In this document: piece by piece, positions 1 through 64,000 of the stretch | How the letters are laid out: the number at the start of each line of letters is the position of its first letter | Numbering within the stretch: position 1 is the stretch's first letter | From: a virus | Taxonomy: Duplodnaviria > Caudoviricetes | DNA length: 64,000 bases | Reading direction: 5' to 3' (one strand) | Virus record (IMG/VR): IMGVR_UViG_3300031857_000001 | The notes under the pieces: model-generated | The model's input: only the letters and a program-made list of their open reading frames with translations | The model's database searches: none | What the model was told of the DNA's origin: nothing | Made by a program: the position numbers and the translations under genes

Positions 1-147
1 GATTTTGCATATTGGATACCAACAGTATACGAACCGTGCGGACAACACGATTGGAAATATCGGTATCCAAAAACTTCAGAGGATATGACCAAGTGTTTTA
101 CTGTTGAGGAGGTCTATAACGATTATATACAAAAAAAGGGGAGTTAA
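1..147 (+). CDS. hypothetical protein, C-terminal fragment
   Basis: Open frame from base 1 (DFAYWIPTVYEPCG...YIQKKGS) ending TAA at 145-147, overlapping a terminator hairpin. Confidence 0.5.
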   Translation, partial: DFAYWIPTVYEPCGQHDWKYRYPKTSEDMTKCFTVEEVYNDYIQKKGS

Positions 148-158
148 CAACTCCCCTT
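131..158. terminator. bidirectional intrinsic terminator
   Basis: A7-GGGGAGTT-AAC-AACTCCCC-TT between convergent ORFs. Confidence 0.7.
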
Positions 159-178
159 AATTCCCAATATTTGAAATA

Positions 179-343
179 TTATTTGTTGGATAAAACTGAC
201 CAAACAGTTCCAACAAAAGTTACAGTCATACCAATTATGTCCATAATTTGACCTTCTGTTGCCAAGCCCTTAGCAACTAAAATTCCCCCTAAAAAAGTAA
301 GTCCGTGTCTAACTAAACCCAAAATTTGTTCTTTTTGTACCAT
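179..343 (-). CDS. putative small holin (two TM segments, Pam3 gp28-like)
   Basis: Manual translation MVQKEQILGLVRHGLTFLGGILVAKGLATEGQIMDIIGMTVTFVGTVWSVLSNK (54 aa); late motif TATTTATA on the minus strand at 370-377. Confidence 0.6.
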   Translation of the reverse strand: MVQKEQILGLVRHGLTFLGGILVAKGLATEGQIMDIIGMTVTFVGTVWSVLSNK

Positions 344-433
344 TGTTTAAAAATTAAAGTTTATTTTACTATAAATATTTTGAAAGTTGGAAAAACATAC
401 TTACATTTGTAATCACAATTAAAACGATAAAAT

Positions 434-802
434 ATGTCTAAAGAAAAAAAGAGTTCGATTGATTCATTGTATGAACAAACTATGTTAATTGCAAAACAAG
501 TTAAGGAACTGAAGAAAGAAGTTATGGGTGAACAAACCTATTCTTTCACTCAAGAACAACTTAAAGAATTTTCTGAGCGACTTTATGATAATTTTACAGA
601 ATATAATAATTCACAAATTTCGGAAATTGAGTTTTCAAATGACTTTATTGAACTAGAACTTGTGGATAATGTGATTGTTACGTCAATTAATTCCGAAAGT
701 GTATCTAATGAAATTGAGAACGTTGTAGAATCTCCAACTGATAAAGAAATGTCAAATATAATTAGTGAGATTTTGGACGGTATGGAGATAGAACTCCAAT
801 GA
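434..802 (+). CDS. hypothetical acidic protein
   Basis: 122-aa ORF downstream of TACATTTG promoter element (402-409). Confidence 0.7.
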   Translation: MSKEKKSSIDSLYEQTMLIAKQVKELKKEVMGEQTYSFTQEQLKEFSERLYDNFTEYNNSQISEIEFSNDFIELELVDNVIVTSINSESVSNEIENVVESPTDKEMSNIISEILDGMEIELQ

Positions 803-1042
803 AAAAAACCTTATATCGATAAAACTGATGAGACAAGAAATCAGGTAATTAGAGATATGTTTAATACCAATAAAAAACCAATTACAAAAATGAAATACAA
901 TAACAACACACCATTTGAAGAATTTATGTACCGTTTTGCGGTTGTATTTGGTATCACTGTAATAACTTTAAATCTAATTATTTTGGTTTTAAAGTTGATA
1001 GGTTAAGGTTTTTATCGTATATTTGTAGAAGTTATTTGAAAC

Positions 1043-1128
1043 GCCCGGATGCTGAAATGGTATACAGTGCAGACTTAAAATCTGCTGAGCAATCGCTCGT
1101 GAGGGTTCGAGTCCCTCTCCGGGTACCA
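1043..1128 (+). tRNA. tRNA-Leu(UAA)
   Basis: GCCCGGA/TCCGGGT acceptor, GCAGA-CT-TAA-AA-TCTGC anticodon arm, long variable arm, GGTTCGAGTCC, encoded CCA. Confidence 0.95.
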
Positions 1129-1130
1129 AA

Positions 1131-1208
1131 GCACCTTTATCTCAGTTGGTTAGTAGAAGCTCGCTCATAACGAGAAGGTCACAGGTTCGAGTCCTGTAAG
1201 GTGCACCA
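1131..1208 (+). tRNA. tRNA with CAU anticodon (Met or Ile2)
   Basis: GCACCTT/AAGGTGC acceptor, CTCG-CT-CAT-AA-CGAG, TTCGAGT loop, encoded CCA. Confidence 0.9.
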
Positions 1209-1218
1209 GTTAAAACAT

Positions 1219-1366
1219 AGTCAAGTGGCGGAATACTGAGAGTCTCCGGAAACATACTCTCAAGGTAGACGTACTAGATGGTTATAGCACTAGGGGTAAA
1301 AAATCACAATGCGTGTGGTCACTATAATGACAGCCCGTGGAGGTTCGAATCCTTCCTTGACTACTA
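1219..1366 (+). ncRNA. tRNA-like RNA (Leu-type scaffold) with D-loop hairpin insertion and branched variable region
   Basis: AGTCAAG/CTTGACT acceptor, GGCGGAA...GGTAGACG D arm split by a TGAGAGT/ACTCTCA hairpin, GGAGG-TTCGAAT-CCTTC T arm; 148 nt. Confidence 0.7.
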
Positions 1367-1530
1367 AAATTTTTAATTTACTATGAATGGGTTAGAATTA
1401 TTGTTAATTGGTATTTGGGTTGGAATGGGACTTGTATACCTAATAACTAAAGATTTCTATAAGAAAAAATAATTTTAATATTCAAAACTTACGTATTATA
1501 TTTGTATCAATAATTTAAATTTATAAAAAT

Positions 1531-2556
1531 ATGAAAAATAAACTTTTTTTAATTGCATCTTTATTAATTATTAATGGTGGTCTAATCTCCCAAGTACCAA
1601 GTTACGTACCTTCCGAAGGATTAGTGGGTTGGTGGCCATTTAACGGAAATGCGGAGGATGAAAGTGATTATACTAATGACGGAACTGTCTACGGTGCAAC
1701 ATTAACTACTGACAGATTTTTAGAAAATGATAAGGCTTATTCCTTTAACGGTTTTGATTATATTGAGGTTATTGATGATAATACTTTGGATTTAACACAA
1801 AATTTTACCATAAGTGTCTGGTATCTTACATATGATTCAATATCATATGGGGCTATTTTGGGAAAAGGAAAAAATGAAAATTCAACTGGGTACGTCTTAC
1901 TTCATAATGTTTGGGATTTTAATAACAACGAATTAACATTTAACACCGGAATTTCTTTACAAAACAATCCCGATTATGTCACAGCATCGGAGTCTTTTAT
2001 CGACCCTTCATTGATTACCCCAAATACTTGGAACCATTTGGTTTCCACTTATGACGGAAACGAATTAAAACTTTACTTAAATGGGGAACTGGTTAATTCT
2101 ATAAATACGAACATTGAATTATATGATAACTCAACAACTAGTTTGTATTTTGGAAAAGAATTGGTGAATTTTAGATATTTTTATGGTAAGATTGACGATA
2201 TTGGTATGTGGGACAGAGCTTTAACTCGAGAAGAAATAGGAAAAATATTCAACTCGGCCGATTCAACAACCGATGTTAATGACACCTCATCCCCAATTGA
2301 TTTCGGAGATAAGATAGAATGTTATCCAAATCCAACTACAGATATTATTAATGTTGATTTGTCTGGTCTGAACGATTATAGTGGTCAAAAACTAAGAATT
2401 ATGAATTTATCAGGTCAAATTGTTTATGAAGAAAATGTAAACCAAAGTAAGGTTGTTATTGATGTTAAATCATTACTTTCTTCGGGAATCTATGTTCTTA
2501 ACACCGTTGACCAAAATGGTAATGTCTCATCCACAAACAAATTTGTGGTTCAATAA
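1531..2556 (+). CDS. LamG/concanavalin-like domain protein with signal peptide and T9SS type-A C-terminal sorting domain
   Basis: N-terminal GLVGWWPFNGNA, LamG motifs WNHLVSTYDG/LYLNG/GKIDDIGMW; C-terminal YPNP...SGQIV...SSGIYVL...KFVVQ. Confidence 0.85.
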   Translation: MKNKLFLIASLLIINGGLISQVPSYVPSEGLVGWWPFNGNAEDESDYTNDGTVYGATLTTDRFLENDKAYSFNGFDYIEVIDDNTLDLTQNFTISVWYLTYDSISYGAILGKGKNENSTGYVLLHNVWDFNNNELTFNTGISLQNNPDYVTASESFIDPSLITPNTWNHLVSTYDGNELKLYLNGELVNSINTNIELYDNSTTSLYFGKELVNFRYFYGKIDDIGMWDRALTREEIGKIFNSADSTTDVNDTSSPIDFGDKIECYPNPTTDIINVDLSGLNDYSGQKLRIMNLSGQIVYEENVNQSKVVIDVKSLLSSGIYVLNTVDQNGNVSSTNKFVVQ

Positions 2557-2570
2557 TCAACCAAAAAGAA

Positions 2571-2597
2571 AATACCACCTTAGGGTGGTATTTTTTT
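2571..2597 (+). terminator. intrinsic terminator
   Basis: AATACCACC-TTAG-GGTGGTATT followed by a T run. Confidence 0.8.
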
Positions 2598-2646
2598 GTT
2601 AATAACTTAATTTTGTGGGTTAGAATGTTCGCCGTATATTTGTGAT

Positions 2647-3129
2647 ATGAATAACGAAATCAAATACATACCCACCAAAGAGGCAATTATTGGATATTCT
2701 GATTCAAAAATTGCTAAAACCGAAAAAAATGACTGTGTTGTTAGAGCAATCTCGTCGGCATTTGAAATGCATTATGATGAAGCTCACAAGTTAGTTGCAA
2801 AGATTTGGTTCCGTAAAAACTTTGAGGGGACAAGAAACTTTGTCGGTGGTATGCGTCATATGGTTGACCATAAAATTATGATTAATGGAAAATCATTCTC
2901 AAATTTGGGTGACCAGTACGGACATATGAAATACGATGTTAAGTCCAAAGGTCAAATGGTTAAACGTAATATGACCACAAGTACGTTCATTAAGAAATAC
3001 CCTGTTGGTAAGTATCTTGTTGTTGTTCGTGGTCACGCATTCTCAATCATTGATGGTCAAGTCGTTGGAAACACATCTGACGCAACAATGAAGAAACGAG
3101 TTATTAACTTTGCTTGGAGGGTCTCGTGA
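2647..3129 (+). CDS. hypothetical phage protein, possible papain-like fold
   Basis: 160 aa; NDCVVRA and RGHAFSIIDG motifs; promoter at 2635-2642. Confidence 0.55.
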   Translation: MNNEIKYIPTKEAIIGYSDSKIAKTEKNDCVVRAISSAFEMHYDEAHKLVAKIWFRKNFEGTRNFVGGMRHMVDHKIMINGKSFSNLGDQYGHMKYDVKSKGQMVKRNMTTSTFIKKYPVGKYLVVVRGHAFSIIDGQVVGNTSDATMKKRVINFAWRVS

Positions 3130-3393
3130 TTAAAGAGGTGAAATATCGATTATGGTATCTTTTGTTACCTCGATATTGTGTTTTGTTTCGTAACTGATGT
3201 ATGAAATGGACTTAATCTCCTCACCTTGAGGTATTTCAACATAACCATAAAGGTCGGTGAAGTAAGTATTATTGTCTGTTTCAACTCTTGCGCCCACCAA
3301 ATTTTCATTTGTTTGTGAGTCGATGATTAGGAGTTTAAATACTATTGTAATGAATATTGTCTTCATAAGTAATAGATATGTTAAATTTTTCAT
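3130..3393 (-). CDS. carboxypeptidase-regulatory-like (beta-sandwich) domain protein
   Basis: IIDSQTNENLVGARV...TDLYGY...ISYISYETK pattern typical of Bacteroidota CarboxypepD_reg-like domains. Confidence 0.55.
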   Translation of the reverse strand: MKNLTYLLLMKTIFITIVFKLLIIDSQTNENLVGARVETDNNTYFTDLYGYVEIPQGEEIKSISYISYETKHNIEVTKDTIIDISPL

Positions 3394-3456
3394 TTGTCAA
3401 AATTGTTAATATGAATTAACATTTCCTTAATCTATTTATAATATATCGTTAATATT

Positions 3457-3810
3457 ATGAAACAGATTATTTTCTTTTTGAGTTTGTTTGTGTGGGTCAC
3501 AGGCCTTTCTCAGGTTAAGGAAATCGTAACCAAATACGATAACGGGTGTGTTAACCAAATAGGTCACATCAATGAAAATGGTTTAAAAGATGGTAACTGG
3601 GTTGCCTATTATGAAAATGGTATTCTTTGGTCTACGGCTCAGTATTATAAAGGTCTTAAAGATGGTATTTGGAAAATTTACAGACCTGACGGGAAGTTAT
3701 ATTCTGAAATAGAATATAGAAAGGGTAAAAGGTTGTATGGTAGAATGTATGATGAAACAGGTCAAGTTATTGATAAAAGAATCTTTCAGGATTACATAAC
3801 CAATGAATAA
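3457..3810 (+). CDS. MORN-variant repeat protein (YwqK-like) with signal peptide
   Basis: Repeats NGLKDGNWVAYYENG / KGLKDGIWKIYRPDG; hydrophobic N-terminus ending LS-Q. Confidence 0.75.
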   Translation: MKQIIFFLSLFVWVTGLSQVKEIVTKYDNGCVNQIGHINENGLKDGNWVAYYENGILWSTAQYYKGLKDGIWKIYRPDGKLYSEIEYRKGKRLYGRMYDETGQVIDKRIFQDYITNE

Positions 3811-3879
3811 AATTTGTTAATAACTTAATTTTGTGGTAACATAGTTTGTTGTATCTTTGTATACTTAAAAATAACAACT

Positions 3880-4047
3880 ATGGAATTCATCGGAGTGTAC
3901 AAAAAAGAAAACTTAATTGGAATTATTGACCTTGATGAGGTCGATGTAAATTTCCTACATAGAATGTTTGAACAGGGATATTCTTTTAATAAAATATCTC
4001 AAAAACTTTTGGCAGGTAAGGAAAATGTCCTTAAATTTGTCCAATGA
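3880..4047 (+). CDS. hypothetical protein (55 aa)
   Basis: Manual translation MEFIGVYKKENLIG...KFVQ; promoter 3852-3859; ATGA overlap with next ORF. Confidence 0.55.
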   Translation: MEFIGVYKKENLIGIIDLDEVDVNFLHRMFEQGYSFNKISQKLLAGKENVLKFVQ

Positions 4048-4226
4048 AAACAAATCGATTACTTTTAGTTTTAGCATGGGTTATGATTGGTTTATCCTTC
4101 ATGTTTAAAGAACCTGTACATGGTTATTTACTTGGAATTGGATGCGGACTTTCAATATCTAGTGTTATTATAACAACCCGAGAAATCAAAAAAAATGAAA
4201 CAGAACGAGCAGACAATATGGTGTGA
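4044..4226 (+). CDS. small two-TM membrane protein
   Basis: 60 aa with two hydrophobic segments; coupled to neighbours. Confidence 0.6.
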   Translation: MKTNRLLLVLAWVMIGLSFMFKEPVHGYLLGIGCGLSISSVIITTREIKKNETERADNMV

Positions 4227-4383
4227 AAGATGTGGTGAAAAACTTAACCCATTAAAGGCGGTATGGCTTGAGTTATCAATGACCGATGGAAAATACTATA
4301 ATCAAATTCCTGATGGCCACGATAGTCAAGGAGCATTCAGTTTCGGTAAATCATGTGCTAAATCAGAATTAAAAGAAATATAA
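4195..4383 (+). CDS. small Zn-finger-like protein
   Basis: CERC...C motif, 62 aa. Confidence 0.6.
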   Translation: MKQNEQTIWCERCGEKLNPLKAVWLELSMTDGKYYNQIPDGHDSQGAFSFGKSCAKSELKEI

Positions 4384-4384
4384 A

Positions 4385-4717
4385 ATGTCAGGAGGAGCAT
4401 TTGACTACAAACAATGGCATATTGAACAAATTGCCGATGAGGTTGAGAAACTGATTGAGAAAAATGGTCGTGAAAAAACACGAGAGGAACTCAAAGAAGA
4501 AGGATGGCGTGTGGATGATTGGTATGAGAAATATCCCGAAGATTTATATCATTACAAATACCCTGATGAAGTAATCGAGAAATTCAAGGAGGGTATGAAA
4601 GCTCTGAGAGTTGCTGCGGTTTACGCTCAACGTATTGATTGGTTGGTATCAGGTGATGATGGTGAAGAAAGTTTTTTGGAAAGATTGAAAGAAGAATTAG
4701 GCCAGTTGGAAAAATAG
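4385..4717 (+). CDS. hypothetical phage protein
   Basis: MSGGAFDY...YAQRIDWLVSGDDGEESF, 110 aa, operon position. Confidence 0.7.
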   Translation: MSGGAFDYKQWHIEQIADEVEKLIEKNGREKTREELKEEGWRVDDWYEKYPEDLYHYKYPDEVIEKFKEGMKALRVAAVYAQRIDWLVSGDDGEESFLERLKEELGQLEK

Positions 4718-4754
4718 CCGTATATTTGTAGAAGTTCTTTGAAATCATTTAAAG

Positions 4755-4879
4755 GGTGGGGTGGCAGACGAAAGTTAGATATATCCAAGTCAAACGTAGC
4801 TACGGTGTTTTTAAAACACGATGGATAAACGACAAGTAGAGCTCTAAGGGAACAAGTCGCTATTGTTCCTCCCCCACCG
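4755..4879 (+). ncRNA. degenerate tRNA-shaped RNA
   Basis: GGTGGGG/CCCCACC terminal stem, GTGT-TTTTAAA-ACAC hairpin, GGAACAA-GTCGCTA-TTGTTCC T-like arm; 10 nt downstream of a boxA-like element. Confidence 0.5.
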
Positions 4880-4889
4880 ACAACATTAT

Positions 4890-5023
4890 AGGTTGATTGG
4901 GGAATGATTATACCAATAGTTTGAGAGTGGATACCGACTGGTATAATCGGAGTTGGCAGGTATTCACCTGAAGTAATGCCAATCGTAAAAGGGGTTGTCC
5001 ACTCGACCATCTTCCCCTTACCT
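4890..5023 (+). ncRNA. unassigned structured RNA with pseudoknot
   Basis: GGGGAA/TTCCCC, GAGTGGATA/TGTCCACTC, CCGA/TCGG, TTGGCA/TGCCAA, CAGGT/ACCTG; 8-bp TTATACCA(4908-15)/TGGTATAA(4939-46) loop pairing. Confidence 0.6.
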
Positions 5024-5031
5024 AAAACACA

Positions 5032-5114
5032 GAGTGGCGCAGGTTGATGCTACCTTAGCGGGTATACTGATACAGAGTAAAAAGAGGTGGGGGAAACCAC
5101 TCATTAACCCACCC
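5032..5114 (+). ncRNA. candidate small structured RNA
   Basis: GAGTGG/CCACTC, AGGT/ACCT, GGTGGG(5086-91)/CCCACC(5108-13). Confidence 0.35.
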
Positions 5115-5119
5115 AACAT

Positions 5120-5191
5120 GGTCGGTTCATCTAAGGGTTAGGATACAAGATTTTCATTCTTGTCATAGGGGTTCGAATCCCCTACCGACTA
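5120..5191 (+). tRNA. tRNA-Glu(UUC)
   Basis: GGTCGGT/ACCGACT, CAAGA-TT-TTC-AT-TCTTG, AGGGG-TTCGAAT-CCCCT; CCA not encoded. Confidence 0.92.
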
Positions 5192-5331
5192 CAAAAAGTA
5201 ATATTTATGAAAAAGATGTTTATTAATACACATAGGGAAATAGAAAAAATACTTCACCCATTTGACCCGGTTGGATTTTACGTTCTAATACCTTTTATAC
5301 TAATCCTATTGTATCTGTTTACATAAAAAAT

Positions 5332-5453
5332 AGTCAGGTGGCGGAATGGTAGACGCAGCTGTGATGATTTTGTTGGAAGGTGAATCTCCTTAAACTATTA
5401 GCAAGGTTAATCAACTCCCAATCATCGTACAGGTTCGAGTCCTGTCCTGACTT
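5332..5453 (+). ncRNA. tRNA-like RNA in which the anticodon/variable arms are replaced by a ~70-nt branched domain
   Basis: AGTCAGG/CCTGACT acceptor, GCG-GAATGGTAGA-CGC D arm, ACAGG-TTCGAGT-CCTGT T arm; insert closed by GATGATT/AATCATC. Confidence 0.7.
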
Positions 5454-5458
5454 CGCGT

Positions 5459-5597
5459 TCCGAAACAAATACAACGGATAGTGTGCCCCACACGAAGATA
5501 AACGGAGTGATGTCCGTAGGAGGTTTGGTATCACAGTAAGGCTGTGTACGACTGTTGACTAGTCGGCCCAAGAAAAGGTAAGAGTTGGTGGTACCTT
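5459..5597 (+). ncRNA. candidate RNA of six tandem short hairpins
   Basis: TCCG/CGGA, GTGTG/CACAC, ACGGA/TCCGT, CACAG/CTGTG, CGACT/AGTCG, AAGGTA/TACCTT in a GC-richer non-coding stretch. Confidence 0.45.
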
Positions 5598-5609
5598 GTT
5601 AGTTAATAT

Positions 5610-5683
5610 AGTCGGATAGCTCAGGTGGTGAGAGCGGCACGCTTATACCGTGATGGTCGTGGGTTCAACTCCCACTCCGACTA
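5610..5683 (+). tRNA. tRNA-Ile(UAU)
   Basis: AGTCGGA/TCCGACT, GCTC/GAGC D stem, CACG-CT-TAT-AC-CGTG, GTGGG-TTCAACT-CCCAC. Confidence 0.88.
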
Positions 5684-5751
5684 CAACTGAAAAACTATAG
5701 TTCATATCTAACTCGCCATTTGTTTAAGATATTTACTATAAAACCTAACAA

Positions 5752-6252
5752 ATGAAACACGTATTTTTTGTACTATGTACAATTTTAACCATTAATGCCT
5801 TTTCACAAACTTTTAAAGACCCTGTGTCTTTTAAGTCCGACTTATGGCTTGTTCAAACTTTTGAGGAAGGCACATTCGTTGCTCCTGATACTATCTCAAT
5901 AACTTGGGATATTAAAAAAGTTAAACAGGGTAAACACGCCATTTATGTTGATATCTCTAAAAAGGGAACATTGATTGGAATTAAATACCCAAATAAACTT
6001 ACATTAAGTTCAGAAGGGTTACCCAATAATGGATTTATGGTTGAGAAATGGTTTAGCCGTTACTCAATGTATATCCAAAGTATGGTAAAGGATGAAGAAG
6101 GATATATTTGGACAGTTACCGTTGGTAAGGATGCGGTTTCTGATGATAATAAGGGATTGGAAAATGGTAGAATATATGTTGTCATACAAGACCCAAAACA
6201 TATAAAACCAAGTTGGTATTTCACCATTAAGTCATTTGGAAGTAAAAAATAA
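5752..6252 (+). CDS. exported hypothetical protein
   Basis: Signal peptide MKHVFFVLCTILTINAFS-Q; 166 aa. Confidence 0.7.
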   Translation: MKHVFFVLCTILTINAFSQTFKDPVSFKSDLWLVQTFEEGTFVAPDTISITWDIKKVKQGKHAIYVDISKKGTLIGIKYPNKLTLSSEGLPNNGFMVEKWFSRYSMYIQSMVKDEEGYIWTVTVGKDAVSDDNKGLENGRIYVVIQDPKHIKPSWYFTIKSFGSKK

Positions 6253-6258
6253 TTATAA

Positions 6259-6329
6259 GGTCGGATGTCCGAGCGAATAGGTGAATGTTTGCAAAACATT
6301 TTAGGGTGGTTTAACTCCATCTCCGACCT
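6259..6329 (+). tRNA. tRNA-Cys(GCA)
   Basis: GGTCGGA/TCCGACC, AATGT-TT-GCA-AA-ACATT, U73 discriminator. Confidence 0.88.
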
Positions 6330-6490
6330 CTTTTTTAAAATAATAATATGGAAAAGAAACCTTTTGTAGATAGCGGAAAATTGTTTATCACATCGATAAT
6401 ACTATTTATTATCATGATGATTATAATGTTTTTTCTTTGATTTTTTAGATTAAATCATTTATATTTTGGGTAAACTCAATAACTAAAACT

Positions 6491-7492
6491 ATGAAAAATT
6501 TATTCCTAACTTTATTTACTTTATTATCGATTAATTTGTTTTCACAATGTGAGAATGACTCAATTAACCCCTATTTTGTTAACTTCGAGCCTGAGGTTAC
6601 AATTTCATGCGATGTTGACCTGAATGTTGTATTTCCTGTTGCTCTTGATGAGTGTGATGATAGTGTTGAGATTGCTTGGTATGAAGAAACTACAAATATT
6701 TATTGTGACAATTCATATGATTTGTTTAGAGTTTACAGAGCTTTTGATAATTTCGGTAATCAATCTGTTGAGTCTCAGATAATTCACGTAGTCGATGAAA
6801 CATCCCCATTATTTCAACCAACACCAACTAAAATTATAAGTTGTGATGAAGTACCGGTTTTTGACCAGCCCGTTGCAACCGATAATTGTGGTTTTATTGT
6901 AATAACTAATCAAGATATGGTTGATACTACGGATAGTTGTCAAATAACTTATACCAGACTATGGACCGCTTATGACCAGTGTGGAAATACCTCATACTCA
7001 TCTCAAACAATAATTTCAATTGATACAGTACCACCAGTCATTAATGGACCAATATATTTGGAAGTCAATGAAGGTAATAATATTGACACTTTATTTGTTA
7101 CAGTTACTGATAATTGTTCATCATTTAATGTAACTTATGTTGACACTGAAGTATCCTCACACAGTATTATAAGAGATTACACGGCGACTGATTATTGTGG
7201 AAATGAATCTACATTTGAGCAAATAATTCATATTAATCACGATGAAGAGGAAGAAGAAGGTGGTGGTGGAAACAACAGAGTCGCAATTTGTCACAATTTA
7301 GGCAACGGAGAATGGATTACAATTTATGTGGCACAACCTGCGGTCCAAGCTCACTTGAATCACGGAGACTATCTTGGTCCTTGTACCGAAATGGTAATAG
7401 ACTGGCAACAAATTCTCCCAAATAGCGATTTACAAATGAGAGTTATTAAGGGAAAAGATAATAAGTACAAAAAATTTGTGAGAGTTAGATAA
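6491..7492 (+). CDS. exported HYR-like repeat protein
   Basis: Signal peptide ending FS-Q; three repeats of pattern D.C...RxxxAxDxCGNxSxxxQxI; C-terminal AICH...AHLNHGDYLGPC motif. Confidence 0.7.
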   Translation: MKNLFLTLFTLLSINLFSQCENDSINPYFVNFEPEVTISCDVDLNVVFPVALDECDDSVEIAWYEETTNIYCDNSYDLFRVYRAFDNFGNQSVESQIIHVVDETSPLFQPTPTKIISCDEVPVFDQPVATDNCGFIVITNQDMVDTTDSCQITYTRLWTAYDQCGNTSYSSQTIISIDTVPPVINGPIYLEVNEGNNIDTLFVTVTDNCSSFNVTYVDTEVSSHSIIRDYTATDYCGNESTFEQIIHINHDEEEEEGGGGNNRVAICHNLGNGEWITIYVAQPAVQAHLNHGDYLGPCTEMVIDWQQILPNSDLQMRVIKGKDNKYKKFVRVR

Positions 7493-7510
7493 ATCACTTA
7501 TCTTTGTACC

Positions 7511-7963
7511 ATGAAAAGGATTTATTTGGATGATGTTCGTACACCTCTATCTAATGACTGGATTGTCGTTAGAAGTTATGATGAATTTGTTAATAAAGTA
7601 ACCGAGATTGGACTTGGTGAAATTGAAACTATTTCATTTGACCACGATTTGGGTGACACCGCCATGAATGAATATTTCACAAATGTTTCACCAAATTACA
7701 AATTGGATTATAATAATATAACCGAAAAAACAGGTTATGATTGTACCAAATGGATTGTTGATTATTTTTATGAAATGAATCCTGATAGGATTGAAATGAG
7801 TCGCTCAAAAAAAGGAAATACCAAAATTAAATTTCCTTTGGTCGTAGTTCACTCGGCAAATCCAATTGGTTCGGCGAATATTATGGGATATATTAATAAT
7901 TTTTTGATGAATGAAAATAAACCTCAAACTTGTATTAGGGTTAATATTGACCACACGGTTTAA
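7511..7963 (+). CDS. cyclic-phosphate-processing receiver-like domain protein
   Basis: IYLDDVR, ISFDHDLG, TGYD, VHSANPIG motifs; promoter 7499-7506. Confidence 0.75.
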   Translation: MKRIYLDDVRTPLSNDWIVVRSYDEFVNKVTEIGLGEIETISFDHDLGDTAMNEYFTNVSPNYKLDYNNITEKTGYDCTKWIVDYFYEMNPDRIEMSRSKKGNTKIKFPLVVVHSANPIGSANIMGYINNFLMNENKPQTCIRVNIDHTV

Positions 7964-7984
7964 TTAAACATTCGTATATTTGTA

Positions 7985-8016
7985 AAAAGTATGACTCTAT
8001 GTCATACTTTTTTTTT
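7985..8016. terminator. intrinsic terminator
   Basis: AAAAAGTATGAC-TCTAT-GTCATACTTTTT plus T run. Confidence 0.75.
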
Positions 8017-8062
8017 GTTTTTGATATTTATCTTAATATAATAACTGACTTAATAAAAACTG

Positions 8063-8398
8063 ATGATGGAGCAACACTTGGTTACAATTCTCGTTACACT
8101 AATAACGGTTTTAACTTCAAACGCGGCTTGGAAATATTATGAGAAAAGAATGTTGTTGAAGCAAAGGCAAGAAGAGAATCAACACAAAGATGGGGAACTT
8201 TATAGAGATGATTTAAGAGAAAGAATTGTTAAATTAGAAACATTACTTGACGAATCATCCAAAGAAAAAGATAAGATGAGAGAAAACATCATCGTATTAA
8301 CCACTTCACTCTCAAGATTAGAAGTCGAGGTGGATTTCTTAAGAAAAGAAAATGAAAAGTTGAGAGCAGAAAATCAACTTTTAAGAACTAGAGTATAA
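8063..8398 (+). CDS. single-TM coiled-coil protein
   Basis: N-terminal hydrophobic segment then heptad-rich region; late motif at 8023-8031. Confidence 0.7.
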   Translation: MMEQHLVTILVTLITVLTSNAAWKYYEKRMLLKQRQEENQHKDGELYRDDLRERIVKLETLLDESSKEKDKMRENIIVLTTSLSRLEVEVDFLRKENEKLRAENQLLRTRV

Positions 8399-9114
8399 TG
8401 ACAAATTTTTCTTACATAACAAATACCTCTAAAGGTAGAATAACATCCCCTTTTGGTAATAGGGTACATCCTACATTAGGTAAGGTCAAAAAACATTCAG
8501 GATTAGATATTGCTCACCCCACAGGAACTGAAGTACTAGCAATGACCGACGGAGTTGTCATTCAAAGTGAAATGGCAAATAACGCTTGCGGTGGTACCAT
8601 TGCAATAGACCACGGAATGGTTGATGGAAAAAAGCTTAAAACCAGATTTTGTCATAATAGTAAATTACTTAAAAAAGTAGGGGATAATGTTAAAAAGGGT
8701 GAGGTAATTGCGATTTCTGGAGGTGGTAAAAATGATGTTGGTAGAGGTCGTTCGACAGGCCCCCATATTCATTTTGAGGTATATGAAAACGGACAAACAG
8801 TAAATCCAAAACCATATTATGATGGCTCAAAATTAGGAGTGACACCCGATAGTGAAAATACGACTGATTCAGATACTACTAAAGTTTCAGGTAAAGAAGA
8901 TTTACCGACACCTGATGAGGATGACGAACAACAAATGAGTCCTGAGTTATCTAATGCTCTAAAAACTTTAACTCCGGACTCTAAAGGTCTTGATGTGTTT
9001 GGTGGAAAATTGGACCCTTTAATGAAAGGGTTTGAAAAGGCGTTTGGTCAATTTGGTATGAATTCTATCGTTAAAGAAGATGTTGATAGAATTAAAAATT
9101 TGATGAATCTGTAA
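8398..9114 (+). CDS. M23 family peptidoglycan endopeptidase
   Basis: ITSPFGNR, HSGLD (HxxxD), STGPHIHFEV (HxH) motifs; acidic linker; C-terminal EDVDRIKNLMNL. Confidence 0.9.
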   Translation: MTNFSYITNTSKGRITSPFGNRVHPTLGKVKKHSGLDIAHPTGTEVLAMTDGVVIQSEMANNACGGTIAIDHGMVDGKKLKTRFCHNSKLLKKVGDNVKKGEVIAISGGGKNDVGRGRSTGPHIHFEVYENGQTVNPKPYYDGSKLGVTPDSENTTDSDTTKVSGKEDLPTPDEDDEQQMSPELSNALKTLTPDSKGLDVFGGKLDPLMKGFEKAFGQFGMNSIVKEDVDRIKNLMNL

Positions 9115-9126
9115 TTTTTTTACGAT

Positions 9127-9398
9127 TTTGCTTGTTTGGTGAGTATTTATCCTTATCTTTGTAAAAGATTTGACACCTACAGGTGATGAAAGATACTCGG
9201 AAAGTTAAATCTAAAAAAAAACTACAAATAAATTTGGTGAAATGAAAAAGTCACCATATATTTGTAAAGGATTTGAGACGGACAACGATTAAGATACAAG
9301 TCTCGAATCTTAAAAAAAGTTTAAGAAAAATTGGAAGATTGAAAAATTTGACTTAAATTTGTAAAACAATTCGGGAATGACCGAAAAGTTCTTTGAAA
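9127..9398 (+). promoter_or_regulatory. three tandem host-type promoters plus boxA-like element
   Basis: TATCTTTG 9154, TATATTTG 9257, TAAATTTG 9354, each with upstream TTG/TTTG; GTTCTTTGAAA 9388-9398. Confidence 0.7.
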
Positions 9399-9404
9399 GA
9401 TTTT

Positions 9405-10190
9405 GGGCCGTGTATGGTCCTTTAAAATAAACTACGAAAGTAGGATAAAGTGGTCTCCCCCGTGTTAAGGAGACTGCGGCTTCAGAAATGGAGCTCGAGT
9501 ACACAAGTGGGATATCACAAGACCTTTAGTACCGAGGGTAACACTGTAGGGAAAGTGGAATTGTGACCTGGGAATGTGGATTCTCAAGTTGAGTTCGGAA
9601 GAACAATAAGAATAACCCATAGGAATCAAGTAAGAAATGTGGCTTCCAACTACAATATTGCGGATTCCAATACCGAAGGGGACTTAAAACCGAAAGGTAA
9701 GGTGGAGAACGAGTGGTGTCGCTACTACCCCTAAAGATGACCTACCAAGGTCTCTTTATGAAGTAATCTGAAAGTATGGAGATAGGGATATCTCACGGAG
9801 TAGTTTAGTATTCCGTCACCCAAAAGGAGGCGGAGCTTACGGTGGACCACTACTCTGACACATCCACGACACAAATCTTAAATTATGAACAATAATTAAA
9901 GGAAAAGTGTCCATCACGGTACAACGGAAGTTGCCCACATAGCTTAGAGATGTTCTGAGCATAGTGAGACCCCAAGTTGAACTATATTTTTACGAAAAAC
10001 CTCTAATCTCGCAAGGATTAATTGGGAAGGCATTCTCGAAGAGAGCTGAGTAGTAAGAGAGTAGTTGTATCGTCAAGGATTGATTGGCCTTACCAATTGG
10101 CAATGAGTAATACAAGACAAAATCTTGTGGATAAGAGTAGAAAAAATAATGACTCTAAAGGTACTCAATCAAAGCTGTAATCTCAGGCTT
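9405..10190 (+). ncRNA. giant ornate ncRNA, GOLLD-like (~790 nt)
   Basis: No long ORF, raised GC, many stems (GAGTAGT/ACTACTC, GGTGGAC/GTCCATC, GACAC/GTGTC, TAATC-TCGCAAG-GATTA); 3' hairpin AAGC-TGTAATCTCAG-GCTT whose CTCAG can pair with CTGAG at 10046-50; tRNA-rich phage context. Family call is from recall, not a covariance-model search. Confidence 0.65.
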
Positions 10191-10192
10191 AG

Positions 10193-10876
10193 TTAATTTA
10201 TCTTACAACCTTTTTTAAGGTTATCCTCCTTCCATAATGGCTGTAAATTTGTATAATGAGATAATTTATATATTTCAGTTTCATCTTTAGCCGAAGACAA
10301 GGGGATTATATGGTCAATATGCCACTCGTGTCTATTTGACCAACTCATACCCAATACAAACTGATTTTCTAAATGTTCCAATAGTTGTTGGGGAGAACAA
10401 CCTATAATTTCAAAAGTTTTACTATTTTTCTTATAACCTTTAGTTTTAAGAAAACTATTCATCCTATTCCTAAGATTTATTGATAGTCTAAAAATTACAT
10501 CTTGTTGATATTTTTCTTTTCTTTTATTGTAAAATAAAATTTTATTTTTTATCCTCCAAGGAATTGAAGGCTCTTTTTGTTCTACTAATACATTTTCTTT
10601 ATTTATTTTTAATTTTTCTCTATAACTTTTACTTCGTTCATTTTCTTTTTCCTTATTTTTTAGGTAATAAATTCTAAAATTTTCATTTAGTTCTTCTCTA
10701 TGTTTTTCTCTGTATTTTTTTGAATAACCATTAATAATCTCTTTGGATTTTAGTTTTTTTATTTTTTTGGAACATTCAGAGCACTCACTCCTGAAACCAT
10801 CTTTGGAGTATTTGTTTTTTTGGAACTCATTAGTATTTTTTTCAATACTACATTTACTGCAAATCTTTTTTGTCAT
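10193..10876 (-). CDS. HNH endonuclease with N-terminal CxxC-CxxC Zn motif
   Basis: CSKC...CSEC; C-terminal WHIDHIIPLSS...HYTNLQPLWKEDNLKKG; ATG at 10876 preferred over the track start 10900. Confidence 0.85.
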   Translation of the reverse strand: MTKKICSKCSIEKNTNEFQKNKYSKDGFRSECSECSKKIKKLKSKEIINGYSKKYREKHREELNENFRIYYLKNKEKENERSKSYREKLKINKENVLVEQKEPSIPWRIKNKILFYNKRKEKYQQDVIFRLSINLRNRMNSFLKTKGYKKNSKTFEIIGCSPQQLLEHLENQFVLGMSWSNRHEWHIDHIIPLSSAKDETEIYKLSHYTNLQPLWKEDNLKKGCKIN

Positions 10877-11009
10877 AATAATCCGATAATAATTTTTCAA
10901 TTAATTTTGACTTATTAATAATATCACCTTCTAATTTATTATTAATTTTTTGACTAAGAGTAATTGATATTTTAACTCTTTTTTTTGTTTCATCTAATCT
11001 TGGTCTCAT
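10854..11009 (-). CDS. ribbon-helix-helix DNA-binding protein (51 aa)
   Basis: Manual translation MRPRLDETKKRVKISITLSQKINNKLEGDIINKSKLIEKLLSDYYDKKDLQ; alternating beta strand then two helices; late motif at 11014-11020. Confidence 0.6.
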   Translation of the reverse strand: MRPRLDETKKRVKISITLSQKINNKLEGDIINKSKLIEKLLSDYYDKKDLQ

Positions 11010-11123
11010 AATAATAAATATCCGTAAAAAAAGTAAAATACCGATTTTTTAAAAAAAAATTGACAAATGTGAATATTATTAGTATATTTGTGTTGTTATA
11101 TATTTAATTTATAACTAATACAT

Positions 11124-11196
11124 TGTGGAAGGGAGAAACAGATTCCTCGTCAGTCTCATAAGCTGAAGACATCCGGTGCAACTCCGGTTTCCGCAA
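11124..11196 (+). tRNA. tRNA-Met(CAU), atypical
   Basis: TGTGGAA/TTCCGCA, TCAGT-CT-CAT-AA-GCTGA, CCGG-TGCAACT-CCGG; promoter 11083-11090. Confidence 0.8.
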
Positions 11197-11307
11197 CTAA
11201 ATAGAAGTGGGTTTCACCTGTTGCAGGCAACATAAAGTAAGAATCACAACTTGACTGGTCGTAACCTTCCGTAGTGGTTAATGTGGACACTATGGACTAT
11301 TAAAAAT

Positions 11308-11332
11308 AAGGTGAGGAAACTCACCTTTTTTT
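11308..11332 (+). terminator. intrinsic terminator
   Basis: AAGGTGAG-GAAA-CTCACCTT plus T run. Confidence 0.85.
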
Positions 11333-11365
11333 ATTTTTTATATATTTATATAAAAAATTAATACA

Positions 11366-11725
11366 ATGAGAAAAATAGTAAGACTTACAGAATCAGATTT
11401 AGTAAGATTGGTTAAAAGGGTTATAAATGAACAGGATGGAAAAAGTGACCCTTTGGTAAATGATGTAGACCCAGTTAGTTATTTAAAAAATAAATTGGGT
11501 TATAGAGTTGAGGACACAAGAAATGCGAGCGGATTTACAACACTTTACAATGGTAATACCCCCGACACAAGTAAAAAAGTTATTTCAATATATCACCCTA
11601 TTGGTGCAAAAAATAATTATTATATATCAGTAAGAAAAAATGGAGTTGATAAAAAGTTTGATGGAGGTAGTTTAGGGTTTGGAAAAAACCTTTTTGATAA
11701 AGTTATAAATTACGTTAATATATAA
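11366..11725 (+). CDS. late protein with N-terminal RLTESDL leader
   Basis: MRKIVRLTESDLVRLVKRVINEQ; TATTTATA at 11343-11350. Confidence 0.75.
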   Translation: MRKIVRLTESDLVRLVKRVINEQDGKSDPLVNDVDPVSYLKNKLGYRVEDTRNASGFTTLYNGNTPDTSKKVISIYHPIGAKNNYYISVRKNGVDKKFDGGSLGFGKNLFDKVINYVNI

Positions 11726-11731
11726 AAAAAC

Positions 11732-11757
11732 AAAACCCCTCCGAAGAGGGGTTTTTT
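11732..11757. terminator. bidirectional terminator
   Basis: AAAACCCCTC-CGAA-GAGGGGTTTTTT between the convergent ORF and tmRNA. Confidence 0.85.
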
Positions 11758-11771
11758 AATTTAACAAAGTG

Positions 11772-12146
11772 TGGAGGTATGGGGAGTCGAACCCCTTCCT
11801 ACTCATCTTAACTACTAAGCCCTACATGTTTAGGTCAACATCGATTCTCAATGTTCCGAAATATTGGTTTTTGAGCTCTTAAAACCACAAACGAGTTTTG
11901 TTTCTTTTAGGGTAGAAACCACACCGCAACTACGACTTCTGTTCCAAGGTTGTGTGTCTGCCGACCCGTTTTGTAGGCTAATCCTAGATTAGGCTACTGA
12001 AATGTTCTCCTCAGTACGGATAAGACCAACTGCAGAGAGTTTGTTGATAACGTTGTCGTTTATCATGTGAACCAGTTTTACAAGGTTAGTTCAGCCTCGA
12101 CATGCTCCGAGTAATCAACCATGCTAGTCAATTCCAAGTTACCCCC
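11772..12146 (-). ncRNA. ssrA: tmRNA
   Basis: 5' GGGGGTA pairs with 3' TACCTCC including G3:U70; GGAATTGAC 5' motif; GGGGTTCGACTCCCC T arm; tag ORF 12057-11989 encodes DNVINKLSAVGLIRTEENISVA. Confidence 0.92.
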
Positions 12147-12220
12147 ATATTTCAAATAACGTGATACAAAGATATAAATAGTTTATCGGTATTCCAAGTA
12201 TTTATATAAAAAGTTTTTTA

Positions 12221-13285
12221 ATGGAACTATATAAATCGCTTTTACAATTTCGTGATTCAAATTTAAACCCTATATTTGTTAAAGAGGCCGATGATGATAG
12301 AATTGTAAAGGTTACAAGAGTAAATGAAAAAAATAGAGGAAAGTCTTTAGTTGAATTAAGATTCACTGAGGAAGAATATATGAATATATTCATAGATGAC
12401 AAAGACAATTACAATAATAATGCTTCAATAATCGCCGCTTGTGAAAGTAGATATTCAGGTAACTTATTTGTTGACACTTATTGGGGTGATGATGAGATGA
12501 GACAAGGGTACACACTTCATTATCTTAATGAAGAAAATTTAACTTTATTTAAAAATATTATAAAATTGGTTAACCCTCCACTTGCTTATTTTGAAATTGG
12601 TAATAATGAAGATGTTGGTGAATTTTTCTATCAGAATTTTAGTAATGAGGCTAGTGAAATTGGAGGTTATTATGCGGACTATTATGACGAAACGTTAAAG
12701 GCCGGTTGTTTAGAATATGTTAATAAAAAATTATGTGGTAAATTTGATAATTTTGGAATTATTGAAAAAGAGTGTAAAGAAGTATACCTTACAACTGTTA
12801 GTAGTTTAATTTATTTTTGGGACAAAACAAAAACTCCTCACGAGGATAGTTTGATTGACATGTTTAAGAATTTCGTTGGACAAAATAATTTAGAGTTTGA
12901 CGAAGATTTATATGAGGATTATTATGCATATTGGGGCAACGAGAATTGGGATGGAGATGGGTTCAATAGAGAGGTTAACAGAATTTTGGATAGGTTATAT
13001 AATAGGTTAGTTGAGAATACAGACCCTGAAGAACTTGAAAAAATGCAAAAATTTTATAAGTTATTGGACAAACTTAACTACGGAGCCGGTCAATGGTATA
13101 ATTTTCCAGCACAAAAAACTTTTGGAAAGAAAAACGAAAATAAAATATTCAAAATTGAAGGGTTTGAAGATGGAAAAATTAAAATATTACATAAACCTGA
13201 CAAAAACAATTTTTACGGTGTCGAAAAAAGGTATGTAGAGGTTGATGATTTCTATAACTTTTTGTATCACCCTGAATTATTTTAA
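12221..13285 (+). CDS. hypothetical acidic late protein
   Basis: 354-aa ORF; TATTTATA at 12199-12206; ends HPELF. Confidence 0.75.
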   Translation: MELYKSLLQFRDSNLNPIFVKEADDDRIVKVTRVNEKNRGKSLVELRFTEEEYMNIFIDDKDNYNNNASIIAACESRYSGNLFVDTYWGDDEMRQGYTLHYLNEENLTLFKNIIKLVNPPLAYFEIGNNEDVGEFFYQNFSNEASEIGGYYADYYDETLKAGCLEYVNKKLCGKFDNFGIIEKECKEVYLTTVSSLIYFWDKTKTPHEDSLIDMFKNFVGQNNLEFDEDLYEDYYAYWGNENWDGDGFNREVNRILDRLYNRLVENTDPEELEKMQKFYKLLDKLNYGAGQWYNFPAQKTFGKKNENKIFKIEGFEDGKIKILHKPDKNNFYGVEKRYVEVDDFYNFLYHPELF

Positions 13286-13327
13286 ATTAATTTTATTTAT
13301 TCACAAACTTGACCTATCTTTGTCAAT

Positions 13328-14155
13328 ATGCAAAGAGACCTAAATTTACTTAAATCTGTTTTATCCGTACCAACAAAAACTTATCAAGAAGATTTGATGA
13401 TTGAGTTTTTGATTGATTGGTTAACCAAAAATAACATTGAATATTCTGTTGATGAACATTGGAATGTTTATGCGACAAAGGGTGAAACTACAGATGATAA
13501 TTTTTATTATCCTTGTGTAGTTGCTCACACCGATACCGTACATGATATCGATGTTATTAATATTAGAGAAGAAGAACTGGAAAACTATCAAGGTGAAATA
13601 AAACCATCCCTGAAAGCTTATAACGATTTCGGTAGACCGACCGGTATTGGTGGTGATAATAAATGTGGTGTTTTTGCTTGTTTGGAATTATTAAAAGAAC
13701 TTGACCATTTAAAGGCTGTGTTTTTTGTTTCAGAAGAAACAGGATGTCACGGTTCAAGAAAGGCTGACCCAAATTTCTTTTCTGACGTTGGTTATGCGAT
13801 TCAATTTGACGCTCCGTTTAACTGGATGGTAACTGAGTTTTGTATGGGGGTTAAATTGTTTGAAAAATCAGAAGAATTCTTTAAAAAATGTGACAATGTA
13901 ATAAAAGAAACATTCCAAGGTAGACAAAAGTATGGGTCTCATCCTTATACCGACGTTTACGCACTAAAGAATAAGTTTGATTTCTCTTGTATAAACATTT
14001 CAATTGGATATTACAATTATCACACTGAAGAAGAATACGTTGTGATTGAGGACACTTTCAATGGTGTTGATACAGGTAAAAAAATGATTGAGTCATTGGG
14101 TAATAAAAAATATTATTTGACCCCTCGTAAGGATTCTCAGTTTTTACTTTTCTAA
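13328..14155 (+). CDS. zinc metallopeptidase (M20/M28/M42 clan)
   Basis: VAHTDTVH, GGDNKCG, SEETGC, FD, YHTEEE motifs. Confidence 0.85.
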   Translation: MQRDLNLLKSVLSVPTKTYQEDLMIEFLIDWLTKNNIEYSVDEHWNVYATKGETTDDNFYYPCVVAHTDTVHDIDVINIREEELENYQGEIKPSLKAYNDFGRPTGIGGDNKCGVFACLELLKELDHLKAVFFVSEETGCHGSRKADPNFFSDVGYAIQFDAPFNWMVTEFCMGVKLFEKSEEFFKKCDNVIKETFQGRQKYGSHPYTDVYALKNKFDFSCINISIGYYNYHTEEEYVVIEDTFNGVDTGKKMIESLGNKKYYLTPRKDSQFLLF

Positions 14156-14177
14156 GATATTTATAAAAAAAAATATC

Positions 14178-14555
14178 ATGGGAAAAGTTATAAGATTGTC
14201 AGAATCCGATTTGGAAAAAATAGTACAAAAAGTAATTGAGGAACAAGAAACCCAAGAAGGTTTAGGTGACATATACCAAGGTTTAAAGGGTGTTTGGAGA
14301 GGAGAAGGTTATGATTATTTTAAATACTTAAGTTCTTTAAGAGGTATTACTCGTAAATTAAAAAAATTAGATGAACCTAATGTTAGAGTCATGGGCGATT
14401 TATATCAACTCAGGACTAAAGTGGATACATCTAAAATGCCAACGGATAAAAAAAGTAATTTACTTAATACTATCGACGCTGCTATGGACCACTTCAAATC
14501 TTATTCAACTCTGATTAATAAAATTGAACAACTATCAACACAAAAATTAGCATAA
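14178..14555 (+). CDS. late protein with N-terminal RLSESDL leader
   Basis: MGKVIRLSESDLEKIVQKVIEEQ; TATTTATA at 14158-14165. Confidence 0.75.
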   Translation: MGKVIRLSESDLEKIVQKVIEEQETQEGLGDIYQGLKGVWRGEGYDYFKYLSSLRGITRKLKKLDEPNVRVMGDLYQLRTKVDTSKMPTDKKSNLLNTIDAAMDHFKSYSTLINKIEQLSTQKLA

Positions 14556-14567
14556 AAAAAAGGGGAT

Positions 14568-16613
14568 TTATTCCCCTTTTTTCTTTCTTGGTTTTTTAAC
14601 CGTAATAGGTTTATTTTCAATAATATTTATTTCTTTATTGTCTACAGATAGTCGATATTCTCCATTTTCGATAATATTGCCCTTTAGAACTTCTTCAGAA
14701 ATATAGTCTTCAATTTTATCTTGAATGGCTCTCTTAAGAGGCCTAGCTCCAAACTGCTCGTCAAAACCAACTTCAGATATTAGTTCAACAACATTTTCTT
14801 CGTAAGAAATATTGTATTTTAAATTTACTAAACGCTTACAAAGTTTATCAAGTTCAAGTTTAACAATTTGTTGTATGTCTTCTTTTTTCAAATTGTTAAA
14901 TACAATAACCTCATCAATACGATTTAAAAATTCAGGAGCGAAAAACTTTTGAAGTTCTTTTTTAAGAACATCTCTCTTATATTCTTCCTCAATATAAGAG
15001 TTAACACTCTTAAAACCAATTCCAGCACCGAACTCTTGTAATTTTTTGGCTCCAATATTCGAGGTCATAATAATGACACAATTTTTAAAGTTGATTTTTC
15101 TTCCCAATCCATCGGTTACGTGACCATCGTCTAACACCTGAAGTAAGGTTGAAAAAATATCCTTATTGGCTTTTTCAATCTCATCAAATAATATAACCGA
15201 ATATGGTTTATTCTTAACTTGTTCTGTCAACTGCCCGCCTTCATCATAACCAACATATCCTGGAGGAGCTCCAATCAATCGAGATATTGTATGTTTCTCT
15301 TGGAATTCGGACATATCAATTCTGATAAGATTATCTTCACTACCAAAAATTTGTTTTGCAAGTTCTTTTGCTAACAATGTTTTTCCAATACCTGTAGAAC
15401 CTAAGAATATGAATGAACCAATTGGTTTGTTTGGGTCCTTAATCCCTAATCTATTTCTTCTAATTGATTTGGCGATTTTAGATACTGCGGAATCCTGACC
15501 AATAACCTTTCCTGAAAGTTCCTCCTCTAATGACGCCAATTTTTTGGTTTCATCTGAATTTAATTTAGAGATAGGTATTTTGGTCATATTTGATACCGTT
15601 TCATAAACTAAATCAGTGGTTATTTCCTTTTTTTGTAATATCAAATCATCATCGAATTTCTTTTTCTCATCCTCTAGTTTCCCCAAAATTTTCTTTTCCT
15701 TATCCCTAAGGTTTGCCGCTTCTTCATAGTTTTGTTTCTTAACAACTTCTATTTTTTGTTGTTTTATTTCGGCGGCTTGTTGTTTTAGTTGGTCAATTAC
15801 TTCGGGTACTTTAATCTCAACTTGACTTCTGGCACCCACTTCGTCGATAATGTCGAAAGCCTTATCAGGGAATTCTCTATCTGTAATATATCGCTCAGCC
15901 AAATCAACGCATAGGGTTAAAATTTCGTCAGAATATTTAACTTTGTGATAATTTTCATACTTATCCTTGATATTTTTCAAAATAAGAAATGTCTCATGTT
16001 TTGTTGCAGAATCAACAATAACTTTTTGAAATCTCCTTTCTAAAGCCCCATCCTTCTCAAAATTCTTTCTATACTCATCCAACGTCGTTGCTCCGACACA
16101 TTGAATCTCCCCACGGGCAAGTGCTGGTTTAAATATGTTGGACGCATCTAACGAACCTGATGAATTTCCGGCACCAACTATTGTATGAATTTCATCAATA
16201 AAAACAATAATATTTGGTGACGATTGTAATTCTTCGATGATAACCTTCATTCTTTCTTCAAACTGACCACGATACTTAGTTCCCGCAACAATCGATGTCA
16301 TATCTAAAGATACAATTCTTTTGTCCATAAGATTTCTAGGGCAATCTCCATTGAAAATTTTAATGGCTAATCCCTCAACAATAGCGGTTTTACCACAACC
16401 TGGTTCACCAATGATGATTGGATTGTTCTTTTTTCTTCTCGCCAAAATCTGAGCGATTCTTGTTATCTCTCTTTCTCTACCAATAACAGGGTCTAATTTA
16501 CCTTCCTCAGCTAGTTTTATTAAATCTCTACTGAAATTATCAAGGACTGGAGTTGACGAATCTCCTTTTGATTTGCTTTTGCTCTTTCCGTCATTATCCA
16601 TTGGTTCGGTCAT
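14568..16613 (-). CDS. clpC: ClpC-like Hsp100 AAA+ ATPase lacking the N-terminal Clp-repeat domain
   Basis: Two AAA modules (GEPGCGKT/IDEIH; GSTGIGKT/FDEIEK), UVR-type M domain YEEAANLRDKE, GIGF loop; starts directly at the LDNFSRDL linker. Confidence 0.9.
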   Translation of the reverse strand: MTEPMDNDGKSKSKSKGDSSTPVLDNFSRDLIKLAEEGKLDPVIGREREITRIAQILARRKKNNPIIIGEPGCGKTAIVEGLAIKIFNGDCPRNLMDKRIVSLDMTSIVAGTKYRGQFEERMKVIIEELQSSPNIIVFIDEIHTIVGAGNSSGSLDASNIFKPALARGEIQCVGATTLDEYRKNFEKDGALERRFQKVIVDSATKHETFLILKNIKDKYENYHKVKYSDEILTLCVDLAERYITDREFPDKAFDIIDEVGARSQVEIKVPEVIDQLKQQAAEIKQQKIEVVKKQNYEEAANLRDKEKKILGKLEDEKKKFDDDLILQKKEITTDLVYETVSNMTKIPISKLNSDETKKLASLEEELSGKVIGQDSAVSKIAKSIRRNRLGIKDPNKPIGSFIFLGSTGIGKTLLAKELAKQIFGSEDNLIRIDMSEFQEKHTISRLIGAPPGYVGYDEGGQLTEQVKNKPYSVILFDEIEKANKDIFSTLLQVLDDGHVTDGLGRKINFKNCVIIMTSNIGAKKLQEFGAGIGFKSVNSYIEEEYKRDVLKKELQKFFAPEFLNRIDEVIVFNNLKKEDIQQIVKLELDKLCKRLVNLKYNISYEENVVELISEVGFDEQFGARPLKRAIQDKIEDYISEEVLKGNIIENGEYRLSVDNKEINIIENKPITVKKPRKKKGE

Positions 16614-16660
16614 AACTATTTTTTTTTTAATAATAACAATTATTTTTTAAAAAAAAAGTT

Positions 16661-16903
16661 ATGGGAATAATCAAAGAAGAAATTATCGGAACAAAAATTA
16701 TTAATGAAATTCAGTCAAGTAATCTTAAAAAAACTGAATATGATACTGAAACCAAAAAAATGTTGGTTGAGTTCAATACAGGTGCGAAATATGAATACTC
16801 TGAGGTCCCCCACCAAGTTTATACTCAGTTTAGAATGTCAGAATCACAAGGAAAATTTTTTAATTCAAAGATTTCTAAGACGTATAAATATAGAAAAATT
16901 TAA
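16661..16903 (+). CDS. KTSC domain protein
   Basis: SSNL...YD...MLVEF..G..YEY..VP...Y..F..SESQGKFFN. Confidence 0.85.
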   Translation: MGIIKEEIIGTKIINEIQSSNLKKTEYDTETKKMLVEFNTGAKYEYSEVPHQVYTQFRMSESQGKFFNSKISKTYKYRKI

Positions 16904-16933
16904 CAATTAACACTACTCAAATATTTATCTCTG

Positions 16934-18610
16934 ATGAGTAGTTTAAAAGATATTCTTTCAAGTTTTCATCTACAAGATGAACTGAATCCAAAAATTTGGT
17001 CCAAAGACGGACAAAAAATGAATCCAAAGGTCCGTGAAAGACTATTGGAGATAACCAATGACTTTGTAGAATTTTTGGGTGTTGACATCATTGTTACTGA
17101 TGTGATAATGACAGGTTCACTGGCCAATTATAATTGGTCAAAATTTTCTGATATTGATTTACACATAGTTGCAAATTTTTCTCAATTCTCAGAAGAACAA
17201 TTACCTCTATATGAAGAGTTATTTAAACTTAAAAAAACTTTATATAACGACAAACATAATATAAAGATTTTCGGTTATGACGTTGAGTTATACGTTCAAA
17301 ATGAAACTGAAATTCATTTTAGTAGTGGCGTTTATTCCGTGTTGTTTGATGAATGGAGTAACGAACCTAAAAAAGAATCAGTTAAAGTTGATAAAGAACT
17401 TATTAAAGTTAAATCACAACAATGGATGGATATTATTGATAGTGTGATTGAAAATGCGTCTGATGAGCCATTAGAAAGGGCTAAAAAAATAATAAAAAAA
17501 TATAAAGATAAGTTAAAAAAATATAGAACATGCGGTTTAGAAAAGGATGGGGAATATTCAGATGAGAATTTGGTCTTTAAAGTTCTAAGAAGAAATGGAT
17601 ATATTGAAAAATTATTTAATTTTGAAAACCAACACACCGATAAACAACTGTCTTTAAAAGAACAAGAGGAGGATGAGGAATATTCAAATGTCATATCTAG
17701 TTTAGTTGATTTATCGAAAAAAAATATAACATTAATTAACGAACCAAAACCAAAAGGTCAAAAAACTTTTAATCCTGATACTGAAATACTCCAAAATGCT
17801 TTAATTTTAATGGGTTATCCTTTACCTAAATTTGGAGTTGACGGTAAATTTGGAAAAGAAACACAAACTGCCGTAGAATCTTTCGAAGATGAAAATGGGT
17901 TGAATGTTGACGGAAAAGTTGATTCAAATGATTTCAAAAAAATGTCAGAAGTTATTTTTAAAAGAAAACCTGTTAAAAGTTTAGAACCTATAAAATCAAA
18001 GGAAACCGAATTAATTGTTAAAAAAGAACCAAAAATTGTTGTTCCATCAGGTTCAGTTGATTTTAGACAAATTACAAGAAATGTAATCAACAATTTGGAA
18101 GGTGGTTATTATAATCCAAATTGGCATAGTACAAAAGGAATGGGAAGGTCTGGTGAAACCATGTTTGGAATCGATAGGAGACACGGAGGTAAATACAATA
18201 CAAGCGCACCTGGAATTAAATTTTGGAGTATAATTGATAAAAATAAAAATCCAAAAACTTGGAAATATAATTATAGAGGAGGAAGTTTGGAGGGAGAATT
18301 AACTGATTTAGTTGTTGATATAATTCAGCCATTCTATAATGAATTCAAGGATAGATATCTTTCACCTGAAGCTAAAAAAATTGTTGATAGCGACTCAAGA
18401 TTAACTTTCCATTTCGCTTATGCTGTTTGGAATGGTCCAGGATGGTTTAGAAAATTTGCAAGAGTTATTAATAAATCAGTTGAGAAAGGTCAAACTAATC
18501 CAAATATACTAGCAAAAACCGCAATTAGAAGTAGAGTTGATAGTGGTAATAGTTTGATTGCTAAGGGTGGTAGAAAGATTGATGACGTTCTTGGAATTAA
18601 CGCGGCTTAA
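16934..18610 (+). CDS. fusion: pol-beta-type nucleotidyltransferase + peptidoglycan-binding domain + GH108-like lysozyme
   Basis: GSLANYNWS..SDIDLH and DVELY; LQNALILMGY..GVDGKFGKETQTAVESF...GLNVDG; EGGY...GETMFGI. Confidence 0.75.
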   Translation: MSSLKDILSSFHLQDELNPKIWSKDGQKMNPKVRERLLEITNDFVEFLGVDIIVTDVIMTGSLANYNWSKFSDIDLHIVANFSQFSEEQLPLYEELFKLKKTLYNDKHNIKIFGYDVELYVQNETEIHFSSGVYSVLFDEWSNEPKKESVKVDKELIKVKSQQWMDIIDSVIENASDEPLERAKKIIKKYKDKLKKYRTCGLEKDGEYSDENLVFKVLRRNGYIEKLFNFENQHTDKQLSLKEQEEDEEYSNVISSLVDLSKKNITLINEPKPKGQKTFNPDTEILQNALILMGYPLPKFGVDGKFGKETQTAVESFEDENGLNVDGKVDSNDFKKMSEVIFKRKPVKSLEPIKSKETELIVKKEPKIVVPSGSVDFRQITRNVINNLEGGYYNPNWHSTKGMGRSGETMFGIDRRHGGKYNTSAPGIKFWSIIDKNKNPKTWKYNYRGGSLEGELTDLVVDIIQPFYNEFKDRYLSPEAKKIVDSDSRLTFHFAYAVWNGPGWFRKFARVINKSVEKGQTNPNILAKTAIRSRVDSGNSLIAKGGRKIDDVLGINAA

Positions 18611-18679
18611 TTTAAAATTAAATATTTATATTTCGCCGTATATTTATATATAAAAATTAATTTTTTAAAAAAAAACAAA

Positions 18680-19975
18680 ATGGGAAATTTAAGACCAATT
18701 GGTAGTGAGAAATTAGAAGGTATGGATAAAATTAACCGTATCATGGAAATTGCACGTTATAACGAGCACATCCCACAACCAATAAATGAAGACTCATCTA
18801 ATGAATATAAAATTACGTTGGCCGATGGGTTTAACTATCAAATAGTTAAAGAAAAGAATGGTTACGTCCTTAAAAAAGGACTTAATGAGTCTTATGATTA
18901 TCTTGAACCTATGAAAAATAGAAAACACTATTCTTCATATTCTGCGGCATTTAAGAGATTAAATCTAATTGCTAAAGAAGTTAATATTAACGAAGGTCAA
19001 GATAAGAATATTTCATTGTTTACTGAAAGCGAAGACTCTGAGAAAAAATATTATTTAAAACTTAATACCAATGAACAGGCAGCACCCGCACCCGCGCCAG
19101 CACCCGCACCAGCACCTGTATCTGCTCCGGCACCCGAGGCTGAAGTACCGGCAGCTCCCGTAGAACCTGAAGCGGAAATGCCTCCTATGGATGATATGGC
19201 GGATGAGGGTCAAGACGATGAAATTGTAACATTTAAGACAATTCAAAAATTGACTGGAAAATTGGGTCAAAAATTAAGAACATTAAATGCTGATGAAGAA
19301 AACAAAATGACATCAGATGATGTAAAATACGTGATTAATTCAGTTCTTTCTGCTTTGGATTTGAATACTTTGCAGCCTGAGGATAAGGAAGAAATTATGT
19401 CTAAGTTCGAAGGTGGTGAAGATATGGGTATGGAACCTGACATGGGTGATGAAGAAATGGGAATGGGTCCTGAAGGTGAAGAAGAGGAAATGCCAGTGGC
19501 TCCTGAAGGTGAAATGGCGGAAGGAGATATGGGAATGTCAATGGATGATATTAGCTCAATGTTTGATGATGAAGAGTCTGATGATTTTGATTATCCATCA
19601 CAACCAAGACATAGAAAAATTAAAGATAGAAGAATTAGTGACGACCACGCATACAAAATGGAAGAAATGATTGAGGGTATTTTCTCTGAATCTAAAATTG
19701 ATAAAATTTTAAAGAAGTATTTCCAAATTGACGAGGCAGAAAAAAGAGAGGTTCAAAATAAAAAACCAAAAGTGGTTTCAGAAGAAGTTGAACGTAAAAA
19801 ATTAGTTAAGAGAGTTCAATATGTTTCTGAAAGTGAAACTCAGTATTTGAAATCAAAGAAGCTTATTACTCAATACCCTGATGCTAAATTGTTAGGAAAA
19901 ACAAAGAACAAAAATTTGGTTTTCCAAGTAAATGAATCTAAAATTAAGATTACTCCTAAGGGTGAGGTTATATGA
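18680..19975 (+). CDS. acidic Pro/Glu-rich putative head-associated protein
   Basis: 431 aa; APAPAP linker, many LxE/IxE sites; late motifs at 18623 and 18641. Confidence 0.65.
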   Translation: MGNLRPIGSEKLEGMDKINRIMEIARYNEHIPQPINEDSSNEYKITLADGFNYQIVKEKNGYVLKKGLNESYDYLEPMKNRKHYSSYSAAFKRLNLIAKEVNINEGQDKNISLFTESEDSEKKYYLKLNTNEQAAPAPAPAPAPAPVSAPAPEAEVPAAPVEPEAEMPPMDDMADEGQDDEIVTFKTIQKLTGKLGQKLRTLNADEENKMTSDDVKYVINSVLSALDLNTLQPEDKEEIMSKFEGGEDMGMEPDMGDEEMGMGPEGEEEEMPVAPEGEMAEGDMGMSMDDISSMFDDEESDDFDYPSQPRHRKIKDRRISDDHAYKMEEMIEGIFSESKIDKILKKYFQIDEAEKREVQNKKPKVVSEEVERKKLVKRVQYVSESETQYLKSKKLITQYPDAKLLGKTKNKNLVFQVNESKIKITPKGEVI

Positions 19976-20385
19976 GTTATTTGATATTTGTAAATGAATT
20001 AGGACCAAATTATAAGGGAGATAACATATACGAGTTTATTTTTTCTGACGATTTGGAAGGTGTGTGGGGAGATTCATGGGAATCAAAACCATCAAACGGA
20101 TATCCCCTCCCACCTGATTTAGAATATATAAAAAAAGTTGGAGTTTTGAAAAACGACATAATAACAATGTCCGTGATTCAAAACTCTGATTATTTTTCAA
20201 TGGTTGATGCAATTGATGGTGTAATTGCTTTGTGTTGGGAAAACGAAAGTGAATCCATTGATTTTGATAGGCACAAGCGTTTAGTTTTTAGATTTGGGGA
20301 ACCAGAAGAAACCGTTAAAAATAAATTATACGAAAGAGACATCGTATTAGAATTTGAAAAAAAAATACAATATGAAAGCCAATAA
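19972..20385 (+). CDS. hypothetical protein
   Basis: 137 aa, ATGA-coupled, head cluster. Confidence 0.75.
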   Translation: MSYLIFVNELGPNYKGDNIYEFIFSDDLEGVWGDSWESKPSNGYPLPPDLEYIKKVGVLKNDIITMSVIQNSDYFSMVDAIDGVIALCWENESESIDFDRHKRLVFRFGEPEETVKNKLYERDIVLEFEKKIQYESQ

Positions 20386-21382
20386 AAAAATAATGGAGTT
20401 ATTAAATCACGGATTTAGTAATTCTTTGCTTTCGTCTTTAAATGAAAGACAAGTCGATTCTTTATACCAAAGATTAGATGAATCTAAAAAGGAAAATAAA
20501 GAACAGGTTACCACAAGCGCAACCACGGTCCAAATTGTCGGACCAAAAGGTGGTACAGCCACAGTAGGAGGAAAACCGGTTACTTTAACACCAACTTCAG
20601 GAGGTATGGCAATTGAGTCTGAGAGTGAAATGAATGAGGATGATGATACCGATATCGCCTTGGCGTTACAATCTAAAGAAACTAGTGAAGAGGAATCTAA
20701 CGATGGGGATGTTTTATTGGCTATGAATGACCCTGAAATGGCGGTTACATTCGGTGCTCAAGATTTAGGAGAAAAATTTGAATCAAAAAAACAACAGAAA
20801 TATTTTTGGTACAAGTGTGGTGATGGTAAAACAAAAGAACAGAAAAAGTGGTGTAAGATGGCAAAAGAATTTTCTGATTCTACTAAAAATTTTAGTAAAT
20901 TACCTGAAAAAAAGAAAAAAGAAACAAAAGAAGAATTTGGAATGGGAGATTATACAAAAAAATTATCATCAGTGTTAGCAAATAATTTAGAAAAAGCTGC
21001 GTATAATATGAAACCTGTTGTTAAATTTGGCGAAAGTGTTTTAGAAAAGAAAATTAGTAATTTAGTAGAAAAACATTTACCACCTAAGATGAGTAAAAAA
21101 GATTTAGTGAATATGATTAATGAGGCGGGAAAAGAAGTTGAGACTCCTGTAAAACCGGATGTTAAACCTGAAAGACCAAAGCCTCAGACCCCATACCAAC
21201 CAAAACATAAACCAGCACCAAAAGCCGGTGAAAGAGAAGTAGAAACCCCTGTCAAACCTGACGTTAAACCAGAAAGACCGAAACCACAGACCCCATATCA
21301 ACCAAAACATAAACCAGCTCCAAAAGCCGAGGATATACCACAATGGTTAACTTTCGGTGCAATTGGTATTAACTTAAAATAA
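20372..21382 (+). CDS. putative head-associated protein with duplicated 31-aa Pro/Lys motif
   Basis: ATG at 20372 in the track frame; KFESKKQQKYFW motif; EVETPVKPDVKPERPKPQTPYQPKHKPAPKA x2. Confidence 0.7.
   Translation: MKANKKIMELLNHGFSNSLLSSLNERQVDSLYQRLDESKKENKEQVTTSATTVQIVGPKGGTATVGGKPVTLTPTSGGMAIESESEMNEDDDTDIALALQSKETSEEESNDGDVLLAMNDPEMAVTFGAQDLGEKFESKKQQKYFWYKCGDGKTKEQKKWCKMAKEFSDSTKNFSKLPEKKKKETKEEFGMGDYTKKLSSVLANNLEKAAYNMKPVVKFGESVLEKKISNLVEKHLPPKMSKKDLVNMINEAGKEVETPVKPDVKPERPKPQTPYQPKHKPAPKAGEREVETPVKPDVKPERPKPQTPYQPKHKPAPKAEDIPQWLTFGAIGINLK
21134..21328 (+). repeat. 93-bp direct repeat (period 102 bp), identical peptide
   Basis: Copies 21134-21226 and 21236-21328; 12 synonymous and 0 non-synonymous differences by codon comparison. 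Confidence 0.9.
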
Positions 21383-21383
21383 T

Positions 21384-22709
21384 ATGAGTTTCAATCCAAA
21401 AATGAAAAAAGTTATCAACGAAAAAACCAATTTGGAAAAAAAATTGGTAACAGAAGGTCTCACAAAAAAAGAAAGTGATAGATTGAAAAATTTAAAATTA
21501 AAACTTAATGAGGCACCTATTGATTACGAAGGTCCTGAAAGGATGGGTCGTGACATCGAGAGAAAAATAACTAGTAAAGAAACTCCATATTCTGAAAATC
21601 CGGCTTTACCAAAGGGGGACAGAGACTTTGTCGAGTTAGTTTCCTCAAAAAGATTCAAAGATTCTGTCGACACTGTAAGACGATATTTGGGTACTACCGC
21701 ACCTTTACAGGGAGGTAATCCACTCATGCAACTTATGGGTATGGCCATGCAGTCTCTACAACAAGTAATGAGAATTGAATTTCAAAATAAAGAATATCTC
21801 GAAAGATTGGCGGTTGATTTGGTTAAAAAAGAAATGGGAATTCCTGACGGGGCGATGCAATTTGATGCAAAGTTAGTTTCAGGACCAATGTCTTCCGCAG
21901 AAGGAATGAGGTCCACGCCTCAGAAACCAAGTAAAGAGGAAGTTAAACAGGCCTTTAAACATAAAGAAGAGCTGGAAGATTTTGCAGATGAGTTTGAAAA
22001 ATTCAATCTTGAAAAGGCAAAGAGACGTTTCATTAACTCATTAATTCAAGGAGCATCTAAAAAAGGACATTATATGTTTGAGTTAGTTAGAGATGAGTTA
22101 ACTAGTCTTGACCCAAATTTAGTAAATCTATATGGTGTTAACCAATCACTTATGGACCACCTTTATTGGGTAATGCCTGATATGGAAGGTATGGCGGCAA
22201 GTGGTGGAGGTCAGATGGGACAAACAAGTGTTGACCCTGAAACCGACCCACCAACTGTAAAGGCGAGAGCCGCGACATTCCCACTCCTTATTCACGAACT
22301 GATTAAGGGTATTTATGAAATATTTGGTACTCACGGTTTACCTGATGACCCACGTCAAGCCGAAATGGTTATGGGAGCTGAAGACACCCTACCCGCAGAA
22401 ATATGGGATATGAGATTAGGTCCGGTATTTTGGGAAAAATTCACCGAAGCGTATCCAATCGAGTTATTTGATGAAGATAAGAAACATATTCAACATTATT
22501 TGTTCATGAGATTTTCTAAATTACCGGCAGAAGAATTTTTCAAATTCGCTAAAGCGGTATTAAACGGAGACCCATCAGGAACAAAGGCGATGCAAAGAAT
22601 GGTTGATGAGATTGTTTCAGATTTAAAGAAACAAGAATATGAACAAGAGTCTTCCAAATGGGAAGACGATGATATCGACGATGTTGACCTTTCAAGTTTA
22701 GGTCTATAA
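21384..22709 (+). CDS. conserved-looking hypothetical protein, head cluster
   Basis: 441-aa ORF immediately upstream of TerL. Confidence 0.75.
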   Translation: MSFNPKMKKVINEKTNLEKKLVTEGLTKKESDRLKNLKLKLNEAPIDYEGPERMGRDIERKITSKETPYSENPALPKGDRDFVELVSSKRFKDSVDTVRRYLGTTAPLQGGNPLMQLMGMAMQSLQQVMRIEFQNKEYLERLAVDLVKKEMGIPDGAMQFDAKLVSGPMSSAEGMRSTPQKPSKEEVKQAFKHKEELEDFADEFEKFNLEKAKRRFINSLIQGASKKGHYMFELVRDELTSLDPNLVNLYGVNQSLMDHLYWVMPDMEGMAASGGGQMGQTSVDPETDPPTVKARAATFPLLIHELIKGIYEIFGTHGLPDDPRQAEMVMGAEDTLPAEIWDMRLGPVFWEKFTEAYPIELFDEDKKHIQHYLFMRFSKLPAEEFFKFAKAVLNGDPSGTKAMQRMVDEIVSDLKKQEYEQESSKWEDDDIDDVDLSSLGL

Positions 22710-22712
22710 TTA

Positions 22713-22746
22713 AAACCCCCACTTAGTTGGGGGTTTAATATTTATA
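22713..22746 (+). terminator. terminator followed by late promoter motif
   Basis: AAACCCCC-ACTTAGTT-GGGGGTTT then TATTTATA 22739-22746. Confidence 0.7.
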
Positions 22747-22761
22747 TACAAATATAGTCTT

Positions 22762-24522
22762 ATGACAAAAGAACAATTAATGCTGGAGTATGTAAAGTGT
22801 ATGAAGGATACTCCATACGCACTACGTACCTATTTACAAACTTATGACAATACCGTTTCGAAATATGTTCCCTTAGAACTATTTCCTGACCAAATTTCGT
22901 TACTTGATGACTATGAAAACTTTAACGAAAATATTGCATTAAAATATCGACAAGCAGGTGTGTCCACAGTAACCGCTGCGTGGGTATCAAAAAAACTTGC
23001 GTTTGCCAAGAAAAATAAACCTGAAAAAATCCTAATTATTGCCAACAAACTTGACACTTCACAAGAAATGGCAAATAAAATAAGGGCCTTTATAACTCAA
23101 TGGCCTGATTGGGTGGGAGCTGGATTTTCAGCAGAAAAAGATTCTCAAAAACATTACAAATTAAATAATGGTTGTGAGGTAAAGGCCGTTGCAACATCAA
23201 AGGACGCACTTCGTGGATTCACACCAACAATATTAATATTTGACGAGGCGGCATTTATCGATGCTGATTCTGATTTTTGGGCAGCTTGTATGGCGTCCCT
23301 ATCTACGGGTGGTAAGGTAATCGTTGTGTCAACACCTAACGGATATGACCCAATTTATTATGAAATTTATGACCAAGCATTAAGAAATATGAATGATTTC
23401 AAGATTTCAGAGATGTATTGGTTTAGAGACCCAAGATATACTAGAGATTTATATCTTGTTAAGACAAAGGATATTATTCATTATTTGTTAAACAAAGAAG
23501 AATATAGTCATGATGATATTATAAGTTGGGAAAGTATCCCTTTCGATGATAGAAACTATGAAGAACTTAAACTGATTATGGATACGGGATACAAACCATG
23601 TTCAAATTGGTTTGAGGGGATGGTTAAGAAATTAAAATACGACAAACGTAAAGTTTCTCAGGAGTTGGAATGTAACTTTTTGGGTTCTGGTGATAACGTA
23701 TTTGACTCAAATTTGTTACAAAGAGTTAGAGAAAATTATATAAGAGAACCCCAAAATAAAATGATGGGTAACGCTCTTTGGATTTGGAAAGAACCTGTTG
23801 TCGGTCACAAATATGTTATGGGAGTTGACGTTAGTAGGGGAGACAGTGAAGACTTTAGTTCTTTTCAAATTATAGATTTTGATGAGAGAGAACAAGTTGC
23901 CGAGTACGTCGGTAAATTACCTCCTGATACAATGGCTGAGGTTTGTTATAAGTGGGCTAACATGTATTCTTGTTTTGTTGTAATTGATATTACCGGTGGT
24001 ATGGGTGTTTCTACTGCAAGAAAAATGCAAGAAATAGGATTTAAAAATCTATATGTTGACGGTGTTGATGTTGCAAATAAATGGAAATGGGACCCAAAAG
24101 CTGCCGAAAAAATACCAGGTATTAATTTTAATAATAAAAGAGTTCAAATTATTGCTTCGTTTGAGGAAGTCATGAGACATGATTTCAAAATTTACAGTAG
24201 TAGATTATTCAATGAAATGAACACATTCGTTTATATTAACGGAAGACCTGACCACCAAAAAGGGCACCACGATGACTTAATTATGTCAATCGCAATGGCA
24301 ACATATGTTGCAGAATCATCGTTTAGTCAGTTAACTAAAGTTACAGAACAAACTAAAGCCATGATTGAATCTTGGTCGGTTAGTAATAATGAAAATGTTA
24401 CTAATCAACTTGCGTTTAATCCTGTTATTCCTAATTTTAATGAAAGAATGAATCAAAACAGTCAACAAAATGTAACCAAAGAAGATTATATGAAATACGG
24501 TTGGCTATTTGGTGGTAGATAG
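22762..24522 (+). CDS. terminase large subunit (T4 gp17-like)
   Basis: KYRQAGVST Walker A, ILIFDEAAF Walker B, VSTPNG, MGVDVSRG nuclease motif, HDDLIM. Confidence 0.95.
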   Translation: MTKEQLMLEYVKCMKDTPYALRTYLQTYDNTVSKYVPLELFPDQISLLDDYENFNENIALKYRQAGVSTVTAAWVSKKLAFAKKNKPEKILIIANKLDTSQEMANKIRAFITQWPDWVGAGFSAEKDSQKHYKLNNGCEVKAVATSKDALRGFTPTILIFDEAAFIDADSDFWAACMASLSTGGKVIVVSTPNGYDPIYYEIYDQALRNMNDFKISEMYWFRDPRYTRDLYLVKTKDIIHYLLNKEEYSHDDIISWESIPFDDRNYEELKLIMDTGYKPCSNWFEGMVKKLKYDKRKVSQELECNFLGSGDNVFDSNLLQRVRENYIREPQNKMMGNALWIWKEPVVGHKYVMGVDVSRGDSEDFSSFQIIDFDEREQVAEYVGKLPPDTMAEVCYKWANMYSCFVVIDITGGMGVSTARKMQEIGFKNLYVDGVDVANKWKWDPKAAEKIPGINFNNKRVQIIASFEEVMRHDFKIYSSRLFNEMNTFVYINGRPDHQKGHHDDLIMSIAMATYVAESSFSQLTKVTEQTKAMIESWSVSNNENVTNQLAFNPVIPNFNERMNQNSQQNVTKEDYMKYGWLFGGR

Positions 24523-24558
24523 TATTTATATTATTGATAAAGTGTTTAAATTAACTTA

Positions 24559-26382
24559 ATGGAAAATAATAAACAGTTAACCGTATGGCAAAGATTAACA
24601 AGAGCGTTTGGACCGAACGCATTACTTAATCAAGATTACCCAACATATAAGTTTGACAAACAAGAACTATTAAAGACTACCTCAAAACAGGAATATGAAA
24701 AAGAGTTATTACAGGCTCAACAAACATATTATCTTGCAAATCAGTGGACTAAAATTGAAAGTAATCTTTATACCCAAGCGGTATATTACGAACCAACAAG
24801 ATTGGCATCATTTTATGATTACGAATCAATGGAATATACGCCAGAGATTTCTGCTGCCTTGGACATATACGGAGAAGAATCCACTACAGTTGACCAAAAT
24901 GGTTATATGTTGCAGATTTATTCTGAGTCAAAAAGAATTAAAGGTATTTTAACTGATTTATTTAATAATGTATTAGATATTAACACAAACTTACCAATGT
25001 GGACAAGAAACACTTGTAAGTATGGTGATAATTTTGTGTATTTAAAATTGGATTCTGATAAGGGTGTTGTTGGATGTATGCAACTTCCAAATATTGAAAT
25101 TGAACGTTTGGAAAGAGGTATGCCGGCAAAAAGTCAAAATGTTGAGGACCCAAAAGAAAATAGAGGTTTAAGATTTAAATGGAAAGCAAAAGACATGGAG
25201 TTTAACTCGTGGGAGATAGCTCACTTTAGATTAATGGGCGACGATAGAAAACTTCCTTATGGTACTTCTATGTTAGAAAAAGCTCGTCGCATTTGGAAAC
25301 AATTATTGTTGTCAGAAGATGCAATGTTGATATATAGAACATCAAGAGCCCCTGAAAGAAGAGTATTTAAAGTATTTGTTGGTAACATGGATGATAAAGA
25401 TGTTGAGGCATATGTACAACGTGTGGCTAACAAATTTAAAAGAAGTCAAGTTGTAGATAGTCAAACAGGTAATGTTGATTTGAGATTTAATCAAATGGCG
25501 GTCGACCAAGATTATTTTATCCCTGTTCGTGACCCGGCTCAATCATCTCCAATTGAAACATTAGACGGAGCTAAAAACCTGTCTGAAATTGCGGATATTG
25601 AATACATCCAAAAGAAATTATTGACCGCACTTCGTGTACCTAAAGCGTTTTTAGGATTTGAGGAAGTTGTTGGTGAAGGTAAAAATTTATCACTACAGGA
25701 TATTCGTTTTGCTCGAACAATTAACAGAATTCAAAAGTGTATGATTGCGGAAATGAACAAAATCGCAATTATTCATCTTTTTTTACTAGGTTTTGAGGAC
25801 GAATTAACTAATTTCACTTTAGGATTAACTAACCCATCAACCCAAGCCGATTTACTTAAAATTGATGTTTGGAAAGAAAAGATGTTATTATACAAAGACG
25901 CAGTTGCGGCAATCGAAGGTATTGCTCCTGTATCGGTTTCTTGGGCTAAGAAACATATTTTAGGTTTCTCTGACGAAGAAATTAAACTTGATTTACAACA
26001 ACAAAGAATTGAAAAAGCGGTAGGTGCCGAGTTAACAAACACTGCAACAATTATTGCTCATACAGGTGTATTTGATAATGTGGATAAATTATATGGAGGT
26101 CCGGGTACAGGGGCAACCGCATCATCTGAAGCGACTCCTCCACCACCTCCGGGAGGTGATATGGGAGGATTAGGACCTGAACCTGGAGGGGCCGAATTAC
26201 CGCCTCCACCCCCACCAGGAGGTGAAGCCGGAATTACTCCCGAATCAGAAAATAGAGATAATCTAAATATTTTATTAGAATCGGACTCTGTGTTTGAAGA
26301 AGATTCTTACATAGATTTATCTAAAGCAAGAAATTCATTAGGTCAAATGGAATCTCAACTAGAAAAACTTCTGAGAGATTGA
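24559..26382 (+). CDS. portal protein (T4 gp20-like)
   Basis: YGTSMLEKARRIWKQL.L.EDAMLIYRTSRAPERRVF, DYFIPVR, LRVPK motifs. Confidence 0.95.
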   Translation: MENNKQLTVWQRLTRAFGPNALLNQDYPTYKFDKQELLKTTSKQEYEKELLQAQQTYYLANQWTKIESNLYTQAVYYEPTRLASFYDYESMEYTPEISAALDIYGEESTTVDQNGYMLQIYSESKRIKGILTDLFNNVLDINTNLPMWTRNTCKYGDNFVYLKLDSDKGVVGCMQLPNIEIERLERGMPAKSQNVEDPKENRGLRFKWKAKDMEFNSWEIAHFRLMGDDRKLPYGTSMLEKARRIWKQLLLSEDAMLIYRTSRAPERRVFKVFVGNMDDKDVEAYVQRVANKFKRSQVVDSQTGNVDLRFNQMAVDQDYFIPVRDPAQSSPIETLDGAKNLSEIADIEYIQKKLLTALRVPKAFLGFEEVVGEGKNLSLQDIRFARTINRIQKCMIAEMNKIAIIHLFLLGFEDELTNFTLGLTNPSTQADLLKIDVWKEKMLLYKDAVAAIEGIAPVSVSWAKKHILGFSDEEIKLDLQQQRIEKAVGAELTNTATIIAHTGVFDNVDKLYGGPGTGATASSEATPPPPPGGDMGGLGPEPGGAELPPPPPPGGEAGITPESENRDNLNILLESDSVFEEDSYIDLSKARNSLGQMESQLEKLLRD

Positions 26383-26402
26383 TATTTATAATAAAAAAGA
26401 AA

Positions 26403-27125
26403 ATGATTAAGTTCGGAAATATTAAATCAAAGATTGAAGAAAAGTTACTTGAATCTTATTCTAACAATACTTTTAAATCTGAAATGAAGACTTTTAAGTC
26501 TTTGGTTTTAGGTAATAAAAATATTAGTAAACTATTTTATCTTTACGATGAGATGAGTTCTAATAAAGGTTTAAATGAATCTTTGGTTAATGACTACATT
26601 TATGAGTGTATTACAGTTTATGAAAATACCGTAAATAAAATCGACGAATCTACAATCTCTAAATTGAAATCTTGGGTTTCAAATGTTAAGTGTGACAACA
26701 AATATGAAAATATTGACAATTTATTTTCAACTGATGTTTTAACAATTGAATCTCGTTTAAAGAGTAAAAAAATTATTTCTGAAAATTTAATTAAATCACC
26801 TGAAACCAAAAAGACAGAAACTGTTAATTTACCAATATCAACAATGGTTAATATTGCAAATAAAACATTTTCAAATTATGTCGAAAATTTAAATGAATCT
26901 GATAGACAGGAATTAATTAAATTTTTAAAGACAGAGGATTCTGAATTAGAACCACAATTTGAGTCAATTAAAGATGAGGTTAAATCAAAATTAACTTCAT
27001 TAAAAGAAAACACGACAGATACTGACACTTTAAATAGAGTTGAGGAAACAATAACAAAAGTTGATTCTGAGACGTATAACAAATTGTCATTCTTCAAATT
27101 AAAAGGATTAAACGAAAGCCTTTAA
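26403..27125 (+). CDS. hypothetical protein, head cluster
   Basis: ATG 26403 follows TATTTATA 26383-26390; helical, LNES motifs. Confidence 0.75.
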   Translation: MIKFGNIKSKIEEKLLESYSNNTFKSEMKTFKSLVLGNKNISKLFYLYDEMSSNKGLNESLVNDYIYECITVYENTVNKIDESTISKLKSWVSNVKCDNKYENIDNLFSTDVLTIESRLKSKKIISENLIKSPETKKTETVNLPISTMVNIANKTFSNYVENLNESDRQELIKFLKTEDSELEPQFESIKDEVKSKLTSLKENTTDTDTLNRVEETITKVDSETYNKLSFFKLKGLNESL

Positions 27126-27313
27126 TTTTCGGAATCTTTCTTTTTTTGAACGTATTTGGCTTTTTTAAGAATATCTCTCTTTTTAACAGATTTTTTGGTA
27201 TATTCTTTTCTATTAACCAACTCAGCGGTTTGTTTTGTTCTAATAACCTTGCTCTTGAGAATTTTAAGTGCCTTCTCAATGTTCGTATGTTTATCTAACT
27301 TAACAATTATCAT
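27122..27313 (-). CDS. rpsU: 30S ribosomal protein bS21
   Basis: MIIV...NIEKALK.LK.K......L..R.EY.K.SV.KR....KAKY(54)VQ; size and basic composition match Bacteroidota bS21. Confidence 0.88.
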   Translation of the reverse strand: MIIVKLDKHTNIEKALKILKSKVIRTKQTAELVNRKEYTKKSVKKRDILKKAKYVQKKKDSEN

Positions 27314-27404
27314 ATATAAGAAATATCTCTAAATGAATTTTTTTTTGACTATCGATACAAATATACTTATTTTTTTTAAAAATAAACTTGTATAATATGA
27401 AAAG

Positions 27405-27878
27405 TTGATGAAAAAGGGGAAGACCTCACAAATTCAGGGGTTCAAAACAGCCAAGGTAATCTATGGCACAGTTGATTCGGTTAATTTCAAATCAGTATAC
27501 CTCAACATTCAAACATGGGTTGACCCCAAAATAAACTCAGAAAATTGGAATAGGATAGTTTTAAACTTAAGTAGGGCAATAAAACATTCAGTTTTAGAAT
27601 CATTAGATAAAATTTTATTTGATAACAAATTTATAGTTGATTTAGATTTAAGGTCTAGTGGTTTACAAAAAGGAAAAAAGTCATTTTTAAATTTAGAAAT
27701 AAATTTTTACTTATCAGGTTCAGAAACGGATTTCAAGTCAAGGAGAATTAAAGATGCTTTAAAAAAAGTATGTAAACAAGTATTCCAAGATAATTTTACA
27801 AATAACGAATATTTTAAATTTCACTTAACCAAAACTAAAAAAACTAAGGTAGAAAAAACAGAAACCGATAATCTTTAA
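27405..27878 (+). CDS. hypothetical protein, head cluster
   Basis: 157-aa ORF between bS21 and the prohead protease. Confidence 0.75.
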   Translation: MMKKGKTSQIQGFKTAKVIYGTVDSVNFKSVYLNIQTWVDPKINSENWNRIVLNLSRAIKHSVLESLDKILFDNKFIVDLDLRSSGLQKGKKSFLNLEINFYLSGSETDFKSRRIKDALKKVCKQVFQDNFTNNEYFKFHLTKTKKTKVEKTETDNL

Positions 27879-27900
27879 TATTTATAAAGAAAAATTAAAG

Positions 27901-28626
27901 ATGAATCATCAAATCATACAACCTGGTCAAATCGGAAAGGGAATACTTGTTGAATACGACGCAGGGTATATATCACCAACCGAACAACGTAATGCGGATT
28001 TAATACGTGAATCTAAGGGAATGCTTGACCACTCAAAACCATTTGAGTTCTATGCGGTATTACAAAAGTATAATACCCCAAATAGAAACGGAAGAGTATA
28101 TCCTGAGAAAGTATTAAAGAGAGAAGCGGATAATTATAAAAAAATGATTGACAAGGGTATTGCGTTATCTGAACTTAACCACCCTGAATCTTCACTTGTT
28201 GATTTAGATAGAGTTTCACATGCAATAACTGAAATATGGTGGGAAGGACCTGTTTTAATGGGTAAATTAAAACTATTAACTTCACCAGGGTTTCATGAAA
28301 GAGGAATTGTTTCAACTAAGGGAGACCAAGCCGCAAATCTGTTAAGACAAGGTGTTACTTTAGGTATTTCATCTCGTGGAGTTGGGTCTTTAAAAAAGGT
28401 TGGAGAACATAATGAAGTTCAGAATGATTTTGAAATAATTTGTTTTGACCTTGTGTGGTCACCATCTACACCTGGCGCTTATTTATTCTTAGAACCAAAT
28501 GATAGATTTAATTTTGAAGAAAACTTAGAGGAAGAGAATAAAATGAAGTCTCAAAGAGTTTCTGATGAAAGTTCAAACAAATCGCTTGACTTAATGAAAA
28601 AATTGAACGATTATTTGAAGTACTAA
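27901..28626 (+). CDS. prohead core protease (T4 gp21-like)
   Basis: NRNGRVYP, ELNHP, RVSH, LGISSRGVGS, FDLVWSPSTPGA. Confidence 0.93.
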   Translation: MNHQIIQPGQIGKGILVEYDAGYISPTEQRNADLIRESKGMLDHSKPFEFYAVLQKYNTPNRNGRVYPEKVLKREADNYKKMIDKGIALSELNHPESSLVDLDRVSHAITEIWWEGPVLMGKLKLLTSPGFHERGIVSTKGDQAANLLRQGVTLGISSRGVGSLKKVGEHNEVQNDFEIICFDLVWSPSTPGAYLFLEPNDRFNFEENLEEENKMKSQRVSDESSNKSLDLMKKLNDYLKY

Positions 28627-28637
28627 AAATAATAAAA

Positions 28638-28847
28638 ATGAACGAAAAATATTTTGTAGCAAAAATTACAACAGACATGCCTGACACAGAGACAGGTAAA
28701 ATTAAAAAACTAAGACAAGAAAAATTAGTTAAAGGTTTTTCACCAACAGATGTAGAGGCAAAAGTGACTAAAGTTTTTGAAAATTATTCTGAAGATTGGA
28801 GAATAACTGCAATTGTTGAAAGTAAGATTGATGAGGTGATAGAATAA
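28638..28847 (+). CDS. small protein, DUF4494-like
   Basis: YFVAKI...GKIKK...LVKGFSPTDVEAKV pattern. Confidence 0.5.
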   Translation: MNEKYFVAKITTDMPDTETGKIKKLRQEKLVKGFSPTDVEAKVTKVFENYSEDWRITAIVESKIDEVIE

Positions 28848-28868
28848 TCTTAGTATAACAATAAGAAA

Positions 28869-28899
28869 GAAAAGGAGGGTTTATCCCTCCTTTTTTTAT
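28869..28899. terminator. intrinsic terminator
   Basis: AAAAGGAGGG-TTTAT-CCCTCCTTTTT. Confidence 0.8.
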
Positions 28900-28977
28900 T
28901 TTATTTAATTCAAAATATCAATTATAGATAATTTTTTTGAATTTGTACAATATTTATATAAAAATTAAAAACCAAAA

Positions 28978-30471
28978 ATGGCAAAAGAAAAATCAATTGT
29001 TGAAGAGGCAATCATCCAAATGAAAAACTTGGAAGAAGCGGTTGCTGAAAATGCAAAAGGAATACTTGCTTCTACTATGAAGGAAGAAATCAAAGAACTA
29101 GTAAAGGAATCTCTATCTGAACAAGAAGAAGAAGAGATTGGAATGACTGATGTAGACATGGAAGGACCTGAAATGGAAACAGATGACGAAATGGATTCTG
29201 ATGACATGGAAATGGGTATGGACATGGATACTGATGACGAAGAGGAAGATATGGAAGAACCAATCGACCTTACCGACAAGTCAGACGAAGAAGTACTTCG
29301 TGTATTTCAACTTATGGGACCTGATGACAACATCATCGTTACAAAAGACGATGCTGGTAACATCAATATCAAAGATGAAGAAAATGAATACATGATTGTA
29401 GGTGAATCTGACGAAGAAATGGAAGAAGAATTCTATGAGGGAGAAGAAATGGAAGAATCTATGGAAATGGAAGAAGAATCCGATGAAATGGAAAAACCAT
29501 ATTCTACTGACGAATCAATTGAAGACATTGTTTCTAGAATGTTTGATGATGAAGAATCAGACGAAGAAGAAATGGATTCGGACGATGACATGGAATTTAG
29601 CGATGAATATTCAGAAGGTGATGAGATTATGTACGAAATCGAAATGTCTGATGACTCCGATAATGAAGAGGAGGGAGAAGAAAATGAAGGGATTATGTAC
29701 GAAATCGAAATGTCTGATGAAGACAATGAAGAGGAAGAGTATGACGAATACAATGAATCTTTAGAAGAGTCTAAAAAGGCGTTCAAAGCAAAAGGTAAGA
29801 ACACGGGTAAACCAAAATTCTCATATAATAAAAATCCAAATCAAGGCGAAGGTTTTAAAGTTCTTAAAAAGAATCCTGACAAAACTATGGGTACAGGTAA
29901 CGCTAAAAAAGTTAATGTATACAAAGATAAGGAAACTCTTGATGGTGAATTTAAACACAAGCCAAAGAAAGTGGAATCAAATGAAGCATCAAGAACACTT
30001 GGTAGTGGCAAAAGATGGGGTAGAAAAGGTTTGAACAAACCAAAAGCGGCTCCACGTCACTTAAAAGTTGAGTCTGTAGATTCTTCTGAATTACAAATTC
30101 TTAGAGAGAAAAACGAAGAGTACAGAAAGGCACTTAACGTGTTCAGAAATAAATTAAACGAAGTTGCGGTTTTTAATTCAAATTTGGCCTATGCAACACG
30201 TTTGTTTACCGAACACTCAACATCTAAGCAAGAAAAAATTAACATCTTGAAAAGATTTGACGGTGTTGAAACTCTTAAAGAATCAAAGAATTTGTATAAA
30301 ACAATCAAGGAAGAACTTTCAACTGTACAAAGTCAACCAATGAATGAGTCAATCGAGCGTAAAATTGAATCGACTCCATCGACAGGTTCTGCGGTTAACT
30401 TAATTGAGTCAAAAACTTATGAAAATCCTCAATTCCTCAGAATGAAAGACTTGATGGCAAAATTAAAATAA
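28978..30471 (+). CDS. prohead scaffolding protein (T4 gp22-like position)
   Basis: Very acidic, between protease and MCP; C-terminal LIESKTYENPQFLRMKDLMAKLK. Confidence 0.8.
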   Translation: MAKEKSIVEEAIIQMKNLEEAVAENAKGILASTMKEEIKELVKESLSEQEEEEIGMTDVDMEGPEMETDDEMDSDDMEMGMDMDTDDEEEDMEEPIDLTDKSDEEVLRVFQLMGPDDNIIVTKDDAGNINIKDEENEYMIVGESDEEMEEEFYEGEEMEESMEMEEESDEMEKPYSTDESIEDIVSRMFDDEESDEEEMDSDDDMEFSDEYSEGDEIMYEIEMSDDSDNEEEGEENEGIMYEIEMSDEDNEEEEYDEYNESLEESKKAFKAKGKNTGKPKFSYNKNPNQGEGFKVLKKNPDKTMGTGNAKKVNVYKDKETLDGEFKHKPKKVESNEASRTLGSGKRWGRKGLNKPKAAPRHLKVESVDSSELQILREKNEEYRKALNVFRNKLNEVAVFNSNLAYATRLFTEHSTSKQEKINILKRFDGVETLKESKNLYKTIKEELSTVQSQPMNESIERKIESTPSTGSAVNLIESKTYENPQFLRMKDLMAKLK

Positions 30472-30498
30472 ACTCAAAATTAAATAAAAATTAAAACA

Positions 30499-32358
30499 AT
30501 GGGAGCATTATTAGAATCAGGTCTTGTTGGTAACATTGGTCTTAAGCACCTTAAAGTTATCAAAGAAGATACTATTAACAAATGGGACAAATTAGGGTTC
30601 CTTGAAGGTCTTAAGGGCCACCTAAAAGAGAACGTAGCTCAGCTTTATGAAAACCAAGCTAGTTACTTGATTAACGAAGCAACTTCTGACGGTTCTTCAG
30701 GTTCATTCGAAACTGTTGTATTCCCAATCGTTAGACGTGTATTCTCAAAATTACTTGCTAATGATATCGTATCAGTACAAGCTATGAACTTACCTATCGG
30801 TAAATTGTTCTACTTCGTACCTAAGATTCAGGCTTATGCGGGTGGTAACCCATATTTTGACCCACAAACACCATTAAATAATTATGATGGTTCTTCAGGT
30901 TCTCACTTGGGTCCTGTAGGTGCTCCTGGTAACTACCCTGGTTCACCAACATCAGGATATACAACTGGTAACCAATTCCAAAAGAATCTTTATGATTTGT
31001 TCTATGAAGGTAACGAAGGTCAATTAGACCCTCCAGGTTTGTTTGACTATTCAAAAGGTCAGTGGTCTGCAATTACAGTTACTACAAATGTTCAAGTTTG
31101 GTCAAACGGAACATTGATTGACTATACTAACGAATTCGAAGGTTTGAATGTTAGAAAAGTTATCGTTTCTATGTGTGGTTTTGCTAACGCAGGTAACGGT
31201 AAATTGATTGGTCCTGATGGTAATGAGTATGACTCAGAAACTTTCTTGTCTGACTTGAGAATTTACTCAACAAATGACTTCCAAGGTGGTGGTTGTACAA
31301 ACTTATTGGACGACGCTGGTAATCCAAATTCATTATTGTTCAGAGTTGTTACTCAACAATATGGTCAAGGTATCGTTTCAGGTTTGAATGTTCGTACTGC
31401 AACAACATGGCCAACTGACGGAAATGGTGGTTCTTATAATGATATTTGTAGCCCAACAGGTTGCATCTACTTAGAAGTTGACCTTTCTTGTCCAATTTGT
31501 GCTACTTGTGATTCAACATCTTTAGATGGTTACACAGGTACAACTATTAGCGGTCTTGGTGTTAATGACTTTAACGCTGTATTCAGACGTTATAAGAACT
31601 TAGAATTCGAAGACCAAATCGGTGAGGTTTCTTTTGACCTTGAGTCTGTAACTGTTTCAGTTGCTGAAAGAAAGTTAAGAGCTCAGTGGTCTCCAGAACT
31701 TGCACAAGACGTTGCGGCATTCCACAACATCGACGCTGAAGCTGAATTGACAGCTTTATTGTCAGAGCAAGTTGCTGCTGAAATTGACCGTGAAATTCTT
31801 CGTGACCTTCGTAAGGGTGCCGCTTGGAACTTACGTTGGGACTACAACGGTTGGAGAAGAATTTCTCAAACTACATCTTACACTCAGAAAGATTGGAACC
31901 AAACATTGATTACTGTAATCAACCAATTGTCAGCTCAAATCCACAAGTCAACTCTTCGTGGTGGAGCTAACTGGATTGTTGTATCATCTGAAGTTTCAGC
32001 AATCTTTGATGACTTGGAATATTTCCACGTTTCAAATGCGTCTCCTGAGCAAGACCAATACAACATGGGTATTGAAAGAGTGGGTACTTTGGCTGGTCGT
32101 TACCAGGTTTATCGTGACCCATACTTCCCACCAAACCAAGTATTGATTGGTCACAAAGGTACATCGTTACTTGACACTGGTTACATTTACGCACCGTATG
32201 TACCACTTCAATTAACTCCAACCATGTACAATCCATTCAACTTCACACCAATCAAAGGTATCATGACTCGTTACGCCAAAAAAATGGTAAATAACAGGTT
32301 CTATGCCAGAATTACAGTTGATGGTGTTCGTACATTTGATTTAAGAGAATTGAGATAA
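30499..32358 (+). CDS. major capsid protein (T4 gp23-like) with large Cys-rich insertion
   Basis: LLESG, LINEA, VSVQAMNLPIGKLFY, RKLRAQWSPELAQD...DAEAELTALLSEQVAAEIDRE, YAPYVPL, MTRYA. Confidence 0.96.
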   Translation: MGALLESGLVGNIGLKHLKVIKEDTINKWDKLGFLEGLKGHLKENVAQLYENQASYLINEATSDGSSGSFETVVFPIVRRVFSKLLANDIVSVQAMNLPIGKLFYFVPKIQAYAGGNPYFDPQTPLNNYDGSSGSHLGPVGAPGNYPGSPTSGYTTGNQFQKNLYDLFYEGNEGQLDPPGLFDYSKGQWSAITVTTNVQVWSNGTLIDYTNEFEGLNVRKVIVSMCGFANAGNGKLIGPDGNEYDSETFLSDLRIYSTNDFQGGGCTNLLDDAGNPNSLLFRVVTQQYGQGIVSGLNVRTATTWPTDGNGGSYNDICSPTGCIYLEVDLSCPICATCDSTSLDGYTGTTISGLGVNDFNAVFRRYKNLEFEDQIGEVSFDLESVTVSVAERKLRAQWSPELAQDVAAFHNIDAEAELTALLSEQVAAEIDREILRDLRKGAAWNLRWDYNGWRRISQTTSYTQKDWNQTLITVINQLSAQIHKSTLRGGANWIVVSSEVSAIFDDLEYFHVSNASPEQDQYNMGIERVGTLAGRYQVYRDPYFPPNQVLIGHKGTSLLDTGYIYAPYVPLQLTPTMYNPFNFTPIKGIMTRYAKKMVNNRFYARITVDGVRTFDLRELR

Positions 32359-32380
32359 TTAATATCTTAGTAATATTAAA

Positions 32381-32407
32381 AAGGTCAGAGAAATCTGACC
32401 TTTTTTT
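32381..32407 (+). terminator. terminator after MCP
   Basis: AAAGGTCAGA-GAAA-TCTGACCTTT plus T run. Confidence 0.85.
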
Positions 32408-32448
32408 TACGTTTTGTTTAAACAAAAGATTTATAATATTTATACAAT

Positions 32449-32859
32449 ATGAATCTTAGAGAAAGTATAAAAAAACATCTTATCCTTGAAAAAAGAATTG
32501 GTCAAATTGCAACCAATTTTGAGGTTACTTTTGGTTTTGATGTCATAACCACAAAACATTCAAATTACAGAAGTGGCGGAAGAGATTTAGATGATTATAA
32601 TCAAAGACCTGTATCTAATGCGGAAATTGTCGAATTTATCCAAAATTTTAAAAGAGATATTGCGGAAAAAATACTGACAGGTGAAATTCAACAAAGTGAA
32701 CCATTTGTTCTTGTTTCTAACAGATGGGAACTTGCTATGGCTGTTTCGGCTGAGAGAGAATCTGGTACTTATTGGAAACTTGTTGTAATAACTGTATTCA
32801 GACAATCGGACCTTTATAAGTTCAAAGTAGGTAAAGACCAAGTTGTGATAGAAAAATAG
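32449..32859 (+). CDS. hypothetical late protein
   Basis: MNLRESIKKHLILE N-terminus; TATTTATA 32437-32444. Confidence 0.7.
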   Translation: MNLRESIKKHLILEKRIGQIATNFEVTFGFDVITTKHSNYRSGGRDLDDYNQRPVSNAEIVEFIQNFKRDIAEKILTGEIQQSEPFVLVSNRWELAMAVSAERESGTYWKLVVITVFRQSDLYKFKVGKDQVVIEK

Positions 32860-32950
32860 ACGAAAATGGTAATTTTAACGACGTAAACCTATTTTGGATA
32901 AAGGTCATTAAACTTAAATAAAGATATTTATATGTAAATGTTTTTTACAT

Positions 32951-33526
32951 ATGAAGTTTTTCTTTTTATTGTTTTTTCTACCATTACTATCAAATGCACA
33001 ACTTAGAGATTCGGTTTATGTAACGACACCTATTTTCAATGTGGTGTATTCTGAAAAGTTACAACAACCAAAATGGGTTGAATATAAGGTATTATGTACC
33101 GACGGTACAATATCACGTAAAGGTCTTGATTTTTATCCTGTAAAAGGAATTGTCACCTCAAATGAGGAAGACTATGAAAATAATGTATACGATAAAGGTC
33201 ATTTGGCCCCGGCTGCTGACTTTAATTGTGATAAAGAAAATTTAAAACAAACTTTCTCATATCTTAATTGTACGCTCCAACATGAGAAACTAAATCGAGG
33301 TACGTGGAGACTTCTTGAGGTTCACGAGAGAGAACTCGCAAAAACTAATACAGTCTCAGTTCAAATCAGGATGAATTATAGTAAAAATTCAAAAGTATTA
33401 TCGACAGGGGCAACTGTACCTGACTCATTTACAAAAATAATAACTTATGGAAATAAGAAAGAAAAATATTTCTTCAAAAATGAAGAGCCGAAATCGTCTG
33501 ACTACAACATTTACAAGGTCAAATGA
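32951..33526 (+). CDS. exported DNA/RNA non-specific endonuclease (His-Me finger)
   Basis: Signal peptide ending NA-Q; YDKGHLAPAADF, TFSYLNC..Q...LNRGTWRLLE, VPDSFTK. Confidence 0.9.
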   Translation: MKFFFLLFFLPLLSNAQLRDSVYVTTPIFNVVYSEKLQQPKWVEYKVLCTDGTISRKGLDFYPVKGIVTSNEEDYENNVYDKGHLAPAADFNCDKENLKQTFSYLNCTLQHEKLNRGTWRLLEVHERELAKTNTVSVQIRMNYSKNSKVLSTGATVPDSFTKIITYGNKKEKYFFKNEEPKSSDYNIYKVK

Positions 33527-33552
33527 TAATAAACAATTAAACCAATAAAAAA

Positions 33553-35880
33553 ATGAAAAAAATCGTTTTATTACTCACACTTTGTCTATCCTTTATTCTC
33601 GGATATGGTCAATATGACTTATCCAAGAATATTGACAGACAAGTAATGGTGGTTCCACAAAAAGGTATGGAATCCCAAACTCAGGCGTTTATTCAGAGAA
33701 GTAACGCTCAGATTGTTGCTAATTTTGAGCAACTTGGATGGTATGTTGTATTACTACCTGAAAATTTAACTCAAGATTCATTCGTTAGGTCTTCCAAAGA
33801 CTTACCGTTTATTAAAGAGGTCTATAAAGACCAAAAGGTTGAAATGAAACTTGATTATATTCCAAATGATGTGGAATTTAATCAATGTTGGCACTTACGT
33901 CAAACGAGTGACAAAGACATTGATGCTGATGAAGCTTGGGATTTAGTTCCGGCAACTAATCCAACTGTTAGTGTTGCAATGTTTGATGGAGGTCTTGATT
34001 TAACTATTCCTGATTTGGCCGGTAACACAACAAATCCGTTTAATGCCGTTAACAGTACTACGAACATTCCTTATGTAAATGCCGAAGATAAACACGGAAC
34101 AACCTGTTCAGGTACTATCGCTGCAGTTACAAACAACAGTATTGGAGTTAGTAGTGTTGGTAATAATAAGGTTAAGGTAATGCCTGTTAACATTATGTCT
34201 CAGGTTTTTGCTGGAGGTAGTTTTTCTACTTCAGATGTGATTCAAATTAATGGCGTTAATGCGGCTATGGCTAATCCAACTTGTGTTGCAATTGCAATGT
34301 CATATGGTGGTTCATCTTATTCATCGGCCCTTGACGCAGCTTTCCAAGCGGCAAGAACAACGGCAAGAGGTGGAAAAGGAATGGTTGTGGTTGCCTCATC
34401 AGGTAATGGTTCTTCAGGAACTGCAAATCAATACCCCGCTAATTATAGTGGAGTTTGGGGTATCGGAGCAACATCATCAACTGACCTTAAAGCTAGTTTT
34501 TCTAACTTTGGTCAAATTTGTGATATATCCGCCCCTGGCACACAAATTAGAACTGTCGATAGACCAGGAACTGCAGGATATAGTACAGGTGATTATACCT
34601 CAATAAGTGGAACATCATTCTCTTGCCCGATATTTGCGGCTTCTGCTGCGTTTTGTTTTTACAAGAATTGGGAATTAACTGATGACCAAGTTTTACAAAT
34701 ACTTGCAACAACGGCTGAAAAAGTTGGGGGATATAGTTACACAAATAACTCAACTTGGCCACTGTCAACAAGAAGTAATGAACTTGGTTATGGTAGAATT
34801 AATTTAAGAGATGCTATTATTGCAACACCAAATCCAGGAGGAATTGTTCCACCACCACCACCACCACCAACTTTGGTTCATAACTTTTTAATTAACACTT
34901 TAACTGTAAATCCCGCAACTGTTACAGTTGGCTCTAATATTACAATTTCAGCAACAATTGCAACACAGAACCCAACGTATCCGGCAGTTGAAGTAATGAC
35001 TCAGCATAGATTATCAACTAATACAACTTGGGGTGACTCTGATGATATTATCATAGGTACCACAAGTGGTACATTAGGTGGTGGTGTAGCAACAGATGTC
35101 GAGACAATAACTTATAATGTTGGTAACATTACGGGGCTCAGATATATTATCAGTAGGGCTAATTTTATGGGAACTATTTCAGAAACTAATCCAAATGATA
35201 ATACAAGACAAGCAAGTTTCAACGTTACCCAACCAAGTGCCGCTGGTGCCGACCTATCAGTATCATTAACTATACCATCAACACCTTCGACCACAATTTC
35301 ACCAACTCAAACCACAGTTACTTTTCAGTGGAAAGTTACAAATACAGGAACAGTTCCAATTACATCATTTACTTGGGACAGAATGTGGGTGAATATTCCT
35401 GAAGCAACCAGAACTTGGCCTATACCCCCAAATGGTGCTTTTCCAGGTTCTTGGCAAGGTCCATTACTTCCGGGCCAGTGGATTTATCTACCGGGTGGAG
35501 GAACACCAACTAATCGAGTAAGTGTATCTTATTTATCGGCATCCGCGTGTTTTAGTGCGAACAGTTGTGCTTTACCACTCGGTTCAACAAACACTTTCAG
35601 ATTAAGAATTCTTACTGTAAATGGGGGAACAGGTGATAGTAACCTTGCAAATAACCAAGTTGAATGTACTGTAACAAGACTTGCAACTGCGGTTAACAAT
35701 GGAGATGTTATTGATACACCTGAAGTTAAATTTGTTGAGGTTAGACAGTTTAGTAATTTATATGAAAAACCAATTAGATACGGTAGCATTGATGAAGCGA
35801 TACTTGAAAAGGGACTTAATATAATTCATATCCATTACTCAGATGGAACAGTAGAAATCAGAAAGATTTCGGTAAATTAA
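33553..35880 (+). CDS. exported S8 subtilisin-like serine protease with CARDB-like C-terminal domains
   Basis: Signal peptide ending YG-Q; FDGG (Asp), HGTTCSG (His), SSGN, GTSFSCP (Ser); DLSV...NTG...DSNLANN domains; CTD-like tail GLNIIHIHYSDGTVEIRKI. Confidence 0.88.
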   Translation: MKKIVLLLTLCLSFILGYGQYDLSKNIDRQVMVVPQKGMESQTQAFIQRSNAQIVANFEQLGWYVVLLPENLTQDSFVRSSKDLPFIKEVYKDQKVEMKLDYIPNDVEFNQCWHLRQTSDKDIDADEAWDLVPATNPTVSVAMFDGGLDLTIPDLAGNTTNPFNAVNSTTNIPYVNAEDKHGTTCSGTIAAVTNNSIGVSSVGNNKVKVMPVNIMSQVFAGGSFSTSDVIQINGVNAAMANPTCVAIAMSYGGSSYSSALDAAFQAARTTARGGKGMVVVASSGNGSSGTANQYPANYSGVWGIGATSSTDLKASFSNFGQICDISAPGTQIRTVDRPGTAGYSTGDYTSISGTSFSCPIFAASAAFCFYKNWELTDDQVLQILATTAEKVGGYSYTNNSTWPLSTRSNELGYGRINLRDAIIATPNPGGIVPPPPPPPTLVHNFLINTLTVNPATVTVGSNITISATIATQNPTYPAVEVMTQHRLSTNTTWGDSDDIIIGTTSGTLGGGVATDVETITYNVGNITGLRYIISRANFMGTISETNPNDNTRQASFNVTQPSAAGADLSVSLTIPSTPSTTISPTQTTVTFQWKVTNTGTVPITSFTWDRMWVNIPEATRTWPIPPNGAFPGSWQGPLLPGQWIYLPGGGTPTNRVSVSYLSASACFSANSCALPLGSTNTFRLRILTVNGGTGDSNLANNQVECTVTRLATAVNNGDVIDTPEVKFVEVRQFSNLYEKPIRYGSIDEAILEKGLNIIHIHYSDGTVEIRKISVN

Positions 35881-35903
35881 AAAATAAATTTTATATATAA
35901 AGG

Positions 35904-35950
35904 GGAGGCGAGAGCCTCCTTTTTTATTTTATGGATATTTATAAAGAAAA
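35904..35950 (+). repeat. terminator + late promoter cassette, copy 1
   Basis: GGAGGC-GAGA-GCCTCC-TTTTTTATTTTATGGATATTTATAAAGAAAA. Confidence 0.8.
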
Positions 35951-35959
35951 TTAATCAAC

Positions 35960-38900
35960 ATGGCATTTAATTATTATTATGATTTTGAGGACTGTACACA
36001 AATAGACCTCACAGGTAACCCAATAAACTATGTTGTAGGTTCTAATTATGTTTTAAATGAAGGTGAATATTACACTATTTTTAACGTATCGAGTCCAAAT
36101 CAACGAGTTTGTGGGGTAAATCTTACAGCATCAACCTCAACCGCTGCGACATATTATACTGAAGCTATTTATGAATATTCATCATGCACAACATGTTTAA
36201 GCGCTATAACCAACATAATATCCGTTTCAGGTTTAACTCCATTAAGTAGCGGAAATACGTTAACCTTAGTTGCTGATAGTAGATATATCAAAGGTGATAT
36301 AATCCATATAGATATTGTATACGACTCGTCTGGGGATTTAGTATTCATTAATACACCTGCATTAATAACTGGTATATCAGGATATACAGAGACTGGATGG
36401 ACAGTACCTAATATAATAGAATATGTACCTTATAAATCTTTTAAACAAGTTATTGAATCTAAGGGTGTTTATTATTTAATTTCGGATTGTTCTGGTGGTA
36501 CCGAAAGTATAATTTTAAGTAAGCAAGAGTTGTTATATCAAAATGCGGTTATTAACCTACCTTATGGTAATTCTCCTTGTAAGGTTATTTTAACCGCTTT
36601 AACTGAGGGAAATTATTCGGATATTTCTGGAGTTACAACTGTTTTAAATAGTTCTGTAATATATTCAAAGTGTGACCAATGTTTATCAAGTTTAGAATCG
36701 GCAGTTGTTGATGATGAGTTTGAACAAAATACCTACGACGCTCTTACGATTAGTGAATTGAAACAATTAACTGATGGGTCTATAGTGGTAGGAGGTTCAG
36801 AATTACAAACAGTGGATAATGGAGACTTATTTAATTTTGGTAATATTCTTAAGTTAAATCAAGATGGAAGCCCCAATTTAACTTTTAATCCAAATAGTCA
36901 AGGTTCATTAAATTTGAATGGAAGTACTTTTATATACTCAAATTATTCTGAAGATTTTAATTTAACTGGTAATTTTTCAATTGAATTTTGGTTTAAATTA
37001 GGTAATCACGGTACAGATGGTGGTATTATTTCATTTAAAGACGGTGATGATAATGGATGGGAGATTAGATTCGAAGGAGATGATAATTTCATAACATTTG
37101 ACTATAATGGTAATTTATTAACATCAACAACTGAACTGAATGCCAATGAGTGGTATAATATTGCGGTTGTGAATGATTGTGGTACAGATAATTTAATTAT
37201 GTACATTAATGGTAGTGATGATGTTACTACAGGATGTACAAGTGGATTAACCGCAAGTACTGAAACTATATTTAAAGTTGGGGTTAATAAATCCCTTAAT
37301 TCTTATGTTTCAGGTTTAATTACAAATGTTAGAATTGTTAATGGTGACGATAATTTTGCATATGACGGAACCTTTACCCCCCAAACTTCTCCATTAAGAA
37401 ATAGACAGAATGGTTATGGTAACGTTAGGAGTATTAGTCCTAGCGAAGTTGTTCTATTATTGAATTTTGAGGATAAATACAGGACACTTTTTGATACTAG
37501 TGTTTATAAAAAACCATTCTATGTTAAGAATCCGTCGGTACTTAAGATTGCTGAAAAATGTCGTTGTGTGAGATTTAGAAACACCGGTACAACTGTTCAA
37601 AATTTAACATGGCAAAAATGTTTTGAACCAGGTTTTGGACAAAATTCTTTGGTGACAGTTCCTATATTACCAGGAGAAACATTACCGTATACATGTGTAC
37701 AACAAGGAATTCTTTATCCAAGTAATTTTAATTATCCAGGAATAATAGCTGAAATTGGTATACTTTCTGATGGAAATTGTGTTCAAATAAGTAATACGGA
37801 ATTCCTTTGTCCCGGCCGTTGTAATTGCTATTCAGTTAAAAATAATACATCTGATGTCATTGAACTACAATATTATGATTGTAACAGAGATTTAATTACT
37901 GATATTTTTATAGCTCCTAATGACCCTGAAATATTAGTTTGTTCATTATATTTTATACCTTCTAATCTAACAATAGTAGACCAAAATTATCAATGTAGTG
38001 CGACAACTCAAACTTATCCTTTTGGATGGCAATGCGCTCCTCCGGTTGACCCAAGATGTGCTCCAATATATGTTGATTATTGTTATAACCAGTTTGCACC
38101 AAATAATAACGGAACTCAACCAGGACCAATAACCGCTTGGTATTCAACAGGTTTATTAGGTAATACTCAATTGAATTTAAATTTACCTTCTACAATAACT
38201 GTTAACCACAATGTCGGTGCTCGTTATCAAATAGATATTACTCATACTTTAAGCTATACTACAAATACGGGTAGACTATGGATTTTACACACTAATAGTA
38301 ACGCATATGTTTCTACTGTAGCGGCACCTTATTTAATCGATGAATGGTTTTTATTCTTTACTCAAGGAGTTGGATTTACTGTTACGTATAATAGAAGAAT
38401 AACTATCGGAGCCGCGTTAATGACCGGAACTATAAATTGGGGACCTGGTAGTGGTATGGCGGCTAGAGATAATACCACGTTAATTGTTAGTAGATATAGT
38501 CAGGTGTCAAGTACCTTTGCAACACCTACAAGTATTGTACAACTTAATATTGCCGCAGGTAATAACATTACCCTAACAACCGCACAGGTGACAACATTAT
38601 TCTCATTACCCGCCAATGGCTCTGTTATTACACTTAATGATGCACCTATTGATGGAATCAATAACCCAATTAATATTAGTTCAAAAATAGTAGTGTCAGG
38701 AGGTATGACATTAACGGATAACAATAGATTAATTATCAAGTGTAAGTTAGGTGCTAACCCTAGTGGTAATGTTGACCAAATATTATTACAATATACTTTG
38801 GCCGGAACATTAGAACATGCTCGTCGTTTGGACCCAATCGGACTTTCAAATCCAATTAATAGTGCTGTATTCTCATATGACAACCGAGTATTAATACAAT

Positions 38901-39118
38901 CAACAGCGGGAGCAAATCCTGTCGGATGGTCAGTACTTAGATATAATGGTACACCTACTGCAATGACTACATCACTGAGTAATCAAACGGTTCCTCTTCT
39001 TTTCCCTGGTCAATACACATTAACAGGACCAATGGGGGCTTCATCACCAAGAAGGGTTAGTATTGCTAATGCATGTCCAACTGTTGATTTACCTATAAAT
39101 GTTACAAGTATAAGTTAA
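35960..39118 (+). CDS. large Cys-rich putative virion fibre/adhesin (LamG, CxC modules, propeller-like C-terminus)
   Basis: FSIEFWF/WYNIAVV LamG motifs; CRC/CNCY modules; no signal peptide; late promoter. Confidence 0.6.
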   Translation: MAFNYYYDFEDCTQIDLTGNPINYVVGSNYVLNEGEYYTIFNVSSPNQRVCGVNLTASTSTAATYYTEAIYEYSSCTTCLSAITNIISVSGLTPLSSGNTLTLVADSRYIKGDIIHIDIVYDSSGDLVFINTPALITGISGYTETGWTVPNIIEYVPYKSFKQVIESKGVYYLISDCSGGTESIILSKQELLYQNAVINLPYGNSPCKVILTALTEGNYSDISGVTTVLNSSVIYSKCDQCLSSLESAVVDDEFEQNTYDALTISELKQLTDGSIVVGGSELQTVDNGDLFNFGNILKLNQDGSPNLTFNPNSQGSLNLNGSTFIYSNYSEDFNLTGNFSIEFWFKLGNHGTDGGIISFKDGDDNGWEIRFEGDDNFITFDYNGNLLTSTTELNANEWYNIAVVNDCGTDNLIMYINGSDDVTTGCTSGLTASTETIFKVGVNKSLNSYVSGLITNVRIVNGDDNFAYDGTFTPQTSPLRNRQNGYGNVRSISPSEVVLLLNFEDKYRTLFDTSVYKKPFYVKNPSVLKIAEKCRCVRFRNTGTTVQNLTWQKCFEPGFGQNSLVTVPILPGETLPYTCVQQGILYPSNFNYPGIIAEIGILSDGNCVQISNTEFLCPGRCNCYSVKNNTSDVIELQYYDCNRDLITDIFIAPNDPEILVCSLYFIPSNLTIVDQNYQCSATTQTYPFGWQCAPPVDPRCAPIYVDYCYNQFAPNNNGTQPGPITAWYSTGLLGNTQLNLNLPSTITVNHNVGARYQIDITHTLSYTTNTGRLWILHTNSNAYVSTVAAPYLIDEWFLFFTQGVGFTVTYNRRITIGAALMTGTINWGPGSGMAARDNTTLIVSRYSQVSSTFATPTSIVQLNIAAGNNITLTTAQVTTLFSLPANGSVITLNDAPIDGINNPINISSKIVVSGGMTLTDNNRLIIKCKLGANPSGNVDQILLQYTLAGTLEHARRLDPIGLSNPINSAVFSYDNRVLIQSTAGANPVGWSVLRYNGTPTAMTTSLSNQTVPLLFPGQYTLTGPMGASSPRRVSIANACPTVDLPINVTSIS

Positions 39119-39134
39119 TTATTAATTATTACAT

Positions 39135-39191
39135 AAAAAAAGGAGGCCACTTAGACCTCCTTTTTTATTTTATAGATATTTATAAAGAAAA
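39135..39191 (+). repeat. terminator + late promoter cassette, copy 2
   Basis: 57 nt, one mismatch to 43189-43245. Confidence 0.9.
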
Positions 39192-39199
39192 ATTAAAAT

Positions 39200-42100
39200 A
39201 TGAATTATAGCGGAGCGCCAACTGGAAATACCTTCTCGATTGATTTACCTGAAGGTTTTAAATTTAATTTTTATGGTAAAGAATATGATACCGTATATGT
39301 TAACGCAAATTCTTACCTGACTTTGGACCAAGGGTCCGAATCAGGAGGTCTCATTTTACCCGACCAAATACCTTCTGAAATTGATTCTTCAGGTGTTTTT
39401 ATGTCAACTTATGGGGATTCAAACAACGATAACCAAACATATATAACCAGTGTAACCACAGGTTTAACAGATGATGACAATACTTTCACTGTAACAGTAC
39501 AAGGGGGTTATCAAAAATTAGGTGGTGGTAACCAGTGTTATTGTTACACAGTACTTTATAATCCCCCTCTTGATTCGCCTAATTATGACCAATTTTCATA
39601 TATATGGCCACCTAATACACCTCAACAAGTTATTCCATATCCCGAAACCATCTCATTGAGATATTTCGATTGTAAGAATGTTGGGGTGTGTGCCACAGGC
39701 ATCAACGCATTAGGAACTCAGTCTGTTACTTTAACCGCAGGAGTTCCACAACAGATATGTTCGTATCCCAGTTATTTAACCAGTCAGGTGTTCGTTAATA
39801 CCACCACTGGTCAGTACGAACAACCATCCCCTGGAGTTTGTGGTTGGATGACATTTTTACCGAATGACGTACCTGGTGTTGCAACTACTGATTTCAATAA
39901 TCCCCCCAATAGTTTTATTACATTTACACCGGTTTTATCACAAGGACTACAATCTCTATGTGTTAGTTCAGATGGTTTAACAAGTTTGGACTCTCAGTTT
40001 TATATTAATGCCGCAACCGCTGTTTGTCAAATACAACCACCACCAACTAATTGCCAGTGTTACATGATATACAATTCGGCGGGTTCACAGAGACAGGCAT
40101 TTTTCACAGCTTGTTCTTCATTAAATCCAAATTCTGTAACATTGAACCCACAAGGTAGTGCTAGAGTATGTGTTAATGCGACTACAAATTTCACATTTAA
40201 TGGAGCGGGTGTTGTGGTATCACCTTTGGGGCCTGACGGAGTACAGTCATGTGTTAATAATAATAGTTGTGCAGGACCAAATTGTTTTTGTTTTAGTGCA
40301 TATAATGAAGATAACCAAACTGGTGAAATAACCGGAATTGTTGATTGTGCAACAGGAAACGCACTTCAACCATTTCCAATGTTCCCATCATTTGGTTATA
40401 CTCAGACAAGTCCTGTAAAAATATGTTCTAGAACTTTTCCTAGTTCATCAAGTAATGTAACAATAGCTTCTACATTTTCAGCTTGTACTGGACCTTATAC
40501 CATAAATAATGGGGCTCAAGAATATAATTGTCCTCCATGGGAAGAACCACCATTACCTTGTTATTGTGTACAAGTTTCAAATAATGCACCTGTTTTCAAT
40601 AACACAGTTTCAGTAACTGGTGGTTGGGGTCGATTAAGATATAGAGATTGTAGTGGTGATATTGTAAATGAAGCTTATGACCTAAATGTACCACCTAGAA
40701 GTAGATTTAGGTTATGTATCCAAGAAATATTGGATGTTAGTCCGTCTCCTTCGTCGTTTAATAATTCTCAAGGAGTAAGTATCAGAAATGACCAGATTTT
40801 GTGTCAAACAAATAATGACGGAGATACTGTTTGTCCATGTCAATGCGTTCGGGCGACGAGAATCAATACAGTTCCGGGTTCCATTGGCGGATATAGGTAT
40901 AAAGTTTGTCAATTACCCAACAGTAACGCTTCAGAAATTATAGGAATATTATCGGATGGAAACCCGCAAGATTTTGTTTGTACTGAAATGTACGGGACTT
41001 CGGCAATTACAGTCAATTTCATAAATAACACATCATTTACTTTTTTAGGTACCTCATGTAATTCTTTATTCTCTTTTTGCGAACCAACACCAACTCCAAC
41101 ACCTACTAAGACTAAAACACCAACTCCTACAAGAACTAGAACTCCGACCGTAACAAGGACTCCGACCCAAACAAGGACTCCGACCCAAACAAGGACTCAA
41201 ACTCCAACTGTAACTAGAACTCAAACTCAAACTAGAACTCAAACTCAAACTAGAACTCAAACTCCAACTGTAACAAGAACTCCAACCCAAACTAGAACTC
41301 AAACTCCAACTATAACAAGAACTCAAACTCAAACTAGAACTCAAACTCCAACAATGACATCAACTATGACTAGAACACCTTCACAAACACCTTTACCACC
41401 TTTACCACCTTGTTCAGTTTTAATTAATTCGACAAATACAAATAGTTTATGGGCATATAATGTAACAAATAATACAGTTATACCGTTATTCTTACCTGGA
41501 GTATTTACAACCCCATATACTGATGTTGCCGCGTCTCAAGACAACAATATACTTGTTTTAGGTTACAATTTATTTACCGCGAATCCAACAATCCAATACT
41601 GGGGTATCGATTTTGTTGCCGGAAGTATTATTTCGGGACCAACTACCACAACATTCAATGTAACGGGTATTGGCGAAGGTTTAGGGTTGAACTTGACAGG
41701 AGACAGAATCTATGTATCAAGAACGGTTAATGGAACCCAAAGTATTTTAATATCAAACTACACAGTTAACCCAATAACTAGTAATACATTATTAACTTTA
41801 CAAGCAGGAAGAACTGTTTCAGGTGATATCCTTAGAACAACAACAGGTAAATTAATATTCACAAGTAGAGATAATACTAGCTTGTACATTGAGCAATGGT
41901 CTACCGATGATGTTACGGCGACATTTGATGGTGATTTTAATTTAACGGGATTAAATATGTTGTTTAATATTAATGTTGAATCTGATATATTCATACAAGA
42001 TGGTGTGTTTTATATAACTAGAGGTGCTGGTACTAGTGAGAGTGTTTGGACTTTAAGTCAGGACGGAGGTACTTTACAAGAAATTTATACACAAATGCCA

Positions 42101-43174
42101 ACAAATGGTCTAATAAGAGGGGCCACATCGTTCCCTGAATGTAACGATTGGGAATTCACATTTGTTGACCCTAGATGCAGACCACTTGTAATATTTGCAC
42201 CATGTCTTAATGACTCTCCAGTGGCGGGAAATATTTTTAGTATTTACGCTTTAAATCCGGCAGGTAATAGCTTACAACAAATTAATTTCACACCAGGTAT
42301 TTCATGGGCTGGAGGTACTGGTAATAGATACAGTATGGATATAGCTCACACTCTAAATTACGATAGTAACACTGGTAAAATGTGGATTTCACTCAGACAG
42401 ATAACTAGTTCTAATCCTCAATATAACATTTTTGAATATAATTTGAGTGTTACTTTAGATGGAATATTCGGTGTAACTTATGTTAGACGAATTAATTTAC
42501 CTTTAGGTTTTATTATAGGTAAAGGTCTAGCAGTTAGAAATAATAATACTCTTATTACAAGTAGAGAACCTGCTGGAGTAACAAACCATGTCGAAATAGT
42601 TGAGTTGGATATTAGTAATCCTGCAGACCCATTAAATTTGACAAATGCTCAAGTTACTGAAATTCTTACATTACCTATTGGAGGTGATACATTTGTAACC
42701 ACAGGAACTCAAGGAATTATTACAATGATTGCCAATAGAAGAGTAGTAGTTACTGGTGACATGGTATTAACAGATGAAGGAAATTTAATTATAATGGGTA
42801 TGCAAATGCTGGCAACTGAAGGATGGGGTCAAACTGATAACGCTAAATGTTTGTTACAATATGATTACGCGTCAGGCGTTATAAACTTTATAAGAACTTA
42901 TCCTTGGAATGGTGTGGGTCATCAGTTTAGTCCTGTTATTTATAACGATAGTCTATTTGGTATAGGGTCAGGGGCAAATGATTGTAATATTCCATTCGCA
43001 TATCGACCGATAAATATAACTAATGGAAATTATGCTGGTACTTCATATAACGTTCCAGCACCTACTAATTTTGTTAACATAGGTCCTTATGGTGCGTCAT
43101 CACCTAGATTTATAGGAGGTACAAATCCTTGTATAACAACAAATGGTAATTTGATACCAAACATTGTAAATTAA
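39200..43174 (+). CDS. large Cys-rich, Thr/Pro-repeat putative virion fibre/adhesin
   Basis: NIDO-like start (FKFNFYGKEYDTVYVNAN), multiple CxCY modules, TRTQ/TPT tract, C-terminal domain homologous to that of 35960-39118. Confidence 0.6.
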   Translation: MNYSGAPTGNTFSIDLPEGFKFNFYGKEYDTVYVNANSYLTLDQGSESGGLILPDQIPSEIDSSGVFMSTYGDSNNDNQTYITSVTTGLTDDDNTFTVTVQGGYQKLGGGNQCYCYTVLYNPPLDSPNYDQFSYIWPPNTPQQVIPYPETISLRYFDCKNVGVCATGINALGTQSVTLTAGVPQQICSYPSYLTSQVFVNTTTGQYEQPSPGVCGWMTFLPNDVPGVATTDFNNPPNSFITFTPVLSQGLQSLCVSSDGLTSLDSQFYINAATAVCQIQPPPTNCQCYMIYNSAGSQRQAFFTACSSLNPNSVTLNPQGSARVCVNATTNFTFNGAGVVVSPLGPDGVQSCVNNNSCAGPNCFCFSAYNEDNQTGEITGIVDCATGNALQPFPMFPSFGYTQTSPVKICSRTFPSSSSNVTIASTFSACTGPYTINNGAQEYNCPPWEEPPLPCYCVQVSNNAPVFNNTVSVTGGWGRLRYRDCSGDIVNEAYDLNVPPRSRFRLCIQEILDVSPSPSSFNNSQGVSIRNDQILCQTNNDGDTVCPCQCVRATRINTVPGSIGGYRYKVCQLPNSNASEIIGILSDGNPQDFVCTEMYGTSAITVNFINNTSFTFLGTSCNSLFSFCEPTPTPTPTKTKTPTPTRTRTPTVTRTPTQTRTPTQTRTQTPTVTRTQTQTRTQTQTRTQTPTVTRTPTQTRTQTPTITRTQTQTRTQTPTMTSTMTRTPSQTPLPPLPPCSVLINSTNTNSLWAYNVTNNTVIPLFLPGVFTTPYTDVAASQDNNILVLGYNLFTANPTIQYWGIDFVAGSIISGPTTTTFNVTGIGEGLGLNLTGDRIYVSRTVNGTQSILISNYTVNPITSNTLLTLQAGRTVSGDILRTTTGKLIFTSRDNTSLYIEQWSTDDVTATFDGDFNLTGLNMLFNINVESDIFIQDGVFYITRGAGTSESVWTLSQDGGTLQEIYTQMPTNGLIRGATSFPECNDWEFTFVDPRCRPLVIFAPCLNDSPVAGNIFSIYALNPAGNSLQQINFTPGISWAGGTGNRYSMDIAHTLNYDSNTGKMWISLRQITSSNPQYNIFEYNLSVTLDGIFGVTYVRRINLPLGFIIGKGLAVRNNNTLITSREPAGVTNHVEIVELDISNPADPLNLTNAQVTEILTLPIGGDTFVTTGTQGIITMIANRRVVVTGDMVLTDEGNLIIMGMQMLATEGWGQTDNAKCLLQYDYASGVINFIRTYPWNGVGHQFSPVIYNDSLFGIGSGANDCNIPFAYRPINITNGNYAGTSYNVPAPTNFVNIGPYGASSPRFIGGTNPCITTNGNLIPNIVN
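41084..41400 (+). repeat. Thr/Pro/Gln/Arg low-complexity tandem repeats (6/12/18-bp units)
   Basis: ACTCAA, ACTAGA, ACTCCGACCCAAACAAGG units encoding TPTQTRTQT... Confidence 0.85.
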
Positions 43175-43188
43175 AAACTATGTATTTT

Positions 43189-43245
43189 AAAAAAAGGAGG
43201 TCACTTAGACCTCCTTTTTTATTTTATAGATATTTATAAAGAAAA
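43189..43245 (+). repeat. terminator + late promoter cassette, copy 3
   Basis: GGAGGTC-ACTTA-GACCTCC-TTTTTTATTTTATAGATATTTATAAAGAAAA. Confidence 0.9.
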
Positions 43246-43278
43246 ATAAAATAGTTATCACAATAAAAAAAAGATAAT

Positions 43279-46200
43279 ATGGAAATTACACCATTGAATT
43301 GTACAGAGCCATGTGTGAATATAACTCCAAGTAATTTTGTAGTTGATTCACCGACAATTAATATCACGAATGTTTCAAAATTTGTACCGTATAACGAGAA
43401 AAAACAGTGTGGCGAATTATACCTACAATTCGACCAAGTATATACTTACGATGTTGTAAATAATGTAAGTTATTCAATATTCACTTATCCGGAATACAGT
43501 AACTTTAACCAGCCAAGGTCGGTGTCTCGTACATTAGATAAGATGTTTTTAACTTGTCGAATTTCAGGTGATACGTTTATTAAAGAATATGATATTACTT
43601 ATAGTCCGCTGACTATAACATTTAATAGAGAAATTTATGCGGATTTAAATCCAAATACAGCTTGGCTCGAGGTAATGACCGCAATTGATAACAATACTTT
43701 GATAAGTTTCTCTTCTGTTTCTTACAGTGAGGTTTTTGTGATTGAAGTAAATATAGAACTACCAATTGCCGTAATAACTAGAAAATTCGATTTTATACCC
43801 GGTTCCAGCTTTATACGAGGTAATCCAATATTAACTACCGATAAAAAGTTAATTATCGCTAACTCACATAGTGGTAACACATATATAACTCAATACAATT
43901 ATATTAACGGAGAACTTGAATTGGACCTACAGGTTAACTTATTTTTAAGTCATTTGTTTATATCAAATGGAGAGCTCCATTTGGTCACTTATTTTCAAGG
44001 AGTTAATACTTTATATAAAATAAATAAGTTTCACCCTTACGATATAAGTTTTATCCGAATAATGGATATTACACCGTATATTCAACGTATGTGTCAAATA
44101 CCTCAATGTAACGATGTTTCGTTGATACCCAAAGCGCAACCAGTTAAAAAAACACAGTGTGGAGTTTTCTATCTGTCAGAAGATAAGGTGTATTCTTATA
44201 ATCCTATAAACAATACAAGGACATTAATATTTACTTACCCTGACTATTCTATAGGTAATCTACCGATTCAAATATCACGTACGCTAGATAAAATGTTTTT
44301 GTTAATCGGTACAGGCGCTGGAATTACCCCATATTTAATAAAAGAATATAATATAACATACAGTCCATTAACAATTACATATAACAGAGAAATTCAACTT
44401 GATTCTCCTCCAATCGGAGGGTGGTTTTTAAATATGACAATTATTGATGAAACCACTTTAATACTTTATTGTGGTTCATTTACTGAAGGTGTGTATGCTT
44501 TACAAGTGGACATATCACTACCTATTGCGATTTATACACCTGTAATAGAACTATTTTCAGATAGAAGACCTTTGCTCGGTTCAATATTTACCACGAATAG
44601 TAAGTTAATTGTAGTAACTAACGATATCAATGGTTCTCCCTCTTATATTAGTCAGTTTAACTATCCTAGTGGTGAACTTGAGATAGATATACCGATACCA
44701 GTCTCCGCCGGTAATCCTCTTGGTATTTTTATATCAAATAATGAACTTTATTATATGGGGGTTGGTTCTACGTCAGTACCTTTACATAAAGTTAATTTGA
44801 CTTACCCTTACACAGCCCCTGTGGTTCAATATATTGAGGGTGATTTTAATGTTTTTATAACAGGAGCTGCTCAAATACCTCAATGTTGTGATGTTTCATT
44901 TAGGACTCAAGCCGAATCTGTGAAAAATGTTTTCATTTTGGATGGTCAAAATGAAAATTATATATATGAATTAAAAATAGATGAAACGGTTAATTTAAAA
45001 TCAACATACTTTAAGTCAGGAATTATGACTTTACGTTATTCTCCAGACAGCATTGAAAATCAAGTGTGTTTGAATATAAATCCTGCTTTAAATAACTCAG
45101 GTGAGACCGTATTTGAATTGGTTGATTGTTATTATGATTTACCCCCAACAACAATATCAGGAACTTGTTCTTGTGGTACTTATGATTGTTCAGGTTTAAA
45201 TCTTTATCAAAATACAACTTGGGTTGTAACAATTCCAATAACCAAAAAGAGCGGTACCCCTTTAGTTGGACTGATTACTCCTTTGGTGTATATTGAATCA
45301 TATTTAGGTACTCCTGTTACTTTCGAATACTACTATTATGGTACATACGGTGTTGATTCTGCCGAGATATCTTTCACATTAGACCAAACTAATTATCGAT
45401 TTAACGGTGATGTTGAAAACTATAACATATATGCGGACGGTAGTGGTCCTGATAATGTGGTTATGGTGGTAACCGCCCCATACGGTGCAAAATGGAATGG
45501 AAGTATTAATTGTGCGACTGATAGTAGTTTATTGTCATATACTTATACTTTCTATAAAGAAAATCCAGGAAAAGTTGATTTAAAAGTAGATAAAAACGCA
45601 ATAGTAGGTCAAATAAACCCTTTTGGAGGTATTAGTGATGGTAGTGATACATATTCGGAGACATTCAGTAATGCGGGTACCACCGATATACCTATTGACT
45701 CCGGAGGATATTTTGATTTTGGAGTTTTTAGTTCAGATTCACCATTTTCAAACGGTAATGGACTTAGCCAAGACTTTTACAACAATGATTCTTATGTAAA
45801 ATCAATAGAAGTACAACAAGATGACAGTTTATTGGTTGGGGGTAAATTCAATTACTATAATAATGATTCAGTTTCTAATATTGCAAAAATAAAAGTTGAC
45901 GGAACAATTGATTCATCGTTCAATTTTAATTATTCATTTACGAATGTTAATACGATATCAGCACAACGTGATGGAAGTGTAGTTATTGGCGGTGAATTAC
46001 CGGTATTAGATTGTAACGAGATATCAATAACTTCGGTAACATATAATGAAGAAACTAGTAATGGTTCATCATATACTATAGGATTCACTCCATTATACAA
46101 TCCTGACACCGACTTTTTTGCGGTAGAATGGTCTGTTGATAATTTTGAAACCAGTGCTTTAGGTCAATACGTCTTAGCCCCTTTTGGTACTAGTGAATAT

Positions 46201-49200
46201 ACTTGGCTTAGTAGTTATGAATTTACCACATGGAACTTATTTTCAGGTAGTAGTTCTAATGTTTACTTTAGAATTATTAAAACTTGTCATTTAAATTTAG
46301 CCGGCGTAAGTTATTCTGACCTTGTTTATTCAAATGTATACACAGTTTCTCACACCGGTTCATCATGTCCAAGTGTTGTTTTATTTTTAAGTGGGAATGT
46401 CGGAACTGTTGCATATACCATTAGTAAGTATGACGTAACTGCACAAACAACAACGGTTTTGACTTATCATGAGTTAGGTTATGGCTCGGCAAAAAAACCA
46501 AAAAATATTGCGTACGTTTATGATAATGTGACTGAAACTGGTAAAGTTTGGGTTTCATGTTCACTATATCGATTTGACAGTCAATGTGTGGAATGTTATA
46601 GTGAATCTATAAGTGGTAATTCAGAAATACATGAATATGAAATATTGGATTCTAATTTTTCATTAAGTTATCCTCCTGTAATAAAACCAATAATATCACC
46701 AGATGGAGATTATCATAATATTATTGGGCAATCATTGGCGGTGTTCAATGAACAATATTTGGTGACTACCGTAGATTACTTTACTGTTGGGTCACCAAAT
46801 TTTGTTACAAATATTGTTGATAAATACTTTGCTTTGATTGATATAACAGCAACTGGTGATAGCTTAACTTTTGAATCATCAGTTGAAAGTGTTGGTTTTT
46901 ACGGTATAACATTCCCACAAAATATTCCATACGAAAATTGCGGAGATATTATAAAAACAAATAATGACACATTAATTTACGGATACAACAAAAAACTATA
47001 TGAGATTGATATTTTTTCAGGACTAATTTTATATGAAACTAACCAATCGTCAATGTCAAATTTTGACTTAAGAGGTATATTTGTTTATGATAACGAAATA
47101 TTTGTTAATACTAGTTTTCTTGACGTTTACAAGTTAACAGGAAATATTACGAATCCATTTTCATTATACGATTCAGGAGTTGGAGGCAGTCGAGGCTCAT
47201 CTTCAAATTATATATGTGATACGGTAAGTCTATCTGCTTATGGTGATTGTTATTGCTATAAGTTCATAAATACTGGTTTCACTAATCAACAAATCGAATA
47301 TATTGATTGCGGAGGATATACAAAAAAACTCAAAATTAGTACTGGAAAATATATAAAAAGTTGTTTAAGAAGACTAGTATCCGTTGGAACAAACGTTAAG
47401 TCAAGTATAGTCAGTTTTTGCGTAAACAATACATGTCCTCCATTTGGATATGGTGGTACTAATATAGTAAAAACTAATTCATTCGGACAATTCGATTATG
47501 ATTTCATCAATAAGGCCGGTATAGGATTAGACGGGCCTGTGAATATTATTAAAGAGTGGAAACCCGGAGTTATAATCGTTGGGGGTAAATTTACCAACTA
47601 TAACGGAACTAATGTTAGAGGTATAGTGGCATTAAATTTAGATGGAACTGTTCATTCTAATTTTAAAGGAGGATTTAACTTTGATGAATCAACGCCTAAC
47701 GTAACTGATATTATAGTTTTATCGGATAGTTCATTAATTGTATTTGGAGGAGGAGACTCTGAAAATTGGTTAATTAATTACCAAGGATTGGCGATTGCTA
47801 CAAATATTATAAAAATAAATCCAAACGGTTATAGAGTTAATTCTTTCGCGGCCGGAGATGGATTTGATGAAGGTGTAACATCGGCAACATTACAATCTGA
47901 TGGTAAAATTGTTGTTGCAGGATTATTTGATTGTTATGACGATGATAATGGTAATCATTGTGGTTTAGATTATATAATTAGATTAAACTCTGACGGAACC
48001 TACGATAGTACATTTGTAATGAATGTTGGTTTTAACAATAACGTTAACAAATTAATTAATACTTCAATTGATGATATTCTTGTAGGAGGCTCGTTTGATA
48101 CTCCAACAAGTAAATTAGTTAAACTACGTTCAGGGGGACAAATTGATTTATATAATTTTATAACTTGTGATGGAATCACTGGATTCACTTATGCTCCGTC
48201 AAATATAACCAATGGTACTGTATTATTGGCTAACATAAATGAAACTTCTACTGTTTGTGGTACTGTTGGTAATGTTGTTACATCTGGTAATACAAACATT
48301 TATTTTTCTGATGGTAAAATAACTTACTCAAGTTGTTCAGAATGTGTGGTTAATTACCAAGTAATATTGTTAGTTAGAGAAAAAGGAAAAAAAGACCAAA
48401 TTTTCCAAAAGCAAATGACAAAGGCTCAAATAGATAAAGTTTTATCTGACGGACCTATTTTCTCAACAGGAGGACCAGAAACATATGAGATTTTAGATTA
48501 TTGGTTAGGTTCATTAACTCCATCCACGGGTGTTGAGTCTTTCATTGAGGTAACCCCAACACCTAACCCTACTGTAACACCTACCATAACACCTACTAAG
48601 ACAAAAACCCCGACACCAACAAAAACTCCAACTAACACATCAACCCCAACTAAAACAGTAAACGCAACTCCTGAGCCAACCGCGACTCAAACTGCAACAC
48701 AGACTAAAACTAAAACTCAGACTAGAAGTCAAACACCTACTAATACTGCAACACAGACAAACACTCCTACTCAAACACAAACACCTAATGTAACTTCAAC
48801 TCCTAACCCAACTCCAACACCTACAAAAACTCCTACAAAAACTAAAACAATGACTATGACTCAAACACCTACTAATACTGCAACACAGACAAACACTCCT
48901 ACTCAAACACAAACACCTAATGTAACTTCAACTCCTAACCCAACTCCAACACCTACAAAAACTCCTACAAAAACTAAAACAATGACTCCTACTGTAACTA
49001 GAACGGAGAATTATGTACCACCAACACAAACTCCAACACCAAGTAACACACCAACTAGAAGCGTCACACCAACCAGAACACCAACTAAGACAAAAACACC
49101 GACTGTAACACCAACTAAGACAAAAACACCGACCGCAACAACTACTAAGACGCCAAATGTGACTCCAACAAATACAAAAACACCAACTAAAACTAAGACA

Positions 49201-49299
49201 CCAACACCAACGGCAACATCGGCGTTAGAACCACTTACAATAGTTTACACATTAACCGACCCGAATAATTTCAATTTAAAGGGTGTAATAATAAAATAA
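43279..49299 (+). CDS. 2006-aa multidomain putative virion fibre/adhesin (duplicated propeller-like domain, delta-60-like repeats, TP tract)
   Basis: Two homologous QCG...SRTLDKMF...[16 protein letters not shown] units; [19 protein letters not shown] repeats; ~200-aa TPT tract near the C-terminus. Confidence 0.6.
48729..48987 (+). repeat. perfect 127-bp duplication (period 132 bp, 44 aa)
   Basis: 48729-48855 = 48861-48987, [42 protein letters not shown]. Confidence 0.85.
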
Positions 49300-49320
49300 A
49301 ATAAATAAAAAACAAAAAAA

Positions 49321-50193
49321 ATGTCATTACTTTATACATTTAGTACGGGTTCAACTGAGGTCTACTCATTACCTTCTTATAGTTCAGTAACTTCGGCTCA
49401 AACGGTTAGTCAGATTAATAATATAACTTCTGTAAACTCGGTTTATAATAGTACTTATCAAAAAATATTTGCAGGACCTTCAGGTGGTAGTTCAATTACC
49501 GGTTTAACCATTTATAATTCAGGCAATACTAAAACAGTAATAAACATATCGGGAACTACTTTCGGTATCGATGTTGACAATACCAATGATTTGGTTGCAA
49601 TAACTAAAACAGGTCCAGGCGAAGACGTTGTTGTAGTTGTTGATGCTTCGTCAAATACCGTTGTAAGTATAATTGATGTTGTTGAAAACGGTTCATACAA
49701 AGGAGGTATTGCATCAGACAATAATGGATATTGTTATGTGGTTGGTTCTTCAACCGTAATGACAAAAGTAGATATTATAAATGGAGTTACGGCGGATACA
49801 ATAAATATAGGAGGAAGTGGTGAAATCAATAAAAGAGTACTTTTTGATGGTGTAAATAATTTTATATATGTTTTGATTCCGGAATCAGGAATAAAGTCTT
49901 TTGACGCCAGCGATAATAGTCCACTTGACACACTTAGTATAACCGCAAATACAGATTTTTTTGTATTTAATCCTGATAAGGAATATATTTATCTTGGTAT
50001 TGTAACAGGAGGAACTAATGATTTTACCATTACAACAATGGATAAAAATTTATCAATAATTAGTGAAACATTCATTTATTCAGGAGCAACAACAGCTTAT
50101 GACCAATCTGTTTTTGCATTTTATTCACCTGACACCCAATATTTATATGTAGGTGATGTAAACTCGGATAGTATTTTAGTGTTAACAACATAA
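49321..50193 (+). CDS. YncE/YVTN-like beta-propeller protein
   Basis: VVVDASSNTVVSIIDV, ~40-aa blade repeats, LYVGD. Confidence 0.6.
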   Translation: MSLLYTFSTGSTEVYSLPSYSSVTSAQTVSQINNITSVNSVYNSTYQKIFAGPSGGSSITGLTIYNSGNTKTVINISGTTFGIDVDNTNDLVAITKTGPGEDVVVVVDASSNTVVSIIDVVENGSYKGGIASDNNGYCYVVGSSTVMTKVDIINGVTADTINIGGSGEINKRVLFDGVNNFIYVLIPESGIKSFDASDNSPLDTLSITANTDFFVFNPDKEYIYLGIVTGGTNDFTITTMDKNLSIISETFIYSGATTAYDQSVFAFYSPDTQYLYVGDVNSDSILVLTT

Positions 50194-50214
50194 AAATTAA
50201 AATAAAAAAATAAA

Positions 50215-50430
50215 ATGGCAGACATTAATCCAATATATTATTACGGTGACATAGCCGGAGCAAACGCTCCTCTATCGGCTGGAACCCCAAATGAAGTTTG
50301 TATCGCACTATGTGACCAAAGTGTGGTTACAGTTGCTCCTCCTCATCCTGTATGGACTAACTTAGGTGGAAAAGCGGTTGTTGAGTTAAATATGGTTGCA
50401 CTCGGAGGTACATTTGGTTTAAACGGATAA
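50215..50430 (+). CDS. small putative virion protein
   Basis: 71 aa, PHPVWTN...VALGG..GLNG; late operon. Confidence 0.65.
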   Translation: MADINPIYYYGDIAGANAPLSAGTPNEVCIALCDQSVVTVAPPHPVWTNLGGKAVVELNMVALGGTFGLNG

Positions 50431-50436
50431 TTAATT

Positions 50437-50940
50437 ATGAAGAAAGTAGTAAGATTAACAGAATCAGAATTAATTAACGTTATCCAACGTATTATAAAAG
50501 AAGGTCAATCCGAAATTGATTCAATTTTGGATAAGATAAACCGTGTTGGTTTTGATGGATTAACTCCAAAAGAACAATCATATCTCAGACATTATTCTGA
50601 AACAGGAGAATATAAAGATGATGAGGAACTTGTAACAAGGTCTCAATCATTTGACTATGAACATAGGTTTTCAGATAACATAGGTGGAGTTGATATGACA
50701 TTTAAATACGAATCAACTGAGGATACTCCTGATGAGATGATTCACAGTGGTTATTTGGAAATTAATAACGATGAGTTCTATGGTGAAATTTATTGTGACA
50801 CAGATGGAACTTACTCAACATGTAATTTTGAGGATGGTGACGGTGTAAATTTATTTGAAAAATATGAAGGTTTGGAACATGAAGTTGAGAATTTTTTAGA
50901 TAACGTATGTGAAGAAATAAAAGGAAACGAAGCGGTTTAA
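50437..50940 (+). CDS. acidic protein with N-terminal RLTESEL leader
   Basis: MKKVVRLTESELINVIQRIIKEG. Confidence 0.75.
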   Translation: MKKVVRLTESELINVIQRIIKEGQSEIDSILDKINRVGFDGLTPKEQSYLRHYSETGEYKDDEELVTRSQSFDYEHRFSDNIGGVDMTFKYESTEDTPDEMIHSGYLEINNDEFYGEIYCDTDGTYSTCNFEDGDGVNLFEKYEGLEHEVENFLDNVCEEIKGNEAV

Positions 50941-50941
50941 A

Positions 50942-51403
50942 ATGAAAGACAACAAACTACAAAATCTAATTAAAAAAGTTTTAGAAGAGCAAACTTCTGA
51001 TAGATACATGTTCTTTTCTAATTTAGAACAAATGAGAAGACAATGTGATATATTGTTAAGTAAAAATAGAGATGAAATTGATTCTATTTTGGACAACGGT
51101 CACGATTGGGCTCAAGACCATATTGCTGAAGCGAAGAATAATATGGACCAAGTATTTGATTTTTTAATGAATGAAACCACCGATGAAGGTGATTTAGATG
51201 ACCAATCAGATGAAGAAGAAATGGTTATGATGGAGTCAGAAATATCTGAAAAAGCAAAAAAAAATGTACCCACTAACCCTTCGTTATGGAAAAAATCATT
51301 AGATTGGGCAAGAGCTAGATATAAAGTTTGCCCAAGTGCATATTGTAATGGAGCTGCTGCGAAACATTACAAAAGTAAAGGTGGTAAGTGGAGGAGAAAA
51401 TAG
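50942..51403 (+). CDS. hypothetical protein, C-terminal PSAY...GGKW motif
   Basis: KLQNLIKKVLEEQ N-terminus; CPSAYCNGAAAKHYKSKGGKW. Confidence 0.7.
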   Translation: MKDNKLQNLIKKVLEEQTSDRYMFFSNLEQMRRQCDILLSKNRDEIDSILDNGHDWAQDHIAEAKNNMDQVFDFLMNETTDEGDLDDQSDEEEMVMMESEISEKAKKNVPTNPSLWKKSLDWARARYKVCPSAYCNGAAAKHYKSKGGKWRRK

Positions 51404-51441
51404 TCTCTTGAATTTTAACAAATTATCCTTATTATTAGATA

Positions 51442-51870
51442 ATGAATAAGAGTAAATTAAAGGATTACATCTTTATTTTTGCCATTATATTACTTTTGGC
51501 ATATATTTTCTTTTTGAAAGATAATTTTAAACATGAAGTTGAGTCAACTAAGGAGGTTAATACATCACATCAAATTAACCAATTAAGAGATTCTATTAGT
51601 ATATTAAGATTATCAAATAGAGAATTATTACTTTCATTTTTACAAAGAGAACGTGATTATCAAGATGAAACTATAATAAATTATGAGACAAATATTACAA
51701 AAGTCACTCCTTCTTTTGGTACTTATGTTGACCATGATAGGGATAAACTTTGGTCAGACCATACGTCCCAAGAGGATAGTGTTCCAAGGGGACACTGGGA
51801 TATTCTTAACCAAAAGACAGGAGGGAGAAGTATTAAAGAGATTAGCGTTGAGGGATTCTTACAAAAGTGA
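51442..51870 (+). CDS. N-terminal TM protein, possible i-spanin-like
   Basis: One TM (YIFIFAIILLLAYIFFL) then polar helical region; overlaps the next ORF by 188 nt. Confidence 0.45.
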   Translation: MNKSKLKDYIFIFAIILLLAYIFFLKDNFKHEVESTKEVNTSHQINQLRDSISILRLSNRELLLSFLQRERDYQDETIINYETNITKVTPSFGTYVDHDRDKLWSDHTSQEDSVPRGHWDILNQKTGGRSIKEISVEGFLQK

Positions 51871-52210
51871 GATAGACTCAATTTTTAAATACTCAAGTGA
51901 TTGTACTGATGCTCTCTTATTATCAAGAGAAGCATTTTTTGGTTTATTTGATAATTACAAAGATTTGGAGGAAGAGGCCATGAATTCTGCATTAAAAAAT
52001 CAGAATTTAGAAAGTCAATTAGAGCAGGCTCAAGAAAAAATATCACAAGAACAAAAAAAGAAAGTTAGGTGGAAAAGAGCAACTGTTGGTACTAGTATTG
52101 TCGCAGTTGGAGCTGTGGCTGCGGTTGTTACAGGGGTATGGTTACCTGCTTTAGCAGTTGGTGCCGTAGTAGAATTGGGGTATATTTTAACACCTAAAAA
52201 GAATAAATAA
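51683..52210 (+). CDS. exported coiled-coil protein with C-terminal TM, possible spanin partner
   Basis: Signal peptide ending FG-Q, coiled coil, hydrophobic C-terminus; no lipobox Cys. Confidence 0.45.
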   Translation: MRQILQKSLLLLVLMLTMIGINFGQTIRPKRIVFQGDTGIFLTKRQEGEVLKRLALRDSYKSEIDSIFKYSSDCTDALLLSREAFFGLFDNYKDLEEEAMNSALKNQNLESQLEQAQEKISQEQKKKVRWKRATVGTSIVAVGAVAAVVTGVWLPALAVGAVVELGYILTPKKNK

Positions 52211-52261
52211 TTTTTGTGGGATTAGAGTTTTGTCGTATATTTGTACCACAAAACACCTAAT

Positions 52262-52684
52262 ATGTTAAAAAAGTTAATAATCCGCTACAAGTTATTCCTT
52301 AGAAAAATTAATAAATTTACTTCTATGGAATCTGAGTTATCAAAAGTTAACACAAGTCAATGTACCTTTATTTGTCGTAAATTAATTCATGACAAAAATT
52401 CAGAATTGTTGATTGCTCCAATCTCTGAAAAAATGTACATTAAAAATCAAGAATTAGGTATATTCATAACTAAAGACGGACATGAGGTAACAATTACTAA
52501 CCATACGTATAGTTATTTTATTAAACTCAGCCCAAATCAATCTGAAAAACTAAATAATTTCTTTTTTAAAGAAATGGAAATTAGGGCTAAGATTATGGAA
52601 CGTGAGCTTGAGGGTCAAATTAAACACTCTTTAGATAAGATATTCACAACTATAAGTTCATACGAATCAGAGACCGTTGTTTAA
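52262..52684 (+). CDS. hypothetical early protein
   Basis: ATG 52262 downstream of TATATTTG 52236-52243. Confidence 0.7.
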   Translation: MLKKLIIRYKLFLRKINKFTSMESELSKVNTSQCTFICRKLIHDKNSELLIAPISEKMYIKNQELGIFITKDGHEVTITNHTYSYFIKLSPNQSEKLNNFFFKEMEIRAKIMERELEGQIKHSLDKIFTTISSYESETVV

Positions 52685-53392
52685 AACTGTGTCGATAAGT
52701 CTCTTTATTTGACTCTCAGTAAGTTTAATCTGTTCGTTTTGTTTTTTTGGTTTGTATGAAACCATAGTTGGTGAATTACCCGTTCCTGATTTTGGGTTAC
52801 TTTTTTCAGCTCTTCTTTTTTGTTGGCAGGCGGCTCTTTTTTGAGCGTCTGTCATTTTGGAGGCAACACCTGCTGCTCTACATTTAGGATAACCTTTTGA
52901 ATCCGCCTCAGGTCTACCACAAGGAGGATGACCACCACCTTCTTTTTTTCTACATATATTAACCCATGGACCTTTTGGTTGTTTACTTCCCTTAGGTTTC
53001 TTTTTAGTACCAAACCAAACACCTAAATCCTCTAATACAGTACTTTCAGTAATCTCAATCCATTCATTAAGTTTACCAGGTGTTGGATTGATTATATCAC
53101 CGTCATCGTCACTAATTGTTGGATGATTTTTTTTATAGTTCGATATTTTATTGGATTTTTTTTCCATTTTTTTAATCTTTTTTTTAGGTTCGTCCATGTG
53201 TCCGTCTAAACTATCGTAGTTTAATTCGGCATTATTATATTTTGATACTTGAATTGAAAATGGAGATAATTGATTTTTATCAAATTTTTTTAATCCTGGT
53301 TGTATAGGAAGACTATAAGAACCTCTACTACCATTTTCAGAAGTGGCTTCGGTTAGGTATTGTATAATTTTATTTTTTAAATCCATTAACAA
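52667..53392 (-). CDS. basic hypothetical late protein with C-terminal KLTESQI motif
   Basis: WFG...GPWVNIC...PPCGR...YPKCR; ends QIKLTESQIKRLIDTVLNNGL; late motif 53415-53422. Confidence 0.7.
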   Translation of the reverse strand: MLMDLKNKIIQYLTEATSENGSRGSYSLPIQPGLKKFDKNQLSPFSIQVSKYNNAELNYDSLDGHMDEPKKKIKKMEKKSNKISNYKKNHPTISDDDGDIINPTPGKLNEWIEITESTVLEDLGVWFGTKKKPKGSKQPKGPWVNICRKKEGGGHPPCGRPEADSKGYPKCRAAGVASKMTDAQKRAACQQKRRAEKSNPKSGTGNSPTMVSYKPKKQNEQIKLTESQIKRLIDTVLNNGL

Positions 53393-53437
53393 AGTCTTTT
53401 TTATTGACTATAATTATAAATATCTAATTACGGTAAA

Positions 53438-53677
53438 ATGGAAAATATCGAAAACAAAGAATTCGGCAAATTATTTAACTCAGTTTCATTAATAAGTGAA
53501 GAACATTTGGAGTTAATATTAACAACAATGTCTCAAAAAGAATCGATTTATTTATTGGTGCAAGCTGTTAAGCACGCTCATCATTTGGGTACTTATTCTA
53601 TCGGAGAAACTGAGGTAATATCTAAAGCAATCAGAGTTATCTCTAAAATAACCGATGATGAACCAAATAATATTTAA
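53438..53677 (+). CDS. hypothetical protein
   Basis: 79-aa ORF. Confidence 0.65.
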   Translation: MENIENKEFGKLFNSVSLISEEHLELILTTMSQKESIYLLVQAVKHAHHLGTYSIGETEVISKAIRVISKITDDEPNNI

Positions 53678-53679
53678 AT

Positions 53680-54348
53680 TTAAGCAGTAGTTGTATTAGT
53701 TGTCTGAGTACTACCTGTTACCGGTGTTGTTTGTTTCGCGGGAAACGCACTACAACCTTCAAATACAGACTCGTCTCTAACAATAAATCCGTCAGTTATA
53801 CATCTTCTTAAAGCGTTACATAAATCTTGACTTGCAACACCTTCTTTAAACGGATTTAGAGGAGTTACCGCTCTACCAATTGTCCTACACATTTCTTTAG
53901 TTAATTTGGCCTGAGTCTTTGCCCTTTCCGCTTCCATTTTGGCTTGAGTTATTGCTAAATCCGCCAGTTCTTTTGTTTTAATATCAGCAGTTAATTGAGC
54001 TAAAGTTGAGGCGATTTTTAACTCAGGTTTTGGTGCTTCAGGTGATGAGAGTTGAGTAACTTCTTTACTTTTAATCGGAGCCAAATTAGCCGCGGCATCC
54101 TTCATTTGTTTTCTATTTTCAATTTCACCAATAGCTTGAGTAATAGCCGAATAAGTCATTTTACCAAATTTATTATCAGCACCAGTTTTACCTAACATAT
54201 CACCATAACCCAATTTAACTAATTTGTTTTGAATATCTTGTAATGTTACTGGTTTTTCGGCCGCTTGTTCTAAAACAATATTTTTTTGAGAGTATAAACT
54301 CACTATTTCATTTTTATCTTCTTCTGTTAAAATAAATCTTTTGTTCAT
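53680..54348 (-). CDS. LTEE-leader protein with peptidoglycan-binding-like segment
   Basis: MNKRFILTEEDKNEIVSLY; IQNKLVKLGY...GADNKFGKMTYSAI. Confidence 0.6.
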   Translation of the reverse strand: MNKRFILTEEDKNEIVSLYSQKNIVLEQAAEKPVTLQDIQNKLVKLGYGDMLGKTGADNKFGKMTYSAITQAIGEIENRKQMKDAAANLAPIKSKEVTQLSSPEAPKPELKIASTLAQLTADIKTKELADLAITQAKMEAERAKTQAKLTKEMCRTIGRAVTPLNPFKEGVASQDLCNALRRCITDGFIVRDESVFEGCSAFPAKQTTPVTGSTQTTNTTTA

Positions 54349-54358
54349 TTTTTTTATA

Positions 54359-55231
54359 TTATTGAGAGAGTTTATCCATTATCGCCTTTAACGTTTTTGG
54401 TCCTAAAATTCCATCATCTTTAACTCCTACCTTAGTTTGTAAATCTTTAATTCTTGTAACATTTGGATTTTCTTGGCCACCACTAACTACTGGTTCTGGT
54501 TTAGGTTGGACGGTTTGTAAAAATATTTTATCCTGACAACTCCAACTAGATTTTGTACCATCAGGAGATACTTTAGTACCGTCATTATAATACCAATAAT
54601 CACCAACAACATAAGCTACTTTTTCCTTATTATTACCATAATAGACTACCTCAGCTAACGGGTATTCGGTTATACAAGGATAATTTTCCTTGAATTTTTT
54701 TAATTCTGAATTTTGTTTATAAATTACATCTTCTGAAGACTTTTTAGTAGTCTTCCAAGAGTCCCATGTTCTCACAATTTCGCCGTCACGACCCCTCACT
54801 GAAATCCATTCGTTGAAAACTTTTACAGTTGTCAACCACTCTTGAATTTGAGTTTTTAACGAATTACTTTGATTAAATTTTCCTCTGAATTCTCTACCAT
54901 CAGACATTTTTATTGTTATTGTTTTTTGGTCGGTAGACCAACTTCCGGTAACAATTTTATTTTTATAATCATTTTCAACTTTAAAATCAATATAACCATT
55001 TGGGCACACATTACAAATTAAATTATCATATTGTGGACCGTCAAAAATCATAATTTCAACACATCGATTTTCGAGAATTTCTTTTTTTCCTAAACCTATA
55101 GAATCAGCTACTTTAAAAGCGTCCCCTTCCGAGGTTTGTTCATTAATTAAATAATGGTTTTTTGTTGCCGATTCATGAAGACCGAGTATTCTATTTTTCT
55201 CTTCTTCAGTTAATACAAATAAATTTTTCAT
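54359..55231 (-). CDS. LTEE-leader protein with C-terminal peptidoglycan-binding-like segment
   Basis: ATG 55231 after late motif 55246-55253: MKNLFVLTEEEKNRILGLHES; IKDLQTKVGVKDDGILGPKTLKAI. Confidence 0.6.
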   Translation of the reverse strand: MKNLFVLTEEEKNRILGLHESATKNHYLINEQTSEGDAFKVADSIGLGKKEILENRCVEIMIFDGPQYDNLICNVCPNGYIDFKVENDYKNKIVTGSWSTDQKTITIKMSDGREFRGKFNQSNSLKTQIQEWLTTVKVFNEWISVRGRDGEIVRTWDSWKTTKKSSEDVIYKQNSELKKFKENYPCITEYPLAEVVYYGNNKEKVAYVVGDYWYYNDGTKVSPDGTKSSWSCQDKIFLQTVQPKPEPVVSGGQENPNVTRIKDLQTKVGVKDDGILGPKTLKAIMDKLSQ

Positions 55232-55253
55232 GAAAAATATTTTATTATAAATA

Positions 55254-56717
55254 TCATAAATCCTCAAAATATTTCAAATTGACTATTTGAAATTTTATGG
55301 TTCTTTTATATGTATTTATTTCCCCACTACTTTCAACTTTCATATCGATATAATATTCATTTGGTATTTTATCACGAGTATCAAATATGAAATAATATTC
55401 GTTTGGGGTTCTATTTAATTTTGTCCAATCCTGTACTTGAACTTCTGTTTGACCTTCTCTAACATATACTCTATAAAAAGCGTCAACATTAGGTAATAGT
55501 TTTTGAGTGGTATAGGCTTGTTTTATTATAACACCTACTTTTCTAATATCGGTGTTATAAATCTTTTCATCTTGTTTTAATCCATAGAAATCAAATCCGT
55601 ATAATTTAGGGTCTTGAGATTTTGGTCCGATTTGGATTGATTTTTTCATCGGATACACCGAAAAAGTGTTGGTTACATCACCAATATCAAATCCATTTAA
55701 AATTAGATTTGTCCATTTGTCAGTAAACATACATGGAGTTTTATATCCCGCCAAAGGAGGTAATGTGATTTCGTAAACACCCTTGGTTCTTCTACATGAA
55801 GTTAAACCTGTTAATCCGACAATACCTCTCCCATAAGCGTCCAAAATTGACACAGTTGGATTCACATCCAAATTTATTGGGTTTCCATTATCGAATAGAT
55901 AAAGGTATAGTTTATTAACTTTACCTAACACAAATTCATTCCTATCGTCTTCGATTAAATCATCATATGTTGTTTCCAAAAATGGTTCGTAAAAAGTTTG
56001 GGTGTGTCTTGTAAAAAATTGAGTTTCGTAAGCTTCAGTTAATCCTGCTAAATTCTCAATTTCAGGTACATATGCAATTCCCCATCCTGAAACACCACTC
56101 AACGAACCATTTAAAATTGAATTAATTTCATTGGTCATATCAAAACTAATGTTTTCATTACCAAATTGAAAATGTTGTGTGTCAATAATGGTTAAACCAC
56201 TGTAATTAACAAACCCCTGATTTTTGTTATTATAAAGTCCTGGTTCAGACCATAAATCAATAGTAGTTCTTTGATACCAATTAGTAGGTCTTACTGAGTA
56301 AGATTCGTCAAATTCACTAAATTCGTAAACCAAATCCCCGTAATCATATCCAACACCCTCATCCCAAATTTGGTTTGTTGGTATTCTAAATAATATTAAA
56401 TCAAATGACGTTGCTCTTTTTCTGTTTTGTGATGTGTTTTGGTTTAATAAGTCATCACCACCAAAAAAACCTGTGTTTGTCATTCTTAAAACATGTCTAA
56501 CACTATCATTACAATCTAATGTAATGGTCCCATAGTCGACTTTTTCCGTTAATAAAGAAAGGTCTAAATCGAAAATGAAACGACTAAATCCTTCAGGATA
56601 TTGACTAATGGTGGTTGACCCATAAAATAGTTCTGTAACAGGATTTCTTCCCGTGTTTACATAACTTCTATATATGATGGTGTCGTTTTTACTGAAATAA
56701 GAGTTATTTATTGACAT
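55254..56717 (-). CDS. putative virion structural (baseplate-region) protein
   Basis: 487 aa, beta-rich, late motif 56733-56739, adjacent to the gp5-like gene. Confidence 0.5.
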   Translation of the reverse strand: MSINNSYFSKNDTIIYRSYVNTGRNPVTELFYGSTTISQYPEGFSRFIFDLDLSLLTEKVDYGTITLDCNDSVRHVLRMTNTGFFGGDDLLNQNTSQNRKRATSFDLILFRIPTNQIWDEGVGYDYGDLVYEFSEFDESYSVRPTNWYQRTTIDLWSEPGLYNNKNQGFVNYSGLTIIDTQHFQFGNENISFDMTNEINSILNGSLSGVSGWGIAYVPEIENLAGLTEAYETQFFTRHTQTFYEPFLETTYDDLIEDDRNEFVLGKVNKLYLYLFDNGNPINLDVNPTVSILDAYGRGIVGLTGLTSCRRTKGVYEITLPPLAGYKTPCMFTDKWTNLILNGFDIGDVTNTFSVYPMKKSIQIGPKSQDPKLYGFDFYGLKQDEKIYNTDIRKVGVIIKQAYTTQKLLPNVDAFYRVYVREGQTEVQVQDWTKLNRTPNEYYFIFDTRDKIPNEYYIDMKVESSGEINTYKRTIKFQIVNLKYFEDL

Positions 56718-56739
56718 TAAAATGTTTTATCAATAAATA

Positions 56740-58353
56740 TCAATTGATTCTGATTTCTTGATTCAGAATAGTATTTTCAGCGTCGGCAAGTAATTGGTCT
56801 ATTTCTAAAGTTGTCTGACCGTTACCTGATGAAACAGGAACTGGAGGACTTGGAGCAACTGGATGAACGTGACCTTTAACAAATTCAAATATCTTTCTAA
56901 GTAGTTTGATTAATTCATCACCTCTAACTGTTGGGTATGTTTTTTCTTGAATTCCGCCAGGTTTAGTGAATTCAATATCAGGTATACCGTATATTGTATT
57001 TGTTAAATCAATTCTTCCCTTAGGACCTGTAATATTGTGAGATAATAAATATAATTTTTGCCCGCCTAATACGGAATAAGTAACCGGACTAGAAAAAACA
57101 TCAATTTTAGTATCTTGTCTCCTGTTAGTTTTAGTAGAAGGTCCTATTGTAGGTATATTATTTGTGTTATTAGAAACTACAAAACAACCGGTTTGAAAAT
57201 TGTTTGATTTGACCTTTATACCTTTTTGTAATTTGAAATAATTAACACTTTCTTGAACGTCACTTGGGTCGACATGTTCTGATAATGTTAGACCTTCTTG
57301 ATATGTAATTTTAGATGGTGAAACTGCAAATGGAAACCTATCGGCATCTTGGAAATTAGACCTACTATTCACAACACTATCATTATATAATACAGTACCA
57401 TCAAATACACTATCGATAAATGTATTAAATGTATAAATTACTTCCTCAATTGTTTTATTTGAAAATCTAATACCCTCTATTTCATTTCCGTAATCGGTCC
57501 CCGAAGTTAAAGTACTAATTGACCCCAATTTAAAATTATCAGTGGTCGCACTTGTAGTCTCTAACATTCTATGGAGTGTTATACTACCTGAAAAATTATT
57601 GGCCGAGTTTCCTAATACACCACTATCAATATTCCAAATTATAATTCTTTTTAATTTAGTTATAACTTTACTAACATCAAAGTTGGTTTCAGTTTCTCCT
57701 TGGACCGTGGACGATAAAAAATTAGATAATTGCAAAAAAGCCCTACTAGTTTTTGATTTAGGATAATCTTGGGGAGTTAAATCACTAGTTACTGTTTTAC
57801 CCGCCCTTATTAGAACTTCTTCAGGTTTAACAATAACATCGGCACTACCTCTACCTAACAGAGCGTTATCACCCGGCTCGGGAAATATTCCAGAACTAAC
57901 ATCATCGTTATATACATTAAAATTATCTTTTAAATTTATACCTAATTTATATCTATCACCAGCCGATAAAATAGATTCAGATGACGGTCTCGTTTCAAAA
58001 TCAGAATTCATCGGGGACGAGAAAGGCCCTTGGATATAGAACTGATTACCAAACAAAAACTTTTTATTTTGATAAATTATATGGACATATTCCCCTTCAT
58101 CAGGGACTTGACTTATATAAAAAGGTAATAAAGGTAGAAATACAAAAATATCATTCTCACCCCACCAAAATTCTGGTTTTAAATCCCTTTCATCATCACG
58201 TAAATATGTTTTGTTAACAGATTTCAACATCTCAGAAACATACTCACTATAAATAGGTTTCGCTCTAACCCTACCTAACATTTTAGGGTCATATCTACTT
58301 ATTACTTCACCAGGAAATATTATTTGATGTTCATTATTTTTATTTATGTTCAT
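56740..58353 (-). CDS. baseplate central spike / gp5-like protein
   Basis: N-terminal OB-fold pattern DPKMLGRVRA...FLPLLP....VPDEGEYVHI; GDNALLGRGSAD; C-terminal VRGDELIKLL..I...VKGHVHP. Confidence 0.7.
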   Translation of the reverse strand: MNINKNNEHQIIFPGEVISRYDPKMLGRVRAKPIYSEYVSEMLKSVNKTYLRDDERDLKPEFWWGENDIFVFLPLLPFYISQVPDEGEYVHIIYQNKKFLFGNQFYIQGPFSSPMNSDFETRPSSESILSAGDRYKLGINLKDNFNVYNDDVSSGIFPEPGDNALLGRGSADVIVKPEEVLIRAGKTVTSDLTPQDYPKSKTSRAFLQLSNFLSSTVQGETETNFDVSKVITKLKRIIIWNIDSGVLGNSANNFSGSITLHRMLETTSATTDNFKLGSISTLTSGTDYGNEIEGIRFSNKTIEEVIYTFNTFIDSVFDGTVLYNDSVVNSRSNFQDADRFPFAVSPSKITYQEGLTLSEHVDPSDVQESVNYFKLQKGIKVKSNNFQTGCFVVSNNTNNIPTIGPSTKTNRRQDTKIDVFSSPVTYSVLGGQKLYLLSHNITGPKGRIDLTNTIYGIPDIEFTKPGGIQEKTYPTVRGDELIKLLRKIFEFVKGHVHPVAPSPPVPVSSGNGQTTLEIDQLLADAENTILNQEIRIN

Positions 58354-58565
58354 TTTGTTTTGGTTCTATCTTGATATTCTGATAAAAGTTTGTTGTATAA
58401 AACTTCTAATTTATCTAAATGATTAGTTAAATCAATAATTCTTTCTTTAGTAAAATTAAAGTCTTTTTGAATAAAATCCATCGCAAAAGTTAAATCCTTA
58501 TTTGACGATGATTTATATTCTTTTATTATCCTACTAGTTTTTTCCGAATCTTTTATATCAATCAT
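58350..58565 (-). CDS. small coiled-coil protein
   Basis: 71 aa, coupled to neighbours. Confidence 0.65.
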   Translation of the reverse strand: MIDIKDSEKTSRIIKEYKSSSNKDLTFAMDFIQKDFNFTKERIIDLTNHLDKLEVLYNKLLSEYQDRTKTK

Positions 58566-58567
58566 AG

Positions 58568-60481
58568 TTATATTTTTTTACCAAATGCGGATGATGGAAC
58601 AGTTAATCCGGCCGGAGTTATTGCCAAAGAACCTATTGCTATTTGAACTTTACCATTTTCTGCCTCCTCAACTGACATGGCTTTCATTTGACCCAACATA
58701 CTTAAAACGGTTAGATTAGGACTACCATCAGGCATGGGACCAGTGGGTATCCCTAACTTTTGTAACTCCTCTATAGTTCCGATAAAGGCTCTTGTTGCCG
58801 AATAACCATCCAAAAGTCTACTAGCAAGTGCTAATGGTAAAGGAATTTCCCCACCCCATCCGGTTGTTGCTATTTGTAATAAACTAAGTAATTCATCAAC
58901 AACACTTTTACATTCTCTCCAATCCCTAATAAATTGAGCGACTACTATTAATAATTGAATCAATTTCAAAATCATTATAATTCTTTTATCCGCCTTTTCT
59001 TTGGCTAAATCCAAAATAATTTGTTGAATTAAATTTTTAATATCTTTTTTAATTATATTAAATAATTCTTTCACAAAAATGGCACCTACCTTTGAAATAA
59101 AATCGATTGCTCTACTTTTAAATTCTCTTAAAAAGTCCATCAGACTATTAATTTTATCATCAATATTATTACCTATTGATTTTAACATTATCATGATTGG
59201 GAGTAATATTTTTGGTACCATCATCCCTGAAACTAATCCTTGAGATATTAGTTGAATAAAATTAAGATTAACAGACGCTTGAATATCTCCCCTCAATCCA
59301 ATTTTTGTCCATTCAGGGTTATTAATTAAAGAATCGGTAATATTACTGGAAGCCTCTACTAAATCATCATCAGGTATGAAATTTAATTGGTCTAATGAAT
59401 CAATAATAGATGAAGCGTCCACTGGAAGTTTTACCTCAGTACAATCCAAATACTCAACAACTCCCTTTTTAACATTTTCAACCTCTTGTTCAATAGTCCT
59501 TAAATCTAAGTCAGTAAATTCAAAAAAAGATTCATCAATATTATCTAACTCACCTATTTTCGCAATTCCGCTAACATCAATCTGTTGTTTATTATCAAAA
59601 CATAACCCCAAAATCCTTTGTAATATTTTCTCGAATTTTTTTTGGTCAGTTACTTCAACAATACCGATATCGGCTTTAATACTTACGGCACCACTTAGTG
59701 AATTCATAATTTGAGCCATAGTTACATTAAAGTCAAAAATTTTAATAGACTGATAATAATCAACCATAAATTCTTTAACTTTATTTATTGATAGATTTCT
59801 ATCCTGTAAACTAACTTTAAAATATGGACCCGTCTCACCTATGGCATTAGTCTCAACATATTGAATATCAAATAAATCCTGGCCAGATGACCCTTTATAA
59901 TATGTACCATAGTCACCAAAATATGAAGACGAGCTTTGGATTCTATTCCAAAGTTCACGATTCATAGAAAATGGATATAACTGAGGAGCACTTGCCGGCT
60001 CTCTTTCATATAAAATTTTACCAGGTTTTTCTAATGGACTATAATTAAGTAAGATTTTACCAATGTCGACTGATTTAACCTTTATGTATATATCTTGAGG
60101 TGTGTATTCTTGGTCTTGGTTACATCCAACCATATTAAAACTCTCTTCCAAAAGTAACTCTTTGATTTGAGGTTCACAATTTTTTAAAGTCCTAATTAAT
60201 TGTTTTTTTAAATAATTAATTGTGTTTGACCCATATGGTGACGACAAATTATTTATGTCTAAGAGTTGAGAAAATTGGTTTTTTACTTCTCTTTGATATC
60301 GGTTAACTTGTTTTTTTACATCATTTAAAGAAGTTGTGACATCTGACTTATTTTGTTCAAAACTATCTCCTACCTTTTTTGTTAACTTATCATAATCACC
60401 CTTTAATGAGTTATACGATTTATTAGCCTTGATTTTATCTTGAACCTTTTTATAGTCAACACTTACATCAACTGACGCCAT
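58568..60481 (-). CDS. hypothetical structural protein
   Basis: 637-aa ORF in the minus-strand late operon. Confidence 0.65.
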   Translation of the reverse strand: MASVDVSVDYKKVQDKIKANKSYNSLKGDYDKLTKKVGDSFEQNKSDVTTSLNDVKKQVNRYQREVKNQFSQLLDINNLSSPYGSNTINYLKKQLIRTLKNCEPQIKELLLEESFNMVGCNQDQEYTPQDIYIKVKSVDIGKILLNYSPLEKPGKILYEREPASAPQLYPFSMNRELWNRIQSSSSYFGDYGTYYKGSSGQDLFDIQYVETNAIGETGPYFKVSLQDRNLSINKVKEFMVDYYQSIKIFDFNVTMAQIMNSLSGAVSIKADIGIVEVTDQKKFEKILQRILGLCFDNKQQIDVSGIAKIGELDNIDESFFEFTDLDLRTIEQEVENVKKGVVEYLDCTEVKLPVDASSIIDSLDQLNFIPDDDLVEASSNITDSLINNPEWTKIGLRGDIQASVNLNFIQLISQGLVSGMMVPKILLPIMIMLKSIGNNIDDKINSLMDFLREFKSRAIDFISKVGAIFVKELFNIIKKDIKNLIQQIILDLAKEKADKRIIMILKLIQLLIVVAQFIRDWRECKSVVDELLSLLQIATTGWGGEIPLPLALASRLLDGYSATRAFIGTIEELQKLGIPTGPMPDGSPNLTVLSMLGQMKAMSVEEAENGKVQIAIGSLAITPAGLTVPSSAFGKKI

Positions 60482-60486
60482 AATTA

Positions 60487-60861
60487 TTATTTTTTCATTT
60501 TATATGATTCATCCATTTTGGATAAATCTTTCTCCATTAGACTTTGAATTACTTCATCATCAACATTTAAGTCAGACAGTGTAAATGATTCTTTAGACGA
60601 ATTACTTTTTTCCCAAATACTAGATTGGAGTTTTGATAAACTTAATTTTTTCTCAACACAATCATTTATGATTTTTTGTTGTTCTTTGATGATAGGACCA
60701 AGAACTGTCATGTCCTCGGTCTCTTTCATTAACGAAAGCATTTTGTTTTGAATCCTAATTGCGGTATTTCTTTGTTCAACTAATTCATTGTAGATTTCCT
60801 GCATAAGAGCAAGTATCGACTCTTGAGTTAGATTAATTTCTTTTTTTTGTGGTCTGGCCAT
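60487..60861 (-). CDS. helical late protein (function unknown)
   Basis: 124 aa; late motif 60866-60872. Confidence 0.65.
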   Translation of the reverse strand: MARPQKKEINLTQESILALMQEIYNELVEQRNTAIRIQNKMLSLMKETEDMTVLGPIIKEQQKIINDCVEKKLSLSKLQSSIWEKSNSSKESFTLSDLNVDDEVIQSLMEKDLSKMDESYKMKK

Positions 60862-60886
60862 AATAATAAATATCTAAACGCATTTT

Positions 60887-61639
60887 TTATTTTAACATAC
60901 CTTGGACCAACCCATAATAGATAACTTTATATTTTTTCATAGAGCTTCTAATTTCTTTAGTACTCAAATTAGTCATTTCTCTCAGAGATAATAAAATAAT
61001 ATTTTTATTAAACTTATTATTTGAAGTCCCTATAAATATGTCATCATAATTTTGAAAAATTTCATATAAAGCCTGTCCTAGTTTTAACTCATTTTCGTTT
61101 AATGTATCATCCTCCATTAATAACTCTATTTGAATTATAAAATTTTTAATAATTGATTCAGAATCTAGTGAATCGTTATCAATACTGTATGAAAAATCCG
61201 GATTATTTTCCAAATCAGTTGAGATGTCTTCATAAGATATTTTTCTGTTCATATCTTTTTGGTCTTTTATAATTTGACCCATAAGATAATTTTTACAGAT
61301 TGTACCAAAATACGAATAAGCCTTCTTTTCTTTAGCCGGCTTAAACTTATCTATTTTGGTCATTAAAAACGAGTGAGTGTCTATATGAATTTCGTTAAAA
61401 TCCATATCTTTTCTATATAGCTTATATCTTCTTATTATAGAAGATATCATCTTATCTAAAGGTTTTCTTAGGTAGTCGTTGTATATTTTGTTTTTTTCTT
61501 CAAAAGTACTGGCCGATAAGAATCTTATAACGGCCATTTCTTCTCTTACATCGAAATAATTTGCTTGTTTTGGTTTTCTTCCTTTCTTCTTTAACTCAAC
61601 ATTTGTATCACCACTTCCGTTGAATTCTTCAATCATCAA
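60887..61639 (-). CDS. late-transcription sigma factor (T4 gp55-like)
   Basis: NYFD...; KFKPAKEKKAYSYFGTICKNYL resembles the gp55-family NF.PEK..NPFAYFTQI motif. Confidence 0.7.
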   Translation of the reverse strand: MMIEEFNGSGDTNVELKKKGRKPKQANYFDVREEMAVIRFLSASTFEEKNKIYNDYLRKPLDKMISSIIRRYKLYRKDMDFNEIHIDTHSFLMTKIDKFKPAKEKKAYSYFGTICKNYLMGQIIKDQKDMNRKISYEDISTDLENNPDFSYSIDNDSLDSESIIKNFIIQIELLMEDDTLNENELKLGQALYEIFQNYDDIFIGTSNNKFNKNIILLSLREMTNLSTKEIRSSMKKYKVIYYGLVQGMLK

Positions 61640-62439
61640 TTATTGTTTGACTCGTATTTTATGGCTCTGTCATTAATAAAGAAATATTCTTTTTTTGCCG
61701 ATTCAATCCAAAACTTAACTTCATCTTCAACCAAACTTGTCTCACCATTCTTATAGTTCCAAAATATTGAACCAGTTCTAAAATTGGTATGTTTGTATCC
61801 TATTTTAGGAATTGTCATTATTCTAACAGAATTGTATGTCATTCTTAAAAAGAATTCATACCCAAATGTTAGTTTAAACGATGATTTCATTAACCCATAG
61901 TCGATGAACGCACTTTTACGAATCACCATTCCCGATGTTTGAAAATTTTGGAATTGATGTAGAGTTTCGTTACTTAGATAACCAATTTCTGATGTCATAT
62001 TGAGAGCAAAAGTAGCTTCATTGGTAAATCCAACAAATAATCCCTTTTCATCCGTGTCAATCACCACAGGTAAAAATGCATCAACATCTTTATAAATTTC
62101 TGAATATTTTTTTACATTTTTAAACCATATAGTTGAATATTCATCATCAAATTCAAAAAGAGATATCCATTCAGACGATGAAGCTCTTACTCCATAGTTA
62201 ATTTGTTTTGCATAATTTGGTTCATCCGTCCATTTATGTTTTACAACATTTAAATCACCAAAATCAAAAGAATTCAAAAATTCAACTAGAGATGTTTCAT
62301 CAGAATGAACAATTACTAATTCATTTATTCGAACTTTTTGAGTTTTGATAGATTCAATACATTTATTGAAATACTCTTCAAACCAAGGAGCCGAAGAAGA
62401 TTTTATTGGTAAAATTACCGATACATTAAATTTTTCCAT
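61636..62439 (-). CDS. glycosyltransferase family 2 (GT-A)
   Basis: NVSVILPI, ELVIVHSD, NYGV, FEFDDEY, FGYEFFLR. Confidence 0.8.
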   Translation of the reverse strand: MEKFNVSVILPIKSSSAPWFEEYFNKCIESIKTQKVRINELVIVHSDETSLVEFLNSFDFGDLNVVKHKWTDEPNYAKQINYGVRASSSEWISLFEFDDEYSTIWFKNVKKYSEIYKDVDAFLPVVIDTDEKGLFVGFTNEATFALNMTSEIGYLSNETLHQFQNFQTSGMVIRKSAFIDYGLMKSSFKLTFGYEFFLRMTYNSVRIMTIPKIGYKHTNFRTGSIFWNYKNGETSLVEDEVKFWIESAKKEYFFINDRAIKYESNNN

Positions 62440-62449
62440 ATTTTTAAAA

Positions 62450-63511
62450 TTATTCTACTGAAACTAATTTATTTAATTGTTCTTCAAACGAGGTTAATCT
62501 TGTATTAATGTAACCTTCAAATAATGAAACTGACTTTTCTTCAAAATATTCTTTCGTTGGTAGATTTTCTACAGCCTTTAACATCTCTTCATATAATGAA
62601 TCATTAACATTATCCTCGAGCCAATTTTGTAAGAAATCTGCAACAAAATCCACCATTTGAATTTTATTATTAACCCACAAACCATTATCAGAATTCATCC
62701 ATTGTGGGACCATATTAGGAGTAAGTCCTAAAACAGGTACCCCACACTTCATAGATTCAAGAGGGAAAGTTCCATAAGAACTAGTTTCATCAATCCAAAC
62801 GGATAAGAAACAATCTTGAAAAACACTTGCAAATTCTTTTTCAGATAATCCTCTCATATCTTTGAATGTAACCCATCTATATTGTGGAAACTTTACATAA
62901 AAATTCTTAATTAAATTAATACTGTCTCTTTGTTCTCTTGAATGAATTGCGATAATTGGCTTAGGAGGAAACTGTTGTTTCTCAAAATTATTTGAGATAT
63001 ATGGAGGTAATACATCATATGAAACGTTTCTCATAACGTTTTCTAAATATTCTTTTTGAGTATCTGAAGTCGTTATACACTTGTAAAATCCAAGTTGATT
63101 CCAATTTTCTCCGGGTTGGAGAGTTTCTAAAACATGGTCGTAAGCCTGAGATAATACAATTTTACCACAAGGTAATTTTGTTATTTGACTCATAACAAAA
63201 CCAAATAGTTCAGGAACAATTATAAAATCTTCAGGAGATACCTCCAAATTTTGACCTTCAATTGATTTATGAGGTAATTTTTCATCATATTCAGAACCCA
63301 ACCAACCTGAGACTCCTGTGTAGTCCGTTTTTTCATGAAGCATAACTGGGTTGTATCCCGAATTTAAAAGAGACATTGCAAATCTGTAAATGTAAGCAAC
63401 TGATGCCTTAGCATTCCCCTTTGTGTCTTGAACAATAAAGTATATTCTTGATTTTTTATTCTTTATGTTCTCAATTGATTTTTCTAATTTTGAAATCTGT
63501 TCTTGTGTCAT
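62450..63511 (-). CDS. glycosyltransferase (GT-B, GT4-like)
   Basis: IIVPEL; C-terminal SSYGTFPLESMKCGVPVLG motif. Confidence 0.75.
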   Translation of the reverse strand: MTQEQISKLEKSIENIKNKKSRIYFIVQDTKGNAKASVAYIYRFAMSLLNSGYNPVMLHEKTDYTGVSGWLGSEYDEKLPHKSIEGQNLEVSPEDFIIVPELFGFVMSQITKLPCGKIVLSQAYDHVLETLQPGENWNQLGFYKCITTSDTQKEYLENVMRNVSYDVLPPYISNNFEKQQFPPKPIIAIHSREQRDSINLIKNFYVKFPQYRWVTFKDMRGLSEKEFASVFQDCFLSVWIDETSSYGTFPLESMKCGVPVLGLTPNMVPQWMNSDNGLWVNNKIQMVDFVADFLQNWLEDNVNDSLYEEMLKAVENLPTKEYFEEKSVSLFEGYINTRLTSFEEQLNKLVSVE

Positions 63512-63512
63512 A

Positions 63513-63773
63513 TCAATATTTGTTTAATAATCCTTTATTTAATAATGTATTAAATGATAATTTGAATGGAATTGATAGGTCAGAACTCTTTGGTCCCAAT
63601 GTCTCATCAACTTCATCTTTTTCAGTTAATAATATCTCAGTCATTAACTTAACCATTTCGTACCTAACTACACTTATATGATTTTCTGAAGTACCAGTAT
63701 CATTTGGTATACTTATGTAATTATCAATTTCATCTAAATCTAGATAATAGTTTTCATTTAGTACTTTTAACAT
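63513..63773 (-). CDS. hypothetical protein
   Basis: 86-aa ORF, coupled to neighbours. Confidence 0.7.
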   Translation of the reverse strand: MLKVLNENYYLDLDEIDNYISIPNDTGTSENHISVVRYEMVKLMTEILLTEKDEVDETLGPKSSDLSIPFKLSFNTLLNKGLLNKY

Positions 63774-64000
63774 TCTGTTATTTGTTTTAATGTTTTTTCG
63801 AATTCTTTTATAGAGCGTATCATATATAAGGAGTCGATGTTTTTATTATATTCGGTTTCGAATTTTATAACTATCTTTTCTTTAGGACACTCTAATAATA
63901 AAGAAGGGTTTGATGTAAGTAAAACATCAACCTCGCTCCACATTGAGCTCATAGTAATATTACTGTAAAATTTAATTTTCTCAACTAAACATCCAAATTT
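63767..64000 (-). CDS. partial ORF, possible HAD 5'(3')-deoxyribonucleotidase-like C-terminus
   Basis: Frame open to the window edge (KFGCLVEKIKFY...VDVLLTSNP...IKFETEYNKN...IRSIKEF). Confidence 0.5.
   Translation of the reverse strand, partial: KFGCLVEKIKFYSNITMSSMWSEVDVLLTSNPSLLLECPKEKIVIKFETEYNKNIDSLYMIRSIKEFEKTLKQITEC

Follow-up and report, generated by a model that had tools for sequence, protein, structure and literature searches.

A tRNA-Leu-like RNA of a Large T4-like Phage with a Conserved Domain in Place of Its Anticodon Arm, and Related Phage RNAs with Other Inserts

The 64-kb stretch of viral DNA analyzed here (the window) belongs to a large T4-like phage, with proteins that include a T4-type large terminase, a Gp20 portal and a Gp23 capsid protein, and two features of it, a protein with a type IX secretion sorting tail and promoter words of the form TAnnTTTG, point to a host among the Bacteroidota. 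At 5332-5453 on its plus strand is a 122-base RNA gene, flanked on the same strand by two real tRNA genes, tRNA-Glu (5120-5192) and tRNA-Ile (5610-5684); further along the same RNA-rich stretch are a GOLLD RNA and a tmRNA (11769-12146, minus strand). The promoter and boxA words ahead of the cluster (Table 1), together with the absence of any plus-strand terminator-like site between 4600 and 6600, make it likely, by inference, that the gene is co-transcribed with the neighboring tRNAs. Pfam scans of 30 window ORFs, representing only part of its proteins, found no CCA enzyme, RNA ligase, synthetase or Ro60.

Table 1. Features of the 122-base RNA gene, of its surroundings in the window and of a related RNA in cultured phages.
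Feature	Position	Strand	Partner, basis or remark
Paralogous frame RNA; acceptor AGUCAAG, D-loop hairpin insert, different insert	1219-1363	+	29 bits with covariance model R1
Probable promoter -7 element TATATTTG (at 4721) and boxA-like GTTCTTTGAAA (at 4734)	4721-4744	+	Sequence read; heads stable-RNA unit with the 5332-5453 gene
Acceptor stem, 5' strand AGUCAGG (tRNA positions 1-7)	5332-5338	+	Pairs with 5446-5452
U8-G9 and tRNA-Leu-type D arm GCG/GAAUGGUAGA/CGC	5339-5356	+	Sequence read
Linker AGCUG, D stem to insert	5357-5361	+	Alignment A1, columns A26-G30 invariant
Insert helix P1, 5' strand UGAUGAUU	5362-5369	+	Pairs with 5420-5427
Insert helix P2, 5' strand GUUG (GCUG in most relatives)	5372-5375	+	Pairs with 5412-5415
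Insert hairpin P3, AAGG-UGAAUCU-CCUU	5377-5391	+	RNAalifold prediction
Conserved junction strand AAACUAUUAGCAAGGUUAAU	5392-5411	+	Alignment A1
Insert helix P2, 3' strand CAAC	5412-5415	+	Partner of 5372-5375
Internal loop, 3' side UCCC, variable among relatives	5416-5419	+	Alignment A1
Insert helix P1, 3' strand AAUCAUCG	5420-5427	+	Partner of 5362-5369
U equivalent to tRNA position 48, Levitt partner of A15	5428	+	Invariant in subfamily
T arm ACAGG-UUCGAGU-CCUGU, UUCRA-type loop	5429-5445	+	Sequence read and covariation
Acceptor stem, 3' strand CCUGACU	5446-5452	+	Partner of 5332-5338
Discriminator base, U in window copy	5453	+	Sequence read
128-nt RNA, phage Metamorpho (MT701588)	104422-104549		
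128-nt RNA, phage JD18 (NC_028686)	57517-57644		

Read in order, the parts of the RNA are AGUCAGG-UG-GCG-GAAUGGUAGA-CGC, a domain of 72 nt, and ACAGG-UUCGAGU-CCUGU-CCUGACU-U. A test against the canonical tRNA found an acceptor of 7 bp, a D arm with G18G19 and a T arm with a UUCRA loop, and the three elements are those of the original prediction, which had been made from the letters alone and described a D arm, a T arm and an AGTCAGG/CCTGACT acceptor. The D arm (GCG-GAATGGTAGA-CGC on the DNA, 5341-5356) is of the bacterial tRNA-Leu type, with a 3-bp stem, A14, A15, G18G19 and A20a; it matches those of true phage tRNA-Leu genes exactly, and it is invariant among the RNAs with the same insert described below, two of which (loci L150 and L205) have an additional hairpin within the D loop, like that of the paralogue at 1219. 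No pairing partner was identified for the AGCUG linker that leads from the D stem to the insert. CCA is not encoded, the base after the discriminator being C. ARAGORN, run with its intron option at default stringency, reported just 6 tRNA-like genes in the 64 kb, and 5332-5454 is among them.

Word searches of viral, metagenome and genome collections recovered RNAs with the same insert from 24 loci of phages or metagenomes; these comprise 19 distinct sequences, and there is one truncated copy in addition. The 19 were used for alignment A1; eight further loci (L189, L190, L192, L196, L197, L201, L203 and L212) were excluded as chance word matches, and blastn found no near-identical RNA among the cultured phages of the phage collection. 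At all 24 loci the RNA is on the strand of the adjacent tRNA genes, often within tRNA arrays, one of which (L132) comprises 27 tRNAs and 3 RNAs with this tRNA-like frame. The alignment supports the tRNA fold, beyond what chance would give: 98.7% of its cells are paired overall, versus 21-47% when the 3' partners are slid. The 7-bp acceptor stem is 100% paired in the 19 homologues, with one compensatory change from C-G to G-C (L194) as well as G-U variants, and the T stem has compensatory double changes in three of its five pairs (ACAAG/CUUGU, GAAGG/CCUUC), with L193 contributing the variant ACACG/CGUGU.

The 72 nt that replace the anticodon region between the D and T arms match the domain that had been foreseen, i.e., about 70 nt closed by GATGATT/AATCATC, here (T)GATGATT and AATCATC(G), and containing an AAGG/CCTT hairpin. 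Its closing helix, P1, has 8 bp and is paired in 99.3% of alignment cells, and the four pairs that vary do so solely to or from a G-U wobble. P2 (GYUG/CARY in relatives) is C-G, U-G or U-A at one position and G-U or G-C at another. The stem of P3 never varies in the alignment, so that it is neither supported nor refuted, and three central bases of its loop vary freely; an AAGG at 5403-5406 offers its CCUU an alternative pairing. In 8 of the 19 distinct sequences, those of L150 and L205 among them, an extra hairpin, variable and about 24-40 nt long, immediately precedes the junction strand. RNAalifold predicted a fourth hairpin within 5392-5411 (AUUAGC/GUUAAU), which is unsupported, since the departures from it are all mismatches. 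That the insert is branched has thus been demonstrated in part only. Support within it is limited to P1 and P2 and rests mostly on wobble changes in 19 sequences that are close relatives of one another. As a single-sequence free-energy fold of 5332-5453 was no better than those of shuffles (z = -0.52), the support for an RNA structure is comparative, not thermodynamic.

The mean identity of the insert core is 93.6% in its 5' part and 88.1% in its 3' part, compared with 87-88% for the frame and approximately 60% for the 80-nt flanks. With a core as conserved as the frame between such divergent flanks, the insert, judged from these identities, is under selection of its own. A lack of conservation would have refuted the original prediction, and the opposite was found in the 19 homologues, the covarying arms and the conserved insert core. 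The longest antisense complement of the insert in the 64-kb window was 12 nt, which is the chance level, and there was none in the flanking RNA spacers. A T-box-style pairing of the UGGA word of the insert with the 3' end was rejected, as there was no covariation with the discriminator. Mimicry of the 16S rRNA 3' end by GGAAGGUG and CUCCUU, which presumably resemble that of the Bacteroidota, was likewise set aside, since by hand arithmetic an 8-mer match is expected by chance.

A decoding tRNA is ruled out by the missing anticodon arm. There is no 5-bp anticodon stem with a 7-nt loop anywhere in 5357-5428, and in the sole 7-nt loop of the insert (UGAAUCU) positions 33 and 37 are G and C, not the U and the purine of a canonical tRNA; with a conserved 72-nt domain in place of the anticodon arm, codon reading is impossible. 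Even at E up to 10 the tRNA family RF00005 does not match the locus, a standard ARAGORN run also misses it, and no other Rfam family matched there at gathering thresholds or at E up to 10. With the -i option, ARAGORN calls a tRNA-Ile(aat) with a 44-nt intron. This call was rejected: the anticodon stem has 2 mismatches in 5 pairs, and its 3' strand varies among relatives (ACUCC, GUUCC, GCUAU, GUUUU) opposite an invariant 5' strand, so there is no covariation. Moreover, removal of the insert leaves only AGCUG and a U between the D and T arms and restores no anticodon arm. A group I intron was dismissed because 72 nt is too short and no Rfam intron family matched, and no bulge-helix-bulge motif was seen, by eye only, in the P1-P2 region. 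Conservation and compensatory changes in the 19 sequences exclude a tRNA-Leu pseudogene.

The frame is far more widespread than this insert. An exact search with the 20-nt D-arm word matched more than 119 viral contigs. From the loci fetched came at least 131 distinct sequences with the frame, and their inserts, of 23-130 nt, fall into at least 73 classes; on the common frame, AGUCAGG...ACAGGUUCGAAUCCUGU-CCUGACU-A, other phage contigs thus carry no fewer than 73 unrelated inserts. The consensus AGUCAGG...CCUGACU is common to 103 of the 131 frame sequences, that of the window included. The 5' half of the frame consists of the acceptor strand, UG and GCGRAAU..GGUAGAC, and the 3' half of a U, the T arm and the second acceptor strand. 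RNAs in which the acceptor is AGUCAGG, or at most two changes from it, always have a non-canonical middle and a total length of 72-179 nt, and the true tRNA-Leu genes with an identical D arm have different acceptor stems and normal anticodon arms. Processing alone does not account for an acceptor-stem sequence that is almost invariant in phages otherwise very different. Covariance model R1 scored members of the same-insert subfamily at about 147 bits versus 45-62 bits for other frame RNAs, a gap that indicates discrete insert classes. A family of paralogues had been proposed on the strength of the RNA at 1219-1363, whose acceptor (AGTCAAG/CTTGACT) does differ by a single base pair, and that proposal is supported by the two paralogues in the window and by the recurrence of the frame; other genomes contain up to six or more in a row (L207, L008).

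Comparisons of related phages provided evidence of how the inserts are distributed. In one phage lineage the frame is located between the small and large terminase genes (terS and terL). At an orthologous locus, L016 and L032 have flanks that are 95% and 92% identical around inserts that are unrelated, and the site at which L180 has the insert type of the window is occupied by another in its relatives L012 and L104. This insert is found in tRNA arrays of giant phages, then, as well as beside terminase genes. Flanks of 92-95% identity around wholly different inserts at orthologous loci show that the inserts are exchanged as cassettes at fixed loci. The original idea of a modular tRNA scaffold with a variable domain is borne out by these swaps and by the numbers of frame sequences and inserts.

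Few rules apply to the inserts themselves. A single closing helix was considered as a rule for all of them and was not met, and their 3' ends are preferentially paired right up to U48 (45/70, versus 27-37 in shuffles). The word AAGGU is recurrent by eye and was not enriched as a word common to the inserts. CCUU alone was enriched, occurring in 23 of 72 insert classes versus 9.5 expected (z = 4.6); it co-occurs with AAGG (Fisher p = 0.002), and MFE folds pair the two in 10 of the 23 CCUU-bearing classes. AAGG/CCUU is a recurrent small helix, not a family signature. Beyond the 3' end of the frame, a C follows the discriminator in almost every one of the 131 sequences, the commonest trailer being CAA (57/131), and the real tRNAs of the same loci have the same C-then-A-rich trailer, a likeness which suggests that frame RNAs and real tRNAs have one maturation route in common.

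Among 100 frame-bearing loci, the recurrent neighbor genes were those for the large and small terminase, an ERF recombinase, RNaseH_like and DUF3127 proteins and an aminotransferase; there were no tRNA or RNA-repair enzymes among them. That the neighbors are ordinary phage genes without an RNA enzyme was counted against our main reading, given below. In cultured phage genomes, frame-type RNAs are either unannotated or overlaid by a "hypothetical protein", and full-text literature searching did not find a description of the frame family, which is apparently a large and undescribed family of phage RNAs.

We interpret the 5332-5453 RNA as a non-decoding, tRNA-shaped stable RNA that the tRNA maturation enzymes cut out and of which the insert is the working part, likely a factor-binding module. 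In the absence of expression or end-mapping data, and with the partner unknown, we would assign this reading a probability of about 0.55. The RNA would be transcribed within a phage tRNA/stable-RNA operon from the promoter and boxA near 4721-4744, and since its acceptor/T helix and D/T elbow are intact, the maturation enzymes of the host would accept it as a substrate, with an RNase P cut at position 1 followed by 3' trimming and CCA addition. The excised RNA, inferred to be approximately 122-125 nt, would then accumulate. Its insert domain is envisaged as a rod of P1 and P2 that ends in the conserved junction and would most likely bind an as yet unknown host or phage factor during infection. 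The invariant Leu-type frame may act as a general plug-in adaptor that lends processing and stability to any insert, and its two conserved halves, of about 25 nt each, could enable insert exchange by recombination, a mechanism that is inferred.

A bolder extension is that the universal tRNA-Leu frame is a natural expression cassette in phages of several bacterial phyla, drawing on host tRNA enzymes to excise, finish and stabilize whatever RNA it holds, its halves serving as homology arms and its insert RNAs (aptamers, decoys or regulators directed at host factors or defenses) being traded between co-infecting phages; the window RNA would be one of these inserts, retained in giant T4-like phages and in small terminase-linked loci alike. 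We offer it tentatively, with the odds somewhat against it. The turnover of cassettes suggests, by inference, a role in phage-host conflict, and if our interpretation is true it points to the exchange of RNA modules as cassettes in such conflicts, and standard annotation (tRNA finders, Rfam) would be missing a whole large class of non-coding RNAs in phages.

Of the other explanations, the one that survives best, while still improbable, is that the leucyl-tRNA synthetase (LeuRS) of the host charges the frame, and that the RNA is a leucine-charged tRNA look-alike, i.e., a leucine carrier off the ribosome, or a sponge for or regulator of the synthetase or EF-Tu. For the family the idea has its appeal. 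LeuRS ignores the anticodon, and E. coli tRNA-Leu without its anticodon and variable arms is charged given A73 and the D/T contacts (PMC9976931). The frame retains the E. coli leucine identity set (U8, A14, A15-U48, G18G19, A20a and the D/T loop contacts) apart from the discriminator, and across the 131 frame sequences the U48 equivalent is T in 121 and the discriminator is A in 118, G in 9 and T in 4. A change of A73 to C73, however, abolishes the charging of a minimal tRNA-Leu, and the window copy lacks the A73 required by bacterial LeuRS (PMC9976931), 5453 being U. The relative at L126 (6627-6749), by comparison, has A73. In the subfamily, the discriminator is U in the window and in three close relatives (L191, L198 and L202) and A in the other 15, and the structure is kept with U73 as it is with the G73 of nine other frame RNAs; the fold is also kept with C73 in the cultured relative Pet-CM3-4 and with U73 in a copy from a published 735-kb uncultured phage (LR756501). 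Furthermore, the D-loop hairpins of L150, L205 and the 1219 paralogue would alter the loop geometry that the synthetase reads. The U73 of the window copy argues against charging as the role, and charging is not essential for the window RNA, provided that its host follows the E. coli rule.

We regard as slightly less probable again the possibility that the RNA is a decoy for tRNA-directed host defenses or toxins that bind tRNA by its elbow, acceptor or CCA end, the factor trapped depending on the insert. Related phages turn their cassettes over fast at fixed loci, as arms-race genes are expected to do, and the many paralogues per genome are in keeping with it, but no test that was run linked any defense system to these RNAs, and the known anticodon nucleases need an anticodon loop, which is absent here. 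In addition, a decoy would be a special case of the factor-binding RNA that we favor and not a separate anatomy.

Marginally weaker still is the explanation that the frame is tRNA punctuation only, directing RNase P and RNase Z to cut a polycistronic transcript, with the insert as a functionless passenger. It draws on the terS-terL group, in which the frame is 2-9 nt ahead of the terL start codon in L058, L108, L096, L180 and L012 (a first-ATG ORF call puts the terL start about 100-190 nt from the frame in L016, L055 and L096) and a TAnnTTTG promoter element often ends 4-5 nt ahead of the first base of the frame, and on family members with very short inserts of 23-24 nt. A passenger, however, would not be expected from an insert core that is conserved like the frame while its flanks are not, nor from an identical insert type kept in contexts as unrelated as giant-phage tRNA arrays and the terL-adjacent L180, and the two real tRNAs that flank the window element already supply cutting sites. 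An intron-bearing tRNA gene or a decaying tRNA-Leu pseudogene, for which the tRNA-Ile(aat) call of ARAGORN -i and the tRNA-Leu type of the D arm might be cited, merits almost no credence given the poor, non-covarying stem, the lack of an arm after removal and the conservation with compensatory changes.

The preferred reading, a tRNA-shaped stable RNA with a working insert, has several precedents. Phage T4 itself encodes RNAC and RNAD (species 1 and 2 RNAs), stable RNAs beside its tRNA genes that Northern blots have validated as late transcripts and whose function is unknown (PMC9697503). RNAC has an acceptor and a T arm in its 3' ~90 nt and matches the model weakly (19.6 bits), but both RNAs differ from that of the window in having no Leu-type D arm and no sequence similarity to it, and RNAD had no model match.

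The tRNA-like domain of tmRNA and the YrlA Y RNAs are partial tRNA mimics joined to other RNA modules, and the analogy that the original prediction drew to them holds only in that loose sense. A tmRNA has a reduced D arm, the G3-U70 alanine identity, pseudoknots and a tag reading frame, whereas the window RNA has a full Leu-type D arm and a U-A at pair 3-70, and lacks both reading frame and pseudoknots, so it was rejected as a tmRNA (RF00023); ARAGORN and Rfam find only the one at 11769-12146 in the window. In YrlA Y RNAs the RNA ends form a Ro-binding stem and not an acceptor, the tRNA-like module lies internally and there is linkage to rsr (Ro60). Those of the window RNA form an acceptor stem, and there was no Rfam match to YrlA (RF02553) and no TROVE-domain protein among the 30 window proteins scanned (part of its total). 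With class II tRNA-Leu of bacteria or phages (RF00005) the window RNA has in common an identical D arm, the same T arm and acceptor geometry, U8, A14, A15-U48 and G18G19, a placement among tRNA genes and the same style of 3' trailer; it differs in having no anticodon stem-loop, no separate variable arm and U73.

The closest RNA already known, RNA1 of phage T5 (NC_005859, 30501-30644, annotated as "tRNA-like stable RNA with unknown functions"), gave a full-length model match of 39.4 bits, compared with 23.4 bits for the best of the real T5 tRNAs, and the T5 tRNA-Leu was not among the matches at E up to 1. Like the window RNA, T5 RNA1 combines an acceptor stem and a T arm, the T stem preceded by U, with a D arm of the Leu type (GGAAUUGGUAGAC); where the anticodon and variable arms would be there is a fold of about 80 nt, and the gene lies in a phage tRNA cluster. 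It differs in its acceptor sequence, its insert and its enterobacterial host; its function is also unknown, and it has stood as a single known example not recognized as part of a family with exchangeable inserts. T5 RNA2 has a T arm (GCAGGUUCGAAUCCUGU) nearly the same as that of the window RNA. The stable-RNA status of both T5 RNAs is by annotation only. If true, our interpretation would offer a rationale for these long-unexplained tRNA-like stable RNAs of T5, and perhaps for those of T4.

In the engineered tRNA scaffold of Ponchon and Dardel for recombinant RNA, a helix-closed insertion site takes the place of the anticodon arm, and cellular tRNA machinery recognizes, processes and protects the fusion RNA, which is stable in E. 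coli (PMC3753655). Its design follows the same logic, with acceptor, T and D arms kept, and the window RNA would be its natural counterpart, but the scaffold is man-made, uses tRNA-Lys3 or tRNA-Met frames and is silent on natural function.

Lastly, the cultured T4-like phages of Klebsiella, Enterobacter and Cronobacter, and their relatives, have an unannotated 128-nt RNA directly upstream of tRNA-Arg (Table 1), for which no published description was found; Klebsiella phages JD18 and Metamorpho and Enterobacter phages PG7 and myPSH1140 are among its carriers. It scores 39.2 bits with the model and is not called as a tRNA by ARAGORN, at least 80% of its length is matched in 144 cultured phage records at 84-100% identity, and three of its pairs have compensatory changes among four sequences. 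As in the window RNA, there is a Leu-type D loop, a U48 equivalent, an identical T arm (ACAGGUUCGAGUCCUGU), a 7-bp acceptor and a long folded insert; unlike the window RNA, its acceptor is UGUUCAG, its insert is different and its hosts are Proteobacteria. With such relatives in cultured Klebsiella and Enterobacter phages, the question of what these RNAs do is one that can be tested at the bench.

In one phage lineage, represented by the viral contigs L016 (13228-13486), L055, L108, L058, L013, L032 and L044, the small terminase gene is followed at exactly 36 nt by a frame RNA (an acceptor stem, a tRNA-Leu-type D arm and a T arm carrying an exchangeable insert), and a promoter word, TAnnTTTG, ends 4-5 nt upstream of the first base of the frame. 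The terL start codon lies 2-3 nt 3' of the frame in L058 and L108, and the terL ORF call begins ~100 nt from it in L016 and L055. In the close cases, such as L058 and L108, transcripts of terL would begin with the frame, whose cleavage would be predicted to leave the terL mRNA almost leaderless.

Comparison with real tRNAs (285 distinct tRNAs across the frame-bearing loci) revealed that about a fifth of those in frame-bearing phage loci begin with AGUC or GGUC, and that in most the discriminator is followed by C and then by A-rich sequence, an end signature common to the frame RNAs and most real tRNAs of the same loci. Among cultured T4-like enterobacterial phages, 144 genomes have a conserved, unannotated 128-nt RNA upstream of tRNA-Arg, overlain in several records by a "hypothetical protein" annotation. 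The published huge-phage genome LR756501.1 is without any annotation, and the tRNA-Leu-like gene of S-H35 sits in an annotation gap of that cultured cyanophage genome.

In the window, the spacer 3' of the element is matched in length by its counterpart in L191 (1925-2080), a relative with the same insert type, and its start resembles that in L126, another such relative (CACGTTCCGA...GGATAGT.TGCCC); the spacer may hold another small stable RNA. The gene for a protein matching cREC_REC, the Pfam "cyclic-phosphate processing receiver domain", lies within the stable-RNA island, with tRNA-Cys on one side and the GOLLD RNA on the other. This protein may have a connection to RNA-end chemistry.

Features of the window and of related loci
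Feature	Position	Strand	Details
Spacer, element to tRNA-Ile	window 5454-5609	+	156 nt
tRNA-Ile	window 5610-5684		acceptor AGUCGGA/UCCGACU-A-CAA
cREC_REC protein	window 7511-7963	+	150 aa; E = 2.5e-19
ClpB/ClpA-type double AAA+ protein	window 14568-16613	-	681 aa; AAA_2, ClpB_D2-small, AAA_lid_9
Leu-type tRNA-shaped RNA, Klebsiella phage Metamorpho	L217:1408-1535 = MT701588 104422-104549		128 nt; conserved, unannotated
Leu-type tRNA-shaped RNA, JD18	L220:401-528		128 nt; conserved, unannotated
Frame RNA, 735-kb uncultured phage (LR756501.1)	L214:2416-2526		111 nt; acceptor AGUUAAG, discriminator U
tRNA-Leu-like gene, Synechococcus phage S-H35 (KY945241)	L216:1496-1578		83 nt; apparently normal

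Inserts that are unrelated in other respects repeatedly contain a small AAGG/CCUU helix, and the two words occur together in 17 of the 72 insert classes. Since in several classes this helix stands directly 5' of the T stem, the position of the variable arm in tRNA-Leu, it may be a leftover of that arm.

Follow-up and report, generated by a model that had tools for sequence, protein, structure and literature searches.

To our knowledge, GOLLD is among the largest bacterial and phage RNAs without a known function, and we know of nothing on its synthesis in cells. The structure of its protein-free cage has been solved only recently.

The 833-nt GOLLD RNA of env-38 was found by cryo-EM to form a D7 14-mer nanocage (Kretsch et al. 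2025, PMC12286853 / 10.1101/2024.12.08.627333), in which the 5' domains form the caps and the 3' domains the rings and which assembles without protein (10.1101/2024.12.08.627333). The GOLLD RNA of Streptococcus agalactiae, of 700 nt, is a dodecamer without P9, P11a-c and P21b, and cage stoichiometry differs among GOLLD RNAs, being 10, 12 or 14 (PMC12990946). The family is thus already published, including its cage and its association with phages and tRNA genes (10.1101/2024.12.08.627333, PMC12990946), as is the protein-free octameric cage of ROOL, a large and ornate RNA that is likewise associated with phages and tRNA genes (10.1101/2024.12.08.627333). Leaders of bacterial rRNA operons (rrn leaders) carry tandem promoters and the elements boxB-boxA-boxC, and are served by a Nus/SuhB/S4 antitermination complex (PMC10250234, PMC5725501). 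The gamma-proteobacterial boxA consensus is GYTCTTTAANA, and the boxA of E. coli is inactivated by the joint mutation C4T/T6C (PMC5725501).

In the 64,000-nt stretch of phage DNA analysed here (the window), we identified at positions 9405-10189 of the plus strand the gene for a full-length GOLLD RNA of 785 nt, in which a canonical 5' domain is followed by the conserved 3' domain; its membership in the family is as good as certain. The locus as a whole is very probably best explained as the full-length GOLLD of a large phage, with a proposed rRNA-style leader and a proposed cage. The window copy is an ordinary new member of a known family, and the rRNA-style leader is the only part of this picture that we did not find in print: among the 10 top-ranked papers on boxA, antitermination or Nus in combination with GOLLD, none mentions GOLLD, which is no proof of novelty. 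The features of the locus are collected in Table 1.

Table 1. Positions in the window of the GOLLD gene, its upstream signals and neighbouring features.
Feature	Position	Strand	Basis
Promoter word 1 (TTG-N19-TATCTTTG), Bacteroidota sigma-A type	9132-9161	+	Pattern scan
Small hairpin module 1, then A-run	9166-9212	+	Fold -8.7 kcal/mol, z = -2.2; kept in L015
Promoter word 2 (TTG-N19-TATATTTG)	9234-9264	+	Pattern scan; 79% identity in LR745206
Small hairpin module 2, 12-bp stem, then A-run	9268-9311	+	Fold -14.3 kcal/mol, z = -5.0; alignment
Promoter word 3 (TTG-N20-TAAATTTG), closest to GOLLD	9331-9361	+	Pattern scan
boxB-like leader hairpin (TTCGG / CCGAA)	9370-9385	+	Fold; hairpin kept in relatives
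boxA-like word GTTCTTTGAAAG	9388-9399	+	Word scan; relatives; Bacteroidota rrn leaders
GOLLD 5' domain (cap-forming in env-38)	9405-9795	+	Alignment; covariation; words common to env-38 construct
GOLLD conserved 3' domain	9796-10189	+	Rfam RF02032, 298.3 bits
Variable A-rich linker inside GOLLD 3' domain	~9858-9905	+	Part of RF02032 match
Pseudoknot 5' strand GGAU (partner AUCU, 10180-10183)	10129-10132	+	Pairing in 32 sequences; covariation
Terminal loop L27 (GUAAUCUCAG)	10177-10186	+	Rfam match; alignment; covariation
HNH / endonuclease VII-like gene, convergent on GOLLD	10193-10900	-	PHROG 1035, E = 2.7 × 10−20
tRNA, anticodon CAU, own promoter word at 11060-11090	11124-11196	+	Rfam tRNA, 35.1 bits, lax filters
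GTTMTTTGAA copy before tRNA-Leu	1031-1040	+	
GTTMTTTGAA copy before RNA cluster	4734-4743	+	
GTTMTTTGAA copy before tmRNA	12151-12160	-	

Identity, fold and surroundings of the GOLLD RNA

A scan of the whole window with Rfam, the check named in the original prediction for its assignment to the GOLLD family, matched GOLLD (RF02032) with a score almost twice the gathering score (298.3 vs. 150 bits, E = 2.5 × 10−84). The match spans model positions 1-416 of 416 with high posterior probabilities, and is the only strong non-tRNA Rfam match in the window. Because the Rfam model holds the conserved 3' domain only, the 5' half was delimited by comparison with relatives. A three-way alignment with the phage records LR745206 and LR756502, together with wider relatives, shows that conservation starts at approximately 9403-9405 and ends at 10189, and the env-38 construct begins at the homologous GGCCG, in agreement with the originally predicted ends of 9405 and 10190. 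The resulting length lies inside the GOLLD range of about 700-850 nt, with the less conserved 5' domain first. The prediction of an ORF-free, stem-dense region was likewise borne out: no ORF longer than 64 aa is found on either strand between 9115 and 10192, and the minimum free energy of the RNA is -217.6 kcal/mol compared to -193.2 ± 7.9 in shuffled copies (z = -3.07).

The nearest GenBank relatives by blastn are LR745206 and LR756502, records of uncultured phages of 634,780 and 642,428 bp, both of which carry a syntenic GOLLD (287 and 275 bits, respectively). A search for further relatives used the 5'-domain words GGATAAAGTG and GAGCTCGAGTA, both invariant, and retrieved 66 IMG/VR viral contigs. 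A scan of genome contigs found the same words in two short MAG contigs only, one of Saccharibacteria and one of Flavobacterium; both are probably binned phage DNA and are therefore a weak host clue at best. We obtained 46 full-length copies of 769-848 nt, of which the closest (L015) is 88% identical to the window copy and the remaining ones are 59-76% identical. The 5' domain of the window RNA could be aligned to 45 full-length relatives.

Covariation was assessed in 32 sequences below 95% identity. RNAalifold yielded 182 consensus pairs, 136 of them with compensatory changes on both sides, where it should be kept in mind that the relatives share phylogeny and that counts across them, here and below, are counts of non-independent events. 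The covariation term contributes -49.9 of -184.6 kcal/mol. The consensus includes long-range helices (e.g., alignment columns 8-13 with 114-119, and 294-308 with 459-474), so that the predicted long-range pairings are backed by covariation, and the RNA has the secondary structure of a GOLLD. From an all-against-all covariation scan, which is noisy for any single pair because the sequences are related, only helices of multiple pairs were used. Loop L14 has an invariant CAAAA among the relatives, and L21a reads GCAAG, as in the window, in 27 relatives and TCGAA in 9; a GC/CG switch in the L21a palindrome has been presented as evidence for a bridge of the cage (10.1101/2024.12.08.627333). Outside the nested consensus fold, a long-range pairing of TTGCC (9931-9935) with GGCAA (10099-10103), in which 2 of the 5 pairs covary, probably corresponds to a known GOLLD pseudoknot.

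The terminal loop L27 pairs with J24/26 in this RNA, in agreement with the pairing seen by cryo-EM in env-38 (10.1101/2024.12.08.627333). The two strands, GGAU and AUCU (Table 1), are paired in 100% of cases (128 of 128 cells in the 32 sequences), one position switches between U-A, A-U and C-G with double-sided changes in 10 sequences, and none of 500 shuffles reached the pairing score. The terminal pseudoknot had been predicted with a different partner for the loop, CTGAG at 10046 with CTCAG at 10182. These two words are indeed present and complementary in the window, but as a conserved pairing they were rejected: double-sided changes number 0, and 3 of the 5 pairs are broken in 8-11 of the 32 sequences. 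Among the relatives the 3' word CTCAG is nearly invariant, and the 5' word CTGAG varies without compensation.

Phage genes flank GOLLD on both sides, and five tRNAs and a tmRNA lie within 9 kb of it, plus the further tRNA-CAU of Table 1. The latter, at 35.1 bits against a gathering score of 29, was missed by ARAGORN and by the default Rfam scan; its T-loop (UGCAACU) and D-arm are unusual. Its homologue in L015, a tRNA-Met, comes directly after GOLLD at a distance of 18 nt; in the window, the HNH gene lies in between. Comparison with L015 further shows that the flanking genes are 93-94% identical and that leader and GOLLD together (9112-10194) form one module with 89.8% identity. The breakpoints of this module are sharp, at 9112 and 10194, and the M23 peptidase gene at 8398-9114 is located elsewhere in L015. 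No intrinsic terminator was found after GOLLD in the window, where the convergent HNH gene adjoins the 3' end.

The position of the HNH gene, which abuts the 3' end of GOLLD at 10193 and splits GOLLD from the tRNA-Met adjacent to it in L015, could be taken to indicate a decayed remnant, broken by the insertion of its neighbour and no longer expressed as a defined RNA; this is highly improbable, given that the Rfam match is of full length with high posterior probabilities, that every position invariant in the 32 relatives is retained, that the leader is intact, and that the module breakpoint at 10194 falls beyond the last base of GOLLD.

The leader and its likeness to Bacteroidota rRNA leaders

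Upstream of GOLLD, a pattern scan identified three promoter words, spaced by approximately 100 nt (Table 1), corresponding to the triple promoter of the original prediction. The pattern TTG-N19-20-TAnnTTTG, which is the promoter word of Bacteroidota, occurs 17 times in the window, compared to 3.6 ± 1.9 occurrences in shuffles, and TAnnTTTGTAA occurs 11 times, compared to 3.9 expected; promoters of the sigma-70 type showed no enrichment in the window (21 vs. 16.6). Further promoter words are found ahead of tRNA-Leu, tRNA-CAU and the tmRNA. With the -7 box of the third word at 9354-9361, transcription would start near 9367. Among 53 distinct GOLLD upstream regions, 28 contain at least two sense promoter words, and 52 contain no antisense word.

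The first two promoter words are each followed by a small hairpin module and an A-run. Neither module matches Rfam, and with relaxed thresholds positions 9100-9420 of the leader gave only a chance-level snoRNA hit (E = 0.93). Two distant huge phages, LR745206 and LR756502, retain the loop of hairpin 2 (ACGATTAAGATACAA) on a different stem. The boxA word described below follows the third promoter unit only, and units 1 and 2, which are without it, may produce small hairpin RNAs of their own instead. On this view taken to its end, each of units 1 and 2 would be a small-RNA gene in its own right, made up of a promoter, a hairpin of ~45 nt and an A-run, and unit 3 alone would drive GOLLD. We consider this a possible but rather unlikely arrangement. 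In its favour, both hairpins fold better than their shuffles (z = -2.2 and -5.0), the loop of the second is kept while its stem changes, neither unit has a boxA word, and within 450 nt no more than one promoter word is found in 25 of the 53 relatives; against it, no terminator follows either hairpin, so that read-through into GOLLD is expected, the same tandem layout is found in host rrn leaders, 28 of the 53 regions have at least two sense words and 52 have no antisense word, and 9112-10194 is kept as a single module in L015. Tandem promoters for GOLLD remain our preferred reading.

The boxA context of the original prediction corresponds to the word GTTCTTTGAAAG, which sits five bases 5' of GOLLD. 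In the form GTTCTTTGAAA, it matches the gamma-proteobacterial consensus at 10 of 11 positions, the mismatch being a G for A at position 8. The order of the leader elements, from the -7 box through the hairpin and the boxA word to the start of GOLLD at 9405, is the same in the relatives, in which the stems at the hairpin position change (e.g., ATCGG/CCGAT, ATCAG/CTGAT and GTCAC/GTGAC) and the boxA word typically lies 34-36 nt downstream of TAnnTTTG (start to start), beyond the changing hairpin. The 150 nt upstream of GOLLD contain GTTCTTTGA in 53 of 70 related loci, compared to a background rate of 0.011 per 150 nt. In an independent set of 84 GOLLD loci, chosen by a 3' word alone, the boxA word is present in sense orientation in 28 and in antisense orientation in 2. 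Five loci (L001, L018, L026, L048 and L051) have a hairpin and then the boxA word, and the 45 nt inspected upstream contain no promoter word, as fits a signal acting at the RNA level and not a part of the promoter. Relatives with longer leaders of 55-100 nt (L003, L005, L016, L023-L025, L034, L044 and others) share ATTATCCAT just after boxA; this word is absent from the leaders of the window and of L015.

The related word GTTMTTTGAA occurs 4 times in the window, compared to 1.2 expected, and all four copies lie directly before an RNA, namely tRNA-Leu, an RNA cluster, GOLLD and the tmRNA. The three copies other than that of GOLLD start 5-6 nt after a TAnnTTTG box and end 2-10 nt before the RNA (with the noted cluster start of 4750 used for the RNA cluster), with no hairpin between. 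Those before tRNA-Leu and the tmRNA read GTTATTTGAA, with an A at position 4, which counts against a boxA reading because position 4 is one of the two that were mutated together in the inactivated boxA of E. coli.

These copies bear on a different interpretation, under which GTTCTTTGAAA would be a processing or maturation signal of phage stable RNAs (a site for an RNase or a phage protein) and not a Nus-binding boxA, and the likeness to rrn leaders would stem from the use of that signal in the processing of host rRNA precursors as well. A position 2-10 nt before tRNA-Leu, the RNA cluster and the tmRNA is where cleavage of a 5' leader would be expected, and the A at boxA position 4 in 2 of the 4 copies also fits this interpretation. 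We nevertheless regard it as unlikely: the distance from the word to the 5' end of GOLLD varies from 17 to 100 nt, a poor fit to a cleavage site, the word has 10 of 11 matches to the published boxA consensus, and a Flavobacterium rrn leader has GTTCTTTAACA, a perfect match to this consensus, at the equivalent place. We prefer to read the word before GOLLD as a boxA.

We further compared the leader to the rrn leaders of Bacteroidota. Among 25 sampled rrn leaders, 12 contain the exact word GTTCTTTGA before the 16S gene and 22 contain a relaxed form of it, and in none is it found in antisense orientation. The exact word is absent from the four leaders of the genus Flavobacterium that were examined, which have GTTCnTnGA variants. 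In Flavobacterium rrn leaders (L186, L189, L192 and L193), 3-4 tandem TAnnTTTG promoters lie ~100-120 nt apart, each with a hairpin and then a GTTCnTnGA word behind it; one of these words is GTTCTTTAACA. The Flavobacterium rrn leaders thus consist of a repeated promoter-boxA unit and do not have one boxA per operon. The rRNA-like expression signals of the original prediction are found here as tandem promoters, hairpin and boxA that match the rrn leaders of Flavobacterium and Bacteroidota, and, as far as can be judged from sequence, the promoter-hairpin-boxA layout of GOLLD is conserved and identical with that of rrn leaders of the host phylum.

A proposed mechanism for GOLLD synthesis

Under the mechanism that we propose, the large phage would have a Bacteroidota host, and its GOLLD gene, which lies near tRNA and tmRNA genes, would be transcribed from up to three tandem promoters of the host type. 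The nascent leader would present the hairpin together with the same boxA word as in many Bacteroidota rRNA leaders. This word would recruit host NusB/NusE (S10) and convert RNA polymerase into an rrn-type, Rho-resistant complex, which would let the long untranslated RNA be completed and folded during its synthesis. We consider it about as likely as not that the boxA leader acts through Nus factors. The completed RNA would assemble without protein into a closed multimeric cage, by analogy with env-38, and we consider a cage-forming GOLLD in this phage to be probable on that analogy; its stoichiometry cannot be read from sequence.

As a working guess, the cage might have a role in the takeover of translation by the phage, since the tRNA and tmRNA genes near GOLLD are preceded by the same leader word. 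A more far-reaching and speculative proposal, which we hold to be improbable as it stands, is that the phage hands GOLLD to the rRNA machinery of its host, that the Nus/SuhB/S4 complex is needed, as an RNA chaperone, for folding and assembly of the 14-mer cage, and that the numerous boxA leaders, at GOLLD, tRNAs and tmRNA alike, may also divert Nus factors from the rRNA synthesis of the host during infection. The conserved rRNA-style leader leads to a concrete, testable hypothesis, namely that it would secure bulk synthesis of GOLLD and protection from Rho, and that the antitermination complex of Nus factors would possibly also fold the RNA.

Comparison with rRNA leaders and cage RNAs

Compared to a bacterial rrn leader, the GOLLD leader has the same tandem promoters spaced by approximately 100 nt and the same succession of hairpin, boxA word and long structured RNA that is not translated, and its boxA word is that of Bacteroidota rrn leaders. 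It differs in its cargo, which is a phage RNA and not rRNA, in that no boxC was identified in the GOLLD leader, and in that inspection by eye revealed no complement of the leader after 10189 and no leader-trailer helix. Leader signals are not discussed in the text of the env-38 paper (PMC12286853) as far as it was searched.

ROOL is an RNA of the same kind, large, ornate and associated with phages and tRNA genes, but its sequence and fold are unrelated to those of GOLLD, and the Rfam scan found no ROOL match in the window.

The env-38 GOLLD and the window RNA differ in length (833 vs. 785 nt, with a shorter linker here), and their sequences diverge outside the conserved words. They share the two-domain build and a similar size, the two hairpins at P21, the CAAAA in L14 and the pairing of L27 to J24/26, and both come from environmental, aquatic metagenomes (marine in the case of env-38) and are associated with tRNA-Met. 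In the 5' domain, which was compared by words only, they have GGATAAAGTG, GAGGGTAACAC, GTTGAGTTCGGAAGA and CAATAAGAATAAC in common; together with the start of the env-38 construct at the homologous GGCCG, these shared words identify the 5' half of the window RNA as the canonical 5' domain, as in the GOLLD with the solved cage. With the S. agalactiae GOLLD, the window RNA shares the family and the conserved 3' domain, whereas it has both P21a and P21b in the Rfam alignment and the host phylum is a different one. Its two P21 hairpins and its env-38-like 5' words place the window RNA closer to the environmental type than to the S. agalactiae GOLLD.

Follow-up and report, generated by a model that had tools for sequence, protein, structure and literature searches.

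A portable peptide on unrelated late proteins of freshwater Bacteroidota phages: a candidate capsid-targeting tag

Tagged genes of the window and their promoters

Within the window, by which we mean the whole 64,000-nucleotide stretch of phage DNA that was analysed, three small late genes begin with a peptide of the same kind, the 22-residue M-K-K-(I/V)-(I/V)-R-L-T-E-S-D-L-x-R-(I/L)-V-(K/R)-R-V-I-x-E, referred to here as the type-A tag. The first, the 119-aa ORF 11366-11725 (tag at 11366..11431, 22 codons, plus strand), has an orthologue, P0004, with 95% identity over the query. The second, the 125-aa ORF 14178-14555, bears an RLSES variant (14178..14243, plus strand) on a cargo that is conserved in the clade, and is convergent with a ClpB/C-like ATPase gene. 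In the third, the 167-aa ORF 50437-50940, a DUF6576-like segment follows directly after the tag (50437..50502, plus strand). The next gene, the 153-aa ORF 50942-51403, starts with a decayed type-A tag of which only the helix half is left, ending in V-L-E-E|Q (50942..50989, plus strand); the same body bears a canonical tag in the related complete genome G001 (130110-130604, minus strand). The 239-aa ORF 52667-53386 has a type-A variant at its C-terminus (52670..52732, minus strand), and its L021 orthologue has the canonical tag at its end.

Two further ORFs on the minus strand, starting at 54348 and 55231, carry a second, longer and related tag family, type B: 27 codons ending in V-L-E|Q on the 222-aa ORF 53680-54348 (54268..54348) and 31 codons ending in I-N-E|Q on the 290-aa ORF 54359-55231 (55139..55231). 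The initial annotation had merged these LTEE peptides with the LTES ones into a single tag, but they form a family of their own. An eighth tagged gene, beyond the seven listed earlier, lies just downstream of the major capsid protein (MCP) gene and was recognised by N-terminal clustering; its type-D-like tag (MNLRES...ILE, 32449..32490, plus strand) stands on the 136-aa ORF 32449-32859. The tag families thus number at least four (A-D).

Each of the seven listed peptides was found at the place given for it, and the seven bodies behind them have no BLAST similarity to one another below E=0.05, so that computation supports the description of a portable tag, about 20 residues long, borne by late proteins that are otherwise unrelated. 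Translating the window in six frames gives four matches to the strict core L[TS]ES[DEQ][LI]..[LIV][IV], each at one end of a real ORF, against none in 300 composition-preserving shuffles. The type-A tag is not a product of chance.

A late-type promoter core, TATTTATA, precedes tagged, head and tail units and is found 12-40 nt upstream of the TerL, portal, protease, scaffold and tail genes. One copy (11343..11350, plus strand) is situated 15 nt upstream of the 11366 start; equivalent motif matches are located at 14158, 32437 and 50140 on the plus strand and at 53415-53422 and 55246-55253 on the minus strand. As had been proposed, all tagged genes fall in TATTTATA units and are enriched among late genes: these units hold 8/8 tagged and 21/58 untagged genes (one-sided Fisher p=7e-4, genes sharing a unit not being independent). 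The promoter motif suggests that the tagged genes would be expressed late, together with the head genes. The contigs of two lake metatranscriptome runs, which represent small shares of the region, cover the MCP, scaffold and tmRNA regions, miss 11366 and 14178, and are uninformative on tagged-gene expression. Some tagged genes adjoin giant tail-like genes at 35960-49299.

Spread of the tag, selection and cargo

Among 1.84 billion cluster representatives searched, the type-A tag occurs on about 8,150 protein clusters (50% identity) and is limited to one clade, the roughly 300-kb freshwater Bacteroidota phages ("bS21 phages"), whose genomes have 8-16 type-A copies each, with other tag types in addition. 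In 119 viral loci, 162 type-A proteins fall into 120 body clusters. The tag may be N-terminal, internal or C-terminal: there is a C-terminally tagged protein family, and some proteins contain two or three tags that alternate with cargo as tag-cargo-tag-cargo, a layout that fits a docking helix that is cut out better than an N-terminal signal.

A tblastn search with a tagged protein and with the bare tag gave no match in 50,697 cultured or deposited phage records, and neither profile nor pattern detected a tag in Flavobacterium phage immuto, whose MCP (41% identity) makes it the closest cultured relative. The scan of 185,579 species genomes returned six pattern matches, three of which are real tags; all three stand on MAG contigs no longer than 39 kb, which resemble mis-binned phage. 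The tag is not a cellular motif. Neither Pfam nor PHROGs contains a family covering the tag, and motif strings retrieved nothing relevant from the full-text literature, where no publication describing the tag was found. The tag and a gp21-type protease co-occur across 34 large contigs, a coincidence that carries no weight because every tag-bearing contig comes from a single clade.

At the invariant tag residues the codons vary synonymously, with up to five codons used and serine drawn from both codon boxes, and the three type-A copies of the window differ at many third positions; selection thus acts on the tag peptide. The same data largely refute the explanation that the shared start is a nucleic-acid-level cassette, a promoter plus translation start maintained for expression (for example with the phage bS21) or for recombination, with the peptide itself neutral. 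Such a cassette would account for the frequent presence of an own TATTTATA close to the start of tagged genes, and bS21 is indeed encoded inside the head module (PMC9723584). Nevertheless, the tagged genes 50437, 50942 and 54348 lie inside operons and have no promoter of their own, and the tag is also found internally and C-terminally. We regard this explanation as highly improbable.

Nearly all tagged cargo lacks any known domain. The initial annotation had ascribed peptidoglycan-binding segments to several of the proteins; in the tagged proteins of the window such matches stay below the Pfam threshold, as does the C-terminal PG_binding_1 match of the 290-aa ORF 54359-55231, whereas in tagged relatives they are significant. 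When 20 large tagged proteins were compared with Pfam, PG_binding_1 (twice) was alone above threshold. The peptidoglycan-binding and VanY cargo among tagged relatives has no signal peptides, which fits delivery through the envelope.

The tag helix, its boundary and the head genes

In AlphaFold2 models of two tagged proteins, residues 1-7 are disordered, and the tag helix at 9-22, itself of low confidence, is separated from the body by further low-confidence residues. The body of the 14178 protein is helical and confidently modelled at 47-121; in the 50437 protein the tag helix has a pLDDT of about 52-55, and confidence is high for the body at 76-166. The type-A tag is best explained as a short extended segment (residues 2-7) followed by one amphipathic basic helix (9-22), with L12, I/L15, V16, V19 and I20 on the hydrophobic face and R14, K17 and R18 on the basic one.

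The boundary of the tag is sharp. Glu22 is invariant in 117/117 type-A tags, although it was left free in the search pattern; position 21 is variable, and similarity stops at residue 23, after which a polar linker begins. Read from sequence, the type-A tag thus ends in I20-x-E22, that is, in the (L/I)-x-E motif of prohead proteases. Likewise, in 23/26 type-B tags an (L/I/V/M/F)-x-E motif, with Q after it in most cases, is located 19-36 residues from the start. The earlier proposal of an LxE cut within the tag stands insofar as L-T-E9|S10 is a candidate site, but the sharp end of conservation at I-x-E22|Q23 argues against its being the sole one and indicates that the whole 22-residue unit is probably removed. 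The motif (L/I)-x-E is short and readily arises in amphipathic, Glu-rich helices; T8 and D11 could cap the helix instead of belonging to a cut site.

The phage encodes a gp21-type protease, as the initial annotation had supposed: the gene at 27901..28626 (plus strand) is a T4 gp21 homologue (phrog_207, E=3e-44; PDB 5JBL, E=1.2e-14) that keeps the His (ELNHP) and Ser (SRG) motifs. The surrounding gene order is T4-like (portal, core, protease, scaffold, MCP), and the gene of ribosomal protein bS21 lies in this head module. The (L/I)-x-E motifs of the tag resemble those of the phage's own head proteins, since the same rule fits the MCP, the scaffold and the core protein, each aligned with 16 orthologues. 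The head-core-like protein (26403..27125, plus strand) has a conserved internal (L/I)-(N/T)-E-S-(D/E). The scaffold-like acidic protein, encoded between protease and MCP (28978..30471, plus strand), has a conserved N-terminal helix ending in L-S-E|Q (nt 29113-29124); this L-x-E|Q end of the N-domain is followed by a hypervariable acidic stretch and then by a C-terminal domain that is conserved, as are several (L/I)-x-E|S sites within it. In the MCP (gene 30499-32358; phrog_138, E=4e-66), L-I-N-E at residues 57-60 (30667..30678, plus strand) lies in the N-terminal propeptide region, and the candidate maturation site E60|A61 is invariant in the 16 orthologues. This L-I-N-E|A had been placed near the cleavage position of T4 gp23, which is true only to within about 16 residues: in the HMMER alignment with gp23, window residue 65 corresponds to T4 residue 86, and the T4 site E65|A66 maps closer to E44|N45 of the window MCP than to E60|A61.

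Profile-profile comparison paired tag positions 11-27 with scaffold positions 37-53 (LVKRVIxEQ/LVKESLxEQ) at a non-significant E=0.27. Complex prediction with the tag alignment and the full scaffold-like protein scored 0.00; it returned no answer and counts neither for nor against docking.

An amphipathic helix with hydrophobic and basic faces might also be expected of an address used outside the virion, be it a handle for the ClpB/C-like AAA+ ATPase encoded at 14568-16613, a membrane-binding helix or a helix that binds a common host factor. The ATPase is a double-AAA+ Clp-type protein that lacks a protease domain, and its gene converges on the conserved tagged gene 14178; this adjacency, however, is a single syntenic pair. 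Generic membrane binding would not require invariant R6, L7, T8, E9 and E22, internal and C-terminal tags speak against an N-degron or N-terminal signal, and the presence of the same motif at conserved positions of MCP, scaffold and core would be left unexplained. Taken together, these points make an address of this type quite unlikely.

The tag could also dock to another late assembly, such as the outer capsid decoration, neck, tail or baseplate, and be retained there, (L/I)-x-E then being a feature of the helix and not a cut site; the model for this reading is the conserved N-terminal anchors of exchangeable tail-spike or fibre modules. It agrees with the late position of the genes, some of them beside the giant tail-like genes, and with the peptidoglycan-binding cargo, which would suit virion-surface or tail proteins as well, while a tag that hardly varies implies a single conserved receptor, whichever that may be. 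Yet the number of type-A genes in a genome, together with the other types and the thousands of clusters, is high for proteins that each fill a fixed structural site; a structural anchor is difficult to square with the tag-cargo-tag-cargo proteins; and the point where similarity breaks off is precisely an invariant Glu of a protease motif, with a polar linker after it. We consider a retained anchor unlikely.

Relation to known packaging systems and possible function

The reading that we favour, with somewhat better than even confidence, is that the type-A tag corresponds to the T4 capsid targeting sequence (CTS) in a longer, enlarged form, docking and cleavage being the inferred parts. Type A would act as a position-independent docking peptide of 22 residues that attaches to some conserved part of the head core during assembly, and the tagged late proteins may thereby be enclosed as the shell forms. 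The gp21-type prohead protease would then cut after L-T-E9 and I-x-E22, freeing the cargo and breaking the tag into small peptides, and the cargo would stay in the capsid and probably reach the host cell along with the DNA. Types B and D may be sister tags that work in the same way.

In T4, gp21 cleaves after L/I-x-E, propeptides of 10-19 residues serve as capsid targeting sequences of the internal proteins, and Alt is processed at its C-terminus as well (PMC9026906). The tag resembles the CTS of IPI, IPII, IPIII and Alt, removed by gp21, in being a short terminal peptide on unrelated, non-essential-looking late proteins and in ending with (L/I)-x-E, and it is accompanied by a gp21 homologue, a scaffold-like acidic protein and a T4-like head gene order; its C-terminal form has a precedent in Alt processing. 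By inspection, however, only M-K and a Glu are common to the tag and the T4 CTS MKTYQEFIAE, and with no sequence similarity and no Pfam or PHROG family the tag is to be considered analogous to the CTS, not demonstrably homologous. The tags are also longer (22-31 residues against 10-19, type A being twice the length of MKTYQEFIAE), form a defined amphipathic helix with two candidate cut sites, and have internal copies. In contrast to the four CTS proteins of T4, there are 8-16 or more tagged genes per genome, thousands of cargo clusters and at least four tag families. The T4 internal proteins are basic, whereas the tagged cargo is not notably so (46% acidic), and its packaging and cleavage are predictions. 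Most likely, this uncultured giant lake phage with a T4-type head would load its capsid by such tags before the head protease removes them, in the manner of T4 though on a far larger scale.

In the phages phiKZ, 201phi2-1 and SPN3US, propeptides with several cut sites are presumed to direct proteins into the prohead (PMC5694885). Like the phages studied here they are giant, and they process many head-internal proteins after Glu by a diverged gp21-type protease; they belong, however, to a different phage lineage with a different host phylum, and their propeptides, which mostly exceed 100 residues, differ from protein to protein and are cleaved at (S/A/G)-x-E or A-x-E, in contrast to a near-invariant portable 22-mer.

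Encapsulin cargo-loading peptides are likewise short, terminal and portable, and dock diverse cargo inside an HK97-fold shell. Unlike the proposed tag, however, they are usually C-terminal, make direct contact with the shell protein, are not cleaved off by a protease and involve no scaffold core.

More tentatively, and with the balance of probability against it, the tag classes A-D might constitute an interchangeable addressing code, by which any gene, or any string of genes joined as a polyprotein, becomes capsid cargo on gaining a tag, each class docking to the head core and being excised by the head protease through a cut on either side. The roughly 8,000 clusters could then be a catalogue, legible from sequence itself, of injected effectors, including cell-wall-binding and probably anti-defence proteins. 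The first wave of injected proteins is the usual place of anti-defence and host-takeover functions. Should the tag be a loading signal, it would provide a sequence-only listing of the proteins that a large group of abundant uncultured freshwater phages inject with their DNA, dozens per genome, where the known CTS set of T4 comprises the internal proteins and Alt. It would also raise the question of which head-core component is the CTS receptor, for which we found no identification in the literature, T4 included. The T4 CTS has served as a packaging handle for foreign proteins, and the tag described here, near-invariant and 22 residues long, with its candidate cut sites mapped, could be used in the same way.

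The shared peptide of the late proteins and its transcription units

All seven peptides listed in the initial annotation were found in the window, and the remainders of the proteins bearing them are indeed unrelated, the bodies having no BLAST similarity to one another. The proposal of one tag recurring on all seven holds for the type-A copies, but the LTEE peptides of the two minus-strand ORFs starting at 54348 and 55231 form a separate, longer family, type B. ORFs 11366, 14178 and 50437 share one 22-residue N-terminal peptide with the type-A consensus M-x-K-(I/V)-(I/V)-R-L-(T/S)-E-S-(D/E)-L-x-x-(L/I/V)-(V/I)-x-(R/K)-(V/I)-I-x-E, the strict core pattern giving four matches in the six-frame translation and none in 300 shuffles. 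A type-A variant lies at the C-terminus of ORF 52667-53386 (minus strand), and clustering placed ORF 32449 in a fourth family, type D. ORF 50942 has the helix half of the tag alone; since its orthologue in G001, a related complete 322-kb IMG/VR genome, joins the canonical tag to the same body, the copy in the window has decayed.

The tag was N-terminal in 160 of 163 loose matches, followed a slightly longer leader in one and was C-terminal in two, which represent a single orthologous family including ORF 52667-53386. All 117 non-redundant N-terminal copies have Glu22, though the search pattern left this position free, while position 21 is variable and only a polar/acidic bias is seen from position 23 onwards; the tag unit thus ends at I-x-E. 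The AlphaFold2 models of two tagged proteins agree in predicting disorder at residues 1-7, a low-confidence helix at exactly 9-22, further low-confidence residues and then a confident body. Synonymous codons are used at the invariant residues (four each for L7 and T8, five each for L12 and R18), S10 is encoded by both TCN and AGT, and third codon positions differ between the three window copies. Because of this variation we conclude that selection acts on the tag peptide and not on DNA or RNA. The idea that the shared start is a nucleic-acid cassette is largely refuted by the codon data, and we regard it as highly improbable.

The motif TATTTATA (mostly as ATATTTATA) is located 12-40 nt upstream of the starts of the terminase (TerL), portal, core, protease, scaffold and giant tail-like genes and is also found upstream of the tagged genes 11366, 14178, 32449, 53386 and 55231; genes 50437, 50942 and 54348 are downstream within units led by it. 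Such units contain 8/8 tagged genes vs 21/58 others (p=7e-4, genes within one unit not being independent), so that, on the basis of the promoter motif, the earlier assignment of all tagged genes to late-type units stands. The tagged genes lie outside the coverage of the RNA contigs. An M20/M42-like metallopeptidase gene (borderline Pfam matches; 13328-14155, plus strand) is situated between two tagged genes in a late unit. A ClpB/ClpC-like double AAA+ ATPase without a protease domain (AAA_2, AAA_lid_9, ClpB_D2-small; 14568-16613, minus strand) is encoded convergently with the clade-conserved tagged gene 14178, an arrangement repeated in G001.

The phage clade and the spread of the tag

The 64-kb window (G+C 32%) contains a T4-type head module with the gene order of T4: TerL (22762), portal (24559), core-like proteins (26403 and 27408), a gp21-type prohead protease (27901-28626; phrog_207, E=3e-44), an acidic scaffold-like protein (28978-30471) and the major capsid protein, MCP (30499-32358; phrog_138, E=4e-66). 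Against the crystal structure of T4 gp21 (5JBL) the protease gives a match at E=1.2e-14, and both its His motif (ELNHP) and its Ser motif (SRG) are retained. Inside this module, a gene for ribosomal protein S21 (27122-27313; Pfam PF01165, E=5e-8) lies on the opposite, minus strand; this is the hallmark of the 'bS21 phages' of freshwater Bacteroidota, with genomes up to 331 kb (Chen et al. 2022, PMC9723584), to which we therefore assign the window. G001 is collinear with it, at 75-90% nucleotide identity in aligned segments. Every large contig that bears tags and covers the head region encodes the same protease (63-80% identity), which indicates that the tag carriers are one clade; a search of Flavobacterium phage immuto, the closest cultured relative by MCP, found no tags. 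Directly 3' of the protease gene, a 69-aa DUF4494-like protein (28638-28847, plus strand) shows 67-96% identity to orthologues from 14 relatives and surpasses both the scaffold-like protein and the core-like proteins in conservation.

Searching a word index with the tag profile yielded 835 proteins; those listed have the near-invariant start MKKVVRLTESDLVRLVKRVINEQ and diverge completely after it, and a few carry VanY, PG_binding_1 or DUF6576 domains, most having none. When 1.84 billion cluster representatives were scanned exhaustively with HMMER, 8,150 clusters passed E<=0.001, of which 891 also passed E<=1e-10. A degenerate DNA pattern matched IMG/VR contigs in at least 119 stretches; among the matches listed from these loci at least 162 type-A proteins fall into at least 120 body clusters. 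Complete genomes have 8-16 type-A tags, often as tandem gene runs. Among 185,579 species genomes there were only three real matches, each on a MAG contig no longer than 39 kb.

Candidate protease sites

In T4, gp21 cleaves after L/I-x-E, and internal proteins have N-terminal propeptides of 10-19 residues that direct them to the core before being removed; several cut sites are often present within one propeptide, and Alt is cut at its C-terminus too (PMC9026906, PMC5694885). Both kinds of site occur within the type-A tag, as L-T-E9|S and I-x-E22|Q, and most type-B tags end with (L/I)-x-E|Q. The head proteins of this clade have the motif at conserved positions too: the conserved N-terminal helix of the scaffold terminates in L-x-E|Q directly before a hypervariable acidic region, and (L/I)-(N/T)-E-S-(D/E) is conserved in the core-like protein 26403. 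The L-I-N-E|A of the MCP N-terminal region, noted earlier as lying near the gp23 cut position, is invariant across 16 orthologues, but T4 E65|A66 maps nearer to E44|N45 of the window protein than to E60|A61; in the HMMER alignment window residue 65 corresponds to T4 residue 86, an offset that places the MCP cut site only to within about 16 residues.

The best available reading of these motifs, and one that we consider somewhat favoured, is T4-like: the tag may load its protein into the head and then be cut off. It would be a docking helix removed from both flanks, the cut at L-T-E| freeing the upstream part and that at I-x-E| the downstream part. A tag that instead persists as an anchor at the virion surface or tail seems unlikely to us. 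As judged from the sequences, the tag is analogous to the capsid targeting sequence (CTS) of T4, homology not being demonstrable: there is no sequence similarity, and the phage tag is twice as long and, unlike the CTS, has a defined helix, two candidate sites, several families, internal copies and thousands of cargo clusters. Our literature search found no paper describing this tag.

Two other proteins have comparable motifs. A 441-aa late protein (21384-22709, plus strand) starts with MSFNPKMKKVINE|K (nt 21384-21425), which resembles a type-A tag reduced to its first and last residues; with two more (L/V)-x-E sites inside the following 50 residues, this may be a processed propeptide. A 558-aa protein (16934-18610, plus strand) has a phrog_36119 N-domain and then an L-K-E|Q junction (residue 241), after which come acidic residues, PG_binding_1 (E=9e-11) and a part like an endolysin; the junction resembles the tag and scaffold boundaries, so the product may be a protease-split polyprotein.

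Cargo and multi-tag proteins

Past the tag the cargo has a median length of 121 residues; among the type-A matches listed, hydrophobic segments are few and charge is mixed, with 46% of the proteins acidic. Almost all lack a Pfam domain, the recurrent exceptions being PG_binding_1 and VanY, both without signal peptides, which would fit proteins reaching the cell wall from the virion. The suggestion that several cargoes have peptidoglycan-binding segments is thus borne out on tagged relatives, but in the tagged proteins of the window itself PG_binding_1 falls below threshold.

In many of the best database matches, tags alternate with cargo (tag-cargo-tag-cargo), two or three tags per protein (P0124, P0125, P0123, P0130, P0134, P0136, P0153), one first cargo being paired with different second cargoes, and in some database proteins a tag is at the C-terminal end. 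The multi-tag proteins could be either polyproteins that exist in nature or products of fused gene calls. A 236-aa ORF (L156:4681-5391, minus strand) carries a type-A tag in its interior, at roughly residues 128-148; it lies on an 11-kb contig assigned to a Candidatus Wolfebacteria MAG, probably phage DNA placed in the wrong bin. Since tags may be internal or repeated, a free N-terminus is not required, which argues against an N-terminal signal, degron or translation-start effect. That the tag is a non-virion address, for example to the phage Clp-type ATPase or to the membrane, we hold to be still less probable than a retained anchor. The multi-tag layout would fit a docking helix that is cut out, with the reservation that some cases may be fused gene calls.

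A DUF6576-like module (ILDKI..G..SL(T/S)..EK..L) directly follows tags of different types in otherwise differing proteins (window 50503-50605, plus strand; P0043, P0046, P0064; L043:807-1331, minus strand; L082:905-1387, plus strand) and may be a second portable module.
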